Positions 1 through 64,000 of a stretch of DNA of 64,000 nucleotides are shown here, in pieces. The translations under genes and the position numbers were made by a program. The stretch lies in the IMG/VR virus record IMGVR_UViG_3300031716_000007, positions 7,075 through 71,074 of that record, one strand, 5' to 3'. The stretch comes from a virus (Duplodnaviria > Caudoviricetes). The notes under the pieces were generated by a model, which worked only from the letters and a program-made list of their open reading frames with translations, did no database searches and had not been told where the DNA came from. The first letter of the stretch is position 1. Every line of letters starts with the position of its first letter.

Positions 1-694
1 GACTTAAGAGTAAATAATCTCGGATGATAGCGGCCGGGTTTTTAGAAGATGTTAATGAATTCGTATCCCAACTCTGCGTCGCAGCGTCCCACGTCTTAAT
101 TTTTCGGCCAAGAACATCACAGGATGCCACAGGGTTTGAGCTGATATCATCAACCTTCGTAATGGTCAAAGCGAGGTAAGCAAGGTCACGTAAGCCCTGT
201 ACAGCCCCGCCAGCAATAGAGTCAGGTGTTTGTGTGGATGTGCCAAAATAAGGCGTGTAGCTGCTTCCAGAGAGGTTCCCAATGTCCTTCTCGTCAAGCT
301 GGACATTGCTAATTGAACTGATTTCACCAACACAGATCCCTAAAAATCTTTTAACAGTCACACCAGGATCCGATTGCCAAACAATGTTTCCACCCATCTT
401 AATCGGCCCGCCATAAACAATAGGCACAACGCCTTCGTTCGAAAAAGTATTGCTAATCGTCTGCGCAACGTTTCGGCTCTCTGGGAAAGCAACCTTATCT
501 GCGGTCCATGCTCTATATATAGAGAAGCCAATGGACACAACAGTGAGCGCCGCAGCGATCCAGGTAATGACGGCCGCTTTAACTCCAAACAAAACAAACG
601 GAGAAAATAAAAATGTTACCAATGGCGCCGCATGTGCATTGGTCGCTGGAATGAGTAATAAAAATAAAGCTAGGAATATTATTTTACGTATCAT
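1..694 (-). CDS. Tail tip / host-specificity protein (lambda J / GTA megatron-like), N-terminal part only; runs off the window
   Basis: My translation from ATG 694 (not in the ORF track): MIRKIIFLALFLLLIPATNAHAAPL...EGVVPIVYGGPIKMGGNIVWQS...SKNPAAIIRDYLLLS, open to base 1. The VPIVYG and NPA..DYL motifs are typical of tail-tip proteins, and the gene follows NlpC/P60. Confidence 0.8.
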   Translation of the reverse strand, partial: MIRKIIFLALFLLLIPATNAHAAPLVTFLFSPFVLFGVKAAVITWIAAALTVVSIGFSIYRAWTADKVAFPESRNVAQTISNTFSNEGVVPIVYGGPIKMGGNIVWQSDPGVTVKRFLGICVGEISSISNVQLDEKDIGNLSGSSYTPYFGTSTQTPDSIAGGAVQGLRDLAYLALTITKVDDISSNPVASCDVLGRKIKTWDAATQSWDTNSLTSSKNPAAIIRDYLLLS

Positions 695-1094
695 TTGGCC
701 TAAATCCTTTTAAGATCGATTCACGAATATATGATAGTTTAACTACAGAAGACCCATGATGCTTGTTCATATATAAAACCTCTCGATGATTGATACATAC
801 ACCGAGAGCGCCGACATCTTCTGCCGCCCTCAAGATAACAATATCTCCGGCATTAAGATCTTTAATCTCTACTTCATGAGCCCAGGTCCTTATTACAGAT
901 AGAATTCTTGTCAAATCATTTTTAATATTTCTAATGAGTAGTGGCTTTCCATCTCGGTGAGGGTAGTCTTTACCTCTCATGAAATTATGATACAACCAAC
1001 AGATGCCAACGCAATCACATCCATTAAAATCTTCTTTTCCGATTTTAAAAGGAATGCCGATAAGCTTGCTTAATTTGTTATAAGTTAGATTCAT
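684..1094 (-). CDS. Tail-associated NlpC/P60-family protein (lambda K / GTA-like), probably catalytically degenerate
   Basis: LIGIPFKIG...GCDCVGIC motif and GDIVIL strand; position between hub and tail tip. Start moved to ATG 1094 because the longer start lies deep in the upstream gene. Confidence 0.75.
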   Translation of the reverse strand: MNLTYNKLSKLIGIPFKIGKEDFNGCDCVGICWLYHNFMRGKDYPHRDGKPLLIRNIKNDLTRILSVIRTWAHEVEIKDLNAGDIVILRAAEDVGALGVCINHREVLYMNKHHGSSVVKLSYIRESILKGFRPNDT

Positions 1095-1947
1095 TGAGTG
1101 GTATCGCGTGAAAGCCGTGATAGTTTGACTGATTAGAATAAACATCACGACAGGTTTTTAATCGTTTATCGCATCCTCTAAAGACAGAATATGTGTCCCC
1201 AGGGCTAACACTAAAATTCATCTCGAAATCAAAAACAAGAGTTCCGGTTGATTGATCAAAATCAATGATCTTTCTTCTGGCTTTATTATTTGATCCAGAA
1301 GTCATTAAGATTTCTCCGATATTCCAATAATCATCCGGCTGGATTAATTTATTTGTATCAATAAGTGTTGCCGTTGTTCCTCCCGTCGCTGTTCCATTGA
1401 CACGATTAGCAGATGAATTCTTGTCAACCGTACAGAACGTGTCTCCGAATTTAGCATTACAATTAATTTGATATGGCCATCCTGTTTCAAAAGCTAAAGA
1501 ACTAATAATGGGAACGCAGCTGGCATCCATCGATCCTTCTTCAAAAGATATGCTTTGGATGATTCCATCAAAAACAACTTTAGCATTAACCGAATCTTCT
1601 AGATAATCCCTATACAATAAACGTGTAACAATTCTCTTATTACGAAAGTCAATGGCATTGGCATAATCGGTCATCGCACGATTTACGTTATCGACTTTAT
1701 ACGTGATTTTATCAATCTCGCCGTGCAAAGATTTTTTAATCGCGCTACGCTGCATCGCGAGTGGCTGATAAGATTGAGCTACACCACCGATATAAGTAAA
1801 GAAATTAATCTGCTTATAAAAATAACAGAAGTGCAGAGTGTTCTCATCTTCAGCCACTTGACTTCCAAGATAGATGTCATGTATTTGAATTGGACGACGC
1901 AGAACTTGATCTTTTAATTGGAATAATGTTGTTGATAAATTTAACAT
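1078..1947 (-). CDS. Baseplate hub / minor tail protein L-like (DUF2163 plus BR0599-type Cys cluster)
   Basis: CNAKFGDTFC and GCDKRLKTCRDVYSNQSNYHGF motifs match the Fe-S-binding C-terminus of this family; gene order fits. Confidence 0.85.
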   Translation of the reverse strand: MLNLSTTLFQLKDQVLRRPIQIHDIYLGSQVAEDENTLHFCYFYKQINFFTYIGGVAQSYQPLAMQRSAIKKSLHGEIDKITYKVDNVNRAMTDYANAIDFRNKRIVTRLLYRDYLEDSVNAKVVFDGIIQSISFEEGSMDASCVPIISSLAFETGWPYQINCNAKFGDTFCTVDKNSSANRVNGTATGGTTATLIDTNKLIQPDDYWNIGEILMTSGSNNKARRKIIDFDQSTGTLVFDFEMNFSVSPGDTYSVFRGCDKRLKTCRDVYSNQSNYHGFHAIPLNESNL

Positions 1948-1957
1948 TTTCTACTCC

Positions 1958-3829
1958 TTAACCTATAGAATACGTATTAAATAAAGGCCACTCGCCACTA
2001 TTTTCTGCTTCAAATGTCCATCCAATATTCATAGAAGTGCATGTGTGGTCATTGACCTTTCCTTTTGCTTTGAAGGAAAGCCTATCTCCTATATCGACGG
2101 ACAAACACCCTGGAACAATGATTGTGGTTACGGTATTTGTTAAAGTAAAGACAAGAGATGTATCAACTCCGTTCTTTCTCAAAACAATAATTCCAGGATT
2201 CGTCGCTGTGAAAGAAGCTCCCATACAAAGAATCGTAAGATTTTTAATCTTCCCAGCAACAGCAAACATAGTAAAAGGCTCTGCGCGCAGACTTAATTGT
2301 TGCCATGCCCCAGTTCCATGAATGGGATCAAAATAATCTACGGTTGTAAAAGGAGCACCTGTAAAACTTTTCCCATGATTACATTGTCTTGGATTATCTG
2401 GAATAAAATCAATGGACATTGATTTTGGGACGCCAGAAAAGAAAGCACTGCCTTGCCATCCAACAACATCGCCAGCATCAACATGGGCATTATGTGTGAC
2501 ATCTTCTCCTCGGAATTCTCCATCATTTATATGTGCGGCAAATCCCATACTAAAAAATTTATCAGATCCTACTTTCTTAATAAGAGTTAAATCTATCGTC
2601 GGAGTATTGACGGTTCCCCATATCTGAGGAGAATAATATAAGTAAGGATTCTTTACCTGCATATTATAAAATGTTCCAGGCGTTGTAATTAAAGTATGAA
2701 ATGCAAGGCTATCCCCGTTATAGCTAGAAAATAAACCAGCTTGTCCATAATTAGCATTGTCAGTAAGAGGCGCCCAGGAATTATTATGTGATGGGCCGAT
2801 CACCGGACATCGATAAGGATCACCTGTTCGCACGGCTGTTCCCATACAAATATGTGAACTTGCTGGACCATTATGCATATCTTCTCGAATATACACATGA
2901 TCGCCGTTCTCGCATTTAACGTCGGCATAAGCGATTCCATACTTAGAAGATCCAGCAATGGTTAACTGTAATGGTGTTGGCTGATCATTGTGATATAATG
3001 TAAAAACTCTTTTAGCGCTCCCGCCTGGCGCATTATTTAAATAAACACACATCCTCGTAAAGTTAAAATTCGTTGTGACTTTTGGAACAACAAACATTCT
3101 CGGTAGACTCCTTTGATATATTAAAGAGTTACCATCCCAGTTGTTATATCCTGTCTCACCACTTGTCGCTAAATGATCTGACACTGTATACCATCGTGTT
3201 GAAATCCCTGTTTGAGAAGAGCTGGATGAGCTAGAAGATGAATTGCCAGACATAGGAAAATATGTGTTCCATCGAACTTCAACAAGATCGATTCCCATAT
3301 GAAGCAATTTATAATTCACAAGCTGTCTGGTTAATTGATCATCTTTGAATCTTACTCTCATATAAAATTCATAAGATATTGTTATAACAGCCCCGAGAGT
3401 AGGCGCTGTCGTAAACGTAATATATGATTTTTCATTGGCAGTATCATTGCTTAGAACATAAGCGCTTGTTAAAACGCCACTTAATTTAGCAGAATGATTA
3501 GCAGTAGTATCAACAGGGAAATTATGTAATAAGAATTGCGTCGTTGTTCCATCACCGACGCCAATAGGTTCATCTGTCGTAGAGAAATCCGTTAGAACTT
3601 TTATTAAAAAATCATCTTTTCTGCCTTGCCGGGCAATATAAAAATCCCAAATTGTCTTAATGCTATCTTCGCTTCTAAATTTAAGACTTAATTTAAATTG
3701 GCGTAATCCAGCATCAATAAGCGCATCGCGAACTTCATGACCAGTCTCAGACTCATCAATTAAGGTTTTAAATTCAATCGTTTCTTCGAAACCAAATTCA
3801 GGTGTTAATGTAAGGATGTCTGTAATCAT
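1958..3829 (-). CDS. DUF2460-like distal tail protein paralogue A1: Dit domain, S9 linker, three beta-sandwich-like repeats
   Basis: N-terminal ~195 aa has F.TLIDESETGHE.R, GVGDGTTTQF.L and F..RVRF.DD motifs and is highly similar to 5951..7831; the C-terminus differs. Confidence 0.75.
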   Translation of the reverse strand: MITDILTLTPEFGFEETIEFKTLIDESETGHEVRDALIDAGLRQFKLSLKFRSEDSIKTIWDFYIARQGRKDDFLIKVLTDFSTTDEPIGVGDGTTTQFLLHNFPVDTTANHSAKLSGVLTSAYVLSNDTANEKSYITFTTAPTLGAVITISYEFYMRVRFKDDQLTRQLVNYKLLHMGIDLVEVRWNTYFPMSGNSSSSSSSSSQTGISTRWYTVSDHLATSGETGYNNWDGNSLIYQRSLPRMFVVPKVTTNFNFTRMCVYLNNAPGGSAKRVFTLYHNDQPTPLQLTIAGSSKYGIAYADVKCENGDHVYIREDMHNGPASSHICMGTAVRTGDPYRCPVIGPSHNNSWAPLTDNANYGQAGLFSSYNGDSLAFHTLITTPGTFYNMQVKNPYLYYSPQIWGTVNTPTIDLTLIKKVGSDKFFSMGFAAHINDGEFRGEDVTHNAHVDAGDVVGWQGSAFFSGVPKSMSIDFIPDNPRQCNHGKSFTGAPFTTVDYFDPIHGTGAWQQLSLRAEPFTMFAVAGKIKNLTILCMGASFTATNPGIIVLRKNGVDTSLVFTLTNTVTTIIVPGCLSVDIGDRLSFKAKGKVNDHTCTSMNIGWTFEAENSGEWPLFNTYSIG

Positions 3830-3831
3830 AA

Positions 3832-5949
3832 TTAGGCCACGCTTAATCTCATTGTAAAATCTGTTCCGTTTAAAGGTAGGGTTGCTCCGAATGCTGAACT
3901 GTTTACTGTAAAATAATACAATTGCCCTACATATACATTTGCACCGAAAACAATAGCAGCTTGATTATTACCTGCGGTATTAGTTACCAACGCCGTTTGA
4001 TCAGAATCAATGATACTGTCAACAGCAGCCATTAAATCAACAGACATGTATATGTTTCCGTCGGATGGATGATTATTAGCTGCAATATTAATAGTGAGCG
4101 TTCCATTTTTAGGAGCTCTCCATTTATACCAAACGCTTCTTATGACATACATTTCACATGGTTCACCCAATTCATAGTTCGCAGCAATTGTTGTCCCTCG
4201 GCGAACGATAAGGGTATTGTCACCAAGATCAATAGCATTATCAAAATCATTATTCGATGGTCTATCTCCAAATGTAAAATGAAGCTTATATGGTCCTCCG
4301 GGAACTATTGATGAAGTTGTGCTGACCGATGCAAAAGCTATATAATATGTGACTCCAACAGAAGCATAGAAGCTGATTGCGCTTGTTTGTTGGATGTTGG
4401 CGCCACTACTCTTAATGACAGGAACTAAATTTGTCAATGCTGTTCCTGTGTAAACAGCGACAACACAATACCTGAATCCTCCATGAATTTCGGTAAATGA
4501 TGGGACATAAAAAGACATCTCACCATTTTTAGTTGGTGTAAATTTATACCAAACAGTCTTTCGATTAACATATCCAGCGACATTAGATGCGTGATTAGGC
4601 TCATCTGTTTCGACACTTGCCCCAGACAAATCTCCTTCTAACAAAGAGAATGTCGTGCCTAAATCATTTAAGACATTTGAGATTTCTTGCGCATTAGCGA
4701 AATCATCATTACTTGGTCTTTGGAACTGAGTTAAGAACATTGTGAATTCAGCATCCGTAGGGGAAGAAGCATGGCTGATTTGTATTTTATATTCTTGTCC
4801 AGCGACGACGTTCATAATGAAATGGTAATTATTATCAAAAGACACTTGAGTGTATCCGACCTGCGTTAAGCTACCGACGGCCGATCCGGTATAAAAGACA
4901 ACCCATAATGTTTGGTTAGAAGGGAGAAGATATAATAATTTGAAATCAACTGAGCCTGTTCTTGGCGCTGTCCATTTGTACCATACCGTATCAGACAATC
5001 CTTGAAACGGCTCCCCGCCTTCAAGCGTTGCGCCAATAGTGTTTCCTGAAAATATTATGGCATCGTTAGAGCCTAAATTAATTGCATTTGAAAAAGCGTC
5101 ATTGGATGGTCCTCCGCTTTGTGATGATGAAGAACTCGACGACGATGAGCTCGATCGCGATGAGCTTGAGAAAGATGAGCTTGAACTCGATGAGCTGCTC
5201 GATGACGATGAGCTTGAACTTAATGAACTGCTTGAGCTAGAAAATGAAGAGCTGCTCGATGATGATGAAGAGCTTGATTGTGAAGAACTTGAAGAAGAAA
5301 GAGAGCTTGAGCTTGATGAGGAAGACGAGCTGCTAGATGAACTTGATGAAGATGAGGAGTTTCCTCTTTCTGGAATATAATTATCGAATCGAACTTCTTT
5401 TAATGTCATTCCAGTATTGAGCAATTGATAGAAAACTAATTCGCGGCTGAGCTTGTCGTCCTTGAATCTAACCTTAAAATAATATTCGTAAGTTACTTTA
5501 ATAGCTCCTGAAGATGGCGCTGAATTAAAATCGATATAAGATTTCTCGTTCTCTTCATCATTGGTAAGCACATATCCCGTGTTTGCAACATTATTAACCG
5601 TACACGAATTATTGGCAGCAGTATCTACAGGAAACCTCTTTAAGACGAATCTAGTTTTGCTACCATCGGCGGTGCCAACAGGATCGTTAGTTTCCATAAA
5701 TTCTGTTGGAATTTTTACGAGAAAATCTTCATAAGATCCTTTTCTTGCAATAAAGAAGTCCCAAATCAAATTAATTGAGTCTTGGGATAAAAACTTTATT
5801 GTCAATTTATATTCTCGTATTGTCGCCGGCCATCTTGCCGCGCGATATTCTGGACCGATTGATTGATGGTCAGAAACGTTTGTACGAAAGAGCGCCGTCT
5901 CTTCAATCCCGAATTCTGGTGTTAAATCTAGTATTCTGTCAGTTAGCAT
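3832..5949 (-). CDS. DUF2460-like distal tail protein paralogue B1: Dit domain, ~85-residue poly-Ser, three P(S)ND.F.NA repeats
   Basis: N-terminus is paralogous to 7836..9932. Three repeats of PSND.F.NA..L...G...GA..E.GEP...VWYKW/F resemble bacterial surface-protein beta-sandwich domains. Confidence 0.75.
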   Translation of the reverse strand: MLTDRILDLTPEFGIEETALFRTNVSDHQSIGPEYRAARWPATIREYKLTIKFLSQDSINLIWDFFIARKGSYEDFLVKIPTEFMETNDPVGTADGSKTRFVLKRFPVDTAANNSCTVNNVANTGYVLTNDEENEKSYIDFNSAPSSGAIKVTYEYYFKVRFKDDKLSRELVFYQLLNTGMTLKEVRFDNYIPERGNSSSSSSSSSSSSSSSSSSSLSSSSSSQSSSSSSSSSSSFSSSSSSLSSSSSSSSSSSSSSSSFSSSSRSSSSSSSSSSSQSGGPSNDAFSNAINLGSNDAIIFSGNTIGATLEGGEPFQGLSDTVWYKWTAPRTGSVDFKLLYLLPSNQTLWVVFYTGSAVGSLTQVGYTQVSFDNNYHFIMNVVAGQEYKIQISHASSPTDAEFTMFLTQFQRPSNDDFANAQEISNVLNDLGTTFSLLEGDLSGASVETDEPNHASNVAGYVNRKTVWYKFTPTKNGEMSFYVPSFTEIHGGFRYCVVAVYTGTALTNLVPVIKSSGANIQQTSAISFYASVGVTYYIAFASVSTTSSIVPGGPYKLHFTFGDRPSNNDFDNAIDLGDNTLIVRRGTTIAANYELGEPCEMYVIRSVWYKWRAPKNGTLTINIAANNHPSDGNIYMSVDLMAAVDSIIDSDQTALVTNTAGNNQAAIVFGANVYVGQLYYFTVNSSAFGATLPLNGTDFTMRLSVA

Positions 5950-5950
5950 A

Positions 5951-7831
5951 TTATGAGCTCAGTTGCCCGAAGATGGGCCATTCTCCGCCGTTGTCAGATG
6001 TAAAGACCCATGATAAATAAAAAGCTGATGAGCTCCCGTTTTGCGATGGCGCAAGAGTTACGGGAGATAATTTAATCGATAATCGATCCAATGCTGCAAT
6101 CCTAAGACACGGCTCTAAGGTAATTTTTTGCACAATATTTGTTATATTAAAAACAACATTCGTATCAACCTGATTTTTCCTAACAGTAAAAACTAATGGA
6201 AATCCAGAAACCGGAAGCGTGTTATACATCCATAAAATCATCTTTGAAATCCGGCCAGGTACGGCAAAATATGTAAACATTTTTTCAGTCGTTTCAAATC
6301 CTAAGCAGCGACCATTAATGGCGTTAAATAAATTTTGGCTAGGTGAAGTATCAATACTGCCCCATTTCTGGCAAGCATAAATGCCCTGTTTTGCTGTATC
6401 AGGAACAAAATCAATAGCGGAGCTTTGCGGATATGTTGCATTGAAATTTGTGCTTTCTCCAACATCCCAGTTATTATCATAAATTAAAATATCACCTTCC
6501 TCGACGCGAAATGCATCAGTGTTACCAATCTGATACGATAATCCAGGAATGATTGTCTTATAACCAGTAGAAACAAATCTGTCTGCAACTGTATAACGCT
6601 TGATTTCAGTAATGGCTTCTCCTAAAGATCCTGTTTGAACTCCGACGCCAGTGATTCTATTAGTAATAGACTGAAGGTTTCTTAAATATCCCGGAGCTGG
6701 CATTAAAGAGTGTACACCCAAAGCATTGGATATCCCTGCATAATTTTGAGAAAATACAGTATCTTGTGTCTCACATGGCAATATAGAACTTTTCAGATAA
6801 CCATGTATAGGTCCAGGAATCGGTTGTCTTCTTGGATCATTTGTTATGACTGAAAATCCTAAATTAATTCTAGAGGCTGTTGGTGAATTATATTGATCTT
6901 CTCTTAATTGAACATAGTCCCCGTCATTGCAAACAATAAAGCTACTGACTTCCGCCGTCTTAACAGATCCAGCAATTGTGCAAGTTAGTGTCGTCGGTAA
7001 CTCATTAATATATAAAGTAAACGTTCTTTTCTTATTTGATCCCGGAGCAGTATCCAAATAAACAATCATCCGAGATATTGTCATCTTCGTCACGCAATGC
7101 GCGTAGCTGACACGCATGAGTTGGCTTTGATTTAAAAAAGATGTTCCGTTATATGTTGTGGAAGCGCTGTTTAACCAAAAAGGCGCATACCATCGTGTTG
7201 AAATATTGTTTGCTGAAGAACTCGAAGAGCTTGATGAAGAATTACCAGACACGGGAAAATATGTATTCCATCGAACCTCAACTAAATCGAGGCCAACATT
7301 TAAAAGTTTATAGCTTACTAACTGACGACTTAACTGATCTTCTTTAAAACGAACACGTATATAAAATTCGTAAGAAGCGGTAATGATATCACCAAGCGCC
7401 GGAGCCGTAGTAAAGGTTATATAAGATTTTTCATTAGCGATATCATTGCTTAATATATAAGCTAAGTTCGCAACGCCATTTAACTTTGCAGAATTGTTTG
7501 TAGAAGTATCGACTGGAAAATTGTGTAATAGAAATTGTGTTGTTGTTCCATCACCGACGCCAATAGGTTCATCTGTAACATAAAAATCTGTGATGACTTT
7601 TATTAAAAAATCATCTGTTTTTCCTTGACGGTCCATATAAAAGTCCCACAAAGATTGAATGCTATCTTCATTTCGGAACTTAAGATTCAATTTAAACTGC
7701 CTCATTCCGGTATCAACTAAAGCATCACGCACTTCGTGGCCAGTTTCAGACTCGTCGATTAGAGTCTTGAATTCGATGCTTTCTTCAAAGCCGAATTCGG
7801 GTGTTAATGTTAAGATGTCCGTGATAGCCAT
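5951..7831 (-). CDS. DUF2460-like distal tail protein paralogue A2
   Basis: Same architecture as 1958..3829: near-identical N-domain, GN-S9 linker, diverged C-domain. Confidence 0.75.
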   Translation of the reverse strand: MAITDILTLTPEFGFEESIEFKTLIDESETGHEVRDALVDTGMRQFKLNLKFRNEDSIQSLWDFYMDRQGKTDDFLIKVITDFYVTDEPIGVGDGTTTQFLLHNFPVDTSTNNSAKLNGVANLAYILSNDIANEKSYITFTTAPALGDIITASYEFYIRVRFKEDQLSRQLVSYKLLNVGLDLVEVRWNTYFPVSGNSSSSSSSSSANNISTRWYAPFWLNSASTTYNGTSFLNQSQLMRVSYAHCVTKMTISRMIVYLDTAPGSNKKRTFTLYINELPTTLTCTIAGSVKTAEVSSFIVCNDGDYVQLREDQYNSPTASRINLGFSVITNDPRRQPIPGPIHGYLKSSILPCETQDTVFSQNYAGISNALGVHSLMPAPGYLRNLQSITNRITGVGVQTGSLGEAITEIKRYTVADRFVSTGYKTIIPGLSYQIGNTDAFRVEEGDILIYDNNWDVGESTNFNATYPQSSAIDFVPDTAKQGIYACQKWGSIDTSPSQNLFNAINGRCLGFETTEKMFTYFAVPGRISKMILWMYNTLPVSGFPLVFTVRKNQVDTNVVFNITNIVQKITLEPCLRIAALDRLSIKLSPVTLAPSQNGSSSAFYLSWVFTSDNGGEWPIFGQLSS

Positions 7832-7835
7832 AATT

Positions 7836-9932
7836 TTAAGCTACGGTTGCTTCTAATAAAAAGTCACCGCCGTAATCGGTGTCATTACAGGCAATCTGAA
7901 TAAAATAAGTGTATCCTGTATAAATTTTAGGATATGGTGAATTAAACGCATTTAAGTTACCGCTGGAATCTGGCCCAGCCCCAGGAGAATAAGGGAACAA
8001 TCGACTAATAGGAATGCCGTCATATCCGACGAAAATCATTATTCCAAGTGTTGTAATGTTGGGATCCCACTTAATATTAATGACTTGATTACCTGTCCGA
8101 GCCGGTCGCCATTTATACCAAACACTATTATTTAATGTCCCTGATGAAAACGGTTCTCCCATTTGATCTGAAGCATTAATATTTGATCCTCGAACAACAG
8201 CATGAGTCACATCGCCTAAATCATAAGCATTGGCTAAGTTATCATTGCTTGGTTGTCGCCCATATGAATATGCAAAATTAAAATTCCAGACCTTAGATGT
8301 TGTCGATATATTTGATCCCGTCGCGATTGCGATATAATATGTCGTTCCTAAATTCGCAATGAAAGAAATGCTTGTTGTACTTAAAGTGCTTTTGGCAACA
8401 GCGACTAATCCAGCAAGAGTGGTTCCTGTGTACGCCGCAATAAAAATACCCCCTCCGGACTGATCTGGGATTGGATCAGTATACGTTCTAATATTGAATG
8501 AAACTCTTCCCGAGGCTGGTGCGACAAATTTATACCAGACAGAAAACAGGTTATTATAACTAGATTCATTACTGGCATGATTAGGCTCACTTGTCTCTTT
8601 ACTTGATCCAATAAGCGTTCCGGAGACACTATAGCTGCCTGTGCTAAGATCATTAAGACCATTGGCTAAAACAATGGCATTCGCAAAATCGTCATTCGGC
8701 GGTTTTGCATTCATTGTGAAACTTAACGTAAATTGCAATTCATCCGCCGGAGATGAGTTAAATGAAACAACCTCAAATTTATATTCTTGTCCAGCCGTTA
8801 CAGCAAAGCGTCTTGGCCCAAATCCTCCGCTGCCATGAAAATCTGTATGATAAATAAATGTCAACCCTGTAAGCGTTGTGCCAGTATAAACATAAACATC
8901 AATATTGAAATTTCCATGATTGCCTGGATTAAGAACATCCATTTCTAATTGTCCGCTACGCGGAGCCGTCCAGCGATACCAAACGGTTTTTCTGCCATTA
9001 TTAGGATCATTGGCTTCATCTGTTGCGCCTATGGTATTACCATTAATAATAATAGCGTCAACAGATCCCAGGTTTGTTGCATTGGCAAAAGTATCGTTAG
9101 ATGGGCCGCCACTCTGCGATGAAGAAGAGCTGCTCGAGGATGAGCTCGATAATGACGAACTGCTCATTGACGAACTTGAACTCGATGAGCTCGACGACGA
9201 TGAAGAGCTTGAGCTACGAGATGAAGAAGAGCTTGAAAACGAAGAGCTACTAGATGATTGTGAAGAGCTGCTTGATGAAAATGAGCTTGAGCTATTTGAT
9301 GAGGAAGAGCTCGACGATGAAGAAGACGAGCTGCTTGAATTTCCTATGTCTGGATTGTAAGTATTGAAGCGGACTTCTTTTAATGTCAATCCAGTGTTAA
9401 GCAACTGATAAAAGACAAACTCTCTGGTTAATTTGTCGTCTTTAAACCTAACTTTAAAATAGAACTCATAACTAACCTTAATAGCTCCTGAAGATGGCGC
9501 TGAATTAAAATCGATATAAGATTTCTCGTTCTCTTCATCATTGGTTAAGACATAATCAGTATTAGCAATATTATTGACGGTGCATGAATTATTTGCAGCG
9601 GTATCAACGGGGAATCTTTTTAATGTAAATCTTCTTGTGCTGCCATCCGCAGTGCCAACATTCTCAAGTGTTTCGCTATATTCAGTTGGGATTTTAACTA
9701 AGAAATCTTCATAAGAACCTCGTCTAGCAATGAAAAAATCCCAAAGACTCTGCATCGCTGAGTCAGAAGCATATCGTATACTTAATTTATATTCTCTTAA
9801 AGAAGCGGACCAACGTTGGACTCTATATTCGGGGCCTATGGACTGATGATCAGAAACATTCGTGCGGTAAGTTGATATCTCTTCGATACCGAACTCTGGC
9901 GTGATGTCTAATATACGGTTGAACAATGACAT
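7836..9932 (-). CDS. DUF2460-like distal tail protein paralogue B2
   Basis: Same architecture as 3832..5949; lies directly downstream of the tape measure gene, the canonical Dit position. Confidence 0.75.
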   Translation of the reverse strand: MSLFNRILDITPEFGIEEISTYRTNVSDHQSIGPEYRVQRWSASLREYKLSIRYASDSAMQSLWDFFIARRGSYEDFLVKIPTEYSETLENVGTADGSTRRFTLKRFPVDTAANNSCTVNNIANTDYVLTNDEENEKSYIDFNSAPSSGAIKVSYEFYFKVRFKDDKLTREFVFYQLLNTGLTLKEVRFNTYNPDIGNSSSSSSSSSSSSSSNSSSSFSSSSSSQSSSSSSFSSSSSSRSSSSSSSSSSSSSSSSMSSSSLSSSSSSSSSSSQSGGPSNDTFANATNLGSVDAIIINGNTIGATDEANDPNNGRKTVWYRWTAPRSGQLEMDVLNPGNHGNFNIDVYVYTGTTLTGLTFIYHTDFHGSGGFGPRRFAVTAGQEYKFEVVSFNSSPADELQFTLSFTMNAKPPNDDFANAIVLANGLNDLSTGSYSVSGTLIGSSKETSEPNHASNESSYNNLFSVWYKFVAPASGRVSFNIRTYTDPIPDQSGGGIFIAAYTGTTLAGLVAVAKSTLSTTSISFIANLGTTYYIAIATGSNISTTSKVWNFNFAYSYGRQPSNDNLANAYDLGDVTHAVVRGSNINASDQMGEPFSSGTLNNSVWYKWRPARTGNQVINIKWDPNITTLGIMIFVGYDGIPISRLFPYSPGAGPDSSGNLNAFNSPYPKIYTGYTYFIQIACNDTDYGGDFLLEATVA

Positions 9933-9935
9933 GCA

Positions 9936-12089
9936 TTACGTCCCAAATCGTTGGATGGTTTTTCTTAAGCTTTTATTATCTTGAATGCTTCTTTCTGAAG
10001 CGCTCGAGAAAATGTCGCCATGTTCACTTAATCGATCTCTAAATGAACGCTCATCAATTGTTTGAATATAGTAATTGTTAACAACCGAATCCCCTCCAAC
10101 ACCTTTTCCTGAATTAAGTTTATTTAAATTATCAACGCCAAGATTTCTCATTCCTTCTCGGTTAACAACACCTTCCCCTTCATGCAAAACAGCACGGACT
10201 TCTCCACCTTGCGCATAATGACCAGCAAACGGCAAGTTGCCACGTTTGCCACCATAGCCGGCGCTTGTTGATTGAGCATGGCGTACATAAAGCCCTTGAT
10301 GCCCTAAAATACCCTCTGGCCCAGGCAATCCTCCGCCTCCGCCGACAAAAGAGAATCCACTAGCTCCGCCAAATAAAGAAAAGAATATTTTATTCGTGGC
10401 AAGCTGAATCAACATCTTAAGCATTGTGTTCCCGAAATTCACGACGACATCTTCGAGATCGCGGAACTTTCCTGTGATGATATTAAAAAATCCATCATCC
10501 ATAAGAGTCGTTGCGGCTGTGACCCATGTTTGCACTGGATCCACAGCACGGCCAAATACATCTTCAAGCTCTTTGTTGTATTGCCCGCCGAGCTCACCAG
10601 CGTGTTTATAAAATTCTTCAAGAGCCTGTTGCTGTTGCTCAACGCTCTTAATTTCCATATCAACCGTATCACGATTCTTTCCTTCAGCCATATTCGCTCG
10701 TTGTTTCTGAAGAATGGCAAGCTGTTGATTAAAGGCTTGTTCTAATTGTAATCGACGTTTGACTAAATCTTGATATGCAGCATATTGATCTTTAATCCGA
10801 CGGACTTCTTCATCTTTACTTTTCTCTTGCAGCTCATTAAAACGCTCTAGGAATTGTTCAGCATTCTTTAACGCAGATTCGGTTCCGACTTCTTTACTAA
10901 TCGCAGCAACCTTACCTCTTGTCAGCATTAACGCTTGTTCAGCCTCGGCTTCTTTCTTAATCGCGCGTTGCATCATTTCACGTTTAACGAGCAAAGAATC
11001 ATATGCCCCGTCGGTAGCATGAAGACCTTCAATTAATTGTTTGATAGGAAGAAGATCAGAAATGCCTTCAATAACAATCTTCCCCGATCTCTTCTTCTGC
11101 ATACGAGTAATTGCTTTATCCAAAGCATCCGCTTGTTTTTCCAGCTCAACAAACCGGCTTTCTTCTCCCGTCGGAGTCATTGCTTTCAAACCATCATTTA
11201 GAAACTGAATCGCTTTATCAACCTGCAAAACACCAACGGCCCATCGACCAAACGATTCTTTTAAATCATCAACCGTATTGGCTAATTTAGCAAATCTTCC
11301 AGATGTTGTATTAACATCCTTTTGCGCGAAACCGCCAAATTGTTCATTAAGAGCTTTTAAAACAGCGGCCGCTTTTTCAGTCTTAGGAATGTTGCGATCG
11401 ATAAAAATTCCGTAACGAGCCAATTGTCCAGTAAACCCGGCCATCGCTTTAGCAACAACATCCGCAGAGGTACTCAAATCGCGACCCGTCGCCGCGGAGA
11501 AATCGAGTACAGCTTTTGTTGCAGCGTCTAATTGAGAAGGCAAAAGATCACCTTCAGAAACTAAGCGTTGAATGACATTCTCAATAGCATCGTCGCCATA
11601 ACGAGTTACTTGTTGCAATGACTCAGCTAATCCAATCAAATGTTTAGACGTCATATCCGTAAACGTGCCTTGAATCTGCAACGCAGCGTTCATTCTGTTT
11701 ACGGCATCTTCTTGTTTTGTATAAGATTCTATCGATTCTTTGACCAGATTAATGAGAGGACGAAAAACGAAAGTAAAAAGAAGGACAGCGTTACGAGTTC
11801 GCGCGACTTCAATACGGAAATGTTCGTAAGCCTTAGTCATGCGCGCCATGCCACCGATATGATCATCTGTGGGCTTCTTGGTTTCATTTAAACTTTTCCC
11901 AATACCCTTAATAGCTTCAGTCGTCTTCTCTCCTGAAGCGGTAATAGAACGCTCCATATTGGCGCTCATACGTTCAATGGCTTGAGTTAATCGATCTGCG
12001 GCCGCTTCTTGCTCAGCAAAAGACGCTTTCATCTTCGCTGTAGCAAGATCGGTGTATTGCGAGACTATTTGAATTTTATTTTCAGACAT
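9936..12089 (-). CDS. Tail tape measure protein
   Basis: Long Ala-rich helical/coiled-coil protein with a C-terminal GGEVRAVLHEGEGVVNRE motif; follows the chaperone pair. Alternative start at 12101. Confidence 0.9.
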   Translation of the reverse strand: MSENKIQIVSQYTDLATAKMKASFAEQEAAADRLTQAIERMSANMERSITASGEKTTEAIKGIGKSLNETKKPTDDHIGGMARMTKAYEHFRIEVARTRNAVLLFTFVFRPLINLVKESIESYTKQEDAVNRMNAALQIQGTFTDMTSKHLIGLAESLQQVTRYGDDAIENVIQRLVSEGDLLPSQLDAATKAVLDFSAATGRDLSTSADVVAKAMAGFTGQLARYGIFIDRNIPKTEKAAAVLKALNEQFGGFAQKDVNTTSGRFAKLANTVDDLKESFGRWAVGVLQVDKAIQFLNDGLKAMTPTGEESRFVELEKQADALDKAITRMQKKRSGKIVIEGISDLLPIKQLIEGLHATDGAYDSLLVKREMMQRAIKKEAEAEQALMLTRGKVAAISKEVGTESALKNAEQFLERFNELQEKSKDEEVRRIKDQYAAYQDLVKRRLQLEQAFNQQLAILQKQRANMAEGKNRDTVDMEIKSVEQQQQALEEFYKHAGELGGQYNKELEDVFGRAVDPVQTWVTAATTLMDDGFFNIITGKFRDLEDVVVNFGNTMLKMLIQLATNKIFFSLFGGASGFSFVGGGGGLPGPEGILGHQGLYVRHAQSTSAGYGGKRGNLPFAGHYAQGGEVRAVLHEGEGVVNREGMRNLGVDNLNKLNSGKGVGGDSVVNNYYIQTIDERSFRDRLSEHGDIFSSASERSIQDNKSLRKTIQRFGT

Positions 12090-12447
12090 TGTTCGTCCCA
12101 TCCCCGGAGAGTTTCTCTAACAATTTGTTTCTCTCCCCTTGAACAACATTTTTATGAGTTTCAATGATGTCAAAAATCTGTCGAATCTTAATCGGCTGTT
12201 CTGAAATCGTTCCTCGAAATGGCAACCAGCCTTTATTAAAATCATGGAACATGTCAATATACAATTTAACTTCTTGTTTGATGATCTTCGACGGACATCG
12301 ATACAACTTCAAACCGTCTCTGGTTGTATATTGAACACGTTCTGTCGGGGCCAAACATCCTCTGTATCTTTGCAAATCTGGACTTTCGTGACATTTATGG
12401 CAATCGAGCCCCAAAAACGATACTTCGACTGCCAGTTCTAGTTTTTT
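12082..12447 (-). CDS. Tail assembly chaperone T-portion, reached by -1 frameshift (GT fusion)
   Basis: The -1 frame is open from the slippery site (KLELAVEVSFLGLDCHKCHE...) and has no good ATG of its own. Confidence 0.75.
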   Translation of the reverse strand, partial: KKLELAVEVSFLGLDCHKCHESPDLQRYRGCLAPTERVQYTTRDGLKLYRCPSKIIKQEVKLYIDMFHDFNKGWLPFRGTISEQPIKIRQIFDIIETHKNVVQGERNKLLEKLSGDGTNNV

Positions 12448-12881
12448 CTTAATTCCTCATTAACTTGGTTTTCATCCCAAATCACTTTAGCCAATTCTTG
12501 AATAATAGATAATGGAATTCTGCGAACGGTTTCCTCGGAAACAATATCGACTTCGCGATCAAAGAATTTAATCTTATCGGTTTTAAATTCAGTATCTCCA
12601 AAATTACGAAATCCCTTTAAACCAAATTTAACAATCTCAAAATCTGAATTGGTAAATTTATCTTTATTACGAACAATCTTAGACTTCCCATCCAATGTTG
12701 TCTCAACATCAAACCAGCTGGCTTGGATCTGTGCCTTTTGAATAGAATCAATGGCACCGACTAACCAAACTGTAGGATTAGGATTTTTTGACATGATTTT
12801 TTTTCCATCCTTTTCCTCGACGACAACATCTTGAACTGACACATACTCTTTCGTTAGCCCGACGGCTATTGGATCAATCAT
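12438..12881 (-). CDS. Tail assembly chaperone G-portion
   Basis: Lies upstream of the tape measure gene and ends in a slippery heptamer. Confidence 0.8.
   Translation of the reverse strand: MIDPIAVGLTKEYVSVQDVVVEEKDGKKIMSKNPNPTVWLVGAIDSIQKAQIQASWFDVETTLDGKSKIVRNKDKFTNSDFEIVKFGLKGFRNFGDTEFKTDKIKFFDREVDIVSEETVRRIPLSIIQELAKVIWDENQVNEELRKN
12441..12447 (-). promoter_or_regulatory. Programmed -1 ribosomal frameshift heptamer A AAA AAC
   Basis: Minus strand reads AGA AAA AAC TAG; the X XXY YYZ pattern sits in the correct phase just before the stop and joins the two chaperone frames. Confidence 0.85.
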
Positions 12882-12882
12882 T

Positions 12883-13380
12883 TCATCCTCCGTTTATTTT
12901 CTTTTTTGTTTTTACGCCTTTTTTCATCAAGGCGTTGATGTATCGTTGTGTTCTTTCTTCAATCCACTTCTCTGTTTCACGTGAAACTCCTAAGAAGCGT
13001 CGCGCGACGCGAGTGATATTATTAACGCCCTCTTCTTGTTGGTAATAACCAATTAAATCCCGTGGCGGCCGGCCAAGAGCTTTAATTCCGGTAATATATG
13101 ACGCTGTGGCTTGTTTGAAAACGTGAATGGAATTAAACAGGATTCCCTTATCAATCAAGGGCTTTGTGGGCGTTGAGGATCGATTGGCGCGTTTATTCGC
13201 GATCGTTTTCTTAGCGAGGGCTTGCATTTTTGTTCCATCAACTTGTGTCTCGGTTCGAATATTTTTCTGCGCGTCATTTTTAATTTTATCAGCGATCTCC
13301 CGGATCAGCGGGTCCATTGCCGTCCGGGAGAAATCTGGAACTTCTCGTTCAAAGGTTATTCCAACTTTTATCAGTCCCAT
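12883..13380 (-). CDS. Virion morphogenesis / tail completion protein (Mu gpG-like family)
   Basis: PLIDKGILFNSI and VARRFLGVS motifs. Confidence 0.7.
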   Translation of the reverse strand: MGLIKVGITFEREVPDFSRTAMDPLIREIADKIKNDAQKNIRTETQVDGTKMQALAKKTIANKRANRSSTPTKPLIDKGILFNSIHVFKQATASYITGIKALGRPPRDLIGYYQQEEGVNNITRVARRFLGVSRETEKWIEERTQRYINALMKKGVKTKKKINGG

Positions 13381-13384
13381 AGTT

Positions 13385-14404
13385 TTATGTACTGCTAGAG
13401 CTAGAACTTGAAGAACTAGAAGATCGTGAGCTTGAAGAGCTAGAACTCGATGATGATGTCCCGAAGAACAATGTCATTGAATCGTTGCCCACAGAAATAT
13501 CGTTGCTCAAAATTTCCATGTTCGCATTCAAAGCTCTTAATCCACTTCGATCAGCTTCCGTGATTCCTGTAAATCGTGTTTTAGGAAGAGACAATTCCAT
13601 CATGTTTCCATTAGAATCGTTGATCCTAATTGAAATTGATGCGACTGTCCCGTCAAGCATTTTGCTATAAAAATCAAAATCAGATTTAGCTACTAACTCA
13701 GGATCGAATGTAATGACCGGACGACGATTAACGATCTTGGCATAATCAATACCGCTGGCATCAGATGGCAATGGAGATAAGACAATCTCATTTTGCATGT
13801 CTAATTCAAGGGTATCAATGACCAAGATGCTGCCATGAATTTGAACCGTTGCTCCCATAAACATCAAAGGAACTTGGTTTGGATACGTCGGAGAAAGCAT
13901 CGACTCATCCAAATGAGAAGCATACTTACCCTGCATGGTAAAATCACACATGACAGGCTCGCCGACTTTATACATAAACTTAACGTTACCGCCAACGCCT
14001 AATATTGTCTTTGTGAAACCATCTTCAAATTTTTTACATGTCATGGTTTGAAAACTTGAAGAAATTGGCGTAAACGTATTAGAAACGCTCGCTACAAGCG
14101 CCTCAGATAACCCGCAAGCCTTTAAAAACGGAGAAATGGGTAAGGTCGTCCCTTTGCTACCAGAAGGCGGACCCATCAACTCAGCTTTAAAGTTTAAATT
14201 CGCTTGGCGCGCACCTGTTTCGGATTTTAGCTTATCCATATGTTTAAGAACTGGATTACGCTGAAATACCGCAGGTACGATATCTAAGACAGGTTCATAA
14301 GCCAAAATTGTTGCTTCTGATGCTGTTATCGTTTCAGCGGAACCGCTGGTGGTTTCAATTTTACCTGCTAGTTGGGCAATCCTCGTTCTTTTTGAATTAA
14401 CCAT
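13385..14404 (-). CDS. Major tail (tube) protein with C-terminal S10-R-S11-T tail
   Basis: Size, beta-rich sequence, and position between the terminator gene and the chaperones; poly-Ser end read directly. Confidence 0.75.
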   Translation of the reverse strand: MVNSKRTRIAQLAGKIETTSGSAETITASEATILAYEPVLDIVPAVFQRNPVLKHMDKLKSETGARQANLNFKAELMGPPSGSKGTTLPISPFLKACGLSEALVASVSNTFTPISSSFQTMTCKKFEDGFTKTILGVGGNVKFMYKVGEPVMCDFTMQGKYASHLDESMLSPTYPNQVPLMFMGATVQIHGSILVIDTLELDMQNEIVLSPLPSDASGIDYAKIVNRRPVITFDPELVAKSDFDFYSKMLDGTVASISIRINDSNGNMMELSLPKTRFTGITEADRSGLRALNANMEILSNDISVGNDSMTLFFGTSSSSSSSSSSRSSSSSSSSSSST

Positions 14405-14417
14405 GTAACTAATCCTC

Positions 14418-14831
14418 CTATTTGTTTTTCCTTAAATCAAACAATGTTCCTCGATAAGTAAACTTAGCAAGGCCAGTCCATCCTTCTTTCACATCGGTGT
14501 GATACAAATCTTTTGACACTTCTAAACCAAATGTCCAGTTGTCGGTAATCTGAACTAAATCCGGGGCATCAATATCTGCGCCATAAACGTTTTTCTCAGC
14601 TGAAACTTCTGTCACGTTGGTCACATCTGTGACATTGGTTGTATTGTTATTAACAGTAGTATTATTATTGACGGTCGTGTTGTTGTTAACGATAGTTGTT
14701 TTGTTCTTACCTTTTCCTTTACCGACGTGCTCATGGCCATGATCCGCATGTTCGCTATGTCCCTCGTCGCCAATACCAACACCGTAAAAACTTAAGACCA
14801 TGATTAAAATTAAAACTAACTTTTTCATCAA
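14418..14831 (-). CDS. Exported protein with signal peptide, His-rich patch and (TTVNNN)n repeats
   Basis: MMKKLVLILIMVLSFYGVGIG signal-like N-terminus; GHSEHADHGHEH; three TT(I/V)VNNN-type repeats; aromatic beta-strand C-terminus. Confidence 0.6.
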   Translation of the reverse strand: MMKKLVLILIMVLSFYGVGIGDEGHSEHADHGHEHVGKGKGKNKTTIVNNNTTVNNNTTVNNNTTNVTDVTNVTEVSAEKNVYGADIDAPDLVQITDNWTFGLEVSKDLYHTDVKEGWTGLAKFTYRGTLFDLRKNK

Positions 14832-15211
14832 TTACTCCTTTGCTCTTTAGGAAGTTTTTCCATTATTTTTTCTAGAAACGTGCTGATCTGCCTGAAATCA
14901 TTTTTGATTTCATTGATATCTGATTTAATCCCCTCAATTTGAATCTGAGCGATTTCTTTTCTATAAAACTCATCATTGACGTATTTATAGTCCGGCTTAT
15001 TTTCTATTGTTTTTTCCAAGATCTCGATTTCTTTCTTTGAGTCTTGATACGATCTATTGAGGTTATCCATTGATGATTTAAGTGAATCGATAACTTTCCC
15101 CAAAGCCGTTACAACTTCGTTTGATTTGTCGATTTTTCCTAATAAATACATAAAACCGCCGACAGATACACTGGCGATTCCACCTATGGCCCACTGAACC
15201 CAAGATTCCAT
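14828..15211 (-). CDS. Membrane-anchored coiled-coil protein (holin- or spanin-like candidate)
   Basis: Single N-terminal hydrophobic helix (WAIGGIASVSVGGFMYLLG) followed by heptad coiled coil. Confidence 0.45.
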   Translation of the reverse strand: MESWVQWAIGGIASVSVGGFMYLLGKIDKSNEVVTALGKVIDSLKSSMDNLNRSYQDSKKEIEILEKTIENKPDYKYVNDEFYRKEIAQIQIEGIKSDINEIKNDFRQISTFLEKIMEKLPKEQRSN

Positions 15212-15669
15212 TATAAAAATCCCCTTTCTCTGACCGATAATTTAATCTCAACTACATGACACAAAACGTCACCTAGTTGGCCGAAAGAAATTTCACCTGT
15301 AATCGGGATATTTATAATCTCAGCTGTGCCATTTAAATCTTGGTTTCGAATGAACAAATCGGTTATAGAATCAACCAATGTATCGAATGGTTTTTCTGAG
15401 GATGGATCGTCTGTGAATGCATAAAAACCGCGTATCACCAAATTATGAACGGTATCTTTGACCTTACCGGCCGTGGCTTGGCTTCCTCGAGGTTCTACTA
15501 CAAGAGCATTACGTTGAATTTCCCATTCATTAACTTTGGAATTTTTTACAAAGAGCTGCTTATATGTTCCCCAATCAGAAGAATAACGTTTGTAATCGTA
15601 AACCCTTCCAATCCCGGTTACACTCTCTAACAAAGTTTTTAATTGTGCGCGTATCGTTGTCAGTGGCAT
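15211..15669 (-). CDS. Tail terminator / head-tail joining protein
   Basis: IRAQLKTLLESVTGIGRVYDY N-terminus and LCHVVEIKLSV end resemble tail terminators; position fits. Confidence 0.6.
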   Translation of the reverse strand: MPLTTIRAQLKTLLESVTGIGRVYDYKRYSSDWGTYKQLFVKNSKVNEWEIQRNALVVEPRGSQATAGKVKDTVHNLVIRGFYAFTDDPSSEKPFDTLVDSITDLFIRNQDLNGTAEIINIPITGEISFGQLGDVLCHVVEIKLSVRERGFL

Positions 15670-15732
15670 AGCTGCCTAAGTGAATTATCTCTGCCTTTTT
15701 AGAACTAATCTTCGTCATTGGAGAAGGTTTGA

Positions 15733-16461
15733 TCAACGAGTGAAAGATGGATGAGTCAAATAATCGCCTAGACCGCCAGGATAGCGCAAGTCATAGTCCT
15801 TAATTGACACTCCGGCGGATGCCGCTGATAATGCGTCCTTCTTCGATCCGATACCCATCAAAGATCTATACATGTCCATCTTTTGCAGGGCTAATTCTTT
15901 ATAAATATCGGACTTTCTTGCATAATCAATGACATCGGCCTCAATCGTTGAGTCTGAATGTTGCGCGAATCGCGCCGCTAGAGCCCAATAACAAAGACCC
16001 GCTGCCAGTGCTAAAACAGCGTTTGAATCATTATCTGTAATCGTACACGTCGTTGTGTTAAGCGTGTGTTTTGCTGCATAGGTAAATCTCGCTTTAATAC
16101 CCGACGCTGGAACAAAAGTTTTAAATCTTAAATATAATGTTGTGACTGTTAAAACAAGCTTCTTAATTAACTGCCAATCTTCACTCTCTAGAAATGTTTG
16201 CGCTTGTACAGTATCATCTACGGGATATTCAATAGCTCCATCAATATACGAAAAATTCTCAACCCAATCAGACGGCATCGCAAAATCAAACGTTGATCCA
16301 TCGCCAGTAACTTCATAAACTTTAACCAATGGTCTATCTTTGGAAAAAATTAAAACAGCCTGATTCAAGAATATTTCATTGTCGTCAGGCTGTAAAAATT
16401 CTCCAACATCTTGAAGCATCCGGTCCAGCCGGACTAAGTAATCATCCCGATCCATTGTCAT
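15733..16461 (-). CDS. Head-tail adaptor / connector protein
   Basis: Position after the capsid genes; helical ends flanking a beta-rich core. Confidence 0.55.
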   Translation of the reverse strand: MTMDRDDYLVRLDRMLQDVGEFLQPDDNEIFLNQAVLIFSKDRPLVKVYEVTGDGSTFDFAMPSDWVENFSYIDGAIEYPVDDTVQAQTFLESEDWQLIKKLVLTVTTLYLRFKTFVPASGIKARFTYAAKHTLNTTTCTITDNDSNAVLALAAGLCYWALAARFAQHSDSTIEADVIDYARKSDIYKELALQKMDMYRSLMGIGSKKDALSAASAGVSIKDYDLRYPGGLGDYLTHPSFTR

Positions 16462-16470
16462 TTAAATGCC

Positions 16471-16779
16471 TCATAATAAATAAATAAAAACTTTATCACC
16501 GGAACCAAGACCGCTATTAATAGCGCTGGCGTCAAAAAATAAACCATGAGGAAATGGTTGCCCGTTTCGTCCAAAGTCAATTTCGTTATCTAAATTCGCA
16601 TTTTGATTAACGCGAATTCCTTCATTTGCTGTATCCGCTTGACCATGCAACAAAGATAAAACATCACCATCGGCCGCAGAAAATAATTTAACTTTCTTAA
16701 TGGTCAATGGTCCCGGAATAGCAAAATCTGTGTCGAAAGTGTCTAGGAGAATCGGATTTGTATTTAAATTGTTTGACAT
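16471..16779 (-). CDS. Hypothetical virion protein
   Basis: In the head-tail block with compact spacing. Confidence 0.45.
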   Translation of the reverse strand: MSNNLNTNPILLDTFDTDFAIPGPLTIKKVKLFSAADGDVLSLLHGQADTANEGIRVNQNANLDNEIDFGRNGQPFPHGLFFDASAINSGLGSGDKVFIYLL

Positions 16780-16796
16780 TTTAACTCCTTCAATAT

Positions 16797-17063
16797 TTAA
16801 TCGTCACTATATTGTCTTCCATCATTCGATTCATTTAACTCTTCGGATTCCACAGATTTCTCAATGGAGCTCATGGGTTCTATCGAAATAATATATCGAT
16901 TCGCATAAGCTTTATCTAATCCGGGGAAGGCTCGACCAATATTGACACAATCTAAAAACTCTTGAAGAATTTTTCCGTTCGCCATATTGATCATGTGCCA
17001 TTCGTCTCTGCCTTCCACCCATTTCATTATTACTGGTAGTCTTACTTTCTTTTTTTGCTCCAT
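16797..17063 (-). CDS. Hypothetical protein
   Basis: GAG-type RBS and operon position. Confidence 0.45.
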   Translation of the reverse strand: MEQKKKVRLPVIMKWVEGRDEWHMINMANGKILQEFLDCVNIGRAFPGLDKAYANRYIISIEPMSSIEKSVESEELNESNDGRQYSDD

Positions 17064-17080
17064 TACGCATCTCTTAGTTT

Positions 17081-17575
17081 TTAAGTGCTAGAACTAGAGC
17101 TTGAGCTCGACGAGCTTGATCGTGAACTAGAGCTAGAGCTAGAACTTGAAGAGCTTGAACTCAAAGAACTCGACGATGAAGAAGAAGAGCTAGAACTTGA
17201 GCTTGATGCTCCCGTTGAAGCCGTAACATTAGGAGATAGTGCATACCAGTTATAATTTCCTGAGCTATCTTTCCCGCACCAAAAATCAGCCGTCTCACCT
17301 TGACTATTTTGAACTATATTAAAACTGCTACCTCGACCAGCAAAACCCGCTGAGACAAAAACGTATCCTTGATCCAATGTAAAGACGCGGACCGTAACAC
17401 CCCATAAATCTTTATCAGCTGCCGGTAAGGTTAATTTTGCAAAACTGGAAAGAGAAATGAATTGATATCCGATGTTAAGGATATCGTCTTTTGTGAGGCT
17501 ATAATTTGCGGATTTTTCAAGAAACCGTCCAAACTTATTAGCTGCTTGATATTTAAAACGAGTACGTTTACTCAT
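17081..17575 (-). CDS. Putative capsid decoration protein, paralogue 2, with C-terminal ~45-residue poly-Ser ending R-S11-T
   Basis: Clearly paralogous to 17654..18076 (F.YQAAN.FG...YSLTK..IL..GYQFI.LS....LTLPAAD.DL.G.T.RV.TL.QGYV...ETADFWCG). Confidence 0.55.
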   Translation of the reverse strand: MSKRTRFKYQAANKFGRFLEKSANYSLTKDDILNIGYQFISLSSFAKLTLPAADKDLWGVTVRVFTLDQGYVFVSAGFAGRGSSFNIVQNSQGETADFWCGKDSSGNYNWYALSPNVTASTGASSSSSSSSSSSSSSLSSSSSSSSSSSSSRSSSSSSSSSSST

Positions 17576-17592
17576 TAATTCCCCCTTATAAT

Positions 17593-17652
17593 ATTAAGCA
17601 TTTTTCAGCTTAAAAGCTGTACTCCGGGATAAACATTCCCGGAGCCATCGCC
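17593..17652 (-). ncRNA. Conserved two-hairpin RNA element, copy B
   Basis: GGCGATG-G-CTCCGGGA(ATGTTTA)TCCCGGAG-TACAGCT-TTTAAGC(TGAAAAAT)GCTTAAT; shows compensatory changes relative to copy A. Confidence 0.6.
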
Positions 17653-17653
17653 G

Positions 17654-18076
17654 TTAGGTAGATGAGGAACTCGATGAACTTGAGCTCGAGCTTGAAGAAG
17701 ATGATAAAGAACCGTCGGTGCCGGTTACATTAGGTGATAAAGCGTACCACGCATATGAACCACTGCTTGCTAATCCGCACCAAAAATCTGTTGTCTCACC
17801 ATCGCTATTAATTACAGTGTCAAAAGATCCGCCACGATTACCGAACCCAGCTGCAACCTTGACATAACCTTGACCTAATGTAACAACGCGAATAGTAATC
17901 CCGGCCAAATCTAAATCAGCGGCCGGTAAAGTTAAAGCTCCAAGATCAGATAGTTCAATGAATTGATATCCGTCTTGGAGAATATTTGCTTTCGTAAGGG
18001 AATAAGCAGCTCTAACGCGTAATGTGTTCCCAAATCTATTTGCTGCTTGATACTGGAAATCTGATTTCTTTGGCAT
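17654..18076 (-). CDS. Putative capsid decoration protein, paralogue 1, ending L-S15-T
   Basis: Immediately downstream of the major capsid gene; paralogous to 17081..17575. Confidence 0.55.
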   Translation of the reverse strand: MPKKSDFQYQAANRFGNTLRVRAAYSLTKANILQDGYQFIELSDLGALTLPAADLDLAGITIRVVTLGQGYVKVAAGFGNRGGSFDTVINSDGETTDFWCGLASSGSYAWYALSPNVTGTDGSLSSSSSSSSSSSSSSST

Positions 18077-18096
18077 TGCATTCTCCTCTTGTTAAC

Positions 18097-18155
18097 ATTA
18101 AGTATTTTTCAACTTAATAGCTGTTCCCTGGGGATTTCTCCCCAGGGTCATCGCC
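18097..18155 (-). ncRNA. Conserved two-hairpin RNA element, copy A
   Basis: GGCGATG-A-CCCTGGGGA(GAAA)TCCCCAGGG-AACAGCT-ATTAAGT(TGAAAAAT)ACTTAAT, directly after the capsid stop codon. Confidence 0.6.
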
Positions 18156-18163
18156 AATTAATA

Positions 18164-20719
18164 TTAGGCTACAATACCAGCCGCGAACGCTCGGAAATCG
18201 ACTACAGAACCGCCATATTCATGACGAACTTTGTAGCGAATCGTATCGTATTGGAATACGTTTCCTTGAGTCGGTTGATCTTGAACCAAAATTTCAGGCT
18301 CTTCTTTTCCTTGTAAGAATCCGATTTCAATCCCTTCGACATCTTCCGGACGAGCAGAAAGATAGAAGTTATTTTCATCGCCGCGTAAGAAAGGAGATAC
18401 GATCGGTTCGAAAGAATCACGAATCGTATTCACTTCTTGCTCAGCACCTTCAGGATTCATTGGAGAATTCTTTAAGGCTAAAGCGACGGATCTTAAAGAA
18501 CGAGGAACCCAAAGGATCGGATTTTGGAGAGCTAAGATTTCAGTGACTTTATACAGAGGAGTGCTGAGAACATGAGCAGCACCGCTTGTTCCGAACTGAC
18601 CACGTGTGACTGTTAAAGCATCAGTTGAAACAGAGCTGACTAACATCATTTCACCTTCAGCCCATAACATATCACCAGCTTTGAAATATTGGCCAGTACC
18701 GGCTGTGACGTTGATGGTTGTCGCGCCAGAAGTTAATGGATTATCAGTGATTAATGTTTTGGTTCCAAACTCACCTTGATGATACATATCATCGAGCAAG
18801 TTCTTTAAATTATCATGGCTTAAAGCAGCGGTACGATAGTTCTTGTGAGCAGTTGCATAAAGAGCAATTGCGTCATAAATCGTTCCACCGTTGATTGTAC
18901 CCGCAGAAACGTTTAACATTAAATCAAAAACGAAACGATTTAATGTGTTAGCAGCTGCGCGACCAATCTTGCCAGGGATTTTAGTTAAAACATTAAGATC
19001 GTCGTCGATGATCATACGTCGAGTTAATGTGACGATCCCACCTTTTGTCGCAACAGCATATGTCGATTCTTGATCTTGAGGAAATCCAAGTTCAGGATAT
19101 GTCGGCGTAGTGCTGTCAATAGGTGTTCCGGCTGAAGTTCTAGCATCTAGAACTTGAGGTAATTGACCAAATCCACCCCAACGGATTCTTTCTTGCAATT
19201 TGAAGTCAGGCACATTGGTAACAGAAGCAATTCGTCTCCACAAAGGATCGATGGTTTTATAATCACGAAGCATTCTGCGTTGCATGGAGAAACCTAAAGC
19301 ATAGGAGAATGACGTAGAATCAGCTTCTTGCATTCTTGCCATTGCTTTTTTACCCATGTTTCCTGTGACCATAGGGTCATCAGTAAAAGCAATATAAGCC
19401 TCTTTCAAGGACTTAAATGCTTCAATGCCTTCATAACTTGTCTTCTCGGATTCATTGATCTTGCTGTCAAGCATAAGATCCAGTGAAGCCTGTAGACGAT
19501 CGGTAGGCTCTTTTTCAATGAAGCTACCTTCGACATCCCCGCCAAAATTAAAATCAGCACGGCTCTCAACTAAAGCGGCGAGAGTCTCGCGCTCTAATTT
19601 GATAGTTTCATCAACTTCAGATTCTTTGAAGATCTTGCCTTCATATTGTTTCTTAATTTTATTTTTATAAGGCTGAGGAAGTTTGCTTTCAGCCAATTTG
19701 GTCTGAAGCATTTCTTTACATTCCCCAACTTGAAGACGATGCTCGACGGCAGCTAAACGATCTTCTTTTTCTTTAGATTCTTTAATTCTTTTATCTTCGG
19801 CTTCTTTCTTTTGACGAGCCTCTTCAGATTCGCGGACTTTCTTGGCGTCAGCCTCTTCTTGCATTTTCTTTTTCTTGGCATCAGCATCAGCAGTGTAAGC
19901 TTCTTTTTCTGAAGTAATAACACCTTCGAGAATTTTGAAAGCTTCATCTACTTTGCTTTCCTTGATAAGACCAAGCAAAGACGAAATTTTAGAAGATTCT
20001 TTGTGGCCAGTAGATTCTTGAATCAATTTGTTGACGATGCCGGCAACTTCTTCTTGAGTGACATTCGCAATGTCAATACCTTCTAACAACGCTGGTTTCC
20101 AAGCCTTCAATGATTCGAGAAACTTTTTAAACATGTGTTCGACTCCTTCTTGTTGGTTGATACTTTCGATTAGACCTAAAAGTCCTCCGCCAGCCGCCGG
20201 CTGAGTAACAAAATCCGTGCTAAAAACTTGCTTTATGGATTTTACAATTGCGGAAGGTATGCCATTTACCATACGGAACTGTCTTTCACCGTCGGCATTT
20301 ATTGACAATCCCAGAAAATTTTTTAAACCTTTTTTCCAGGAATTAACGAGGGTTTCCTTGAGTGGCTTAACTGTCTCCGTGTCAAACAAATTTAAGAAAC
20401 CAGTTAGACCACTACGATCACGACCATCAACATTGATCGTTTCAAATTTAACATTTTCAAGAAATCCAGCGATTTGCGCAGGGAATCCCTGCTTGACCAT
20501 TTTTTCAATGGCTAAGGGGAGATGATTGAAAAACTTTTTATCAAACTCAAAAAATCTAACTTGGCTTTTTTCGAATAACGGAGCTGCTTCTTCGAGGACC
20601 GTTCGGGGATAATAAGAACCATTCTTCGAAAGCCCTTCTTCGATAATCATTACTTTCCAACGATTACCTTCGTTTGAACTTTCTAAGAATGTCGTTAGAT
20701 CGACTCTTCCAAACTTCAC
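18164..20719 (-). CDS. Fused prohead protease-scaffold-major capsid protein (HK97 fold, Mu gpT-like capsid part)
   Basis: Protease-like N-terminus (IIEEGLSKNGSYYP...GLSINADG), charged helical scaffold, then capsid motifs (V.DFK, Y.VATKGGIVTLTRRMIIDDDL, L.VPRSL, GFLQGKEEP, YKVRHEYGGSVVDFRA). GTG start with GGAG. Confidence 0.9.
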   Translation of the reverse strand: MKFGRVDLTTFLESSNEGNRWKVMIIEEGLSKNGSYYPRTVLEEAAPLFEKSQVRFFEFDKKFFNHLPLAIEKMVKQGFPAQIAGFLENVKFETINVDGRDRSGLTGFLNLFDTETVKPLKETLVNSWKKGLKNFLGLSINADGERQFRMVNGIPSAIVKSIKQVFSTDFVTQPAAGGGLLGLIESINQQEGVEHMFKKFLESLKAWKPALLEGIDIANVTQEEVAGIVNKLIQESTGHKESSKISSLLGLIKESKVDEAFKILEGVITSEKEAYTADADAKKKKMQEEADAKKVRESEEARQKKEAEDKRIKESKEKEDRLAAVEHRLQVGECKEMLQTKLAESKLPQPYKNKIKKQYEGKIFKESEVDETIKLERETLAALVESRADFNFGGDVEGSFIEKEPTDRLQASLDLMLDSKINESEKTSYEGIEAFKSLKEAYIAFTDDPMVTGNMGKKAMARMQEADSTSFSYALGFSMQRRMLRDYKTIDPLWRRIASVTNVPDFKLQERIRWGGFGQLPQVLDARTSAGTPIDSTTPTYPELGFPQDQESTYAVATKGGIVTLTRRMIIDDDLNVLTKIPGKIGRAAANTLNRFVFDLMLNVSAGTINGGTIYDAIALYATAHKNYRTAALSHDNLKNLLDDMYHQGEFGTKTLITDNPLTSGATTINVTAGTGQYFKAGDMLWAEGEMMLVSSVSTDALTVTRGQFGTSGAAHVLSTPLYKVTEILALQNPILWVPRSLRSVALALKNSPMNPEGAEQEVNTIRDSFEPIVSPFLRGDENNFYLSARPEDVEGIEIGFLQGKEEPEILVQDQPTQGNVFQYDTIRYKVRHEYGGSVVDFRAFAAGIVA

Positions 20720-20814
20720 TTTAAACTCTCCGGTCCATGAGTTGAGGAAAAAAACTTTGAAACTTTTATTTATTTTCCTTTTGGCCGGATAAGCCTTTTT
20801 ATAGAAGAATAGAT

Positions 20815-20869
20815 CTTAGGTGTAGTATCACACCTAAGTTAAGTATTGTATTAATTATTTTTTTGTCAA
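20815..20869 (-). promoter_or_regulatory. Possible sigma70-type promoter plus 9-bp inverted repeat upstream of the capsid gene
   Basis: Minus strand TTGACA-16 nt-AATACT, followed by the perfect IR CTTAGGTGT/ACACCTAAG (20815-20838). The -10 match is weak. Confidence 0.35.
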
Positions 20870-20876
20870 ATAAATT

Positions 20877-21638
20877 TTAATTTATTTTTTGTAGCACCCA
20901 AAAATCCGAATTGTCGCTTTCTCTGATGGCTTTGTACATGCCAGAAATTTCTTCGGATTGGAACTCAATTCTCATCTCGTTCAATGATTCATTAATGCAG
21001 ACTTTTCCTTTCGCGATCAGTTTGGTCCAGCTCGGCATTAACGTTTCATTGAGGATCTTTGTGCGAGGTTTAATGAAGTCGATACCCTCGCTAATTGTGG
21101 ACATAAAATTATTGCTTGGCATTAAATACATCGATGCCGGGTCCTTGCATTCTTTTTCAAATATATATTTCTCAATATATATATTCATGCCTCTTGATGT
21201 TGACATGATGAATCGATCCAATGGTTTTCCTTCTGCAAACTTTGGTTTCCACCATTGTTTAAAAAGAATAAAATCATCAAATATCTTTTCGGGATCCTTC
21301 ATCTTAAATCCGTCTTCTTCTTTAATAAGATATTTATCAAATAATTCTTTTGCAAATGGCTTATTAAATTCAGACTCTAAGCATGGATGTTTTAATTGAA
21401 CTAGAAACTTTACGATACTTTCAAACATTTGTTCCATTTGTTTGAAAGATTCCTGAACTTCTTCCCCACGCCTTTTTTTCTGAAAAGATTCAATGAGCTT
21501 GCTCAGCTTTGCAACATTCCCATCTATCTTGAGCTCATCATTCTGACTCTCTTGAATCTTGCTTTTAAATTCGTCATAGGTGATCGTTGCACCACTTTTT
21601 ACATAAACATCATGAAGCTGCTTTAAAAACTCATTCAT
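20877..21638 (-). CDS. Hypothetical head-associated protein (possible internal or scaffold protein)
   Basis: Lies between portal and capsid and carries several [ILVM]-x-E-S motifs like the scaffold. Confidence 0.5.
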   Translation of the reverse strand: MNEFLKQLHDVYVKSGATITYDEFKSKIQESQNDELKIDGNVAKLSKLIESFQKKRRGEEVQESFKQMEQMFESIVKFLVQLKHPCLESEFNKPFAKELFDKYLIKEEDGFKMKDPEKIFDDFILFKQWWKPKFAEGKPLDRFIMSTSRGMNIYIEKYIFEKECKDPASMYLMPSNNFMSTISEGIDFIKPRTKILNETLMPSWTKLIAKGKVCINESLNEMRIEFQSEEISGMYKAIRESDNSDFWVLQKIN

Positions 21639-23086
21639 TGTTTTCGTTTCCTCCCATTATTTTTACTAGGCGCATCTTGGATGGGTTTGCCATTATTGCG
21701 TCCATTACCATTATTCTGACTTGGCAATGCTGGTGAAGCTTCCTCTTCTGAAGAATCGTCTTCTTCTCCATCATCTTCTTGAGCGTAATCTGGCATCTCA
21801 CCAACGCCCATTTGACTGACCATTAATTGAAAAGATTTCTGAGCTTCATTATCAGTAATCCATTTCTGATCTCTTGCCTTAACAAGTCCGTCAACAAATC
21901 CACCAATCGTTTGCGCTAAGCTACGATCATCTTTAGAAATAATCGGCGGAGTAATAATTGTAAAACTCTTGTCAACGTCCTTTGGAAGTGTACCAGCTAA
22001 AATTGCTTGATCAATAACGAACTGACAAATATTGCGATATTGATATTTAACTTTCTTCTGACGAGCTTTAAGCTTCTTTAATGTGGGAAGTCCCATTTCC
22101 ATCGCGGTTGCGCGCGTAGTCTTCTCACCATCACCGAACCAGTGTGATGGGAATCCAGCGCCGCCAAGAATCTGCCCTTTAAATAACTTAGCTTCATTAG
22201 AAGCGTCTTGAGACTCGAGCTGCGGAGAAATAGCTTGCCATGTGACCTTTTCATTATGAGCTCTAATTGAACCAGGCTTAGGCGTTGGAATTGATTTAAC
22301 AAAGGCTTCTAGCCCTTCTTTATCCAATCCTTCAGCCGTAACGTCCCAAATAAACGTATTTAAAAGGAAAGCCCGTTCCAATCGAGCAAATAAGAATTGA
22401 TCATGACCGTCGAGCCAATCGGCCAAAGAAAGCAGATCTGATCGACCACGCGTCGCGTTGATAGGCTTATTAATAGGGAAGTAAAATAAATCTCCCATTA
22501 ACAATCCATAAGTTTCGGACTTTGGATTATCATCAATGCGCACAATATTGCCTTCGCGTTCTTTGCGCATTCCTGGTTTTCTCCAAACAACCGTATCATT
22601 CCATCGCGGATTCTTCGTGTCTTTTGTGACTTTAACAATCCAAGATGGATCAATATATCCAAGCTTAACAGCTCCATCGATAGGATTGACCCAGACAGGA
22701 AAGCAATTCTCTCCAAACAATGAAAGCTCTAAAACGTTTTCATCCATGACACAGTTTAAATCATTCTCCGGATCGTTCCAGAATTTATCAATAACAGCAT
22801 AAACTTTAGGATCTTCCGCTGAAAATGTAAATCCATCTCCGATAACGAAATCTCGAATGATCTCAATTATGCGATGTCCCATAGGATTCGTATCAAATAA
22901 ATAAAATGCGATTTGTTGCATTCTTCTTTGAGTGACAGGATTAAGATCCCTCTGCGTGCTCGTTGTCAAAGATCTCCACATGGCATCTTGATCACCCGAA
23001 TTTCCCATAGGATAACTCTCTTGTACGCGGGCCATTATCTCCGCATGTCTTTTTTCTCGTTCTTTGTAAGATGAATTTTTAGTCAT
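21635..23086 (-). CDS. Portal protein
   Basis: 483 aa after TerL; RGRSDLL, GAGFPSHWFG and acidic C-tail resemble DUF1073/Mu gp29-like portals. Confidence 0.85.
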   Translation of the reverse strand: MTKNSSYKEREKRHAEIMARVQESYPMGNSGDQDAMWRSLTTSTQRDLNPVTQRRMQQIAFYLFDTNPMGHRIIEIIRDFVIGDGFTFSAEDPKVYAVIDKFWNDPENDLNCVMDENVLELSLFGENCFPVWVNPIDGAVKLGYIDPSWIVKVTKDTKNPRWNDTVVWRKPGMRKEREGNIVRIDDNPKSETYGLLMGDLFYFPINKPINATRGRSDLLSLADWLDGHDQFLFARLERAFLLNTFIWDVTAEGLDKEGLEAFVKSIPTPKPGSIRAHNEKVTWQAISPQLESQDASNEAKLFKGQILGGAGFPSHWFGDGEKTTRATAMEMGLPTLKKLKARQKKVKYQYRNICQFVIDQAILAGTLPKDVDKSFTIITPPIISKDDRSLAQTIGGFVDGLVKARDQKWITDNEAQKSFQLMVSQMGVGEMPDYAQEDDGEEDDSSEEEASPALPSQNNGNGRNNGKPIQDAPSKNNGRKRKQ

Positions 23087-24696
23087 TAAAATATCACTCC
23101 TTTTCTTTGAATACGATATGCACCCACAACAGACGCCGCAGATGCAGCTTTTTGATGTGGCCCAGGGACCACAACTTTTTTACCTTCTGAGTTTTCTATC
23201 TCTTGTCCTGGATCTAAAGAAACAATGCAGCACTCTGCTTTCTTACGTGGGAACAAATAAGAGATCCCATACTCGGCCGCATTGATAACATGGATATATC
23301 GATCAGTGTTTAAATGATCGTCTTTGCGCGGATTTAATTGAATACATCTAATGGCCTCTGCGAATTTCAAACAAGTCTCTTCTTTGGATAAATTACATTG
23401 TGGCTTTCCATTGATTGTGCGTTTTAAGAAAGTTTTGAAATTTCTCATTTTCTCTTCATTGGTTAAATTCTCTTGATATTTAATATCCATCGCGCCTTTT
23501 GAAATATCGTAATATTCTTCAATAACACTTTTCTTGCTTGTGCGATGGCGTCGGCTTCCGGAACGATCGCCGATAAACCCAATATTCTTAATTGGTCCTG
23601 TATATCCAATATGCCCTAACGCTTTTAAAAATTCATTGTAGAGTTCCGGCGTAAGCATATTTTGAAAGACTCTATAATAAAGAAAGAACAATCGATCATC
23701 TCTGTCCTTTTGCGCAAAAAGAAAAACTTCACCGTCAAGACCAAAATCCATAAAACAATACAGTTTCGATTCGGGATTTAGGTACACTTTATGATCTAAA
23801 ACGTGAACCGTGTCATTGAATTCTGGATAAGAAAGATTCGTTAAGGCCGCATCATAAGCAATCTCGAGCTCTTGTGCGATCTCATGTTTCTGCATTGAAG
23901 CTGTTTTTCTAGCGTACCATTCCGGCGTATATTCGGGGTGCATGCTCCAATGAAATCTCATATGTTTAAAGCCGGAGTTTTTCATCTCACGTAATTCAGC
24001 AAATTTATTATTAACCTTACTTTGTGGTGGCGTCGAACATAAACAAATAGAATTTGATGCGCTACGCACACCTTTCCACATTTCATCCAAGCAATCAATA
24101 AAGGCAGCCTCGTCGATAAAAACAAATTTATATTGAGAGTCGCGTCCGGCTTTTGGGTTAGAAGACTCGCCTTTAATTACTGAATCCATTGAAGGAACTT
24201 TAAATGTCAAAAATGGATTGTGGATCCGTGGCCGCAAGAATGGTGGCAATCTGCTATACATAAAAAATAACCGCCCGAAAAGACAATGATGCGTATTGCC
24301 AGAATCCTGAACTTCGCTTTCTTTTCTAGAAATATTTAAAGCTGTGAATCCTTTATTATAAAGAACATTGTGAAGCTGCCATCCCATGATCGTCCAAGAA
24401 ATTCCCATTTGACGCGATTTATCAATGAAAGTATCTCCGTACTTATCAAGCTGATTAATTAAATCAATTTGAAAATCATACAAAATAAATGGGATAATAG
24501 AAGGCGTTTTGCGAGCATCGATTGTGCAAACATATTGCTGAAACCAATATTGCTTATTCCCAGCGCACTTTTGATATTCAGCAATCTGCCATCGCTTCGC
24601 ATCATTAGCATTCATTGATGCGATCTTCTTCTCCCAATCAAAACGCTGATATGTAGAAACAATATTACTCATTGGCTGATCCACTTGATATTTCAT
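23086..24696 (-). CDS. terL: Terminase large subunit
   Basis: Walker A region FIDKSRQMGISW, Walker B FVFIDEAAF, coupling motif CSTP, RNase H-like YCFMDFGLD. Confidence 0.95.
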   Translation of the reverse strand: MKYQVDQPMSNIVSTYQRFDWEKKIASMNANDAKRWQIAEYQKCAGNKQYWFQQYVCTIDARKTPSIIPFILYDFQIDLINQLDKYGDTFIDKSRQMGISWTIMGWQLHNVLYNKGFTALNISRKESEVQDSGNTHHCLFGRLFFMYSRLPPFLRPRIHNPFLTFKVPSMDSVIKGESSNPKAGRDSQYKFVFIDEAAFIDCLDEMWKGVRSASNSICLCSTPPQSKVNNKFAELREMKNSGFKHMRFHWSMHPEYTPEWYARKTASMQKHEIAQELEIAYDAALTNLSYPEFNDTVHVLDHKVYLNPESKLYCFMDFGLDGEVFLFAQKDRDDRLFFLYYRVFQNMLTPELYNEFLKALGHIGYTGPIKNIGFIGDRSGSRRHRTSKKSVIEEYYDISKGAMDIKYQENLTNEEKMRNFKTFLKRTINGKPQCNLSKEETCLKFAEAIRCIQLNPRKDDHLNTDRYIHVINAAEYGISYLFPRKKAECCIVSLDPGQEIENSEGKKVVVPGPHQKAASAASVVGAYRIQRKGVIF

Positions 24697-25252
24697 CTGC
24701 GCTTAAAAACGAGCTTTCTTTTTCTTTTGTTTTAACTCCGCCGGACAGAAAGGCTTCTAATTTCATTAATCGTTCGATATCAGCAATGCGAAACTTCGCC
24801 GGATCAAACGCTTCAATCTTAACTTTGTTCTTGTCATAAACATCGATAGGATTACCGTCTTTGTCAAAGAATCCAGTAATAGGATTAAACATAGAATCGC
24901 TGGCCTTCTTTAACATGTCCCTAATTAATTTAAGACGTTCCATTCTTGTTTCTTCAAGTAAAACATTCATTTTTTCACTAACACGCTCTTGAAAAACAGA
25001 TAAGCGTTGAACTAACGGTTGTATCCCACGCTTAGCATCTCCTTCTCTAAAATATCGACGAGCTGTTTGTGGAGTAATGTTTGCTTCTTTAGCTGATCGA
25101 GTTAAAGACATTCCTTCCGCTAAATAAGAAAACAACTCATCAATTTTTTCTTTAGAGAGACAATTTTGATAAGTGCTGTAACTCTTCGTGTTTCCTTTAT
25201 TAAGATTCGCAAGCGAATTTGGATTCATTTTATGGGACGCGTGTTCGGTCAT
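24665..25252 (-). CDS. Terminase small subunit (HTH)
   Basis: NPNSLANL motif and HTH (GMSLTRSAKEANITPQTARRYF); directly upstream of TerL. Start moved to ATG 25252. Confidence 0.65.
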   Translation of the reverse strand: MTEHASHKMNPNSLANLNKGNTKSYSTYQNCLSKEKIDELFSYLAEGMSLTRSAKEANITPQTARRYFREGDAKRGIQPLVQRLSVFQERVSEKMNVLLEETRMERLKLIRDMLKKASDSMFNPITGFFDKDGNPIDVYDKNKVKIEAFDPAKFRIADIERLMKLEAFLSGGVKTKEKESSFLSADEISSGSANE

Positions 25253-25253
25253 A

Positions 25254-25562
25254 TTAATTTGCCTCCTTATTCTTAACAATAAATTCAATAACTCCGGTTC
25301 TCTCATCTGCCCCGTTGTTATATTTCGCCGTTAAAAATATAGCATATCGTCCAACCGGCATGTTGGCGAATTGGTAACGCAATTGTTGTCCAGCAATATC
25401 TCCGGCGGCATTATCAACAATGGGTGTACTTGTCTCTTCTTTCATAATCGTAACAAGACATGTCCCCGGATCTGGCGTTTGTTCTTCTCCGTCAATCTTA
25501 AAAACTCCTCTGAAGGTCACATCATCGTTTACATAATATTGATTTCTCTTATTTGGCAACAT
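25254..25562 (-). CDS. Small Ig-like / BppU-N-like virion adaptor protein
   Basis: Beta-strand pattern (DVTFRGVF, LRYQF, GRYAIFLTAKY); lies after the giant fibre-like genes. Confidence 0.4.
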   Translation of the reverse strand: MLPNKRNQYYVNDDVTFRGVFKIDGEEQTPDPGTCLVTIMKEETSTPIVDNAAGDIAGQQLRYQFANMPVGRYAIFLTAKYNNGADERTGVIEFIVKNKEAN

Positions 25563-25570
25563 AGATCCTC

Positions 25571-28500
25571 CTAGCTTGAAACTTGTTGGAAAAATTGAAA
25601 ATTAAATGTTTGGTCTTCAAAATACATATTTCTGCGCGCCGAGAAAGAAGAACTGCTTGAACTCGATGAGCTTGAGCTTAATTGAGATGACGAACTTGAT
25701 GATGAGCTCGAAAAAGACGAGCTCGATGATGAACTTAAACTTGATGAGCTCGAACTAGAAGATTGTGAGCTTGATGATGAAGAACTAGATAAACTTGAAC
25801 TCGACGATGATGAGCTGGATGATGAAGAACTTGAAAATGATGAACTAGATGAACTGCTAAATGAGCTACTTGAACTAGATGAGCTTGATGAGCTAGAGCT
25901 AGACAATGAACTAGATGAGCTTGAGCTCGACGATGAAGAGCTTGAGCTTGAAGATGATGATAAACTCGATGATGAAGAGCTTGATGAAGACGAACTTGTT
26001 AGTGATGAACTTGACGATGATGAGCTCGATAATGAACTAGACGAACTTGATAGTGATGAGCTCGACGAAGACGAACTGCTTAATGATGAACTGCTTGACG
26101 ATGAGCTTGACAGTGATGAACTCGATGATGACGAGCTGCTCGACGATGAACTTGATAATGAAGAACTCGACGAAGAAGAGCTTGACGAGCTCGAAAAAGA
26201 GCTGCTAGAACTAGACGAGCTTAATGAAGAAGAGCTGCTCGAACTCGACGAGCTTGATGAGGATGAACTTGATGAGGATGAACTTGTGTAATCTATGCCA
26301 AAATTACCTACATCATACCATCCTAATTTATATGTTGAGCCATTTGCTCCTGAATATATAATCTGGGTCCTACCAGACATGATCGCCTGTAACCCATCAC
26401 CATAATGAACATAACACGCCCTATAGCATCCATCTTGATCCCATGTTCCTGTCCCGCCAGTGATCTTGACGCTTCCACCCGACCATGTAATTCCGTCGCT
26501 AGAAGTGTATTCCCATATATGAATTTGATTGTCACTAATTCTTACCCTCAAACAAAGTAAATGATAAACTCCTCCATTATCGATAGTCACATCAAAATGC
26601 CCGGCGCCGTAATAATACGTTGCATTCTTAGCCGGAGCAAAAATTGGATTACTTGCGCTACGTTGAAAATTCTCTATAACATTCGTGGAATTGTTCCATG
26701 TAAATGTTGCCAGACCCATTTGTCCGACGTTGTTTGTAAGCCCACCATCTTCAGAATCCGCAGCATTACCTGTCGTTTCTCCATACCATAAATAAAACGT
26801 CCCATTCTTAAAAATCATCGTCGGATATTGAGTGTGCGCATGAGTTGAGTCAAACTTTTCCCATGCTTGTCCTCCCGAATCCAAACCACTTAAAATAATA
26901 GGATTGGTATTTCCATTAATCGCGGTCCCTGTATACCAATTCCACGTAATGCCATCATTAGACCATCCAAAAGCAAGAGCATGATTACATGCGCTTGGCG
27001 CAGCTCCACTCGATCCACTAATTCTTGGAGCAACAACCATAAACCACTTATCATATTGAGGGACATATAAAATATCTGGATCAGCATCAAAGGTCCATCC
27101 AAAATCAGCTTTACCATCAAGAACTGGGTTAGATATAGTCGGACTGGAAGCTTCCCAATTCTGTCCATCATTACTTGTTTCAATAAAATATTCTTCATCA
27201 GCATCCGCAGGGTATGGTGTAAACACTAACCACAATTTCTTTCCGGACTTCCCACTCGGGAAGAAAATACAGTCTGGGTGAAGAACACTATCGTTGCCAT
27301 TATTGCTTAATGGATTCGTATAGGTTAATGATGAACTTGAACTTGAGGAGCTGCTTCTTGACGAACTTGAACTCGATGATGAAGAGCTTGATGATGAACT
27401 TGATGAGCTACTTGTGGACGAACTTGAGCTTGAAGAACTGGATGAAGAAATACTGGAACTTGAAGAACTGGATGAAGAACTGCTAGAACTCGATGAGCTT
27501 GAAGATGAAGAACTGCTCAATGATGAACTAGAAGATGAAGAGCTGCTCAATGATGAGCTAGAAGAGCTAGAACTCGACGATGATGAACTGCTTAACGATG
27601 AACTAGAGCTCGAAGAGCTGCTCAATGATGAACTTGAAGATGAAGAGCTTGATGACGATGAGCTTGACGATGATGAGCTTGCCAACGAAGAACTAGATGA
27701 TGATGAGCTTGACAAAGATGAGCTTGAGCTTGAAGAGCTTGAAACTGAAGTCGATGAACTAGAACTCGAAGAACTGCTTAAGGAAGAGCTCGAAGAAGAA
27801 GAGCTAGAACTCGATGAGCTGCTTAATGAAGAACTTGAGCTCGATGAACTGCTCAGTGAAGAACTTGACGATGATGAACTCGAGCTTGAAGAACTGCTTA
27901 ATGATGAACTAGACGAGCTCGACGATGATTTAGAAGAACTTGAACTTGATGATGAGCTGCTTGAGGATGAGCTAGAAGAAGCCGCAGAAAAATCACCTGC
28001 TGACCAATTATCAATAGTTGGAGTTGTTGAAGAACTGTCAGTCTGGGTTATAAATCCACATCTTAAATTTCCAGTTATAGAAGAATCGGTTATCGTAAGC
28101 CTGGAAACACCAGCTACAAAAAATTCCAGATTAGACCCACTAACTGTTAATTTTATTGTGCATGGAGAAGTTAGTGTTCCACTGGTGTCTGGTCCATTAA
28201 GATTTGAATAGGTGCCAGATACGCATTTTTCAATTCTTAAACGATCATTTGGTTGACTATAACCATTATAATCTCCTACATAAAAAGTTTCTGCTGAACT
28301 GCTAAATCTAACGCAAGCCCCTCCTTGACTTGAATTATTAGCGCTTAAAAATGAAGCTACATCAAGTTGACAATAATGATCGCTTGTTGATAAATCCGAT
28401 TCTGCCCTACATGATTTTGTTGATCCACTCGCCCATACCTGAGTTGCTTTGTTACTAACTACTTGATGGTCCCCTAAGACTTCTGCCCAGGTTAAATCTG

Positions 28501-29170
28501 GCCCAAGTGTCGTAGAATCTGCTTTATTAAAACTCTCTGTTATTGTTGTGCTATGAGGAAGTGGAGTAAGTACAGTTGTCGCGTCTTCAGGAATGAAATT
28601 AGAATAATCAACCCCATATTGCTTTTCCAGATAATCAAGATTCTTTTGAATTGCAACATTATTACCCTTGTCAACATTATTCTTATAATCTTCTTGATAA
28701 ACAGCAATTATATTATCCCACTCAGGAGAGACTTGCGGAACGATTTGAGAAGACTTTATTTCTCCCTCATTACCAAGAAACAATCTGCACTTCAAGGTTA
28801 GATCAGGAATTATTGGCTTGCAGAATATTTGGCCCGTCGGATCCGCATGCTTCGTCAACAAATCATAAAGAATGTCTTTTATTGAAGTTGAGGTAAGCGA
28901 GACTGACAGTCTTTTTTCTAAAGATGTTATTATGGAAGGATCTATAATCTCATCTTTCCCAAAGCCGAGAGGAATAAGCTCTGGGTCAATAATCTCCTCG
29001 GGATAGGTGAATATGCCATACCCCTCAGACGCACCCCCAGCTTGACCTTGTTGCGGCAAGGAACGTAAATCCAGGGTACCGACGCATTGATTAGCATTTG
29101 GAGATTCCCAAAAAGGATGATTAGGATTGTCTGTGTTCCAAACCCACTGTCCAAGATAATAATGTTGCAT
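25571..29170 (-). CDS. 1199-aa modular poly-serine protein: N-domain, lectin-like domain, ~215 Ser-rich residues, glycoside-hydrolase-like beta-propeller, ~213 Ser-rich residues, short C-peptide
   Basis: Architecture read directly. The propeller call rests on HPDCIFFP...LWLVFTPYP...IETSNDGQNW and repeated W..Y...NP.I blades. Confidence 0.7.
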   Translation of the reverse strand: MQHYYLGQWVWNTDNPNHPFWESPNANQCVGTLDLRSLPQQGQAGGASEGYGIFTYPEEIIDPELIPLGFGKDEIIDPSIITSLEKRLSVSLTSTSIKDILYDLLTKHADPTGQIFCKPIIPDLTLKCRLFLGNEGEIKSSQIVPQVSPEWDNIIAVYQEDYKNNVDKGNNVAIQKNLDYLEKQYGVDYSNFIPEDATTVLTPLPHSTTITESFNKADSTTLGPDLTWAEVLGDHQVVSNKATQVWASGSTKSCRAESDLSTSDHYCQLDVASFLSANNSSQGGACVRFSSSAETFYVGDYNGYSQPNDRLRIEKCVSGTYSNLNGPDTSGTLTSPCTIKLTVSGSNLEFFVAGVSRLTITDSSITGNLRCGFITQTDSSSTTPTIDNWSAGDFSAASSSSSSSSSSSSSSSSKSSSSSSSSSLSSSSSSSSSSSSSSLSSSSSSSSSLSSSSSSSSSSSSSSLSSSSSSSSSTSVSSSSSSSSSLSSSSSSSSSLASSSSSSSSSSSSSSSSSSLSSSSSSSSSLSSSSSSSSSSSSSSLSSSSSSSSSLSSSSSSSSSSSSSSSSSSSSSSISSSSSSSSSSSTSSSSSSSSSSSSSSSSSSRSSSSSSSSSLTYTNPLSNNGNDSVLHPDCIFFPSGKSGKKLWLVFTPYPADADEEYFIETSNDGQNWEASSPTISNPVLDGKADFGWTFDADPDILYVPQYDKWFMVVAPRISGSSGAAPSACNHALAFGWSNDGITWNWYTGTAINGNTNPIILSGLDSGGQAWEKFDSTHAHTQYPTMIFKNGTFYLWYGETTGNAADSEDGGLTNNVGQMGLATFTWNNSTNVIENFQRSASNPIFAPAKNATYYYGAGHFDVTIDNGGVYHLLCLRVRISDNQIHIWEYTSSDGITWSGGSVKITGGTGTWDQDGCYRACYVHYGDGLQAIMSGRTQIIYSGANGSTYKLGWYDVGNFGIDYTSSSSSSSSSSSSSSSSSSSSLSSSSSSSSFSSSSSSSSSSSSLSSSSSSSSSSSSSSLSSSSSSSSSLSSSSSSSSSLSSSSSSLSSSSSSSSSLTSSSSSSSSSSSLSSSSSSSSSSSSSSSSSSLSSSSSSSSSSSSSSFSSSSSSSFSSSSSSSSSSSSSSLSSSSSSSSQSSSSSSSSLSSSSSSSFSSSSSSSSSQLSSSSSSSSSSSFSARRNMYFEDQTFNFQFFQQVSS

Positions 29171-29180
29171 TGATATCCCT

Positions 29181-32100
29181 CTATGTTTGATCTACAAAAT
29201 CATGAAGATAAGTTTGATCAAAGAAAACAAGATCATCAGTTTCATTATGGAATATAGATTCAAATGGTAACGACGACGCAGACTGAGAGCTTGAACTCGA
29301 TGAGCTGCTGTACAGAGAACTTGAGCTTGAGCTATTTGAATTTGAACTAGAGCTTTGCGAGCTAGACGAGCTTGAACTAAATGAACTAGAACTTGAACTT
29401 GAAAAACTAAAAGAAGATGAGCTTGAGCTCGATGAACTAGAAGATGAAAGGCTCGATGACGATGAACTCGAAAGTGACGACGATGAGCTCGAACTGCTGG
29501 AACTCGAAGAACTAGAACTTGATGAGCTTGACGACGACGAACTGCTTAATGAACTGCTTGAACTAAATGAACTGGATGATGACGAACTAGAAAATGAAGA
29601 GCTCGATGAAGATGAGCTAGAAGATGACGAACTGCTTTGAGAAGAACTTGATGAGCTGCTTAATGAGGAACTCGAAGACGACGAACTCGATGATGATGAG
29701 CTTGACGATGAAGAACTCGATGAACTTGAGCTCGAAAGCGACGAACTAGACGATGAAGAACTCGACGATGATGAGCTTGATAGCGATGAGCTTGAGCTCG
29801 ATGAACTGCTTAATGATGAACTTGAAGATGAAGAACTCGATGATGATGAGCTCGCAACAGAAGAACTAGAACTCGATGAACTACTTTGTGAGCTGCTTGA
29901 GCTTGAAGAACTGCTCAGCGATGAACTTGAACTTGATGAACTGCTCGAGGAAGAGCTTGACAATGAAGAACTGGATGACGATGAACTGCTCGACGATGAG
30001 CTTGATAATGAAGAACTGGATGACGATGAACTGCTCGATGATGAACTTGATAGCGAAGAACTGCTTGATGATGAGCTTGACAATGAAGAACTTGATGACG
30101 ATGAACTGCTTGATGATGAGCTCGATAATGAAGAGCTTGATGATGATGAGCTCGACGAGCTAGAACTTGATAATGAGGAGCTCGATGACGATGAACTTGA
30201 AGAAGAAGAACTGGATAACGACGAACTACTTGATGATGAGCTTGACGAACTCGAACTTGATAATGATGAACTCGATGACGACGAGCTTGATAATGACGAG
30301 CTCGAAGATGATGAGCTTGATAATGACGAACTCGAAGATGATGAACTTGAGCTTGATGAACTGCTTAGTGATGAACTTGAACTTGAAGAGCTGCTCAGTG
30401 ATGAACTGGAACTCGATGATGAAGAACTCGACGAGCTACTTAAAGATGAGCTAGAACTCGATGAGCTACTTAAAGATGAACTGGAACTCGAAGAGCTGCT
30501 TAATGAAGAACTTGACGATGAGCTCGAAGAACTTGAAGAGCTGCTTAATGACGAGCTTGAGCTAGAAGAGCTACTCAGTGATGAGCTAGAACTAGATGAT
30601 GAAGAACTCGACGAGCTGCTTAATGAAGAGCTGGAACTCGATGAGCTGCTTAAAGACGAGCTAGAACTTGAAGAGCTTGAACTCGATGAGCTGCTTAATG
30701 ATGAGCTAGAACTTGACGAGCTTGAAAGCGAAGAACTGGATGATGAAGAACTCGATGACGAAGAACTGGATAATGATGAGCTGGAACTCGAAGAGCTACT
30801 TAATGATGAGCTTGAACTTGATGATGATGAGCTCGATGAACTCGACGAGCTTGATGAACTCGTCTGCACATTTGATACAACATAAGAAACAAGTTCCGTA
30901 TGTGTCCCCGCAATCGCGGCCGATTGCGTAACTTTAGTATCTAAATAATCTCCATCAGAAATCGTAATACTTGCAGTGCTAAACCCAGTCGTATTCGGAT
31001 CCGTTACAGTTAAAGCAAGCCCTGTGTCTGAACCATTCTTTTGAAGCGTATAAGTTTTGCTTTTACCGCCTCCAAATGCCCCACCAATTAAAGCAACTTG
31101 AATGCGCGTAACATAACAATTATTCGATAACTCTAAACGATTTGTTGATGTCCCAGCTCCACCCGATCCAACGTCGCATCCATTGACCGGAAGATAATAT
31201 GTGGCCCCTGTCGCAACTGACCAAAGACCTTGAGCCATAATAGGGAATTCATCTGCGTTGTCTGGAACAAAAACCCATCCAATAATAGGAACATCTGCCG
31301 TCGGTGTATTTGTCGGTCGATATTGAAACGAAATAATATCGCCAGCAACAACAGTAAAAGAATGCGTTGTATCAGATGCAATTGTGTTTAAGTCCGCTAG
31401 ATTTGCATGGAGAGCTGTATCAGAGCCATTCTTACGAAACACTAAATCGTAACTTTTTCCAGATCCAGGTGCCACGGTATCTTGAACATACAAATCTCTA
31501 ATGGTCCCCGGACATGGAATAACAATCTGAGCAAACGTCTCTAAAGATTCCCATCCAAAAGATCCTACTGGCGCGCCAAAATCTCCTTGCGCATTTGACG
31601 GATTACCATGAGAAGCATAAAAACCGCAATATTTACTATTAAACGCATTAAAATCAATGGCCCAAATTGCTGTGCAAGCTGTAGGCGTCGATGATGGTGA
31701 AGCTTTTAATGTGACTGTATCTCCGGCCGCTACTGCAAAACTATGCGAAGTATCTGCCCCTGTCGTATCAGAATCAGATATCGTTATTGTAATCCCCGTC
31801 GCTACATCATTCTTTAAAACAGCGAATGTCCAACTCTTGCCGGATCCAGGCGCCGCGGAGAGGCGGACTCTAAAATTCTTAAAATCTCCTGATGTCGGAA
31901 TTAAATTACGAGCGTAATTATCTAAAGAAGAATTCCAAAAACCAGATGCGTTATTTAAAAGAAACGCATATTGATCAATCGTATTATCAAGAGTCTCCGT
32001 CGATAAACCAGAAACAACGACTTGTCTCGTCGTTGTTTGAGAAGAGCTTGAACTTGAACTAGAAGAACTGCTCAACGATGAACTACTTGAAGAAGAGCTT

Positions 32101-33209
32101 GACAGCGATGAGCTTGAACTTGAGGAGCTAGACAACGATGAACTTGAGCTCGACGAGCTTGAACTTGATGAACTGCTTAAAGAAGAACTGGAACTCGACG
32201 AACTGCTTAATGAAGAACTAGACGATGATGAAGAAGAACTGAGACTTGATGAGCTGCTTGATGAAGAGCTCGAAAGCGATGAGCTGCTCGATGAAGAACT
32301 TGACAGTGATGAGCTGGACGATGAGGAGCTGCTGAACGATGAACTAGAAGAGCTAGAACTCGACGATGAAGAGCTTGATCTTGAAGAACTAGAAGATGAT
32401 GAACTTGATGAGCTCGAAGAAGAGCTTACCCACTCTAAAACTAAATCGTCTATATAATTCCTGGCAGATGAGGAACTTGATGATGAGCTGGATTTTGATG
32501 AACTTGAGCTCGAGGAACTTGACCTAGAAGAACTCGAGGAGGAACTTGATTTAGAAGAGCTACTACTCGAAGAGCTAGAAGAAGACGAGCTAGACGACGA
32601 TGAAGATTCCCAGAAACTCGCCAATACCATCGCTGTGTCATCATTCGATACAGTCCAGCTGAATGTAATTGACCCTTGACTGGTTTGTAAAGCATATTGC
32701 GCATTGGAACTATAAGAGCCTTCATCAACAGAAAATAAAAGAGTCTGATTGTTCGCCGAAGGAGCACTGATCTGTCCATCGCCTAAAATATCAACTAAAA
32801 CATTTCCATTGTGTGTTGTTGTCAGCGATAAGGATGGATTTGCCTGACCAGCATTTAATCCTGTAGCTTGTTCTAATCTAGGAAGAAGACTTGTAATAAA
32901 ACTAGAGGCATAATATTTAATCTCTAATCCACCGCTATTCGGAACACTAATATTCTGCGCCGAAGAAACAGTTGGATTAAATAAATACCATAATTCAGCC
33001 GTACATTCTGCCGTCCCGACCTGTGTTGAACCTGCCTGAGTCATCGCGACGCCATTGTAAGTAGGCGCGCCACCCGTTCGTTGGGTTGTGGTCGCTGTTA
33101 CAATACCAACAACTAATAATTTAGCCGTGGCCCCGCATGTATATGATAGGGTTATCGGATTTCCGGTTCCCCTGGTTGAAGCCGCTTTCGTATCAAACGT
33201 AAAAGCCAT
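29181..33209 (-). CDS. 1342-aa modular poly-serine protein: N-domain, ~185 Ser-rich residues, three beta-sandwich repeats, ~525 Ser-rich residues, short C-peptide
   Basis: Architecture read directly; the middle repeats (APGSGKS.....KN...T) resemble those in 1958..3829 and 5951..7831. Confidence 0.7.
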   Translation of the reverse strand: MAFTFDTKAASTRGTGNPITLSYTCGATAKLLVVGIVTATTTQRTGGAPTYNGVAMTQAGSTQVGTAECTAELWYLFNPTVSSAQNISVPNSGGLEIKYYASSFITSLLPRLEQATGLNAGQANPSLSLTTTHNGNVLVDILGDGQISAPSANNQTLLFSVDEGSYSSNAQYALQTSQGSITFSWTVSNDDTAMVLASFWESSSSSSSSSSSSSSSSSSKSSSSSSSSRSSSSSSSSSKSSSSSSSSSARNYIDDLVLEWVSSSSSSSSSSSSSSSRSSSSSSSSSSSSSSFSSSSSSSSSLSSSSSSSSSLSSSSSSSSSSLSSSSSSSSSSLSSSSSSSSSLSSSSSSSSSSSSSSLSSSSSSSSSLSSSSSSSSSLSSSSSSSSSSSQTTTRQVVVSGLSTETLDNTIDQYAFLLNNASGFWNSSLDNYARNLIPTSGDFKNFRVRLSAAPGSGKSWTFAVLKNDVATGITITISDSDTTGADTSHSFAVAAGDTVTLKASPSSTPTACTAIWAIDFNAFNSKYCGFYASHGNPSNAQGDFGAPVGSFGWESLETFAQIVIPCPGTIRDLYVQDTVAPGSGKSYDLVFRKNGSDTALHANLADLNTIASDTTHSFTVVAGDIISFQYRPTNTPTADVPIIGWVFVPDNADEFPIMAQGLWSVATGATYYLPVNGCDVGSGGAGTSTNRLELSNNCYVTRIQVALIGGAFGGGKSKTYTLQKNGSDTGLALTVTDPNTTGFSTASITISDGDYLDTKVTQSAAIAGTHTELVSYVVSNVQTSSSSSSSSSSSSSSSSSSSLSSSSSSSSSLSSSSSSSSSSSSSSLSSSSSSSSSLSSSSSSSSSSSSSSLSSSSSSSSSLSSSSSSSSSSSSSSLSSSSSSSSSLSSSSSSSSSSSSSSLSSSSSSSSSLSSSSSSSSSLSSSSSSSSSSSSSSLSSSSSSSSSLSSSSSSSSSSSSSSLSSSSSSSSSLSSSSSSSSSLSSSSSSSSSSSSSSLSSSSSSSSSSSSSSLSSSSSSSSSSSSSSLSSSSSSSSSSSSSSLSSSSSSSSSLSSSSSSSSSSSSSSLSSSSSSSSSSSSSSLSSSSSSSSSSSSSSLSSSSSSSSSQSSSSSSSSSVASSSSSSSSSSSSSLSSSSSSSSSLSSSSSSSSSSSSSSLSSSSSSSSSSSSSSSSSSSSSSSSLSSSSSSSQSSSSSSSSSSSSSSFSSSSSSSSFSSSSSLSSSSSSSSSSSSSSSSSSSSSSSSLSSSSSSSLSSSSSSSSSSSSFSFSSSSSSSFSSSSSSSQSSSSNSNSSSSSSLYSSSSSSSSQSASSLPFESIFHNETDDLVFFDQTYLHDFVDQT
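29260..30860 (-). repeat. Degenerate 30-bp and 45-bp tandem units encoding L-S9 and L-S14
   Basis: For example Leu codons at 30726, 30771 and 30801 are separated by 14 and 9 Ser codons; related 45-bp units recur at 29961-30130. Confidence 0.8.
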
Positions 33210-33229
33210 TTTTAATCTACCTGTTTTCT

Positions 33230-35431
33230 CTAATTACCAACTAATTTAACTTGCACATATGCCCATTGACGACTTATGGTCCCACTATATACTTCCCACG
33301 ACGGAGTTGCATCGTCTTGAGCAAAAGATGTTTCTTGCCCACGAATATATGTTGTAAAACTACCGCCATACGTTGATCCATATTTATTTAGAGTGATTGT
33401 ATAATTTCTTGTAACACCTGTTACCCCGGCGTAAATGACATCACTATGTCCTATATCATTTAAATTAAGAGCAAGTTGACCCCAGCTCGGATCATCTTCA
33501 ACATGAACAGCTCCACCGGCACCATCGTCCCAATCGGTCCACGGTTGAGCATTCTCAGGACTGTTTGGATTCTGTTCTCCCCACGCAATCGATCCATTAA
33601 CATATGTTGCGTACATCGAATATTTATTATTTGTATTTGAGAATGATGCTGGATCCGGCCATGTTCCATAAGCACGCGCTTGTGTTCTGCCTTGATTTGT
33701 GTCCCCAGTATCGTAATTAACGCTATCATAAGTATTGTTGTCACACCAAGCGACGATAATATAATCAATGGCGGTCAATGCCTTAGTTGGTATATTGCCC
33801 GCTTTAAAAACATAGAATTGGCTACCCCCTGACAATAACGTAGTTTTTTCTTCTGAATCAGCGACTAAAGAAGAATCGCTATTTTTATAGAGAGCGCACT
33901 TTAATTTAGTTGAATCAGAGGTGGGATTAAAATAAATAGAAAGTTTCTCTAAGAATCCAACGTCTCCGGTAAATTTAGAACCAGTAATAACTCCGGAAGG
34001 AAATGTCACAGATGCGCCGATAGTAGAATATCCAAATGTCGGATCGACTGTTACGGGATATAAAGCTTCGTCCAAAAATTTCTGAGGAATTGTAATAAAT
34101 AATTTTTCATTGATCTTATCTATTGATAAATCACACCATACTTTTTTTCCGTTGGAATCTTCAGCGATAGGACGATATATATGGAATGCTTTCCCAGCCT
34201 CGTATTGATTGTTTTGTTTAGATTCGTGATAAACTGCGTATGATCCAACAACATGAGCTGGCCTATGGCCGGTTATTCTTTCTTCTTTTTCAAGCGGCGG
34301 TTGAAAATAAAATTCCAAACCTTTGGTTTGAATAGATAATTCCTCAACATTTGAATCAGGCTTTGAATCATAAATAATATTAAATTCAAAACCGTCTTCG
34401 TTTTCAAAATGTTCCCATCCCGCATCCTCGCGAATCCCATACCTGATCCAGTCTGGGTCTTTCATAACTCCGTTAGTAATTTGATTAAGTTGTTCGATTT
34501 GCTGTGGCGTGTATTCTATAATCTCAACAGACGTATTCAAATTCTCAGATAACTGTTGGATAAAATCATCGATCAATGAATGATCGATATTTGGATATTT
34601 TGATTGAAGGCCATAAGAAGGATCATAATATTTTGGGATTTCTTCTGGTTTGTAATATTCGGTATAAACTTTGTTGTAAGGACAATTAATATTTAAATAC
34701 CCAGCTACAATCCCGAGAGCATTTTGCTCATGAGCAAATTTAACATCGACATCTCCATCTTTAAAAAATAATTTATTACCACGTCCAGGAAGATTGTAAG
34801 TATCAACCCCATATTTAGCTAAGGTTTGTTTCATGGAATCGACCCAAATCTTATCTAAATTTGGAATCTTCAAAAATCCGTAATGCATGTCGATGTTTAT
34901 TAGATCTTGATCGAAATAATAAGGATTGGCGCTTGGAGATGGGATTCTTACTTGTGGGATTGTAATAGCATCGTAATCAACGTAATCGTCTGCATGTGTG
35001 TTGCCAAAATACATAATAGCTGGTTCCGTTGATGCGTACGTCGCAATGACAATCTCGTCGTCGTTCCATTTAGTATGACGAAACAATTCGTATTCCGCAG
35101 CCGCCACAAACGGATCTAACTGGCCGAGCTTTAACCATTTAATCTTATTTAGAACTAAATCTTCTCTTTTCTTGATTCCATAAAAAGATGCTTTCTTTCC
35201 ATTTTTTTCCCAAACAATTTGCTTTCCGTCGGAAATTATATTGGCTTGAGTAGCAGTATCATTATCAATCAAACCAACGGAAAAATTACATTCGTTGTTC
35301 CATTTCTTTAACTTCATTCTCGGAAAAAAATCAACCTGCTTCTCGTCACCGATAACTGCCTCAATTTGTCGAGTCTCTACCTTATAAGTTGTCTCATTGA
35401 CTGAAATAATATTGTCTTGTAAATGTTCCAT
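33230..35431 (-). CDS. 733-aa virion-type protein with an inserted lipoate-protein-ligase (LplA)-like domain
   Basis: The host domain (FYFQPPL...RP..V.GSYAVYH...KAFHIYRP...YPVTVDPTFG) is interrupted at residues ~96-332 by an LplA-like sequence (see findings). Confidence 0.65.
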   Translation of the reverse strand: MEHLQDNIISVNETTYKVETRQIEAVIGDEKQVDFFPRMKLKKWNNECNFSVGLIDNDTATQANIISDGKQIVWEKNGKKASFYGIKKREDLVLNKIKWLKLGQLDPFVAAAEYELFRHTKWNDDEIVIATYASTEPAIMYFGNTHADDYVDYDAITIPQVRIPSPSANPYYFDQDLINIDMHYGFLKIPNLDKIWVDSMKQTLAKYGVDTYNLPGRGNKLFFKDGDVDVKFAHEQNALGIVAGYLNINCPYNKVYTEYYKPEEIPKYYDPSYGLQSKYPNIDHSLIDDFIQQLSENLNTSVEIIEYTPQQIEQLNQITNGVMKDPDWIRYGIREDAGWEHFENEDGFEFNIIYDSKPDSNVEELSIQTKGLEFYFQPPLEKEERITGHRPAHVVGSYAVYHESKQNNQYEAGKAFHIYRPIAEDSNGKKVWCDLSIDKINEKLFITIPQKFLDEALYPVTVDPTFGYSTIGASVTFPSGVITGSKFTGDVGFLEKLSIYFNPTSDSTKLKCALYKNSDSSLVADSEEKTTLLSGGSQFYVFKAGNIPTKALTAIDYIIVAWCDNNTYDSVNYDTGDTNQGRTQARAYGTWPDPASFSNTNNKYSMYATYVNGSIAWGEQNPNSPENAQPWTDWDDGAGGAVHVEDDPSWGQLALNLNDIGHSDVIYAGVTGVTRNYTITLNKYGSTYGGSFTTYIRGQETSFAQDDATPSWEVYSGTISRQWAYVQVKLVGN

Positions 35432-35449
35432 TTTTTGTCCTGATTTAAT

Positions 35450-35491
35450 AAAAAAGCAGAAAATTTCTGTATAGAAAGATTCTGCTTTTTT
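35450..35491. terminator. Long hairpin with A6/T6 flanks (bidirectional intrinsic terminator candidate)
   Basis: AAAAAAGCAGAA...TTCTGCTTTTTT with an inner TTTCT/AGAAA stem; separates the glyco cluster from the structural genes. Confidence 0.7.
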
Positions 35492-35507
35492 GGGTTATCC
35501 CCACGGA

Positions 35508-36356
35508 TTAATTTTCTAAATAATCTAACTTTTTAAGCCACTCTTTTACTTCTCCTTTATATTCGCGGACATTGGCGCGAGCAATTGTATTATTTTTAAT
35601 GAAGCTTTCTAACTTAAAATCTTTTTCTAAGAAAAAGATTCGCTCCGGCTCTTTATTTGCTAAGCATACATGTAAGTTTCCCGTCACAACAGAAATAACA
35701 CCAGCGGCGGATTCAATTAATCCCACTAGGCTACTTATTTTAGGCTGACATTTACGCGTAGTCGAGTCTATAAAATCATATTTTGCGTTGACAGGATTTG
35801 AAAAAACGTGCGTAAAATACATCTCCATCGGAATGTACCCTGCCTCAAGTATATCATTCCAGATTTGTTTTGCCGTATCATAATCGGCATTGCAAGAATC
35901 TGGCAAACATGTGATAAAAAACTGACATAAAATCAATCGATTTTTTCCTGAAGTAAGCTTTGGATAGATCACTTCATTTGGTTCAATGCCTAGCTCATGA
36001 ATGCATGCCCATTGACCTTTGGTCCAAACTTGTTGGCCTTCATTCATACAAAAATCAACATCCGCAATAATATCGTAGCCATAATTCACGTCGGTGCGAT
36101 TATATGACATGTCATTGACATATATCGATTTGCATGGAAGGTCTTGAGCTAATTCCTGGAATCCCAATCCATCTTGAAGGACCAATGTGAATTCAATATC
36201 TGGGAAAGTTTGGCAAAGCTTTCTTATGGGCTCAATAATCATAATTTGATCGCCGAGGCCGTGACCAGAACACAATGCCACTTTTTTCGGATCAAGTTCT
36301 CTAATGTAATCCGAAAGTTTCTTTTGCCCTTCCCATATGCGTCTTAATCTAAGCAT
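35508..36356 (-). CDS. GT9-like (heptosyltransferase-like, GT-B fold) glycosyltransferase
   Basis: GHGLGDQIMI...LCQTFPDIEFTL and SLVGLIESAAGVISVVTGNLHV motifs. Confidence 0.7.
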   Translation of the reverse strand: MLRLRRIWEGQKKLSDYIRELDPKKVALCSGHGLGDQIMIIEPIRKLCQTFPDIEFTLVLQDGLGFQELAQDLPCKSIYVNDMSYNRTDVNYGYDIIADVDFCMNEGQQVWTKGQWACIHELGIEPNEVIYPKLTSGKNRLILCQFFITCLPDSCNADYDTAKQIWNDILEAGYIPMEMYFTHVFSNPVNAKYDFIDSTTRKCQPKISSLVGLIESAAGVISVVTGNLHVCLANKEPERIFFLEKDFKLESFIKNNTIARANVREYKGEVKEWLKKLDYLEN

Positions 36357-37350
36357 CTGTATCTCCTGGTCCTATCACATCCAAATATCCGTGATCTTTT
36401 TCTGGATGACGATAATTTTTATGTTCTATTTTGATTTTCCAATCAAGCATTTTTCTAAATCTTTCATAAAGACATTCCATAGCCCCGCGCGCAATATTAT
36501 CCGAAGCTAATAACGATTCGCCGCTGGCTTTTAAATATCCTTTTGCACAACCACTTCTATTATTTAACTGACAATTGCGCCATCGCGGATGATAGAACTG
36601 GCCATGATAACTATACATGGGGGTCCCTGTCTCGGTCTTGAGCGATCCAAAATCGCCTACGACGCGTTGATAGGGCTTTAGGTTCTGTTCATTGGTCCCG
36701 AGCCATTGCACGTTAGGAAGGCCAATAGTACGACCTTCAGCGCCATACTGAGACAATTTTAATTGGATCGCAGCCATATCCGGCCCCTTAAAGTTCTCTG
36801 TTGGAAATCCATCGATAAACATCTCATAACTCTCGCGCATTGCTTGTCCCCAAATCTTCGCATCAACAAAAAGCGGACAATTGCAAAGATCCATTTCAGG
36901 AACGAATCCTTCTGGCATGATCCATTGCCCTTTATGCTGATGATGCGGATCATAATAAGATTGTTTCTGTTCTTTAACAGCGCACAAAACTAATCCTGTC
37001 TTTGCCGCAATTTCAAAGAAGTTCTTCGGATCTCTGACAAAAACCATGTCAGCATCAAGAACGCATACAGCATCATAATCTTTACCGATTTGATCTGCGT
37101 AGAAATATCGTTTCCGACATAAGACTTCAGACAGACCATGAGATTCTTGGACTTCATCGTCGGTGATATTATGAAAAATAACTTTAAAACCTAAAGATGG
37201 AAGCTGGTCTATGACTGCTTGCGGGATCTGATATCCATACCAATGCAAATCCGCCTTGTTGCCAACATAATCAAGGCTATTAATCTCAGCAATGGCCTCG
37301 GGCAGATAACGAAGATCACAGCACATTACAAAAGCGTATTTATTTTCCAT
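36349..37350 (-). CDS. GT8-like (GT-A fold) glycosyltransferase
   Basis: RKRYFYA...VCVLDADMVF DxD motif, later PDM and HYH-like SYHG. Confidence 0.65.
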   Translation of the reverse strand: MENKYAFVMCCDLRYLPEAIAEINSLDYVGNKADLHWYGYQIPQAVIDQLPSLGFKVIFHNITDDEVQESHGLSEVLCRKRYFYADQIGKDYDAVCVLDADMVFVRDPKNFFEIAAKTGLVLCAVKEQKQSYYDPHHQHKGQWIMPEGFVPEMDLCNCPLFVDAKIWGQAMRESYEMFIDGFPTENFKGPDMAAIQLKLSQYGAEGRTIGLPNVQWLGTNEQNLKPYQRVVGDFGSLKTETGTPMYSYHGQFYHPRWRNCQLNNRSGCAKGYLKASGESLLASDNIARGAMECLYERFRKMLDWKIKIEHKNYRHPEKDHGYLDVIGPGDTDA

Positions 37351-38263
37351 AGACTCCTCTCATCCATTCAATTGTTTTCTCAATACCTTCTTCTAAGGTA
37401 ATTTTTGGGTCGTGGTTTAAAAGTTTTTTTGCTTTCTCGATAACCGGCCTTTTATTTGTAACATTGTGCTTATCAATTTCTTTAAGCACCATTAAGCTTT
37501 CCGGCTTACCTGCACATTTTAAGACGATACGAGCAAGGTCCTCAACAGAACGATATTCCGTCCCTCCGATATTAATAACTTCACCGTCTTTAAATCTCTC
37601 ACAAGCATTGGCCAGCGTCGGTATGAAATCGTCAATATACATAAAAACACGATGATAATCCTTGTAGACTGTAAAAGGAATATCATGAAGTGCTTGATAA
37701 CAAAAAAGACAGCACACTGATCGATAATTCGTAAAATTCTCCCCCGGTCCATACGCATTAAAAAATCGAAGAATCTCAATTTGGTTTTGATACCGATCAC
37801 GAAAGTTTTTAATCTGCATCTCATTGACCAATTTAGAAATCGCATAATCGTTATGCAATCTCCCGTGCTCCATATCCTCGGTAATATATTCTGCCGTCAA
37901 GTCACCATAAATCTCAGAACTCGACGCATGAATCATTTTAAAACCTAATCTTTTCTGAACTTCGAGCAAGTTGCGCATACCAATAACATTGCTCTTCCAG
38001 CATTTTTCATAAAATTCTTCGCCATTAATACGACCAAATTCAGCTGCAAGATTCAATACAACGTCTGGGCTAAAACTAAAATCATCATGCATGCGTTCAA
38101 ACGCGACCAAAATCTGTCTTATCTCACTAATATCGCATCGTAATTCGCGTGGATTGTTAGAGTGTTTTAAATCAAGGCCAAACACCTCATGTCCACGTCG
38201 ATTGAGCTCTTGCACTAAAGGTTTACCAAGCGTTCCATTTGATCCTGTTACTAAAATTTTCAT
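37340..38263 (-). CDS. NAD-dependent NDP-sugar epimerase/dehydratase/decarboxylase (extended SDR)
   Basis: VTGSNGTLG, NLAAE, HASSSEIYGD, YAISK, RFFNAYGPG. Confidence 0.92.
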   Translation of the reverse strand: MKILVTGSNGTLGKPLVQELNRRGHEVFGLDLKHSNNPRELRCDISEIRQILVAFERMHDDFSFSPDVVLNLAAEFGRINGEEFYEKCWKSNVIGMRNLLEVQKRLGFKMIHASSSEIYGDLTAEYITEDMEHGRLHNDYAISKLVNEMQIKNFRDRYQNQIEILRFFNAYGPGENFTNYRSVCCLFCYQALHDIPFTVYKDYHRVFMYIDDFIPTLANACERFKDGEVINIGGTEYRSVEDLARIVLKCAGKPESLMVLKEIDKHNVTNKRPVIEKAKKLLNHDPKITLEEGIEKTIEWMRGVYGK

Positions 38264-39174
38264 TTAAACTCCATCCTTTCGTAATCTTTCCACATTGTTT
38301 CTGGCGTCATCGCATTAAATTTGGCCATGAAATCTCTAATGCTATTAAAATTACTAATAGCATTAAAAAAGTTAGGAGAATCATTTCTATTCGGCGCGAT
38401 TTCATTGTTAGCCCGTCCTTCCTTCCACCATCGGTTATGGATTGCATAAACTCGCTCTGGATTAAACATCATCATATCGCGTTCAACATATCGCGTTTCC
38501 CAATAATTAAAATCACATACCCACTGATGACCATCTAAAACAATGATGTCTTCTTGTTTAATATTCTTCCTAATTGACCTATTCATTGCGATCAATGGAT
38601 GACTTCTCTCGTCGGTAACAGCATAATCAAATGTAAAGTCGTACCAGTCTTTGAGGAACTGATTATGATGTTTAGGATCGAAAAATACTGGGAAATCTGC
38701 AAGAGCCGCATACATTCTGTCGCGAATATCGTCAATTGAATGTTTGTAGAGAGATTCCACTGGAAACATTGAATGTTTATGATCAGCTGTTATCAACTTC
38801 TTTTCATTAAAAGCTTTCTCAAACCATTCGTTCATATTGCCGCAAAGAAACAAATCTCCGTCAATAATGCAAACAGCGTCATAATCATCTTTGATGTGAT
38901 TGGCCCACCAATACTTCTCCGCAAAGAAGGCATGATAAAGGTCGTTATAAACACGATTAGGTTCTCGCTGTTTAATTAAGTTCCAAACAACTTTAAATGG
39001 AAACGCTTTAGAGCACGCGTCCATATATTCCTGTGTCATGGCTTCATGATGAACGATATGGAAATCAGCTTCAGTGCCGTAGTATTTCATCGCGTTCATC
39101 GTTGCATTAAGCGAGAACATGTACCCTGGTGAAATTGTCGCAACAAAAGCGAAACGTTTATTTTTCACGATCAA
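38260..39174 (-). CDS. GT8-like glycosyltransferase (paralogue of 36349..37350)
   Basis: KRFAFV...GY...A.MNAM.YYG N-terminus and EKYWWA...YDAVCIIDGDLF. Confidence 0.6.
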   Translation of the reverse strand: MIVKNKRFAFVATISPGYMFSLNATMNAMKYYGTEADFHIVHHEAMTQEYMDACSKAFPFKVVWNLIKQREPNRVYNDLYHAFFAEKYWWANHIKDDYDAVCIIDGDLFLCGNMNEWFEKAFNEKKLITADHKHSMFPVESLYKHSIDDIRDRMYAALADFPVFFDPKHHNQFLKDWYDFTFDYAVTDERSHPLIAMNRSIRKNIKQEDIIVLDGHQWVCDFNYWETRYVERDMMMFNPERVYAIHNRWWKEGRANNEIAPNRNDSPNFFNAISNFNSIRDFMAKFNAMTPETMWKDYERMEFK

Positions 39175-39895
39175 TACCTGCCTTTAATTTATCTACAGCT
39201 TGTGGATAAAGCCCATGTCCATTAAAATCAGCAGCATTAAGACCGCCATTTGTTTGATGGCCTAATCGCATACCTTCCCGAGTCGAATCATGCATCTGTC
39301 CGTTGCCGTTAAAATGAACCATTGTTATCTTGCTTCGTAAATCGATCATGCGATCAATCCCATACACATTCTTAAGGCCATTAAATGTATTCCACAGAAC
39401 AACATCACCGTCCCATGTCTTAATTAAATGATGATGAAAATAACCCAAAGCATTAATCGCTTCTCGACTAAGGATTGGAAACGGAGCAAAAATATCGGTA
39501 TGTCCACTTACTCCGGTATTGATATATGCAATCCTATGATTTAAATTTCTTTTATAAATGCTATCCACAATGATTTTGTCCCATCCTTCAGATCCGTGAA
39601 GCTTGCAATCATCGTTAAGCGCCCAAATCAAATCCCCTTCAGCTTTCTTGGCCAAATAATTATAATAATCCTGAGATAAGTTGTCGGTCCTTGTCTCAAC
39701 AAAGATCTTATAATTGATAGACTTACCAAAACTCTTCTCTAGTAAGTGAACATATCCTGAATCAACATCATCGTCATCAATTTTTATCAAGAACTCAACA
39801 TTCTGAATATCCTTAGCTTTAGAAACAATAGAATCGATTAGGTCGATTAGCATGCCCGGCCGTCTGCGCGATGGTATTAACAAAGAAAATTTCAT
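39158..39895 (-). CDS. GT2-family glycosyltransferase
   Basis: SLLIPSRRRP, FLIKIDDDD, DLIWALNDDC. Confidence 0.8.
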   Translation of the reverse strand: MKFSLLIPSRRRPGMLIDLIDSIVSKAKDIQNVEFLIKIDDDDVDSGYVHLLEKSFGKSINYKIFVETRTDNLSQDYYNYLAKKAEGDLIWALNDDCKLHGSEGWDKIIVDSIYKRNLNHRIAYINTGVSGHTDIFAPFPILSREAINALGYFHHHLIKTWDGDVVLWNTFNGLKNVYGIDRMIDLRSKITMVHFNGNGQMHDSTREGMRLGHQTNGGLNAADFNGHGLYPQAVDKLKAGIDREK

Positions 39896-40107
39896 TTAAA
39901 AACCCCCTGACAATAAACGTTAGCTTTTCCTCGAGATTCTTCTTTCTCAACTTTATCGACCTTCTCAAATATCAGCATAAATGTTTTGTGCGTAACTAAT
40001 CGAATGGCCTTTACAATTTGTTCAATGCGATCTTCAGCATGCTCATTAATAATGACCTTACCGCCATAAACCTTATCACTAATCTTAAATTGGAAATTGA
40101 TTTCCAT
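39892..40107 (-). CDS. Hypothetical protein
   Basis: TAATG-coupled to the upstream gene. Confidence 0.45.
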   Translation of the reverse strand: MEINFQFKISDKVYGGKVIINEHAEDRIEQIVKAIRLVTHKTFMLIFEKVDKVEKEESRGKANVYCQGVFK

Positions 40108-40664
40108 TATTTCACCACCCATGCTGTAAAATCAGATGATTTATTTAATTTCTCACCAAAACATTCCTCGACGATCTCTGTTAAAGGATGGACAAGGCCA
40201 ACATCATGCATTAAGAAAAATCCTCCTTCACGCACAAGCGGATAAAATAATTCAATGTCTTTTTTAATCCCTTCCTCGCTATGATCACCATCAACTAAAA
40301 CAAAATCAAACAACTTATCTGGATTCTTATTCTTAATCCATTTGTGTGCTTCAACGCTTTTCATAACAAGCATGCAGACCCGTTCCCCAAATTCAGGAAG
40401 CAATAACCTGGATTCTGCAAACCGTCTGTTCTCATTATGATAGTCTTGCGGCTCCCCGGCCTCGAACTCCGCCCCGTCGCGGTGTTCATAAGGATCTATC
40501 GTATAAAGTTGAACTTGAGGAAGAGCCCATAAGACAGCCCGCGTTAAATCACCACATTTTGTCCCAATCTCGATGCCACAGATAACCTCTTGCTTGGAAA
40601 ACATATCTTTAATAAGTTTCCCAGCTGTCTGGTATAAATTTAAATTCTTCATTTCTGCTTCCAT
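40107..40664 (-). CDS. Class I SAM-dependent methyltransferase (Methyltransf_24-like)
   Basis: IEIGTKCG, IDPY, FDFVLVDGDHS, LVREGGFFLMHD. Confidence 0.85.
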   Translation of the reverse strand: MEAEMKNLNLYQTAGKLIKDMFSKQEVICGIEIGTKCGDLTRAVLWALPQVQLYTIDPYEHRDGAEFEAGEPQDYHNENRRFAESRLLLPEFGERVCMLVMKSVEAHKWIKNKNPDKLFDFVLVDGDHSEEGIKKDIELFYPLVREGGFFLMHDVGLVHPLTEIVEECFGEKLNKSSDFTAWVVK

Positions 40665-40981
40665 TTTGCCTCTTTCTTTTCTTCCTCAATAAGCCCTCTT
40701 AACAAAGATAAATATACCCGCGCATCTAAAATACGACCTTCAATTGACTCAGATAAAACTTTCTCGCTCTTGATATAAGAAGCAATGCTGTCCAAGTGCT
40801 TCTTTAAATAAACATAAAGAACTTTCTTCGGTGATACACCAATCTCTTTTGCAATGCGTTTAAAATTATCTAACCGATCGCCTTGCGTGTACTCTTTACC
40901 CTTCGTCGCTGCGATCTGCGTTTCCTCTTGATGCATTTTGTCTAGTAGTTTATCGAACTCTTCAAATGTCATTCTCTCCAC
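40649..40981 (-). CDS. DUF1599 / nucleotide-modification-associated-domain-like protein
   Basis: KGKEYTQGDRLDNF...YLKKHLDSI...ESIEGRILDARVYL pattern. Confidence 0.55.
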   Translation of the reverse strand: MERMTFEEFDKLLDKMHQEETQIAATKGKEYTQGDRLDNFKRIAKEIGVSPKKVLYVYLKKHLDSIASYIKSEKVLSESIEGRILDARVYLSLLRGLIEEEKKEAKWKQK

Positions 40982-41784
40982 CGTAATCCTTCTTTATAGC
41001 CGTCCATCTTTCTTAAAATAGCAATCCCATAAATTTCACAGATCCGAACATATTCCCAATTGTATTTTGGGTTCTTAATAACTTCGTGACACCCGACTTC
41101 GCCCGGACCATATACGTCATGAAGCAGCATGAACCCGTTTCCTTCGCCTTTAAGTTGAGGATAAAGAACTTCTGCTTCATGACGTATATGGTCTCGATCG
41201 TGACATCCATCTAAAAATATCATGTCAAATCGAACGTCTTTAAACGTCTCAGATGTCAGATTAATTGAATCCATCTGAATGAGTGTATTTGGAAGGCCGG
41301 CCGCATCAAGCTTTGGCTTGACAACTTCCGTTCGATCTAAGATATCGACGCCATAATACATATTGCCGTACATCTTATAGCGTGTCGCATTATCCTTAAC
41401 AGCATGTGCTAGATACCACGACGTATAACCTTCAGCAACGCCAACCTCAAGAATCTGTTCAGCGCCAATCGCTCGAGCGAAATAATACAACATCGGGCCA
41501 AAGAAACTGATCGTTGAATTAAGATTCGTGTGATGCGCTGAGTGAACGAGCTCCATAATCGGTGCTGGATAATCAGTAAAATACTCAATATCCAACGGAT
41601 GAGTAATCTTTTTATTCGCATAATGCGGTAAGAGCGGCTGATTCAATATCTTTAAAAAATATTGAAACTGCCGCTCAAACTCTTCTTCGCTAACCGTACC
41701 AATGCCACGGCCAAGATTAGCGAAGTGTTCGCGTGTTTTGTTGAGAGCTCGTTCTTTTTGATCGTGAGAATATCTAACTTCCAT
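40969..41784 (-). CDS. Class I SAM-dependent methyltransferase (Methyltransf_24-like)
   Basis: LEVGVAEGYTS, FDMIFLDGCHD, GFMLLHD. Confidence 0.85.
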   Translation of the reverse strand: MEVRYSHDQKERALNKTREHFANLGRGIGTVSEEEFERQFQYFLKILNQPLLPHYANKKITHPLDIEYFTDYPAPIMELVHSAHHTNLNSTISFFGPMLYYFARAIGAEQILEVGVAEGYTSWYLAHAVKDNATRYKMYGNMYYGVDILDRTEVVKPKLDAAGLPNTLIQMDSINLTSETFKDVRFDMIFLDGCHDRDHIRHEAEVLYPQLKGEGNGFMLLHDVYGPGEVGCHEVIKNPKYNWEYVRICEIYGIAILRKMDGYKEGLRWRE

Positions 41785-41802
41785 AGTGAGTTTACCTCAT
41801 TA

Positions 41803-42090
41803 TTATTTTCTGTTTAAAGAAGCGAAGAAAGCTCCTAAGCCTTCTTGCACTCGCTTAGCATGATCGGGTGTTGTTCCAGGATAAATAATTGCTGTGATCA
41901 CTGGGGCCTCACCTTGTGGATCAGCTGTGATATTGATCGTCGCTGATACCCATTCACCTGGATCGTTAAAGCTGGCGCAAATTTCACCAAGCTTAGTAAA
42001 CGCTCCAACAAAATCATTTCCGAAATCAATTCTTTTTTGTTCGTCAGCTTTTTGCATATTGCACCCTTTTCTCTTTAATAAATTAAACAT
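41803..42090 (-). CDS. Hypothetical protein
   Basis: Operon position. Confidence 0.45.
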   Translation of the reverse strand: MFNLLKRKGCNMQKADEQKRIDFGNDFVGAFTKLGEICASFNDPGEWVSATINITADPQGEAPVITAIIYPGTTPDHAKRVQEGLGAFFASLNRK

Positions 42091-42290
42091 TAGATTGCTA
42101 AGACATCGTTTAAAGCTTGGTTAATAAGATTTAAATCTAGTGAATATGATGCTGTCTGTACTTCAGATTGTAATGCGACATATTCTTTGTATCGAAGATT
42201 GTCGCCATTTTTCATCGCTGTATATCTCAATTTGTTGTAGGTTACTAATAAGTTACATGCTGCTGAAAACGCCATTGGATCCATTGCCAT
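42090..42290 (-). CDS. Hypothetical protein
   Basis: GGAGG RBS before ATG 42290; the longer track start overlaps the upstream gene. Confidence 0.45.
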   Translation of the reverse strand: MAMDPMAFSAACNLLVTYNKLRYTAMKNGDNLRYKEYVALQSEVQTASYSLDLNLINQALNDVLAI

Positions 42291-42315
42291 CTTTCCCTCC
42301 TTGATTGGTACGTTA

Positions 42316-44061
42316 TTATTTTTTTCGCGCGATGCCGATCCCTTTACCGTTGTGATCTTCATAAAACTCAAATTGTTGTCGATAGGTTTGTTTGAAATCG
42401 TCCCAGACATCCTGAAGCGAACATCCATCAGGAGTGATGTCGTCAAATAAAATAAACCCGCCTTGCTCAATTAAAGCATGAGCATGAATTAAATCCATCT
42501 TGGCATATTCTTTATCGTGACATCCATCGACGAGGATATAATCAAACGTTTGGCCGTCTGCGATCAGTCTTGGCATTTCTTCAATGGAGCTTCCTTTAAT
42601 AAACTGAATGCGATCTGTTGGGATATTTAAAATCTCTAAATTAGCCTTGACAGAATCCGGACTTCCCATCTCAGCAAAAATATCGCACAAAAAAACTTTC
42701 TCAATAGCGTCATACTTAAAATAAGAACTTAATAATTGACAAATGGAAACTCCTGTCCTACATCCAATTTCTAAGATCCGCTTCGGCGCAAAGTTGCTGC
42801 CGATCCAATGCATGACGTGGTATGAATCCATGAAATTCTCGCCGCGCTTAGCGTAGTGCCATTGATACGCTTCTAAGTATTCGTCTTTCGGATTGTATTT
42901 CTTAAGGATCCGTAAAATGTTAAAGATATGCGCGTTAACCATTCTGTTTCTTTGGTCAAGTGTAAAATTAATTTGCTTCGATTCGATGGGAGCCTCTTCA
43001 ACATTTAATGGCACGGGAATTTCTTGTTTAACTGGCATAGGCTCCTCTTTTTTTGTAACAGTGAAATTATTTTTCATCGTATCAAGTTCCGGTAATCGTC
43101 CGCCCAAATAATACAATTCAATTGATCGTGCGATATCTTCCGGGCGAATCAGTTCCATACATAATGGTTGGCCCGTCTTTAAATGTTTATTAATGCATTC
43201 CTCGGTCCGTGATTTCCAACATCCGTCATAACTCGCGCAACTCATGACGCCGTTACGATATAAAAACTGATGGTCTGGGTTAATCTGCCATCTGACACCC
43301 TCGCGCGCACCAGCGACGACAACGCACGGCTTCTTTAACGCGGCCGCAATGACCATGTTCATCGATACGCAGTTCAGCAGACCGTCAGCGTCGCGGCAGA
43401 CACGAAACAATTGTCTTAAATTTGTTTTTCCTCTTAAATCAATAACGCCTTTGAGTGCTGGATGAGTATGCGCGGAATGTCCGACTTGAACAAATTGAAT
43501 CTTGCCTTGCAGAAGATCAACAACCTCTTGATAATTGTTGTACCACTTAAGCGTATAATCGTTTTTAATCCCAGCATTAATGACCCAATATCGTCCTCGA
43601 TACTGCGAAAATTTATGCACCGGGTTAGCAGAGGCAATCTCTGTTGGTGAAAAGAAGATGTCCGGTTGAAGTCCTGTTGCCGGGATCGCAATCCCTAGTT
43701 GTTTCGATAAAAATAAACGATGTCCGTCGGAGAAATGCGCTCCTGTCATGCCAGATCGACTAATTTCCGGATAATGAGCAATAAGATATTTTATTCCTTC
43801 CAATTCAATAGGTGGATGATTCTCATCTTTCTTAAGCTCTTCAATAATATTTAATTCTTTTTGGTTATCGGCTGGATGTAAAGGCGTGATGTATGGTGAA
43901 TACTGAAAGATCTCGTTACACGGGCTGCGCACATCAACCTCGAAGCGTCCCGGATACGCTTTGTGAAGCGAACGAATCGCACAGGTCATCATTAAGATAT
44001 CCCCAGGCGAGAGGCTATTTACGAGAACGATTTTTTCTTTTGTTGCGACGACAGTTGTCAT
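42316..44061 (-). CDS. GT9-like glycosyltransferase fused to a C-terminal SAM methyltransferase
   Basis: SLSPGDILMMT.AIRSLHKAYP, DLRGKTNLRQLFRV...VIAAALKKP; C-terminal LEIGCRTG...FDYILVDGCHD...GGFILFDD. Confidence 0.8.
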   Translation of the reverse strand: MTTVVATKEKIVLVNSLSPGDILMMTCAIRSLHKAYPGRFEVDVRSPCNEIFQYSPYITPLHPADNQKELNIIEELKKDENHPPIELEGIKYLIAHYPEISRSGMTGAHFSDGHRLFLSKQLGIAIPATGLQPDIFFSPTEIASANPVHKFSQYRGRYWVINAGIKNDYTLKWYNNYQEVVDLLQGKIQFVQVGHSAHTHPALKGVIDLRGKTNLRQLFRVCRDADGLLNCVSMNMVIAAALKKPCVVVAGAREGVRWQINPDHQFLYRNGVMSCASYDGCWKSRTEECINKHLKTGQPLCMELIRPEDIARSIELYYLGGRLPELDTMKNNFTVTKKEEPMPVKQEIPVPLNVEEAPIESKQINFTLDQRNRMVNAHIFNILRILKKYNPKDEYLEAYQWHYAKRGENFMDSYHVMHWIGSNFAPKRILEIGCRTGVSICQLLSSYFKYDAIEKVFLCDIFAEMGSPDSVKANLEILNIPTDRIQFIKGSSIEEMPRLIADGQTFDYILVDGCHDKEYAKMDLIHAHALIEQGGFILFDDITPDGCSLQDVWDDFKQTYRQQFEFYEDHNGKGIGIARKK

Positions 44062-44233
44062 CTTTTATTTTCTCCAAAGCTTCCATTGCTTGTTGTTTGC
44101 TATTGTAAATTCCTATTAGTTCCCATCCGTATTTAGGCATCCCGAGTCGCTGCAATAATGTTTGAATATGATATTCTTTTTGTTCCTCGTTATATTCAAT
44201 GACAAACCGTACATAATACTTAGGCTTTTTCAT
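44015..44233 (-). CDS. Hypothetical protein
   Basis: Fills the gap between two genes with short overlaps. Confidence 0.35.
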   Translation of the reverse strand: MKKPKYYVRFVIEYNEEQKEYHIQTLLQRLGMPKYGWELIGIYNSKQQAMEALEKIKDDNCRRNKRKNRSRK

Positions 44234-44765
44234 TTTTAAAAATGTAAGAATTAATGTACTCACGCGGCGGACACTCAGGCATTCCTTTAGCAATCAATTT
44301 AAATCCCATGTGTTTAAACATATGTTCTAAAAGATCGTCGGTGAAATAATGCAAATGTTCTGACGGCTTAAAATGTTTGTATCCTTGCCAGGGGACATCC
44401 GGAGGCTTAACAGGAACACTTATGACAACGTAATCGCCTTTTTTCAAAATTGGTTCAACCTCTTTAAAATCCGGAATGTGTTCAAGTACGTCGTACATCG
44501 TAATCACATCGTATCGTTGTCTTTTAATTCCTGTTTGCGGGACCGGCATAATATCAAATGTGTCAACGTCCCAGCCGCCCGGCGCAAATGATTTCATGGC
44601 GCCGATGCCGCAGCCATAATCTAAAAGTGTCAGCTGTTCATCTTCCTCGCTTCGAAAATCAATATTGTCCATGATAAATGTGTAGCGTTTCGTCATGACA
44701 TCGCGCGCGGTTGAAGCTTGAATCTTAAGAAGATTGTAATAATAATTCTCGTCGTACTTGATCAT
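44220..44765 (-). CDS. Class I SAM-dependent methyltransferase (Methyltransf_23-like)
   Basis: LLDYGCGIG, YDVITMYDVLEHIPD, EHLHYFT. Confidence 0.85.
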   Translation of the reverse strand: MIKYDENYYYNLLKIQASTARDVMTKRYTFIMDNIDFRSEEDEQLTLLDYGCGIGAMKSFAPGGWDVDTFDIMPVPQTGIKRQRYDVITMYDVLEHIPDFKEVEPILKKGDYVVISVPVKPPDVPWQGYKHFKPSEHLHYFTDDLLEHMFKHMGFKLIAKGMPECPPREYINSYIFKNEKA

Positions 44766-45172
44766 AGATATCTGATCTCCCCACTCTTTAATTTGTATCC
44801 GCCCGAGGCGTTTATTTTTGTCATTGAATTGTTAATATCAAGTTCAGGATCTTGAGTGTAGCTGCCGTCTTGCCGGCGAATAGATACAATAAAAGGAAAG
44901 TACCACTGGTTAGTTTCTTTAGAACCGATCACAACTTTTTTCTGAACCGTAAATACGCTTAAGACTTTACTTAACTGATCGATCGTGTGCCGCTCTTCGA
45001 TGCGGTCAAGCCGCCCTTCTTTTAAATCTGTCAAATCGCGCTTAAGTGCTGAGCGCCGGGCCTGAAGATTGGTGATTTTATTCTCAACGTCGGATAGTTC
45101 CTCAAGCGTGAGTGTCACGACGCTGCGAATAAGCTCAACTTTCTCCTCAAGCCTATTTGTTTTTTGCGACAT
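44762..45172 (-). CDS. Hypothetical coiled-coil protein
   Basis: N-terminal heptads; coupled to neighbours. Confidence 0.45.
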   Translation of the reverse strand: MSQKTNRLEEKVELIRSVVTLTLEELSDVENKITNLQARRSALKRDLTDLKEGRLDRIEERHTIDQLSKVLSVFTVQKKVVIGSKETNQWYFPFIVSIRRQDGSYTQDPELDINNSMTKINASGGYKLKSGEIRYL

Positions 45173-45329
45173 GCAGTTGTCTCGCTTTCTTCTGCAACTT
45201 CTTTTTGCAGACATACCCTCGTAACTTATTCTGCTGGTCTAAGAGAGGGATCATTCGTTTTAATTTGTGAGGAACTCCGCATTGCCGGCACATCAACTTC
45301 AAAGTTCTCGTCGGGCGTGGTTTATTCAT
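45153..45329 (-). CDS. Small CxxC (zinc-ribbon-like) protein
   Basis: MNKPRPTRTLKLMCRQCG...YVC; overlaps the groES stop codon. Confidence 0.35.
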   Translation of the reverse strand: MNKPRPTRTLKLMCRQCGVPHKLKRMIPLLDQQNKLRGYVCKKKLQKKARQLHVAKNK

Positions 45330-45627
45330 CAACGCACGCCTCAATTTTGTCTTCGTTAACCAATAGAAGCAATTGATCAACCTCACCGGCGTTTTTGCTG
45401 GGGACTTTTACCTCTGTATAAGAGAACTTATTAAAGAAAACCATCATTCCCTTCTTAAACCCGTATTTTCTGATGTTGCAGTCCTGGTCCATATCGACGA
45501 TGCGCCCTTTGGTCAATCCCTTCGCATTCGGGTCATGCGCGTCGGGTATAAAAATCCCGCCTTTGGATAATTCCTGTTTCTCGGGGGGTGCTACTAATAA
45601 ATTTCCGCGTATTGGACGGATTCTCAT
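45322..45627 (-). CDS. groES: GroES/Cpn10-like co-chaperonin
   Basis: IRPIRGNLLV...SKGGIFIPD...GRIV...GMMVFFNKFSYTEVKV...LLLVNEDKIEA matches the Cpn10 pattern. Confidence 0.85.
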   Translation of the reverse strand: MRIRPIRGNLLVAPPEKQELSKGGIFIPDAHDPNAKGLTKGRIVDMDQDCNIRKYGFKKGMMVFFNKFSYTEVKVPSKNAGEVDQLLLLVNEDKIEACVDE

Positions 45628-45646
45628 TTTGTTATGACTCCTTTGG

Positions 45647-45778
45647 TTAAACGAATTTCTTTAAAAGTGTTAAAAAATCGCGATAAAATTGTGTGTATTT
45701 TTTGTCAGATTGACTCGCCGCAATGCATAAAGATACAAAAGCTACGATAACTGCTAAGGAAATTAGAGAATTTAACAT
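45647..45778 (-). CDS. Small membrane protein
   Basis: GGAGG RBS and a single hydrophobic helix. Confidence 0.4.
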   Translation of the reverse strand: MLNSLISLAVIVAFVSLCIAASQSDKKYTQFYRDFLTLLKKFV

Positions 45779-45929
45779 AAAAACCTCCGTTTTTTTTAAA
45801 AACCGCTTAATGTATATAAACAGGAGTCGCGGCCCGGACGCACGGACCGGCGGGGCCAGGCAAATAGCCCTTGCCTTTTTCGTTTCGTCCCGTGACAAAA
45901 CTTATCAGACAACTCCTGGATAATTTCTC

Positions 45930-46253
45930 TTACCATGTCCCGTACCATCCCCCTGATGATGTCCCGCCACTGCTCGTATAATAATAATTGGTAAATACCA
46001 CTTTCACTTCTTGTCGCCGCGGCGCTTGGCCGTATTTTCGTATCCTCAACTGCTCGTCGTACTGACTCTTATACTTACTTAACACCTCATACGCATGATT
46101 GACTTGCTTCATCTTCGCTTCGTCGCCGCCTTGCCGATCAGGGTGATACTTAAGCGCACAACTTTTATACGCTTTCTTTATTTCCTCAGCCGTCGCGAAA
46201 TCTTTGAGCCCCAGATCTTCATACAATCTTGTTGTGACTTGCATTCGCGGCAT
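45930..46253 (-). CDS. J-domain (DnaJ-like) protein
   Basis: LYEDLGL...[17 protein letters not shown]...[10 protein letters not shown], with intact HPD motif. Confidence 0.9.
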
Positions 46254-46264
46254 ATCATAAAAAT

Positions 46265-46293
46265 AAAAAAAGCCCAACTAATTAAAGTTGAGC
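46265..46293 (-). terminator. Intrinsic terminator-like hairpin just upstream of the J-domain gene
   Basis: Minus strand GCTCAACT-TTAATT-AGTTGGGC followed by T7. Confidence 0.6.
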
Positions 46294-46687
46294 TTTTCTC
46301 TCCATCACCCCAGTTAACCCTGAAATTTTTTTCACTTGACTTTTCTGGTTTAGTTTCGATTTAAGATTTACTTCTCGCGCGCCACACGCACCAACATTAA
46401 TAGCATCACTACAATCCTTGTCAAATAAAAACCAATATATTTTCACCCCCGTTTTTAAAATTCCAAAGTATAAATTTACGCCCGTCGAGATAGGTCCCAT
46501 AAAAAAGTGTAGAGGATTATTTTTGTTGCTGCGACGCAGCGATGATAGGTATAAGATTGGTGTAATAAAGGTGTAAATGAAACCTATTGTTGCAGAGTCG
46601 CTGCGTTGCGGAGTGGCCGAAAACACGAAATCGAAGCTATATTTGTTCGTCAATACGCGGGAAGTGAAAAAACGAATTTCTAACTTT

Positions 46688-46770
46688 TTTTCCACAGTTT
46701 ATCCACAGCCTGTGGAAAAGCTGTGCATAACTTTTGAAAATATTTTTTATTGTGGATAAGCTGTGCATAA
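46688..46770. promoter_or_regulatory. DnaA-box-like cluster 1 (six 9-mers)
   Basis: TTTTCCACA 46688, TTATCCACA 46699, TGTGGAAAA 46711, TGTGCATAA 46722, TGTGGATAA 46751, TGTGCATAA 46762. Confidence 0.75.
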
Positions 46771-46922
46771 CTCCGCGGCGCAGCGACACAGCGACGAGGC
46801 CACGCATGAGCCTATAAGTTTATTAAATGAATGCGGGCAAGGGCGGGGCGTGTCCGCGTTGTGGCGTCGGTACATGGTTTAACATAATGAACAAGGCCAG
46901 GCCACGGCGCAGCGTCGCGCAT

Positions 46923-46938
46923 ATACTATATATAGTAT
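46923..46938. repeat. Perfect 16-bp palindrome ATACTATATATAGTAT in GC-rich flanks
   Basis: Read directly; flanked by GCGC...GCGC in the intergenic strand-switch region. Confidence 0.7.
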
Positions 46939-47096
46939 GTGTGCGCGCGTGTATTGTATGCGTTTAGTATGCGCTCTAGGTACGCGGCGGCGCGGCCTAT
47001 CCTGGCCATGTGTCGGGGCGTCAACCTTCCTATGTATAGACGGACAGACGCGCGGCATAGCGTATAATTTATTTTCATTTATCGCAAAGAATTTAC

Positions 47097-47124
47097 TTGA
47101 CGCCGTACGTACGTATGATATACT
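47097..47124 (+). promoter_or_regulatory. sigma70-type early promoter
   Basis: TTGACG-16 nt-TATACT with extended TG; GAGGAG RBS before ATG 47158. Confidence 0.7.
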
Positions 47125-47157
47125 AGTTTAGAAAATTAAAGAGGAGGATTAAACATT

Positions 47158-47367
47158 ATGGAAAAGCTCGACGAGATATTTAAAGGCGATATACATTTTG
47201 CAATCGGTCAAATTCACGGCATCGTTAAACATAATTTATCCGAATCGCAAACAAGCGACGCCGCAGCGCTAAGGCGCATCAATGACATCATCAATAATTA
47301 TAATGATGCAAGAGATGATCGTATTAAGGAAATCGAAGCCAAAGGCAGAGACGCAGGGACGCTTTAA
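47158..47367 (+). CDS. Small early hypothetical protein
   Basis: Strong promoter and RBS. Confidence 0.6.
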   Translation: MEKLDEIFKGDIHFAIGQIHGIVKHNLSESQTSDAAALRRINDIINNYNDARDDRIKEIEAKGRDAGTL

Positions 47368-47621
47368 AACCGCTCTATTATATACATATATTATTATTAT
47401 ATTATATATATAAGAAAGTAAATAAAATGATACGTTATAAAAAATTTAGAGTGGCGCGAAGATTAAGCGCCGCAACGCTGCAACGCGCAACTCGGCAACG
47501 AATTTTTCACAACGAAGAAAGATCAATGCAACAAAGAATCTCTTTTAAGCGTGTTAAAATGTCCCGACGACAAATACAAAAATCGTTTATAAGTCATTGC
47601 AATGTAAAGACTTCTTTCCAG

Positions 47622-47841
47622 CCGTTACACCGTTACGCCCTGTGGAACGGTCAGAACTCATTGCAACTAAACAAGTTATCCAGCCGTTACACCGTTACGG
47701 TAAACATATATAAACAATTTATTTTTTCAATCACAAAAAAAAATAATATCTCGCTCATTTCGCGTAACGGTGTAACGGCTACGCAACTCATTGAAACTAA
47801 ACAACTTATCAGCCGTTCCACAGGGCGTAACGGTGTAACGG
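47622..47841. repeat. Iteron-like nested inverted repeats around an AT-rich core (putative replication origin)
   Basis: CCGTTACACCGTTACG at 47622 and 47684, inverted at 47763 and 47826; perfect 29-bp IR 47622-47650 / 47813-47841; AT-rich 47700-47760. Confidence 0.75.
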
Positions 47842-48021
47842 TAAGAGGCACTCTAGCTTCTCTATTATATATACACCATTTAAACACGATAGGAGGGCAA
47901 CGGACAAAGATTGACTCTGCTTTTCCGCGTTGCGGCGGCGCCGCGAAGCGACCACAAACAACAAAGAGCTGTTACAGCGTAACGGCTAAACGGCTCAAAA
48001 CAAGAGAAAAGGGGTATTAAG

Positions 48022-48837
48022 ATGAACAATTCACAACTAGCCCATGTATGGGCGCAACAAGAGAAAGTAAGCGGCAAGGCTTCGAACATGTTCTTTGAAG
48101 GCAAGAGCATCTTTTCATATGGACATCATTTCGAGATAGCGCGCTTCATTAATGACAGCGTTGTTTTGTTTACAACGCAAGGCTATTCCAACTCCACAGC
48201 CAAGCATAAAAACCACGTTCTAAACGCTATAAGACACAAACAAGTTATTTGCGTGCCATATGTAGACGCACAGCACAAGAAAAATATTGAATACTTCGAA
48301 AGCGAGGCCGCGGCGCTTGCAAAAGCGGCCAAAAACGCTAAGAAAAACGGCGACCTTCATTTGTCAAATCTTAGCCGCTTATGTGATGGACACAGAGACT
48401 ATATAAAGTTATTCAAGCTTAAATTCAAGGCGCTTTCGGTATCTGATTTTATCAATGAAGATGATTTAAAAGTCATTGAAAAAAAGTCTTTAGAATATAT
48501 CGAAAAAGAAAAACAACGCCACGCCAAAGAAGCGGAAAAACATTGGCAAAAGCTTAATCTATGGATTGACGGGGCGGACGTTGACACCTTCGGTTTTTAT
48601 ACGTTGCCGGTTAGGTTAAGAATCAAAGACGATTATATAGAAACGTCCCACGGCGCGAAAGTGTCACTCGAAGACGCGAAAAAGTTTTGGTATGACTATT
48701 TACGCCAAAACATTAAAGCCGGTTATCGCGTGGGCGACTTCACCATTGACAGCATAGAGCTGGACACTTTTAAAATCGGGTGTCACGAAATACCGCACAA
48801 AGAAGTTAACAGAATAGGAATATTAATCGACCAATGA
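48022..48837 (+). CDS. Hypothetical early protein
   Basis: 271-aa ORF with AAGGGG RBS; begins a translationally coupled series. Confidence 0.75.
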   Translation: MNNSQLAHVWAQQEKVSGKASNMFFEGKSIFSYGHHFEIARFINDSVVLFTTQGYSNSTAKHKNHVLNAIRHKQVICVPYVDAQHKKNIEYFESEAAALAKAAKNAKKNGDLHLSNLSRLCDGHRDYIKLFKLKFKALSVSDFINEDDLKVIEKKSLEYIEKEKQRHAKEAEKHWQKLNLWIDGADVDTFGFYTLPVRLRIKDDYIETSHGAKVSLEDAKKFWYDYLRQNIKAGYRVGDFTIDSIELDTFKIGCHEIPHKEVNRIGILIDQ

Positions 48838-49118
48838 TACACACACACAAACAAAAGAGAATCTCCATTCTCTTAGATAATATTAAACGATTAAGAGACG
48901 AACAAAATCAATTGTTTCTGGCATTGATAGGAGCTTTAACAATGGACAATATAACAATAACCGATGATGATTTTAAAAAACTTCAAAAGGCGTATAAGAA
49001 AGCCGTTGCCGAAGGCAAAGAAAGTTTCATCTTCCATTTTTCTTTGGCCGGAGATCGTGAGCTTGTCACAAACTACGCTAAATATTTAATTGAATACTTA
49101 AAAGGGGTTAAAAAATGA
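48834..49118 (+). CDS. Hypothetical protein
   Basis: ATGA-coupled. Confidence 0.55.
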   Translation: MIHTHKQKRISILLDNIKRLRDEQNQLFLALIGALTMDNITITDDDFKKLQKAYKKAVAEGKESFIFHFSLAGDRELVTNYAKYLIEYLKGVKK

Positions 49119-49618
49119 ACTCTAAAACCATGCTAGTCTTTTGCTTGATGATTTTATTTCTGGCGCTTATGACCGTCTTAAGCGTCCTATCACACGCCGG
49201 AGACGTGGTAAACGTGGCACAGTCGCAGCTTGGCCGCGGCGAAGAGGGCAAAGACAACGCCGGAAAATATGTATACCTTTACACTCAAGGCCACGCCGCG
49301 CCGTGGTGTGCGGGGTTCGTGTCTTACGTCTTACAAAAAAGCGGTAAGAGTTTCCCCTATATGTTAAGCGCTAAAGGGTTTTATAAATACGCGGCGAAAA
49401 ATAAACTGTTAACCGCAAATCCTAAACGCGGGGACTTGATCGTTTTTTGGCGCGAAAGTCCGCAAAGCGGCAAGGGGCATATTGGCATCATTGAATCAAT
49501 AAACGAAAAGCAAATTGTATCTATTGAAGGCAACGCGGGCAAGTTTCCGGCGAAAGTCAAACGCGTATATCGTGAAAGAAATAATATTAAGAACTTGTTA
49601 GGCTTCATCAAAACATAG
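49115..49618 (+). CDS. CHAP-domain cell-wall amidase with N-terminal signal/anchor
   Basis: PWCAGFVSYV (catalytic Cys), GDLIVF, GHIGII (His), IEGN; hydrophobic N-terminus ending SHA-G. Confidence 0.85.
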   Translation: MNSKTMLVFCLMILFLALMTVLSVLSHAGDVVNVAQSQLGRGEEGKDNAGKYVYLYTQGHAAPWCAGFVSYVLQKSGKSFPYMLSAKGFYKYAAKNKLLTANPKRGDLIVFWRESPQSGKGHIGIIESINEKQIVSIEGNAGKFPAKVKRVYRERNNIKNLLGFIKT

Positions 49619-49629
49619 GAGAAAATAAA

Positions 49630-50022
49630 ATGAAAATTCAATCCGTAACAGTACCAAAACTAGAAGTCAGACACCTTTTAAAATTAGTCGAAGAAGACAT
49701 TTTTAACGAGGGGTGTATACCAGAGACGGCGCAACATATGGACGTAGACTTTGACCGGACATATGAGAATCAAGACGAACTTATTGAAGACATTTGCAAC
49801 TTTCTAGGCATTGAGAACGATAAAGAAAATTATTTGCTTAACTCATGCGACGAGGAAGGCCGCATTGATTTTCAATTAATGGAAAACGCCGAAGGTTATC
49901 CGGCATCATCAAGAGAGCTGGCACTCTGGAAAGAAGGAAAGTGCCGGTTATGGGCGGCGACCTATTCGGCATATGTCGAAGAAGTTATAAGAAAATCTTT
50001 TAAACTAGCGGAGGGAAAATAA
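49630..50022 (+). CDS. Hypothetical acidic protein
   Basis: GGAG RBS. Confidence 0.6.
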   Translation: MKIQSVTVPKLEVRHLLKLVEEDIFNEGCIPETAQHMDVDFDRTYENQDELIEDICNFLGIENDKENYLLNSCDEEGRIDFQLMENAEGYPASSRELALWKEGKCRLWAATYSAYVEEVIRKSFKLAEGK

Positions 50023-50421
50023 ATGAAATTAATCACTATCGAAGACATTGACCAAATAGCAAGCGATTTAAAAGATCAACTTTGCACGGCAACCGACCCA
50101 CAGACGCGCGAAGCGTTTGAACTCGAGATATACAACTATCTCAAAGAAGCGCTTGACCCGTGGCGCACGATATTAAAGCCGGTCGAAATTATTGAAGTTT
50201 CAGCCGTAGACTTTGACGAATTCATCTATGAAAATTTTTTCGATAATATTTACAACGGTATTAAAGACGGCGCCGTTGAAGCTTACGAAGATTATCGCGA
50301 AAATTTAAACGAAGACGATTATATGCGACTCGGCAACGCGTTTGCCGCGGCGCAGGTACGCAAGACGCATAAACACTATTCAAACGAATTAAAGAAGATC
50401 ATCGAAAGCGTGAAACAATGA
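50023..50421 (+). CDS. Hypothetical acidic protein
   Basis: GGAGG RBS. Confidence 0.6.
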   Translation: MKLITIEDIDQIASDLKDQLCTATDPQTREAFELEIYNYLKEALDPWRTILKPVEIIEVSAVDFDEFIYENFFDNIYNGIKDGAVEAYEDYRENLNEDDYMRLGNAFAAAQVRKTHKHYSNELKKIIESVKQ

Positions 50422-50514
50422 TTAAGCGATTTGTTAAGGCATACAACAACTTTATAAACAAGATCATTAACAAGCTGGCGGACTTTGCCGACGCGCCAAA
50501 ATGGAGGAATGAAA

Positions 50515-50694
50515 ATGAATAAGCCAATTATCACAGTATATATAAACGGTGGATTAATAACCGACGTTATCAAAAACGCCGCGGCGCAGGGTGTTAGCGT
50601 TGAAATAAGAGACTACGACGCGGACAGCTACGACGAAAACGAATTGACCAAAGATGACGGATCAAGCAAAAAGTATTTTAAAACGGTGTATTAA
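50515..50694 (+). CDS. Small hypothetical protein
   Basis: GGAGG 7 nt upstream; VYINGGLITDV...VEIRDYD. Confidence 0.55.
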   Translation: MNKPIITVYINGGLITDVIKNAAAQGVSVEIRDYDADSYDENELTKDDGSSKKYFKTVY

Positions 50695-50969
50695 TGAGAG
50701 TTTATAAACTCATTGCCTATGAAGGCACGCGGGCGCTTTTTATCCGCTTAGTTAACAACAAAGAACACGCAGCCAAAGAAATTTTAAATAGTGTCTATCT
50801 TGGCCGCATTGACACGGTTTTATATAGAAAAAAAACGTATTTAATCAAAGAGTTTTATAACAACGGTTTTTTAAATAGGAGGCATCCAAATGCAAAAGAT
50901 AAACAAGAAAGATGCGTTTCAAATGATCATGGGGCAGCACGAAAAGATTTTTTCAGCTCAATTTATTAA
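50694..50969 (+). CDS. Hypothetical protein
   Basis: TAATG-coupled, but overlaps the next gene by 80 nt. Confidence 0.35.
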   Translation: MRVYKLIAYEGTRALFIRLVNNKEHAAKEILNSVYLGRIDTVLYRKKTYLIKEFYNNGFLNRRHPNAKDKQERCVSNDHGAARKDFFSSIY

Positions 50970-51168
50970 GAAAGACGGAACTTTCCGCGCGATGGTGTGC
51001 CGCCGCGGTGTAACAAAAGGCGTTAAAGGCGTGGGAATGAACTACGACCCCGCCGCGCATAACTTAGTGACGGTTTTTGATATGCGCAAGAATGAATTTA
51101 GATCGATTCCGATTGACCGTTTAATCTGTTTTAAAATGGACGGCGTAAAATACGAGGTGAAAGAATGA
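50890..51168 (+). CDS. SH3-like / WYL_2 (DUF2693-like) domain protein
   Basis: FSAQFIKKDGTFRAMVC...LVTVFDMRKNEFRSIPIDRL pattern; GGAGG RBS. Confidence 0.6.
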   Translation: MQKINKKDAFQMIMGQHEKIFSAQFIKKDGTFRAMVCRRGVTKGVKGVGMNYDPAAHNLVTVFDMRKNEFRSIPIDRLICFKMDGVKYEVKE

Positions 51169-51776
51169 GAGAAATATTTCACGAAAGCTATAAAAGCAAA
51201 GATCAAGCAATCAATCGAATATTCGATTTGAAAAAATCGTTTGATGATGATTTTTTTATCATCCTATCAAGCGGGGTTTTTTGGGTTGAAAATGTCGCGC
51301 CTTTTTTGGTGAGTGGCGAGATTATTATTTTTACAACACAGAAAGGCAAAAAATGAAACATCGAAAAGGGCATAGAATAAGCGCCGCGGGCGTGTTTGGC
51401 CGCATGATCGAATTGCAAGAAAAGGCCGTTGACTTTCTTGTGTGCGTTGTGCCGTGGCTTGGCGTTATGCTGTGGCTGGCGGCCATTGCTTTTATTGTAT
51501 TCGGTTTTGTCCCTAAAATGATATTGGCGTTTTGGCAACACACAAGCTAAAAGGCGGTTGAACATGATCAGACAAAAAGAAAGACTATTAAAAACAATAT
51601 GGAGCGGAAAGAAAATCTATTGCAACGGCGAAGCCCATTACACCATCGACACAAACGGCAAAGAGTTGCATCGCTGGCCGTGCGGTTGCGGTAAGCCTAT
51701 CCCGCATACAAGCGTTAAGAACGAAGGCGCCGCGGGCGATTATGGCAAGGGTTCCGGCTCATGGACTGGCGACTAG
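51165..51776 (+). CDS. Three small coupled hypothetical ORFs (51165-51356, 51353-51550 membrane, 51558-51776)
   Basis: ATGA overlaps and RBSs. Confidence 0.45.
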
Positions 51777-51871
51777 ACAACAAACGCCGCTAGAAGGCGC
51801 CTAGATTAAGCAAAATACGGCCTAGAGCGCGACTTTGCGACCCGTTCGACCCCTAGCCACGGCCAAAGGCG

Positions 51872-51976
51872 TTTTGCACAGCTTTTCCACAGTCCAGGCA
51901 AGGCAAAGGCGCTCATGCGTGCGGGTGTGGATAACCTGTGGAAAACTTTTAAAATCTGTGGAAAACCTGTGGATAA
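51872..51976. promoter_or_regulatory. DnaA-box-like cluster 2 (six 9-mers)
   Basis: TTTTGCACA 51872, TTTTCCACA 51883, TGTGGATAA 51926, TGTGGAAAA 51937, TGTGGAAAA 51957, TGTGGATAA 51968. Confidence 0.75.
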
Positions 51977-52023
51977 CTTGGGGATATCCGAAGGCCGGCC
52001 GGAGCGAAAAACGCGCAAATCGG

Positions 52024-52082
52024 CGTTATTCGTAGGCCCTGATGCTTAGGCCCCCGTTATTCCTGGCGCCTGATGCTTAGGC
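52024..52082 (+). repeat. Two-copy 31-bp-period repeat CGTTATTC-N6-CCTGATGCTTAGGC
   Basis: Copies at 52024-52051 and 52055-52082. Confidence 0.7.
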
Positions 52083-52132
52083 TAAAAAAATTTTTTAGAA
52101 AAACAGTTCAAAAAAAAGGAGGAAATGAAACG

Positions 52133-52411
52133 ATGTTAACACTCGAGATGTTAAAAGAAATGCCGGAAGACACGATCATTGCAACCGGCACGGCGCTCGA
52201 TGAACCAAACGGGTTGTTTATGGCGAACACTGGGAAGATGCTGCGCTGGGTCGCGGTGCGTGGCGGCATTCATGACTGGGCGATCTATTGCCACTTCGCA
52301 TTTAATCCCGTTGAGTGGATCTTGCGATTCGGCGATAAGGTGCATTTTGATAGCCATATCAAGAAGCTGGTGCCTTGCGACGACGAGGCGTTTAAGATGT
52401 ATAGGCATTAA
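52133..52411 (+). CDS. Hypothetical protein
   Basis: GGAGG RBS; WVAVRGGIHDWAIY segment. Confidence 0.6.
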   Translation: MLTLEMLKEMPEDTIIATGTALDEPNGLFMANTGKMLRWVAVRGGIHDWAIYCHFAFNPVEWILRFGDKVHFDSHIKKLVPCDDEAFKMYRH

Positions 52412-52459
52412 TAAAATAATAAAAATAAGCATTCCTGGCCGGGCCGGGGGAAAAGAGAA

Positions 52460-53025
52460 ATGATGAGAGACATAGAAGACAGATTGTATATTAAAGTTCC
52501 AACGACTGTTCCATTTAAGAGAAAAGCAATAATTATGGTGACACAAATCGCGGCAGTAAAAGACGATGTTGATGACAGCAACGCTTCTCATATTTATTTA
52601 ACATCGGGACAGATATTTTCTTGCAGCTTTAACGCTGAGAATGTTTTTAAAATGGTTGAAGAAGCCTATAGGAGAATGCAAATAGATATTCATGAAAAAG
52701 GAGAAACAAAATGATTACACAAGAAAAATTAATTCCGATCAACATCATCGGCGCAAAAGTAACAGCAATGGGATTTGTTTTTGAAGACGAAAATTCCATT
52801 CCAGAATTCAACGCAACTGTGTCATTAATCGATGACGCTAATCGCAAGATCACTTCCATTAATATAGACAGCCGCAGATATTACGGATCCGGCGAACCTT
52901 GCGAAAAATCAATTCGTTTGTTAGAGCTCGCGGGGCAGTTGCGCGCGGAATTAAATATTTTAGTGACTCAACATATGAATAGCAAACAAAAAGCGTTGAG
53001 TAGACAAGAGGCTTGCTCGACGTGA
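52460..53025 (+). CDS. Two coupled hypothetical ORFs (52460-52714, 52711-53025)
   Basis: ATGA overlap and RBSs. Confidence 0.55.
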
Positions 53026-53462
53026 AAAATCGCATAAAACGGTTTTTAAAACAAGAGCAAAAATATATTAGAAATAGTTTGCAAGACATTCGAACGGATG
53101 ATACTATCAGCACAATTCAAACAACAGAAACAACACACGACATGCTTTCTTACAAAAACAAACTGGGGCGATCGATTTCAATAAAAGAATGGGGCGCACT
53201 CTTAGAAAAAAAAGAATATTCTAGAGTCGCCCTTTCTGTTTTAAAAAATGGAAAAAGAGTTTCAACAGTTTGGTTAGGATTAAATCACGGCAGCCCGGAT
53301 CATCCGTTATATTTTGAAACGATGGTCTTTAATTCCAAAGGCGAAGAGCTCTGCGAGAGATACGAAACGCTCGAGCAAGCCGAAATGGGTCACAAGAGAA
53401 TTGTCGCAGATCTTTCGCAGTCATGGATTAAACGATTGATTAATTGGTTTAATAAAAAATAA
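53013..53462 (+). CDS. Conserved phage hypothetical protein
   Basis: VSTVWLGLNH...PLYFETMVF...CERY.T.EQAE.GH motif of a kind seen in phage ORFs. Confidence 0.55.
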   Translation: MLDVKNRIKRFLKQEQKYIRNSLQDIRTDDTISTIQTTETTHDMLSYKNKLGRSISIKEWGALLEKKEYSRVALSVLKNGKRVSTVWLGLNHGSPDHPLYFETMVFNSKGEELCERYETLEQAEMGHKRIVADLSQSWIKRLINWFNKK

Positions 53463-53474
53463 AGGAAAATAAAA

Positions 53475-53915
53475 ATGATCGTACTCATAACAGACGGAAG
53501 TTCAAAAGGAAACCCAGGACCAATTCAAATTGGTTATTTAATTTGGGATCGCATCAAGAATAATAATGGCTTTAAACCAACCTATCGTAAAAGTCTTTGG
53601 CGCGGCGCCGGGACGAACAACGAGGCGGAGTGGATGGCCATGAACGAAGGATTAAAATTTATTAGAGATAATATGTTAAATTCGCCTGGACTCCATGAGA
53701 TCCAAGCGTATTGCGACTCTCAAGTTGTTGTTCGACAGATTAACGGAGAGTATCAGGCCAGACATGAAAATATCGTTCCTTATTATCAGGAGTTTCTAAT
53801 GATCTTAAAAGGATTGGCTTCATCAAATTGTAAATTAACCGTTTCGTGGCTACCACGCCAATTGACGCAACTCGCGGACAAAGAAGCGCATCGCTGCGAA
53901 TTAGCGACTATTTAA
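53475..53915 (+). CDS. rnhA: Ribonuclease HI-like protein
   Basis: TDGSSKGNPGP, TNNEAEWMA, CDSQVVVRQINGEY, WLPRQ..QLADK.A; all four acidic catalytic residues present. Confidence 0.9.
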   Translation: MIVLITDGSSKGNPGPIQIGYLIWDRIKNNNGFKPTYRKSLWRGAGTNNEAEWMAMNEGLKFIRDNMLNSPGLHEIQAYCDSQVVVRQINGEYQARHENIVPYYQEFLMILKGLASSNCKLTVSWLPRQLTQLADKEAHRCELATI

Positions 53916-53925
53916 GGAGATAATA

Positions 53926-54219
53926 ATGCAGTGTCCCCTATGCACCCAGGAGTTTAGACAAAACATAACAGAATTTGACTCTTGCGACGAACATTTAATT
54001 ATTTCAATCAAGAAAGATAAAGTTCATGTTCACGGTCCATTTGCAGACCAGAAAATCATGAATAAAATGATCAAAGCTATGAAAGATGAGATGGAAAAGA
54101 ACGGTCTTAATGTAGATTTGTTCGTTAAAGAAAAAGAACCGGAGCCCATTCCGGAAGCCAAAGAAGAAAAAGACCCTGAAAAAATGGACATCGATGTTCC
54201 GGACGCCAAGAAAGAATAG
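53926..54219 (+). CDS. Hypothetical protein (CxxC...C..H)
   Basis: GGAG RBS. Confidence 0.55.
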   Translation: MQCPLCTQEFRQNITEFDSCDEHLIISIKKDKVHVHGPFADQKIMNKMIKAMKDEMEKNGLNVDLFVKEKEPEPIPEAKEEKDPEKMDIDVPDAKKE

Positions 54220-54232
54220 GAGGTTATTTAAA

Positions 54233-54400
54233 ATGCTAATTAAAGAACGAAAAATTCAAGTCTCGGCGCAGCTGAAAATTGCTCACCTGCAATTCTTGAC
54301 TTCTAAAATAAATCGCAGAGATCCAAAAAGATGTTCAAGATCAGCTATCCTTGAGACACTTATTGATAAAGCGATGGAAAACCCAAGTTTGTTAAATTAA
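54233..54400 (+). CDS. Ribbon-helix-helix-like DNA-binding protein
   Basis: IQVSAQL strand...SRSAILETLIDKAM; GGAGG RBS. Confidence 0.5.
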   Translation: MLIKERKIQVSAQLKIAHLQFLTSKINRRDPKRCSRSAILETLIDKAMENPSLLN

Positions 54401-54431
54401 ACCTTAAACGATTCACCAACTTAGGAATTAA

Positions 54432-56117
54432 ATGAGAGTTTGGACTGAGAACGAGAAAGCAATTGTTAAATGCGACTTTGCTGAAAAAGAAATCGTTAAA
54501 GCCATTGGTGATTACAAATTTGACAAGGTAACGAAGACTTGGCAGTTCCCGCTTAACCGCCTACCAAAAATAATCGATAGCCTAAAGATAGAGTTCACGC
54601 CAGAAACTAAGGTCGTTTACGACCGTCTTTGCCAAGAGAAGTTAGAGTGGCATTCAAGAGTTAATCTGGCTAACGATATCAAGTCAGGCATGTTTTACCA
54701 CAAACAAAAAGAAGAAGATTGGATCTTTAAAGTTGGGCTAAATAAGCTTAACTTAGATGACCTCATGGTCCATCAACTTCAGATGCTTGAGCTCGGTGTT
54801 TTATTTGGATCCTACGCGTTTTTCGCGGAGCCGGGCTGCGGAAAAACGCTCACCGCAATTCGATTAATTGAATACTTTCCAAAGCCGGCCATCGTTGTCG
54901 CTCCGCTATCAACTCTTGAAAATGTGTGGATGAGAGAATTCGAGAAATGGTCGAAAGTTACGACTCCTGGAAAGAAGAGTCAATTCCCTAACAGGCTCAC
55001 AATTTGCAACTTATACCATAATTTATCGGAACTCAAAGAAGATCGTGATGTATATCTTATTAATTATGAACATTTTAAGATATTAGCAAAGGACTTTCCG
55101 GATAAAAAATTCGAAACTATTGTTATTGATGAGTCGTCTCGGATGCGGTCAAACACATCGGAAACGACCAAAACGCTGTTATCTTATCGGAAAAAAATTA
55201 ACCACAGATTCATCCTCACCGGCACACCTGCACCAAACAACCTCATGGAATATCACGGCCAAATGACCATGATTAATGACCAGATTTTTCCAGAAAACTT
55301 CTATCAATTCCGCAACACTTATTTTACTCCGATTGGTTATGGCGGATTTAAGTACGTTCCTAAAAGCGGCGCCAAAGATGCCATTATGAACAAGATCGGT
55401 CTGCAAGCGTTTTCGATTCGTAAAGAGGATTGCTTTGATTTGCCTGAAAAAGTCTTTGAGGAACGTGCTATTTATTTAGAAAAAGTGCAAGAGAAGGCGT
55501 ATGACGAAATGCTGCGAGAGAACATCTTAGAGTTTGACGAACATGTCACCCTGGCCCAAAACGAGCTGGTTAAATTAATGAAACTTCGCCAGATCACTTC
55601 CGGATGGACCATTACAACCGAAGGCATCCCGGTCTTAATTTCAAAATCCAAGATCAAAGCTTTGCTTGAGCTTTTAGATGAAATCCCCGCGGAGCAGCAA
55701 GTCATCATATTTTGTCAATTTCATTTTGAGATCAATGAGCTCAAGAAAGAATTAGGCGAGTGTTCTACCTATTACGGCCAGATGGATGACAAAGAAAAAG
55801 AGAAATCGCTTAATTTATGGTTAGAGAAAAAAACACGTGTTCTCTTGGCGCATCCTAAGACCGGAGGGATCGGGTTGAATCTTCAACAGGCGAATTATAT
55901 GATTTGGTTTAGCCTGTCTTATTCCCAGGAAGAATTCACTCAGGCATGCGATCGAATTTATCGTAAAGGTCAAAAGAACAAATGCACATACTTTGTATTG
56001 CTGGCGCAGCGCGAAGAAGAGAAGTCCGTCAAAGACAAAACAATTGATAAGATCATTTATGAAGTGGTTCAAGATAAACAAGACCTCATGCAAGCATGCA
56101 TGGCAATGTTGAAATGA
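54432..56117 (+). CDS. SNF2-family (superfamily 2) helicase
   Basis: AEPGCGKT, VIDESS, LTGTPAPN, GGIGLNLQ, QACDRIYRKGQ. Confidence 0.92.
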   Translation: MRVWTENEKAIVKCDFAEKEIVKAIGDYKFDKVTKTWQFPLNRLPKIIDSLKIEFTPETKVVYDRLCQEKLEWHSRVNLANDIKSGMFYHKQKEEDWIFKVGLNKLNLDDLMVHQLQMLELGVLFGSYAFFAEPGCGKTLTAIRLIEYFPKPAIVVAPLSTLENVWMREFEKWSKVTTPGKKSQFPNRLTICNLYHNLSELKEDRDVYLINYEHFKILAKDFPDKKFETIVIDESSRMRSNTSETTKTLLSYRKKINHRFILTGTPAPNNLMEYHGQMTMINDQIFPENFYQFRNTYFTPIGYGGFKYVPKSGAKDAIMNKIGLQAFSIRKEDCFDLPEKVFEERAIYLEKVQEKAYDEMLRENILEFDEHVTLAQNELVKLMKLRQITSGWTITTEGIPVLISKSKIKALLELLDEIPAEQQVIIFCQFHFEINELKKELGECSTYYGQMDDKEKEKSLNLWLEKKTRVLLAHPKTGGIGLNLQQANYMIWFSLSYSQEEFTQACDRIYRKGQKNKCTYFVLLAQREEEKSVKDKTIDKIIYEVVQDKQDLMQACMAMLK

Positions 56118-56173
56118 AGTTCGCAAAAAAATTTAAACTCATGATTTAATGTTATTTTAATCTTATTTTAATA

Positions 56174-56672
56174 ATGGGAAAATACAGCATAAAGAATTGG
56201 CAACGCGGCGACACGCTATTTGGCGACGGAGGAATTTTTGAAGTTGTTCATATCGACCATGAAAAAAAGAAAATTTGCGTGATGAATTGCACGCGCAATA
56301 CTCTAATAACAACCGATTTTGCTAACGTAACAACATTAAGAAAGGTGAAAAAACATGGACGAAGATGAACAAATCGATTGGAAACAAGATCGACCAGCAG
56401 CATGGAATCCAAACTTAAATGCTGATAACAAAATCATTGATTTTAACTGGGAGGGTGCTGACTAAATGAGAGTCGCAGACGCTAAAACATTATTAGAGTA
56501 CATTGATCAAGCCGATTTTAACCCAAATGATTGGGAAGAGAGTTTTTTAGAAAGTATTCACATGCAAGTTGAGCAAGGTCGCGATTTGTCACAGAAGCAA
56601 ACGGAATCTTTAGAGAGAATTTACGAGAAAGCTTCGGGCGGGGGAATGTACGAAAGAAAAGAACGTATATGA
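56174..56672 (+). CDS. Small hypothetical ORFs (56174-56368, 56355-56465, 56466-56672)
   Basis: Tightly packed with RBSs. Confidence 0.45.
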
Positions 56673-58138
56673 TTGACGCATTATTCGTACACCCTAATGC
56701 TTCGAGGAAAATTTATCAAGACCTCTCAAAAGATTTTTCTGCAATAGAGCCGCCAATTTGGGCCGGCATGTTAGCGCAGCATTGCCGCGACAAAGGGTTT
56801 AAAGTTCAGATTCTAGATTGTGAAGCCATGCAATATGACGACGACCAAGCGGCGCACGTTATTGCGTCAATGAAGCCACGGGTCGCTTGTTTCGTCGTCT
56901 ATGGTCAGCAGCCAAGCGCGTCCACACAGAATATGGAAGGCGCAACGTCGTTATCAAAACGGTTACGCGAACTCCATCCTCAAATAAAAATCCTCTTTGT
57001 TGGTGGCCACGTCTCAGCATTGCCCGTTGAAACAATGAACAAACATCCGGAGATTGATTTCTGTTGCACAAATGAAGGCGTTTATACAATCTCTGAGTTA
57101 TTAGCCACAGATTTAGAAGCGGCGAAGATCAGTGTTAAGGGTTTAGTGTTTCGATGGGAAGATGCGAAGATCCAAACAGTTCCTATGCCGGTTGTCCCTA
57201 AAGAAAGATTGCATTTTGATTTGCCTGGCATCGCATGGGATCTTTTGCCAATTAAGAAATATCGCACGGCGCTGTGGCATTCATACACGAATGGTTGTGA
57301 CCGCGGCAACTTTGCGTCGATCTACACGTCACTCGGGTGTCCTTATTCATGTTCGTTTTGTTGTATCAATGCACCGTTTGATAAGAGACAGTTTCGTTTT
57401 TGGAGCCCAAATAAGATGTTTTATCATTTCGATACTCTAGCCAATGCCGGAGTTAAGAATTTAAAAATAGCCGACGAGATGTTTGTTTTAAACCCTGAGC
57501 ACTTCATGAACATTTGTAAAATTTTGATTGAAGGACATTATAATTTTAACATTTGGTGTTATGCCAGAATTGACACAATTAAACCGGATTATTTAGAAAT
57601 AATGAAAAAGGCGGGGATTAATTGGGTTGGATTAGGAATTGAATCTGGCGTCAAGAAAGTGAGGAGTGATGTCGTTAAAGGAAGGTTTGAAGAAGTGGAT
57701 ATTAGACAAGTGGTGGGTATGGTGCGTGGTAGCGGAATTAACGTGGCTGCTAATTATATTTTTGGTCTTCCAGAAGATACTTTTGATAGCATGCAACAAA
57801 CTTTCGACCTTGCCTTAGAGCTAAACACCCCTATGGCGAATTTTTATTCTTGTATGGCTTATCCTGGAAGTCCGCTTTACAATCAAGCTGTTGCCAACGG
57901 CCTTAAACTTCCAGACTCTTATGCTGGGTTTTCGCAACACTCTTATGAATGTCAACCTTTACCAACAAGATATTTATCCGCCGAGCAGGTGCTTAAGTTC
58001 CGCGACTTCGCGTGGCGCAAATATCATTCCGAACCGGATTTTCAAAATATGATTAAAGAGAATTTCGGCGACGCAGCGGTGGATCAGATCAACGATTCGT
58101 TAAAAATCAAGTTAAAAAGAAAGATTTTGGGAGATTAA
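56669..58138 (+). CDS. Cobalamin-dependent radical SAM enzyme (class B methylase-like)
   Basis: N-terminal B12-binding domain (EPPIWAGMLA...GGHVSALP), SLGCPYSCSFC CxxxCxxC, GIESG, YIFGLPEDT. Confidence 0.9.
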   Translation: MIDALFVHPNASRKIYQDLSKDFSAIEPPIWAGMLAQHCRDKGFKVQILDCEAMQYDDDQAAHVIASMKPRVACFVVYGQQPSASTQNMEGATSLSKRLRELHPQIKILFVGGHVSALPVETMNKHPEIDFCCTNEGVYTISELLATDLEAAKISVKGLVFRWEDAKIQTVPMPVVPKERLHFDLPGIAWDLLPIKKYRTALWHSYTNGCDRGNFASIYTSLGCPYSCSFCCINAPFDKRQFRFWSPNKMFYHFDTLANAGVKNLKIADEMFVLNPEHFMNICKILIEGHYNFNIWCYARIDTIKPDYLEIMKKAGINWVGLGIESGVKKVRSDVVKGRFEEVDIRQVVGMVRGSGINVAANYIFGLPEDTFDSMQQTFDLALELNTPMANFYSCMAYPGSPLYNQAVANGLKLPDSYAGFSQHSYECQPLPTRYLSAEQVLKFRDFAWRKYHSEPDFQNMIKENFGDAAVDQINDSLKIKLKRKILGD

Positions 58139-58140
58139 TA

Positions 58141-59244
58141 ATGATATTGTCAGAAGCAGCTAATCGCTTGACCGGACAACCCATGTTTAAACTCATGGAT
58201 GAGATTCGTCGCCGCGAGGCTGCGGGGCAAGACTTTGTTCATTTTGAAATTGGCGATCCTGATTTTAATTCCCCACTGATTGCTAAAGCTCAATTAGTTG
58301 ATGCGATGATTAAGAATAAAACTCATTATTCCTCATCACAAGGGCTATTGGCGCTTCGAGAAGAGATTGCGGATTTTCATGGCAGAATTAATAATTTTAC
58401 TAAACCAATTAAGGCGAGTCAAGTTGTTATTGCTCCGGGTTGCAATCCTCTTATTTATGCTGTTTTAAAATGTATTTGCGCACAGGGTTTGACTGTTGGA
58501 GTACCTGATCCCGGATTCCCAACATACGAATCGATTTGCAATCTTTTAAATTTGCCTCGCGTTTATCAAGAGATCGGGGACGTTCATATTATTAACTCTC
58601 CGTCAAACCCAAAAGGGTACGTGGAATGTTATGGCACGCTTAAAACATTTGCTAAGATTGCTAATTTATACAATCATTTTATTGTTTCCGATGAGATTTA
58701 TCAGTTGGTGACTTATAACGGTAGCCCGGCACCGTCAATCTCTGCCTTCGATCAAGAATTTAAAAATACCGCAGTCATTAGCGGATATTCAAAAGCGTTT
58801 TCAATGGCTGGATGGCGCATTGGGTATATGATCTCTAATGAAGAGCTTTGCGAAAAAGTCACTCTTCTTCTTCAATCAATTATTTCCGCAACATGTACAT
58901 TCACGCAGCACGCTTGTCTTGGATTATTAAAACAATTCCCTCAAGAGTATTTCGAGAATATGGAAGAACTGAGAAAAAGACGCGACCTTTTGGTCAACGG
59001 ACTAAATTCCATTCATGGCGTTTCGTGTCCTATGCCAGAGGGAGCGACTTATGTATTCCCCAACATTCAAGAAACAGGACGAAACTCTTCTGAAGTTACA
59101 CAGTTATTACTCGATTGTGGCGTTGCGGTATTGCCTGGCAGCGATTTTGGCAGTGCGGGAGAAGGACACATCCGCCTCGCCTATTGCACGTCGCAAGAAA
59201 AAATCAAACAAGGAATCGAACGAATTAAGAAAGCCTTATCATGA
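58141..59244 (+). CDS. PLP-dependent aminotransferase class I/II
   Basis: FEIGDPDF, INSPSNPKG, SDEIY, SKAFSMAGWRIGY (PLP Lys). Confidence 0.9.
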   Translation: MILSEAANRLTGQPMFKLMDEIRRREAAGQDFVHFEIGDPDFNSPLIAKAQLVDAMIKNKTHYSSSQGLLALREEIADFHGRINNFTKPIKASQVVIAPGCNPLIYAVLKCICAQGLTVGVPDPGFPTYESICNLLNLPRVYQEIGDVHIINSPSNPKGYVECYGTLKTFAKIANLYNHFIVSDEIYQLVTYNGSPAPSISAFDQEFKNTAVISGYSKAFSMAGWRIGYMISNEELCEKVTLLLQSIISATCTFTQHACLGLLKQFPQEYFENMEELRKRRDLLVNGLNSIHGVSCPMPEGATYVFPNIQETGRNSSEVTQLLLDCGVAVLPGSDFGSAGEGHIRLAYCTSQEKIKQGIERIKKALS

Positions 59245-59624
59245 GCGACAAAGAATACAAAAGAAAACATTACCAGGAAAATAAAGATAAATATAAAACC
59301 TCTTATAAGGAATTTATTAAGAGAAATCCCTGGTACCATTCATTTCGCGACGCGCGACGCCGCTGCGAAGATCCGCGGACACAGAACTACTCTTCTTATG
59401 GTGGACGTGGGATTAAGTTTCTCTTAACGCATTTAGAATGCGCGGCATTATGGGAACGAGACAAGGCGTATACGATGGAATGCCCGTCGATTGATCGCAT
59501 CGATCATGACGGACATCATGAAGTAACCAATTGCCGATTTATTGAATTCTATGAAAACATTAACCGACGGTGGCAAGACAGAGAAGTCGTGGCTGTCCCA
59601 GAGACGCAAGACTGGGAGGAATAA
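59241..59624 (+). CDS. HNH-like endonuclease
   Basis: RRRCE...YSSYGGRGIKF...SIDRIDHDGHHEVTNCRFI. Confidence 0.75.
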   Translation: MSDKEYKRKHYQENKDKYKTSYKEFIKRNPWYHSFRDARRRCEDPRTQNYSSYGGRGIKFLLTHLECAALWERDKAYTMECPSIDRIDHDGHHEVTNCRFIEFYENINRRWQDREVVAVPETQDWEE

Positions 59625-61538
59625 ATGAAGGTCGCAGATTATATCATCCAAACGTTAGAAGATCATGGCATATCACATGCCTTCTTGGTGTATGGAGCGG
59701 CGAACGGAAGTCTCGTCGATGCGTTTACAAGAATGAAAAATATTAAATATGTTTGTGCGCAGCATGAACAAGCGGCCGGTTTTATGGCCGAAGGATACGC
59801 AAAAGTTTCTGGTAATTTTGGGGTCGCGATCGCGACATCCGGGCCAGGCGGAATGAATTTAGTCACACCAATAGGAAATTGTTTCTACGATTCAGTGCCG
59901 TGCCTATTCTTAACTGGACAAGTCAAGACACAGTTCATGCGGCCAGATGATTCCATCCGACAAATCGGATTCCAAGAGACAGACATTGTTTCTATCGTCA
60001 CGCCAATTACAAAATATGCGGTTATGATTACTGATGCGAAAGATGTCCCGACGGAATTGGAAAAAGCTATTGCAATCATGAAATCCGGCCGGCCGGGTCC
60101 AGTTCTTATTGATCTTCCAATCGATGTTCAAAAGGCTGACATAAAAGTTAAACATTCATATCGTAGAGAAATGAAAACACCATTACCATCGGTGGCTAAT
60201 CATTGCCGAATGTTATTAAACGCAATTAAGAATTCTAAGCGCCCTTATATTCTTGTTGGCGGAGGCGCGCGACGCGCGATTATGGGGATCAAATATATTA
60301 GTGATAAATTTAACATCCCTGTTTCTCCGACATGGAATGCGATTGATTTGGTCACGTCTGATTGGCCGAACTATGCCGGCCGCGTAGGAACCTATGGCGG
60401 TGATGGACGGAATTTTGGTATTCAGAATTGTGACCTTTTAATTTGTATTGGGACCAGAATCTCTGGGCGTATCACCGGCGGGGATCCGGAAAGCTTTGCG
60501 CGCAGTGCTAAGAAATGGGTGATTGATATTGATAAATCCAATGACGAAGCGTTAAAATCTCAAGGCATTAAGATTGATAATTTTATTCATGCCGACGCTA
60601 ATCATTTCCTTCATGAGTTTGTTGATTTCGTTGAGAAAAACGTGGATAAACAGAATCGATTGTTAGACGGATATTTTGATAAATGGATGATTCAATGTTT
60701 AGCGTGGAAAGAACGCTACGACCCAGTGAAGCTGCATCTGGCATCAGAGCATGAATATGTTAATCCTTATGCGTTCATGCGCATGTTATCCAATCTATGT
60801 GGACCCCATGACATTATCGTGAGCGATTGCGGAGGGAATCAAGTTATTTTTGCTCATTCTTTTAAAACAAAAGATGGACAGCGATGTTTTACAAATAATG
60901 GTAATTCTCCGATGGGATTTTCAATGTGCGGGGCGATGGGAGCTTGGTTTGCACAAACAAAAAAACAACCAAGCCCTTTAATGGATAAGCTTATTGATTC
61001 ATGTAATCTCACCCAGTTCACTCTACCAGGAGAAAATTTAACTGTAAAAGAATGGTATCCGAATGTTATTTGCATTATCGGAGATGGTGGCATGCAGATG
61101 AACATCCAAGAGCTTCAGACAATGAAAAATTATGGGATTAATATTAAAGTCATTGTTTTAAACAATCATATTTATGGGATTACAAAAGCATTTCAGAAAG
61201 TTAATTTTGAAGGCCGCGCGGAAGCATGCGAACCGCCTCATTACACGGTCCCTGATTTTGCTAAAATCGCTTCATCTTATGGAATATCAAACATCTCTAT
61301 TCATAAGAATGAGGATATTAACATCGCGCTTCAACAGTTCTTAAAAATGCCTGGCCCGTCGATCATGGATGTAAATTGCCACGACTGGCATGAATATTAT
61401 CCCAAAATATCTGGATGGAAGACTCCGATTGAAGATATGGAACCATTACTATCCAATGAAGAGTTCATCAATAATATGTTAATCCCAATATCTAAAACAT
61501 CAAAATGTGCGAGAGGACTCATTCATGTCGATAAATAA
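59625..61538 (+). CDS. ThDP-dependent acetolactate-synthase-like enzyme (YerE-like candidate)
   Basis: HEQAAGFMAEGYA, TSGPG, ThDP motif GDGGMQMNIQEL...NNH.YG. Confidence 0.9.
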   Translation: MKVADYIIQTLEDHGISHAFLVYGAANGSLVDAFTRMKNIKYVCAQHEQAAGFMAEGYAKVSGNFGVAIATSGPGGMNLVTPIGNCFYDSVPCLFLTGQVKTQFMRPDDSIRQIGFQETDIVSIVTPITKYAVMITDAKDVPTELEKAIAIMKSGRPGPVLIDLPIDVQKADIKVKHSYRREMKTPLPSVANHCRMLLNAIKNSKRPYILVGGGARRAIMGIKYISDKFNIPVSPTWNAIDLVTSDWPNYAGRVGTYGGDGRNFGIQNCDLLICIGTRISGRITGGDPESFARSAKKWVIDIDKSNDEALKSQGIKIDNFIHADANHFLHEFVDFVEKNVDKQNRLLDGYFDKWMIQCLAWKERYDPVKLHLASEHEYVNPYAFMRMLSNLCGPHDIIVSDCGGNQVIFAHSFKTKDGQRCFTNNGNSPMGFSMCGAMGAWFAQTKKQPSPLMDKLIDSCNLTQFTLPGENLTVKEWYPNVICIIGDGGMQMNIQELQTMKNYGINIKVIVLNNHIYGITKAFQKVNFEGRAEACEPPHYTVPDFAKIASSYGISNISIHKNEDINIALQQFLKMPGPSIMDVNCHDWHEYYPKISGWKTPIEDMEPLLSNEEFINNMLIPISKTSKCARGLIHVDK

Positions 61539-62286
61539 GCCGTGTGATTGCATGGAATTTATGGGTTGCCATAAAAAACAAGTTAGAGTCAAAAATGTTA
61601 TATCAGAAGAATTATTTTGCGATCATTGCTCCAATCAATTAGATCTTTCCAGAGACATTTATCAAGACATTGTTTTAGGTGTTGATTTCGAACTTGGAAT
61701 GTTTCAGTTTTCTGATCAGCATCAACAAGCCTTAGCCAGAATTTTAGATATGATTAATGATATTAATGATCTAAAAATATTGGAAATCGGATGCTGGCTT
61801 GGTCAATCAACAAATGTCATTGCAGATTTTGTTAAAAATAAAGGCAGAGGAAGTGCGATCATTCATATTATCGATACTTTCGAAGGCTCTCCTCAAACCG
61901 ATTTAGTAAGAAGAGCTAAAATTAATAATATTGAAAGACAGTTCAAGACAAACATGTATCTTTCCGGAAATAAAAAATTATTGAGAATCCACAAAGCCAA
62001 ATCGCAAGAAATTAGTCATTTATTTGAAGAGAATTCATTAGATTTTATCTTTATCGACGGGGACCATCGATATGATTTTATCAAACAAGACATTGAATTA
62101 TATTATCCAAAATTAAAAAATGGTGGGATCATTTGTGGACACGATTATGAAGGTCGAGAATATAATGAAGAATTCATTCACGAGGATTTTGTGGAAAATC
62201 GTCATAACGGTGTGATAAAAGCTGTAAACGAATTTTTTAAAGACGAAGTTAATCAAGATTTTGTATTTTGGTGGCACAAGAAATAG
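61525..62286 (+). CDS. Class I SAM methyltransferase (Methyltransf_24-like) with N-terminal Cys cluster
   Basis: LEIGCWLGQST, IDTFEGS, LDFIFIDGDHRY, LKNGGIICGHDY; CDC...C...CDHC N-terminus. Confidence 0.85.
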   Translation: MSINKPCDCMEFMGCHKKQVRVKNVISEELFCDHCSNQLDLSRDIYQDIVLGVDFELGMFQFSDQHQQALARILDMINDINDLKILEIGCWLGQSTNVIADFVKNKGRGSAIIHIIDTFEGSPQTDLVRRAKINNIERQFKTNMYLSGNKKLLRIHKAKSQEISHLFEENSLDFIFIDGDHRYDFIKQDIELYYPKLKNGGIICGHDYEGREYNEEFIHEDFVENRHNGVIKAVNEFFKDEVNQDFVFWWHKK

Positions 62287-62298
62287 AATCCCAACTAC

Positions 62299-62643
62299 AT
62301 GAAAGAATCGCAACTTTATTCTCTTTTCAAGAATAAATTCTTGGAGAAAGAACCATCGGCTTTTATATATAAGATTCCGGACACAGCCGGACTGGGCGGG
62401 AAAAAGCCGTTTGATACTTATGTTTTAACAAGAGGGATCTCTTTTGCAATCGAATTCAAAATTAAGGGTAACAAGACAACGAAATATCAGGATTATCAAC
62501 TTAATAAATTTAACAGTGCCGGAGGATATGCGATCTCTTATATCCACGGCATTTCGTCTATTGAGAGCTTAGTGAAGACAATCTTGCATGTCACGGAAAA
62601 GCATCACAGCAATCATATGCTTAAATTTTTTTCATTTAATTAA
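62299..62643 (+). CDS. PD-(D/E)xK nuclease (Holliday junction resolvase / VRR-NUC-like)
   Basis: KIPD...KKPFD...AIEFK...Q...L...GG motifs. Confidence 0.75.
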   Translation: MKESQLYSLFKNKFLEKEPSAFIYKIPDTAGLGGKKPFDTYVLTRGISFAIEFKIKGNKTTKYQDYQLNKFNSAGGYAISYIHGISSIESLVKTILHVTEKHHSNHMLKFFSFN

Positions 62644-62663
62644 TAAAGAAAGGAGGAAAACGA

Positions 62664-63333
62664 ATGCTTAAAACATGGACAATGGTTGTTTCGTTAGACA
62701 ACAGTGTTTCATCGGTCCCGCTTTACGCAAGATGTATTCAGACAGCCGTTGCGATGGCAGCAAAAGAGATCGCGTCGCGCAGCGTATCTGATAAGCGTTT
62801 TGCAGAGGGAAAAATTGAGATTAAAGATCCTGACAATAATGTGGTTTATTTAATTCCACAATTAGGTCAAGGCAAAGCAATGTTTGTGACGAAGGAAGTC
62901 AAAAGAGAGGAAAAGGTTAATGCCTGAGAAAATTAATGAGCATGATCTTCTTAAAGCCGTAGCAGATGCTCGACTAAGTTGCGATCGATATAAAGCGCAA
63001 CTAGACGAAGCTGAAGCCATAAAAAAGAAGGCCGAAGAAGATCTCATTAAATTCCTGAAAGACAACGATTTAAAGGGATTTAAAAGTATCCCATTGAATC
63101 TAGAAGTCAACCAGAAGGATTTGCTCTATGTCAGCATCGAAGAGGGAAAAGAACAAGAAGCTATGATGTTTATTGATGAAGAACTTGGTCGATCAGATGT
63201 GATTAAAAGATCAGTTCATCATAAAACTCTGACTTCCCTAATTGGTGAGAGGTTTAAAAAAGGAGAGCATGTTCCGGATGGTTTGTTTAAACGTTTTTGG
63301 AAATCTTATTTAAACCTTCAGAAAATTAGTTAA
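62664..63333 (+). CDS. Two hypothetical ORFs (62664-62927; 62920-63333 coiled-coil)
   Basis: GGAGG RBS and coupling. Confidence 0.55.
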
Positions 63334-63343
63334 GGAGAGAACC

Positions 63344-64000
63344 ATGATGAACGCAAAAAAGAATGATCCCGTAATGGAAGAATCTCAATCACAACAAGTC
63401 GCTCCTGTGCAACAAAGCGCCGTCGCTTTGCAAAAGAGAGTGACCGGAGGTAAACCTCAAGGATTAGATGATGTGGATATGCAAACAGACTTGCAGATGC
63501 CACGCCTATCAGTCATCCAATTAACATCACGGTTAGTTCGATCAAGAAAAGCGGAAATTGGTGATTTATGTCATTCAATCACCGAGGAGAATTTTGGAAA
63601 AGAGTTAGAGTTCATTCCTCTCTTCATGTTTAAAAGTCGAGCACAGTTTGAAGTTGGCAAAGGCCTTGTTTTATTGTCTCGCGATAATAAGACCGTAGAC
63701 TTCGGCGCTGGTCAATATGAACAATATATTGGCAAAGATGTTTCAGAAGTTCCTCACATCAAAGATTCAAATGTTTCAGCTATTGACTGGGCTGGAAAAG
63801 AACCGCCATCATTTTCATTGGTCTATAACTTCTTAATTTTATTAAGAGGAGCAAGGGTTGAAGAGTTCCCAATGTTGTTATCTTTTATGCGTACCAGCGT
63901 CTCTGCGGCGAAAGATTTCATTTCGCTTATCACAATGGCCAATGAAGACACATTCGCCAGAGCGTATAAGATCGCCACGCATATTGAAGAGAATGATAAA
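63344..64000 (+). CDS. Replication/recombination-region protein (possible ssDNA-binding), truncated at the window edge
   Basis: My translation MMNAKKNDPVMEE...GLDDVDMQTDLQMPRLSVIQLTS... is open to the end; AAGGAG RBS. Function is inferred from context only. Confidence 0.55.
   Translation, partial: MMNAKKNDPVMEESQSQQVAPVQQSAVALQKRVTGGKPQGLDDVDMQTDLQMPRLSVIQLTSRLVRSRKAEIGDLCHSITEENFGKELEFIPLFMFKSRAQFEVGKGLVLLSRDNKTVDFGAGQYEQYIGKDVSEVPHIKDSNVSAIDWAGKEPPSFSLVYNFLILLRGARVEEFPMLLSFMRTSVSAAKDFISLITMANEDTFARAYKIATHIEENDK

Follow-up and report, generated by a model that had tools for sequence, protein, structure and literature searches.

Why would an uncultured soil phage place serine homopolymers in many of its particle proteins, and how are these tracts related to a cassette of sugar enzymes encoded on the same strand? 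The source genome is 71,074 bp long, and a 127-bp overlap closes it into a circle; the stretch of DNA analyzed here (hereafter the window) covers 64 kb of it and leaves out 7 kb. Runs of at least five Ser occur in exactly nine complete ORFs in the window and in a tenth ORF that starts there, with tracts of 9–525 aa (Table 1). All ten genes belong to the virion arm. The nine complete ORFs are those listed in the initial annotation of this DNA, which had missed the tenth, encoding a lambda-J-like central tail fiber. A Ser scan of ORFs of at least 100 aa found more than six Ser per 20 aa in no other ORF of the window, bearing out the earlier statement that tracts are absent from portal, terminase, capsid, tape measure and every right-arm gene. 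Also as stated earlier, the tracts mix codon types (838 TCN and 412 AGY, with all six Ser codons used), indicating selection on the protein; the tracts are therefore a protein-level feature and not a simple DNA repeat. At ~7% Ser, a run of nine Ser is expected with a frequency of only ~4e-11 per position, which excludes chance. The position of the tracts is conserved, and their length variable, in relatives whose portal, terminase and capsid proteins are 50–66% identical.

Table 1. Ser-tagged virion genes and cassette genes of the window.
Feature	Coordinates	Strand	Ser tract	Basis and remarks
Central tail fiber N-terminus, lambda-J-like	2..694	-		3'-open ORF; full protein 1170 aa
Four tandem Dit paralogues (DUF2460)	1958..9932	-		Pfam
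Dit paralogue	1958..3829	-	9 aa	
Dit paralogue	3832..5949	-	79 aa	
Dit paralogue	5951..7831	-	9 aa	
Dit paralogue	7836..9932	-	74 aa	
Tail tube	13385..14404	-	22-aa C-terminal tail after conserved fold	Pfam Phage_tube_2
Post-capsid decoration-like protein 2	17081..17575	-	40 aa, C-terminal	
Post-capsid decoration-like protein 1	17654..18076	-	ends S15-T-stop	
Giant 2	25571..29170	-	217 + 213 aa, between globular domains	1199 aa, 39% Ser
Giant 1	29181..33209	-	47, 129, 525 aa	1342 aa, 53% Ser
733-aa protein, family unassigned	33230..35431	-		between cassette and giants; PHROG minor tail protein match, weak
GT9s, second GT9-like GT-B	35508..36356	-		282 aa; fold match
GT8-like retaining GT-A	36349..37350	-		Pfam GT8 22.6 bits vs cut-off 24.3
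NAD-dependent NDP-sugar epimerase/dehydratase (SDR)	37340..38263	-		Pfam Epimerase 7.6e-38; accessory
GT8-like paralogue	38260..39174	-		hhalign vs GT8-like protein: probability 98.4%, E 9e-15
GT2-like GT-A	39158..39895	-		PHROG 14945 glycosyltransferase 8.7e-11; Pfam GT2 0.0024, below cut-off
Methyltransf_24 methyltransferase	40107..40664	-		Pfam 2.3e-15
Methyltransf_24 methyltransferase	40969..41784	-		Pfam 3.3e-12; frequent cassette member
581-aa fusion, GT9L (GT9-like GT-B) + Methyltransf_24	42316..44061	-		GT9L at 43075-44052
Class I SAM methyltransferase, Methyltransf_23	44220..44765	-		Pfam 4.2e-17; first cassette gene

The tagged proteins span the particle from head to fibers. The J-like fiber matches PHROG 31, central tail fiber J (2e-51), plus Phage-tail_3 and fn3; its Ser tract (aa 776–945) and a 225-aa C-terminal domain both lie beyond the window, and homologues with Ser tracts are present in G001 and G003. 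Each Dit paralogue consists of an N-terminal Dit domain, a Ser tract and a divergent C-terminal domain, which is galactose-binding-like in two of the four (Pfam), and relatives have a single Dit of 219–235 aa with poly-Ser at its end. Tail-tube relatives with 53–65% identity retain ~15–25 Ser; the L011 homologue, which is 30% identical, has no Ser tail. In relatives of the post-capsid paralogue pair the first protein is untagged and the second tagged, and decoration-like protein 2 has tagged homologues in L001, L003, L005 and L007. The N-terminal 200 aa of giant 1 resemble a minor tail protein (PHROG 2106/553, 1.6e-6), and all lineage-i relatives likewise have a poly-Ser giant at this place, upstream of TerS/TerL. 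The domain of the 733-aa protein forms the N-terminal part of poly-Ser giants in relatives, where tblastn places it inside poly-Ser ORFs (L030, L042, L055).

The cassette (35508–44765) shares a strand with the virion genes, and immediately downstream of it follow the poly-Ser giants and the packaging, head and tail genes; its own genes overlap. In a ~40-kb lineage it is placed between capsid and tail genes. Such an arrangement agrees with joint expression of cassette and particle genes. The cassette encodes two GT8-like GT-A enzymes, one GT2-like enzyme, two GT9-like GT-B enzymes, one NDP-sugar SDR and four SAM methyltransferase domains, the set that had been read from the sequence initially and that Pfam, PHROG, hhalign and AF2/Foldseek confirmed. 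The accompanying picture of sugar enzymes gathered on the virion strand needed one amendment, as the right arm (56669–62286) also holds enzymes of sugar type: a B12 radical SAM enzyme, an aminotransferase, a ThDP enzyme and a TylF-like methyltransferase.

Within the cassette, the GT8-like protein is the probable extension enzyme. Its AF2 model (pLDDT 91) gave LARGE1, XXYLT1, WbbM, AgtA and glycogenin as best Foldseek matches, its DxD motif (L90-D91-A92-D93) is invariant in 36 sequences, and its homologues, some of which carry PF01501 or PF03407, are 50–100% identical among 120 listed of 223. The paralogue retains a DxD-type motif, DGD, and has homologues in most cassettes. For GT9s, whose gene adjoins the GT8-like gene in relatives, the best Foldseek matches of the AF2 model (pLDDT 90) were WaaC, TibC, WaaF and the GT9 structure 3tov, with a probability of 1.00. 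The GT2-like enzyme is accessory and falls outside the conserved core. The SDR is conserved solely in L042 (63%) among the compared relatives, and its best NCBIfam matches, dTDP-glucose 4,6-dehydratase and ADP-heptose 6-epimerase, are both far below cut-off; beside the latter match, no heptose-pathway genes were recognized. Among the methyltransferases, the product of the first cassette gene shares 42–50% identity with its relatives and is encoded at the same position in L028–L035 and L051. Relatives of the frequent Methyltransf_24 (MT24) member are 38–60% identical to it, and the shorter MT24 protein bears a weak likeness to rhamnosyl O-methyltransferase/CmcI (RMNT_CmcI 0.0019; NCBIfam RhmsylMtase weak).

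GT9L occupies residues 1 to ~330 of its 581-aa fusion protein, with Methyltransf_24 at residues 430–542. The GT motif SPGD begins at residue 16, and in relatives the GT domain comes first or is preceded by a methyltransferase domain. GT9L's own scores are below the Pfam and NCBIfam cut-offs (NCBIfam heptosyltransferase 22 bits, weak). Its profile matches WaaF (E 0.012) and 3tov, long members of its family exceed the PF01075 cut-off in eight of nine cases scanned (25–64 bits vs 22), and of the 30 ESM Atlas clusters nearest to it, 29 are viral GT9. Four cysteines near the end of the GT domain (C275, C281, C289 and C301) are invariant in 17 close relatives. In relatives the GT domain is joined, N- or C-terminally, to various methyltransferases, and fusions to GT2, Mannosyl_trans3, GT34, PLOD-GT and methyltransferase domains are found; by their domain content, these proteins look like glycan-assembly polypeptides. 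The viral GT9-like family to which GT9L belongs comprises ~1000 clusters at 50% identity, and tblastn searches with the GT8-like protein, GT9L and the GT9L of L105 (see below) against 50,697 GenBank phage records returned no match (E<=1e-3), so that no cultured phage in this set carries the enzymes.

The initial annotation had proposed a dedicated coupling between tags and cassette and had set a co-occurrence survey in advance as the check. When we surveyed IMG/VR with GT9L as the anchor, 31 of 34 distinct GT9L contigs had Ser-rich ORFs in the fetched DNA. The three contigs lacking a tract are all fragments of 16–26 kb, and both features were present in every complete or near-complete genome examined. 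As a neutral anchor we also used the capsid protein shared by unrelated phages of a ~40-kb family, restricting the set to loci that extended 5 kb or more downstream. Twelve of these loci had both tag and GT9L, 21 had neither and none was discordant (Fisher test, 2.8e-9, relatedness not corrected for). On the capsid tree this distribution needs two gains, one in a clade of 11 (support 99/95) and one in L105, which is nested among 15 negatives (100/100). The coupling was upheld in both surveys, although not for the glycosyltransferase and methyltransferase set as a whole: GT9L is the sole enzyme that accompanies poly-Ser in every lineage, and the GT8-like, GT9s and MT24 genes, while frequent, are dispensable. 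L105 has a minimal version, a 210-aa protein ending S9-A and a stand-alone GT9L, and L083 and L089 have a 36–44% Ser protein and a GT9L contained within a 914/932-aa protein; GT8-like, GT9s and MT24 genes are absent from all three. G013 (82.7 kb, 27% complete) encodes five poly-Ser ORFs and GT9L and shows no similarity to the structural genes of the other lineages. The pair of tag and GT9L is found on at least three unrelated phage backbones, in uncultured soil and aquatic phages. These comparisons support a functional link between tracts and enzymes. The co-occurrence probably reflects few independent gains, 3 to 6, and tag and enzyme could travel together for some other reason.

We think it likely, judging from these sequence patterns, that the genes make up a phage-encoded 'tag and writer' system that glycosylates the phage's own virion, with poly-Ser as the tags, GT9L acting first and variable enzymes extending and capping the product. 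In this scheme we infer that Ser is the acceptor, that GT9L comes first and that sugars become methylated, and likewise the donor sugars and the biological role. The tags would be unstructured poly-Ser on surface-exposed particle proteins, in the form of C-terminal tails on the tube and head-decoration-like proteins and, on the distal tail protein, central fiber and fiber-like giants, of tails or linkers. GT9L, a candidate priming Ser O-glycosyltransferase solely by virtue of its universality, would put the first sugar on Ser hydroxyls, working in the cytoplasm in the manner of TibC/AAH, GT9-related enzymes that modify autotransporters. Extension would vary between lineages and would in this phage involve the GT8-like protein and its paralogue, GT9s, the GT2-like enzyme and the NDP-sugar SDR, and methyltransferases of Methyltransf_24/TylF type, one of them fused to the writer, would O-methylate the sugars. 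The outcome would be a glycan brush on head, tail and tail tip, together with long mucin-like fibers, which may serve in shielding, adhesion or receptor mimicry, the roles put forward in the initial annotation.

The Ser tracts could instead remain unmodified, acting as flexible hydrophilic linkers or 'entropic bristles' that tether C-terminal binding domains and disperse particles, with the cassette directed at host envelope glycans/LPS or phage DNA. Bacterial proteins active on polysaccharides are known to contain poly-Ser linkers (PMC6821194, PMC2699552), phage glycosyltransferases commonly modify DNA or O-antigen (bioRxiv 10.1101/2023.12.21.572611; PMC12619734), and tracts do part globular domains, some carbohydrate-binding-like, in the four Dits, the J-like fiber and the giants. 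However, several tracts are bare terminal tails that tether no domain, namely those of the tube, of both decoration-like proteins and of the single Dit in relatives, and these tracts are therefore not merely linkers. We consider this explanation unlikely, given also that the association of GT9L with Ser tracts is perfect in the neutral-anchor survey and was gained twice in one capsid family. Moreover, the window ORFs submitted to Pfam gave no match to a thymidylate-synthase-like hydroxymethylase, 5mYOX or C5-MT, neither an integrase nor a serotype-conversion gene of Gtr type was observed, and the methyltransferases fall into the sugar O-methyltransferase class (TylF/CmcI-like).

A modification of another kind is likewise improbable. 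Here GT9s, a glycogenin-like GT8 or a host enzyme would prime the tracts, or the product would be a non-classical O-glycan, such as one heptose on each Ser or a sugar-phosphate polymer. Enzymes of the GT8 clan can modify protein side chains directly, glycogenin is among the fold matches of the GT8-like protein, and this protein, at 50–85% identity, is conserved on a par with core virion genes; TibC, for its part, adds single heptoses (PMC4358343). Against a different primer, L083, L089 and L105 combine Ser tags and GT9L without a GT8-like or GT9s gene, and the many extension-type glycosyltransferases and methyltransferases, including the GT9L fusions, argue that most lineages would make an oligosaccharide and not a single sugar. 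It is scarcely credible that the tracts are non-functional low-complexity expansions, produced by replication slippage or as assembly artefacts and tolerated in non-essential parts of virion proteins. Tract length does differ widely among relatives, whose contigs frequently break inside the tracts, and the residues other than Ser, chiefly Leu and Phe, with Cys in some relatives, are one base change away from Ser codons (standard code). Yet six Ser codons are intermixed, the same tract positions recur in proteins only 30–65% identical, non-virion genes all lack tracts, tract presence tracks GT9L and the genome closes into a circle by its overlap.

We give even odds to the broader idea that poly-Ser, or homopolymeric Ser/Thr more generally, is a portable acceptor tag for a large, barely characterized family of viral GT9-like protein O-glycosyltransferases. 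On this broader idea, any phage that gained the writer would be able to glycosylate any particle protein by growing a Ser tail, and uncultured soil and aquatic phages would bear a mucin-like methylated glycocalyx on head, tail and fibers. We found no published description of this poly-Ser tag and transferase system in the literature, and to our knowledge such virion surface chemistry is undescribed outside mycobacteriophages.

For the mycobacteriophages Che8, Corndog and Myrna, virion O-glycosylation was reportedly described by Freeman et al. in Cell Host Microbe in 2023. According to statements cited in PMC12619734 and PMC10955285, phage-encoded glycosyltransferases of mycobacteriophages glycosylate the phage's own particle, with the glycans placed on C-termini of structural subunits, among them the tail tube. 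Similarly, glycosyltransferases are encoded with virion genes here, and the tail tube and head-decoration-like proteins have C-terminal Ser tails. The parallel drawn in the initial annotation, to the C-termini of capsid and tail tube, extends to the tube and not to the major capsid protein, which is untagged; small post-capsid proteins are tagged instead. Also unlike in mycobacteriophages, the predicted acceptors, carried by ten proteins, are Ser homopolymers that reach 525 residues, and the putative system recurs on at least three unrelated backbones. The absence of tblastn matches for the GT8-like protein and both GT9L queries in the 50,697 GenBank phage records also means that no homologue was found among the enzymes of Che8, Corndog or Myrna.

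TibC is a GT9-like enzyme that O-heptosylates Ser residues of protein (PMC4358343; PDB 4RAP/4RB4). In the BAHT enzymes (TibC/AAH), a GT9-related GT-B domain O-glycosylates many Ser of a protein in the cytoplasm, and TibC is among the top fold matches of GT9s. The four invariant cysteines of GT9L recall the Cys4 iron finger of TibC, although a Cys4-like pattern occurs in only 24 of 150 wider GT9L-family representatives. GT9L lacks the N-terminal beta-barrel that forms residues 1–97 of TibC (PMC4358343), and its profile search yielded no sequence match to TibC. The putative substrate here is a disordered homopolymer, compared with a beta-helix for BAHT.

In Gram-positive cocci, dedicated gene clusters densely O-glycosylate the long Ser-rich tracts of serine-rich repeat glycoproteins (GspB, Fap1, PsrP) in the cytoplasm; GtfA/GtfB prime, GT8-type and other enzymes extend, and the products are fibrillar and surface-exposed. 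Here too, long Ser tracts come with a dedicated glycosyltransferase cluster that includes a GT8-like enzyme. The carriers, however, are virion proteins, the tracts are near-pure Ser and not SASA-type dipeptide repeats, and the candidate primer is GT9-like; the ten cassette proteins, scanned with Pfam and NCBIfam, matched no Glycos_transf_1/GT4 (GtfA/GtfB) and no Sec family (SecA2/SecY2). The chlorovirus PBCV-1 uses A064R, a cytoplasmic multi-domain glycosyltransferase–methyltransferase fusion, to build and methyl-cap the glycan of its own capsid protein, and the GT9L–MT24 fusions here and in relatives match this architecture. PBCV-1 differs in being a eukaryotic giant virus with N-linked glycans on its major capsid protein, other glycosyltransferase families and no homopolymeric tag.

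Polyserine linkers of polysaccharide-degrading enzymes from Saccharophagus degradans and Teredinibacter turnerae, in which glycosylation is not established (PMC2699552, PMC6821194), are a further parallel. Like the tracts of the Dit paralogues and the fiber, they are long, near-pure Ser with mixed codons and join carbohydrate-binding or catalytic domains. The enzymes that contain them are secreted bacterial proteins without a dedicated transferase cassette, whereas many of the tracts described here are terminal tails, and they track a GT9-like gene.

Runs of at least five serines were searched for with a script in all open reading frames (ORFs) of at least 100 aa in the window, and they occur in exactly nine complete genes, as tracts of 9–525 residues. 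These are the nine poly-Ser genes named in the initial annotation, which missed a tenth because the gene, encoding the 1170-aa J-like fibre, runs out of the window; here the Ser tract covers residues 776–945 and is followed by a 225-aa C-terminal domain. The annotation's claim that poly-Ser is confined to named virion genes held, as all remaining ORFs of at least 100 aa never exceed six Ser per 20-residue window. The tracts are 91–100% Ser and, as had also been noted, mix codon families (838 TCN and 412 AGY codons), which excludes simple slippage of one repeat unit; a chance origin was excluded as well. The largest low-complexity region in a survey of 102 phage proteomes is 115 aa (PMC6821194). 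In the window phage, the tracts are broken by Leu and Phe every 10 or 15 residues, and the C-terminal tail of the tail tube reads R-S11-T. The tagged proteins (tube C-terminus, decoration-like proteins, distal-tail protein or Dit, and fibres) are exposed on the particle; the major capsid protein is untagged.

The window spans bases 7075–71074 of a virus record that is 71,074 bp long and whose ends overlap by 127 bp, indicating a closed assembly. Public runs holding the window DNA are labelled soil metagenome, and no RNA run is listed among those for the cassette of sugar-transferase and methyltransferase genes. We found no tRNA genes, and megablast of the structural arm against GenBank phages gave no match, so there is no near-identical GenBank phage. 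The left 46 kb form one minus-strand block carrying both the cassette and the virion genes; a promoter and terminator scan of 24000–43900 returned counts at chance expectation and is thus uninformative about operon structure. The right arm, on the plus strand, holds replication genes (SNF2 helicase, RNase H and an AEP primase running across the record start) and additionally encodes a CHAP endolysin, proteins like gp33 and gp34 of cyanophage Pam3, and a block of sugar-type enzymes. The nearest named relative of the capsid fusion is from the Mu-like Microcystis phage Mae-JY22 (31% identity over 76% of the protein). The two small ORFs that open the minus-strand block have counterparts at the same position, with 31–41% identity, in relatives sharing a related portal (lineage i).

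Features of the window phage in transcription order, followed by features of its right arm and of related loci (window coordinates unless prefixed by a locus)
Feature	Position	Strand	Description
Two small conserved genes	44762-45214; 45322-45627	-	First in block, directly upstream of cassette; 150 and 101 aa
Enzyme cassette	44765 down to 35508	-	After the two small genes
GT9L	43075-44052	-	GT9-like domain, N-terminal part of 581-aa protein (42316-44061)
GT8-like paralogue	38260-39174	-	304 aa
GT8-like protein	36349-37350	-	333 aa
GT9s	35508-36356	-	282-aa GT9-like protein
733-aa protein	33230-35431	-	Downstream of cassette
Two giant Ser-rich proteins	29181-33209; 25571-29170	-	After 733-aa protein
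Small proteins, large terminase, portal		-	After giants
Capsid fusion	18164-20719	-	851 aa; N-terminal protease/scaffold-like part fused to Phage_capsid_4 major capsid domain
Two small post-capsid proteins		-	After capsid fusion
Adaptor-like and neck genes, tail tube, tape measure		-	After post-capsid proteins
Four tandem Dit paralogues (DUF2460)	1958-9932	-	623-705 aa, each with divergent domains behind Ser tract
GTA/phiJL001-type hub, lambda-J-like central fibre		-	End of block
Right-arm sugar-type block	56669-62286	+	B12-binding radical SAM enzyme, class I/II aminotransferase, 127-aa ORF, three-domain ThDP enzyme, TylF-like MT24 methyltransferase
Pam3 gp33-like and gp34-like proteins	cf. 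62920-64000		Right arm; region noted jointly with primase
AEP primase	L014:344-2980 (genome 344-2980)	+	878 aa, TOTE-type AEP domain and PriCT-1; just beyond window end
Dit of relatives	L016:5503-6174; L017:8536-9240; L021:11-667		Single gene
ORFs with differing tract punctuation	L089:10595-11533; L197:7358-8110; L199:6162-9587; L185:15244-19767; L186:14104-18477

Annotation of the cassette with Pfam, NCBIfam and PHROGs gave a strong match for an SDR, four methyltransferase domains, three of them Methyltransf_24 (MT24) of the TylF/CmcI-like sugar O-methyltransferase type, and one weak match each to GT8, GT2 and heptosyltransferase families. Alignments were built from relatives, and two proteins were modelled. 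The 333-aa protein (pLDDT 91; top matches LARGE1, XXYLT1, WbbM, AgtA and glycogenin), whose family has an invariant LDAD motif, is predicted to be a retaining GT-A enzyme of the GT8 clan, and the 282-aa protein (pLDDT 90; top matches WaaC, TibC and WaaF) is modelled as a GT-B fold of GT9 type. The 304-aa protein is a paralogue of the GT8-like enzyme, and sequence comparison points to the first ~330 residues of the 581-aa protein, hereafter GT9L, as a GT9-like domain. Family scans, models and profile comparison thus agree with the enzyme inventory proposed initially.

The nearest ESM Atlas clusters of GT9L are viral GT9 proteins, and its profile retrieved 1002 proteins at E≤1e-30 from 1.84 billion cluster representatives. 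Nine long family members were scanned: eight of them exceed the cut-off of PF01075, and each of the nine has further domains, of the types GT2, Mannosyl_trans3, GT34, PLOD-type GT, methyltransferase, Erv1/Alr or zinc-ribbon. In relatives, GT9L is fused at its N-terminus to a class I methyltransferase, at its C-terminus to an MT24 domain, or to one at either end. Profile-profile comparison of GT9L with GT9s found an N-terminal GD motif as the sole similarity, and PDB sequence searches, whether with single proteins or with profiles, yielded weak GT9 matches at best. Single-protein scans of viral contigs with the 581-aa and 733-aa proteins returned no match; relatives were found by alignment-based scans. 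The 733-aa protein matches no Pfam or NCBIfam family, with no lipoate-ligase match at E≤0.01; its central region shares homology with the N-terminal portion of poly-Ser giants at three other loci (L030, L042 and L055). A pattern scan of one-genome-per-species prokaryote contigs did not find the GT8-like family and so gave no prophage or host lead.

Related portals are encoded by 13 IMG/VR loci. In nine of these, with 55–66% portal identity, synteny is conserved and so is the placement of the Ser tracts, which lie on a giant upstream of the terminase, on one or two post-capsid proteins, and on the tail tube C-terminus, Dit and the central fibre. The tube tail in these relatives is an appendage beyond the last conserved strand. 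The other four loci, with portals 29–39% identical, have no tracts, and the one fully examined, a provirus fragment of 34 kb, lacks cassette genes. Because contigs usually break off within the giants, the cassette in relatives was reached from its own genes. The relatives' Dit, 219–235 aa long, simply ends in poly-Ser; in the window phage, the extra domains thus appear to have been attached behind a Ser tail that already existed, with duplication afterwards. The post-tract domains of two of the four paralogues are weakly galactose-binding-like.

Pairing of tracts and enzymes extends to other phages. The GT8-like family is large, with 223 proteins found, and highly conserved, the best 120 of these being 50–100% identical; an alignment-based scan placed it at 33 viral loci, with a poly-Ser ORF within a few kb wherever more than 3 kb of downstream sequence was present. 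The corresponding GT9L scan added more distant members at 37–42% identity. After pooling all fetched loci and clustering at 90%, we counted 34 distinct GT9L genes, and the fetched DNA contained Ser-rich ORFs for 31 of them. The three contigs without one are fragmentary, at 16.5, 20.4 and 26.5 kb, with an estimated completeness of 36% and 28% for the latter two; a Ser-rich match in L180 at a loose threshold proved to be a spurious antisense ORF. Carriers range in GC content from 0.29 to 0.51. In four complete or nearly complete genomes of 38–43 kb (G006–G009), the cassette and two or three poly-Ser proteins sit on a different backbone: terminase, portal (PHROG 156) and capsid (PHROG 334) all differ, and the window tail tube has no homologue there. 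The capsid gene is followed in these genomes by a small gene, a ~330-aa protein with a poly-Ser C-terminal half, the cassette, further poly-Ser proteins and tail genes. G013 (IMGVR_UViG_3300009034_002371; L183, L197–L200), an 82.7-kb contig with five poly-Ser ORFs, GT9L and two GT8-like genes, shows no similarity to structural proteins of either other lineage; its estimated 27% completeness means that it is possibly a jumbo phage.

To avoid selecting on either trait, we scanned with the capsid protein of the ~40-kb lineage as a neutral anchor and obtained 80 loci at 35–100% identity. Among the 33 with at least 5 kb downstream, 12 had both a Ser-rich ORF and GT9L, 21 had neither and none was discordant (Fisher test, 2.8e-9, a figure that exaggerates the evidence, the loci being related). 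A maximum-likelihood capsid tree placed 11 positives in one clade (support 99/95), and the twelfth, L105, nested among 15 negatives in a clade with 100/100 support. The pair of traits therefore changed two or more times, and independent gains are few. After the capsid gene, L083 and L089 encode a protein of 36–44% Ser; their GT9L lies within a 914- or 932-aa protein, the sugar enzymes differ, and GT8-like, GT9s and MT24 genes are absent. L105 encodes a 210-aa protein, whose last residues are nine Ser and one Ala, a stand-alone 285-aa GT9L and nothing else. These variants, the most telling of the set, identify GT9L as the one cassette enzyme that always accompanies the tag. Co-occurrence of poly-Ser with the enzyme set, as initially envisaged, thus stands for GT9L but not for the full GT/methyltransferase set.

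Tract punctuation differs by lineage: L089, G013 and G014 use Cys and Phe (e.g. SCSSCSSSSC, SSSFSSSSSC), and the tract of G015 is an S/T/E/V repeat (SVSSSSSSESTSV). A single base change separates Ser codons from codons for Leu, Phe or Cys, and the punctuation may be functional or mutational.

By analogy with the bacterial autotransporter heptosyltransferases TibC and AAH, GT9-related GT-B enzymes that add heptose to many autotransporter Ser residues in the cytoplasm (PMC4358343), GT9L most likely primes the tracts as a protein Ser O-glycosyltransferase. Glycan extension would then fall to the GT8-like retaining enzyme, its 304-aa paralogue, GT9s and the GT2-like enzyme, with a modified NDP-sugar supplied by the SDR and possibly also by right-arm enzymes, and the MT24/TylF-type methyltransferases would O-methylate the sugars. 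The GT–methyltransferase fusions argue that transfer and methylation are coupled. The right-arm block may feed this pathway, because L022 and L041 have a homologue of its B12 radical SAM enzyme (24% identity) inside the transferase cassette; in the relative G003, one MT24 homologue stands in place of the block. Since the tagged proteins are exposed, the product would be a glycan brush plus long mucin-like fibres. As a rough estimate, ~160 tube subunits with 21 Ser each and several hundred decoration-like copies with 15–38 Ser each would provide each particle with potential acceptor sites numbering on the order of 10^4, giants uncounted. The coat might serve to shield the particle, to make it adhere to polysaccharide matrices or to keep it colloidally stable in soil.

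The tracts could instead be unmodified linkers, a possible reading that suits the multi-domain tagged proteins but fits neither the bare terminal tails nor the association with GT9L. That they are an artefact or neutral slippage is very unlikely given the mixed codons within tracts and the conserved tract positions. Glycosylation of the tracts might also be primed by another enzyme or involve other chemistry, both possible.

The cassette might, alternatively, have another target. Action on DNA is unsupported: we saw no hydroxymethyl-pyrimidine pathway among the genes scanned and no ThyS, 5mYOX or C5-MT family among the window ORFs submitted to Pfam. The DNA-modifying phage GTs described so far, JGT/TarP-like GT-A and T4 beta-GT-like GT-B enzymes, cluster with 5mYOX or ThyS (bioRxiv 10.1101/2023.12.21.572611). 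Action on host LPS is possible, but the window phage shows no lysogeny genes and its cassette sits in the particle operon.

If GT9L does write on Ser tracts, particle self-glycosylation would be widespread among uncultured phages and would use different enzymes and a simple, evolvable acceptor, the homopolymeric Ser tract. This would change models of phage surfaces with regard to adsorption, colloidal behaviour in soil and biofilms, resistance to proteases and desiccation, and immune recognition. A viral GT9-like family of about 1000 sequence clusters would also gain a substrate class. Tag and writer would also make a compact two-part tool for glycoengineering proteins in bacteria, and with a tail as short as R-S11-T and writers of 285–581 aa the idea is directly testable in E. 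coli.

To our knowledge, experimental proof of virion glycosylation by phage-encoded enzymes is limited to a few mycobacteriophages. According to Freeman et al. 2023, as cited in PMC12619734, those phages carry their glycans on the C-termini of capsid and tube subunits. We propose that the present system works alike, but it is not homologous: GT9L and the GT8-like protein had no tblastn match in 50,697 GenBank phage records, and the mycobacteriophage system tags the capsid, which in the window phage is untagged. GT9L resembles the autotransporter heptosyltransferases in its predicted fold family and presumed chemistry; it differs in having no N-terminal barrel, and its Cys4 cluster, a possible lead to a TibC-type iron finger, is not family-wide. 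The pairing of cassette and Ser tracts presumably parallels serine-rich repeat glycoproteins, and we take the GT–methyltransferase fusions to be reminiscent of that in chlorovirus A064R. In the literature on polyserine and serine-rich phage virion glycosylation, we found no account that links a transferase cassette to poly-Ser virion proteins. We consider it fairly probable that the system is of a kind already known, phage self-glycosylation of the virion; what stands out is how large and simple the acceptor is, that the writer belongs to a different family, and that the system has spread across unrelated uncultured phages.

Follow-up and report, generated by a model that had tools for sequence, protein, structure and literature searches.

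The ending shared by two unrelated virion proteins of this phage, an arginine, exactly 11 serines, a threonine and the stop codon (R-S11-T-stop), is best read, with slightly better than even confidence, as the end of Ser/Thr brushes that were added on to virion-surface proteins, are selected at the protein level, probably accept sugars from transferases of the phage and carry a phage-specific end-cap; that they are glycosylated is what we infer. The identical endings would mark the C-terminal boundary of polyserine appendages on outer particle proteins in a clade of soil siphophages. Besides the T5-pb6-like tail tube, the probable bearers are the two paralogues of a capsid-attached anchor protein, four DUF2460 proteins of the distal tail and a pair of giant, fibre-like proteins. 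The window, meaning the whole 64,000-nucleotide stretch analysed here, belongs to a 71-kb phage, and its relevant features are listed in Table 1.

Translation and codon listing showed that the tail tube protein ends in ...FFG-T-S10-R-S11-T-TAA and the decoration-like paralogue 2 in A-S14-L-S13-R-S11-T-TAA, confirming the common R-S11-T-stop of the original prediction, as well as the L-S15-T-TAA ending that it gave for paralogue 1. Its description of the two R-S11-T proteins as non-homologous also holds, since the cores of the tube and paralogue 2 show no relatedness (BLASTP E = 1.8). The tube passed the Pfam cut-off for Phage_tube_2 (PF18906, 1.1e-8, 35.5 bits against 27), and Foldseek matched its AlphaFold model to 8xan (3e-11), 8ed0 (4e-10) and the T5 tube (6e-8). 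This model has an overall pLDDT of 73, falling below 50 across residues 319-336. T5 pb6 carries a further domain after its second tube domain, and this sits outside the tube. The serine tail follows the equivalent point of the model, therefore it should be external. The model of paralogue 1 has a pLDDT of 80 with a tail predicted to be disordered, and its core resembles the Pa223 capsid spike and the N-terminal anchor domains of tailspikes (Foldseek 1.3e-4). A word-seeded database search with this core returned a single match, a close orthologue (P0030) that ends in L-S11-R-S9-T. The major capsid subunit, an 851-aa protease-capsid fusion, ends in ...FAAGIVA with no tail, whereas the adjacent accessory paralogues bear tails.

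Table 1. Features of the window discussed in the text (positions are those of the window)
Feature	Position	Strand	Evidence or detail
S11 unit R-S11-Q, end of internal tract, 705-aa DUF2460 protein	5122..5154	minus	
S11 unit L-S11-Q, end of internal tract, 698-aa DUF2460 paralogue	9117..9149	minus	
Tail tube protein, 339 aa, T5 pb6 / P74-26 double-domain type	13385..14404	minus	Pfam Phage_tube_2 and Foldseek
Tube tail S10-R-S11-T	13388..13456	minus	S10 13427-13456, R 13424-13426, S11 13391-13423, T 13388-13390
Paralogue 2, capsid-proximal and decoration-like, 164 aa (122-aa core and 41-aa tail)	17081..17575	minus	Translation, family alignment
Paralogue 2 tail S14-L-S13-R-S11-T	17084..17206	minus	S11 17087-17119, R 17120-17122, T 17084-17086
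Paralogue 1, 140 aa	17654..18076	minus	Translation; tail L-S15-T at 17657-17707
S11 unit QL-S11-F, end of second tract, 1199-aa protein	25646..25678	minus	
S11 unit L-S11-Q, end of second tract, 1342-aa protein	32040..32072	minus	
Candidate GT8-like glycosyltransferase, 333 aa	36349..37350	minus	Pfam Glyco_transf_8 9e-5, 22.6 bits, cut-off of 24.3 narrowly missed
NAD-dependent sugar epimerase/dehydratase	37340..38263	minus	Pfam Epimerase 7.6e-38
Candidate GT-A glycosyltransferase, 245 aa	39158..39895	minus	PHROG 14945 'glycosyltransferase' 8.7e-11

Polyserine occurs in at least 10 late ORFs on the minus strand of the phage. The tracts are composed of pure serine runs of 9-24 residues interrupted by single Leu, Phe, Arg or Gln residues, most of which are Leu or Phe, and in 6 of 10 tracts the final run comes directly after Arg or Lys. 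Near-pure polyserine amounts to 15-40 residues in the tails and to hundreds of residues in other proteins. Of the 10 multi-unit polyserine tracts of the phage, 7 end in a run of 11 serines, internal linkers included. For the 9 multi-unit tracts that lie within the window, the last run is S11 in 6, as opposed to only 3 of 102 non-terminal runs (Fisher 2.9e-6), which argues against chance; the seventh S11-closed tract, R-S11-N, lies just beyond the window. After the internal S11 units, the next residue is Gln, Phe or Asn and then a folded domain follows, indicating that S11 is not a C-terminal feature because it also ends internal linkers. A serine run joining two folded modules is seen only in the internal tracts, and the tracts of the tube and both paralogues reach the stop codon. 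Neither an LPXTG sorting motif nor a hydrophobic ssrA-type degron (LAA) is present at the C-termini here or in relatives, and no tRNA genes were found.

The C-termini of related tube proteins were compiled. The exact tail T-S10-R-S11-T is retained only in relatives at 79-86% identity (five homologues, P0002-P0005 among them). In homologues more distant than about 75% identity the run lengths differ, and the last residue is G, A, D, K, S, V or W, or poly-Thr is used instead. A Ser tail of 14-37 aa is present in every one of the 22 full-length homologues that reach at least 57% identity, and those at 42-45% identity have Thr/Ser tails. In the wider tube family, a tail was found in only 2 of the best 148 representatives (4973 matches), both belonging to the near clade, and the rest of these 148 end immediately after the last strand. 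Tail-less relatives have no Ser/Thr runs. In the deep clade, the change from Ser to Thr was made jointly by all tail-bearing proteins of a genome. A metagenome scan returned a single locus (L058) and a genome scan a single MAG contig (L059), labelled 'uncultured bacterium'. The terminal Thr had been suggested as a possible glycosyltransferase priming site, which fails on the more distant homologues, whose last residues mostly lack an acceptor hydroxyl. What the original prediction named as refuting it, random tract lengths and terminal residues among homologues, is thereby half borne out. By these sequences a universal "S11-T priming site" is refuted, and S11-T is a habit confined to one phage lineage rather than a general signal.

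The last residue is coordinated between proteins of the same phage. When unrelated tail-bearing proteins were paired within each of 35 dereplicated genomes, the last residue was the same in 43 of 98 pairs compared to 16.6 +/- 3.5 expected (0 of 5000 shuffles, with a shuffle null that ignores phylogeny), and in 14 of 22 pairs compared to 3.9 expected when dereplicated at 70% or lower. The three tails of the window phage are all capped with T and those of a sister phage (L001) with G and G, while cap forms in relatives include G, xSA, TK, TST and ESS. Caps are mixed in L011, L015, L038 and L043, so cap concordance is a tendency and not a rule. Coordination of run lengths across relatives is marginal (P 0.02-0.07). 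The coordination of endings among unrelated proteins of the same phage, seen across about 35 related genomes, suggests a shared constraint or reader. The idea of a recognised signal thus survives in the coordinated endings and the protein-level selection described below, but not as S11-T being specific and general.

Genes that could supply sugars to the tails lie in the same window. The candidate GT-A glycosyltransferase matched Pfam GT2 under the cut-off (0.0024) and PDB 5tze 'Glycosyl transferase' weakly (E 0.065), and two further polyserine phages (G001 and G003) encode homologues of the GT8-like candidate at about 60% identity. At the sequence level, the glycosyltransferase calls in the window are weak, with PHROG as the sole strong match. 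The further enzymes of the phage comprise five methyltransferase-domain proteins, a B12-radical SAM enzyme, an aminotransferase and a ThDP enzyme. When four candidate proteins of the sugar cluster were run with phmmer against PDB sequences, no usable match emerged, and a search of the genomes for PHROG 14945 gave no match anywhere, with the controls likewise unmatched. A poly-Thr relative (G004) encodes four clear GT2 genes, and a complete polyserine relative (G002) has only a sub-threshold GT1 match. No GT2 or GT8-like match was obtained in 5 records of tail-less relatives, a contrast drawn from few genomes and few queries.

Taken together, these observations are consistent with the following scheme. 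The tails would be disordered and translated as written. Nearly every tract of the phage, internal or C-terminal, would end in exactly 11 Ser, often after Arg, and free tails would end in a phage-specific cap residue, which is Thr here. In the infected cell, transferases and sugar-tailoring enzymes encoded by the phage may add O-linked sugars or sugar-phosphates to the Ser/Thr hydroxyls, which would give a glycan brush on the tube and head. The cap and the length of the last run may be tuned to something common to all tails of a phage, such as the way in which the modifying enzyme deals with the end of the tract, or escape from host proteolysis that starts at the C-terminus. A bolder version, which we consider doubtful, is a 'tract-end code' in which the last-run length and cap would be read by a phage-specific enzyme that docks at the C-terminal tract boundary and works inward, so that caps co-evolve with the enzyme and address the glycan coat.

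The identical endings could instead have arisen on DNA, through recent gene conversion, duplication or repeat slippage between tracts, or be a coincidence of low complexity. The tract DNA consists of degenerate 15/30/45-nt repeats, which favour recombination, and the longest words shared between tails are slightly longer within genomes than between them (11.7 vs 10.4 nt). However, in register the S11 units of the tube and paralogue 2 share just 21% identity, less than the null of 47%, in line with the original prediction that they use different synonymous codons, and S11 units as a set have a DNA likeness of 0.42 vs a null of 0.47, like random tract pieces. Both Arg codons are CGA, and the Thr codons of the three tails all differ (ACA, ACT and ACC). 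In relatives, identity of the last 15 nt is nearly the same within and between genomes (0.42 vs 0.41), pairs with a common last residue use the same codon in 14 of 35 cases, which is the chance level, and the flanks downstream of the tails are unrelated. Coincidence is further opposed by the enrichment of S11 as the last run. Two independent soil-metagenome contigs, X2 and X3 (X3 covering the stretch in part), have identical tails, therefore the endings are not an assembly artefact; the phage itself is present in four studies. In a diverged soil variant, X4, which also covers the stretch in part and spans only the paralogue 2 tail among the tails, this tract differs by 7 synonymous third-position changes with 0 nonsynonymous changes and 0 indels. 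A DNA-level origin is thus largely refuted and we regard it as highly improbable; the sequence comparisons support the conclusion that the identical endings are not a product of DNA copying and that selection acts on the protein, although older gene conversion followed by synonymous drift may be the source of the shared endings. A role of the cap as Shine-Dalgarno bases for the next gene, as in the GGA-TAA-n4-ATG arrangement of some tube genes, was considered and rejected as a general explanation, as the same caps precede long spacers and the Thr codons here give no Shine-Dalgarno sequence.

Among explanations at the protein level, the original proposal in its strong form would make R-S11-T-stop a discrete tag for glycosyltransferase priming, ligation or sorting, or docking, with one phage factor reading run length and Thr. 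Such a tag would account for the exact tail in close tube homologues, the three tails that reach Thr by three different codons, the coordinated endings within genomes of relatives and the enrichment, at the last run, of both S11 and a preceding Arg/Lys. We nevertheless consider it unlikely: S11 ending internal linkers is no mark of a free C-terminus, paralogue 1 has S15 and its close orthologue S11-R-S9, the last residues G, A, K, D, V and W of relatives are not O-glycosylatable, run-length coordination is marginal and a sortase- or ligase-type motif is absent. In a distinctly unlikely alternative, bare polyserine would act as an unmodified hydrophilic spacer or entropic bristle that prevents particles from sticking to soil matter or to one another and tethers distal domains, with no reader. 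Polyserine linkers (PSL) are established flexible spacers in the secreted carbohydrases of Saccharophagus degradans and Cellvibrio (Howard et al. 2004; PMC2386152), and the DUF2460 and giant proteins contain internal tracts that connect folded domains and resemble them in their long Ser runs, mixed TCN/AGY codons and flexible look; the predicted disorder of the tails fits as well. PSL join two folded modules of bacterial enzymes, whereas the tube and paralogue tails are free ends of virion proteins with coordinated caps. Bare spacers would also leave unexplained the shared caps within genomes, the joint switch to Thr, the large sugar-enzyme set of tail-bearing phages and the strict Ser/Thr-only make-up, which lacks the Gly, Asn and Pro common in passive linkers. 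Finally, the hydroxyls might be phosphorylated or phosphate-linked in a phosvitin- or phosphoglycan-like manner, with Arg before the last run as a kinase- or transferase-type determinant. Heavily phosphorylated polyserine proteins have Ser runs punctuated by Arg/Lys, which the Arg/Lys before 6 of 10 last runs resembles, but the punctuation here is mostly Leu or Phe and the ORFs scanned yielded no match to a kinase or phosphotransferase family, making this very unlikely.

Glycan brushes as preferred here would have partial counterparts in known systems. In mycobacteriophages, glycans are reportedly carried at the C-termini of capsid and tail-tube subunits. Virion O-glycosylation is described for the mycobacteriophages Che8, Corndog and Myrna (Freeman et al. 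2023, Cell Host Microbe 31:1216, as cited in PMC12363180). The phage studied here likewise has a C-terminal extension on structural subunits, including a Ser/Thr-bearing one on the tail-tube subunit. Its candidate transferases may correspond to the glycosyltransferases that the mycobacteriophages encode, and the sugars would coat the particle exterior. Its extensions differ in being near-pure polyserine with genome-specific end-caps and a fixed last-run length, in sitting on the tube, on tail-tip proteins and on an accessory protein of the capsid while the major capsid protein bears none, and in belonging to uncultured soil phages of about 40% GC that are unrelated to actinobacteriophages. Tubes of siphophages may also be decorated at the C-terminus by an Ig-like domain, as in T5 pb6 and lambda gpV. 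The serine tail resembles these decorations as an accessory element after the tube fold that would be displayed outside, but a disordered Ser tail replaces the folded Ig-like or FN3 domain. The serine-rich repeat glycoproteins of Gram-positive bacteria (Fap1, GspB) have Ser-rich regions to which dedicated transferases attach many O-linked glycans. The phage tails are similarly very Ser-rich, in contrast lacking the SxSx dipeptide repeats, accessory Sec export and LPXTG cell-wall anchor of those proteins.

No description of such phage polyserine tails was found in a full-text literature search. To our knowledge, virion glycosylation has been shown experimentally only for a few mycobacteriophages. 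If the preferred reading is true, such glycosylation would also occur in a lineage unrelated to them, on pure polyserine, an acceptor that is much more extreme. The coordination of endings on the level of protein rather than codons provides a concrete, testable handle on how a phage marks its proteins for modification or guards its disordered tails.

All late genes of this 71-kb virus record, which has direct terminal repeats and is mostly covered by the window, are held on the minus strand. Polyserine was found in at least 10 late ORFs, including those of four distal-tail paralogues of the DUF2460 family and of two giant proteins whose tracts reach 525 residues. Codon listing showed that the tail tube protein ends in T-S10-R-S11-T, paralogue 2 in S14-L-S13-R-S11-T and paralogue 1 in L-S15-T, each followed by TAA, and that the codon strings of the three tails are all different. 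The original prediction was correct, coordinates included, in that the tube and paralogue 2 share an identical R-S11-T-stop ending written in different codons. The cores of the two paralogues are 66% identical, and the predicted structure of the paralogue core is similar to a phage capsid spike and to the N-terminal domains by which tailspikes are anchored to the particle. Sequence comparison found no relationship between the tube core and the paralogue core.

Tail-bearing proteins compared at their C-termini and candidate sugar-related genes of the phage
Feature	Coordinates	Strand	Basis or setting
Tail tube protein	13385-14404	-	Pfam Phage_tube_2 match; AlphaFold model resembles double-domain tubes of SH-Ab15497, P74-26, DT57C and T5
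Paralogue 1	17654-18076	-	directly after protease-capsid fusion gene
Paralogue 2	17081-17575	-	directly after protease-capsid fusion gene
PHROG-class candidate glycosyltransferase			encoded by phage
GT8-like protein (candidate glycosyltransferase)			encoded by phage
Sugar epimerase			encoded by phage
Methyltransferase-domain proteins (n=5)			encoded by phage
B12-radical SAM enzyme			encoded by phage
Aminotransferase			encoded by phage
ThDP enzyme			encoded by phage

Several genomes (window 17081-18076 and the relatives' loci L009 and L011) retain the capsid-proximal anchor protein as two paralogues, with one tail short (15-17 Ser) and the other long (40 to ~100 residues). In the family members L032:29-1030 and L026:7278-8429, an extra folded domain of ~150 aa is tethered between two polyserine tracts, indicating that the same anchor can display a cargo domain. 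An adaptor-like ORF in three other relatives (L006:3018-3377, L007:8652-8999 and L008:4190-4537) ends after ~100 residues with an S14-16 tail; its window homologue (15733-16461) has 242 aa and no tail, and a polyserine insertion may have split or truncated the gene. A 137-aa ORF (14418-14831, minus strand) lying between the neck and tube genes has a hydrophobic N-terminus, a His-rich stretch and then three NNNTTV repeats followed by NVTDVTNVTEV, the repeats being rich in N-x-T sequon-like triplets.

DNA copying was rejected as the source of the S11 identity because S11 units are no more alike than random tract pieces: those of the tube and paralogue 2 share 21% identity in register, and the six S11 units of the window have a mean identity of 42%, compared with 47% for random pieces. 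The tails are reproduced exactly in independent soil contigs, and a variant diverged by ~3% has seven changes within the paralogue 2 tract, all of them synonymous third-position changes, with no indels. Across all Ser tracts of the window, AGY and TCN codons alternate above chance. These sequence patterns indicate that the tracts are translated and constrained as protein. AGY-AGY neighbours in these tracts number 66 against ~125 expected, and identical neighbouring codons make up 17% against 21% expected. Soil metagenomes of four studies contain the phage or near-identical strains (window 13300-18200), and the diverged variant comes from one sample.

The tract interiors are dominated by runs of 9 and 14 Ser with a single Leu between them. 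S11 is the last run in 7 of 10 multi-unit tracts, whereas 3 of the 102 runs inside tracts are S11 (Fisher's test, 2.9e-6, computed on window tracts alone); the last run follows a basic residue in 6 of the 10. Of the seven tracts that end in S11, five are linkers inside the protein, with Q, F or N and then a folded domain after them. Since most such tracts are internal, S11 is a tract-ending rule of this phage and not a mark of the free C-terminus. Just upstream of the window, an open frame of ~980 aa (L060, record G000:C1, 4259-7198, minus strand), read from stop to stop with no start set, carries a polyserine tract of ~170 residues ending in R-S11-N.

Tube relatives were collected as 28 database homologues and 57 viral loci. 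Those of 79-86% identity have T-S10-R-S11-T exactly. At 74% identity or less, tails vary from 14 to 37 residues, the punctuation varies and the last residue is G, A, D, K, S, V or W; relatives at 42-45% identity have mixed Thr/Ser tails. Searching 1.8 billion representatives with a profile yielded 4973 wider tube relatives, and only 2 of the best 148 have tails, both of them near-clade, the others ending directly after the last strand. Paralogue-family tails range from 11 to ~200 residues, and a close orthologue of paralogue 1 ends in L-S11-R-S9-T. These varied endings and the tail-less wider family refute a general S11-T signal, and the non-hydroxyl last residues (G, A, D, K, V, W) rule out a terminal Thr or other hydroxyl residue as a universal priming site. 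A deeper clade (L046-L053 and L056; record G004, 54-63 kb) has mixed Thr/Ser tails on tube and Dit-like distal-tail proteins.

The tail-bearing ORFs of all loci were grouped into tube, paralogue family, Dit-like, small 83-105-aa and adaptor-like proteins. Of 98 pairs of unrelated families within one genome, 43 had the same last residue (16.6 +/- 3.5 expected from family-preserving shuffles) and 26 the same last three residues (6.3 expected); the excess persisted after dereplication at 80% and 70% tube identity. Genomes with uniform end caps include the window phage (T,T,T) and its sister L001 (G,G), as well as L006, L009 and L041 (all G) and L002 (xSA four times); TST occurs three times with ESS once in L032, and TK on two families of a further clade. 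The Ser-to-Thr switch likewise hits all proteins of a genome together. Codon sharing among same-cap pairs (14 of 35) was not beyond chance, and sequence comparison across loci found tail DNA and downstream flanks of one genome to be no more alike than those of different genomes. In relatives, last-run lengths were only marginally coordinated, and several genomes have mixed caps; cap concordance is a tendency, not a law.

The T5 tube protein pb6 carries an external Ig-like domain at the point after the tube fold. The tube tail follows this site in the structure match, and so should be on the tube surface. The simplest interpretation is that the tails serve as acceptor brushes for O-glycosylation directed by the phage. 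Two other polyserine phages carry the GT8-like gene with 60% conservation, and four consecutive GT2 genes are present in the poly-Thr relative (G004, complete 63-kb genome). No S/T runs were found in tail-less relatives, and no GT2 or GT8-like match came from five of their records, of which two are nearly complete. On the O-glycosylation reading, the common cap and fixed last run would reflect one constraint shared by all tails of a phage, possibly the way an enzyme handles the end of the tract, or else a need to protect the tails from proteolysis at the C-terminus. To our knowledge, mycobacteriophages are the only experimentally shown precedent for phage-directed O-glycosylation, and a literature search found no description of such a polyserine-tail system. 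The analysis refutes a universal S11-T tag and adds a terminal-S11 rule of this phage and an end-cap concordance that is genome-specific and codon-independent.
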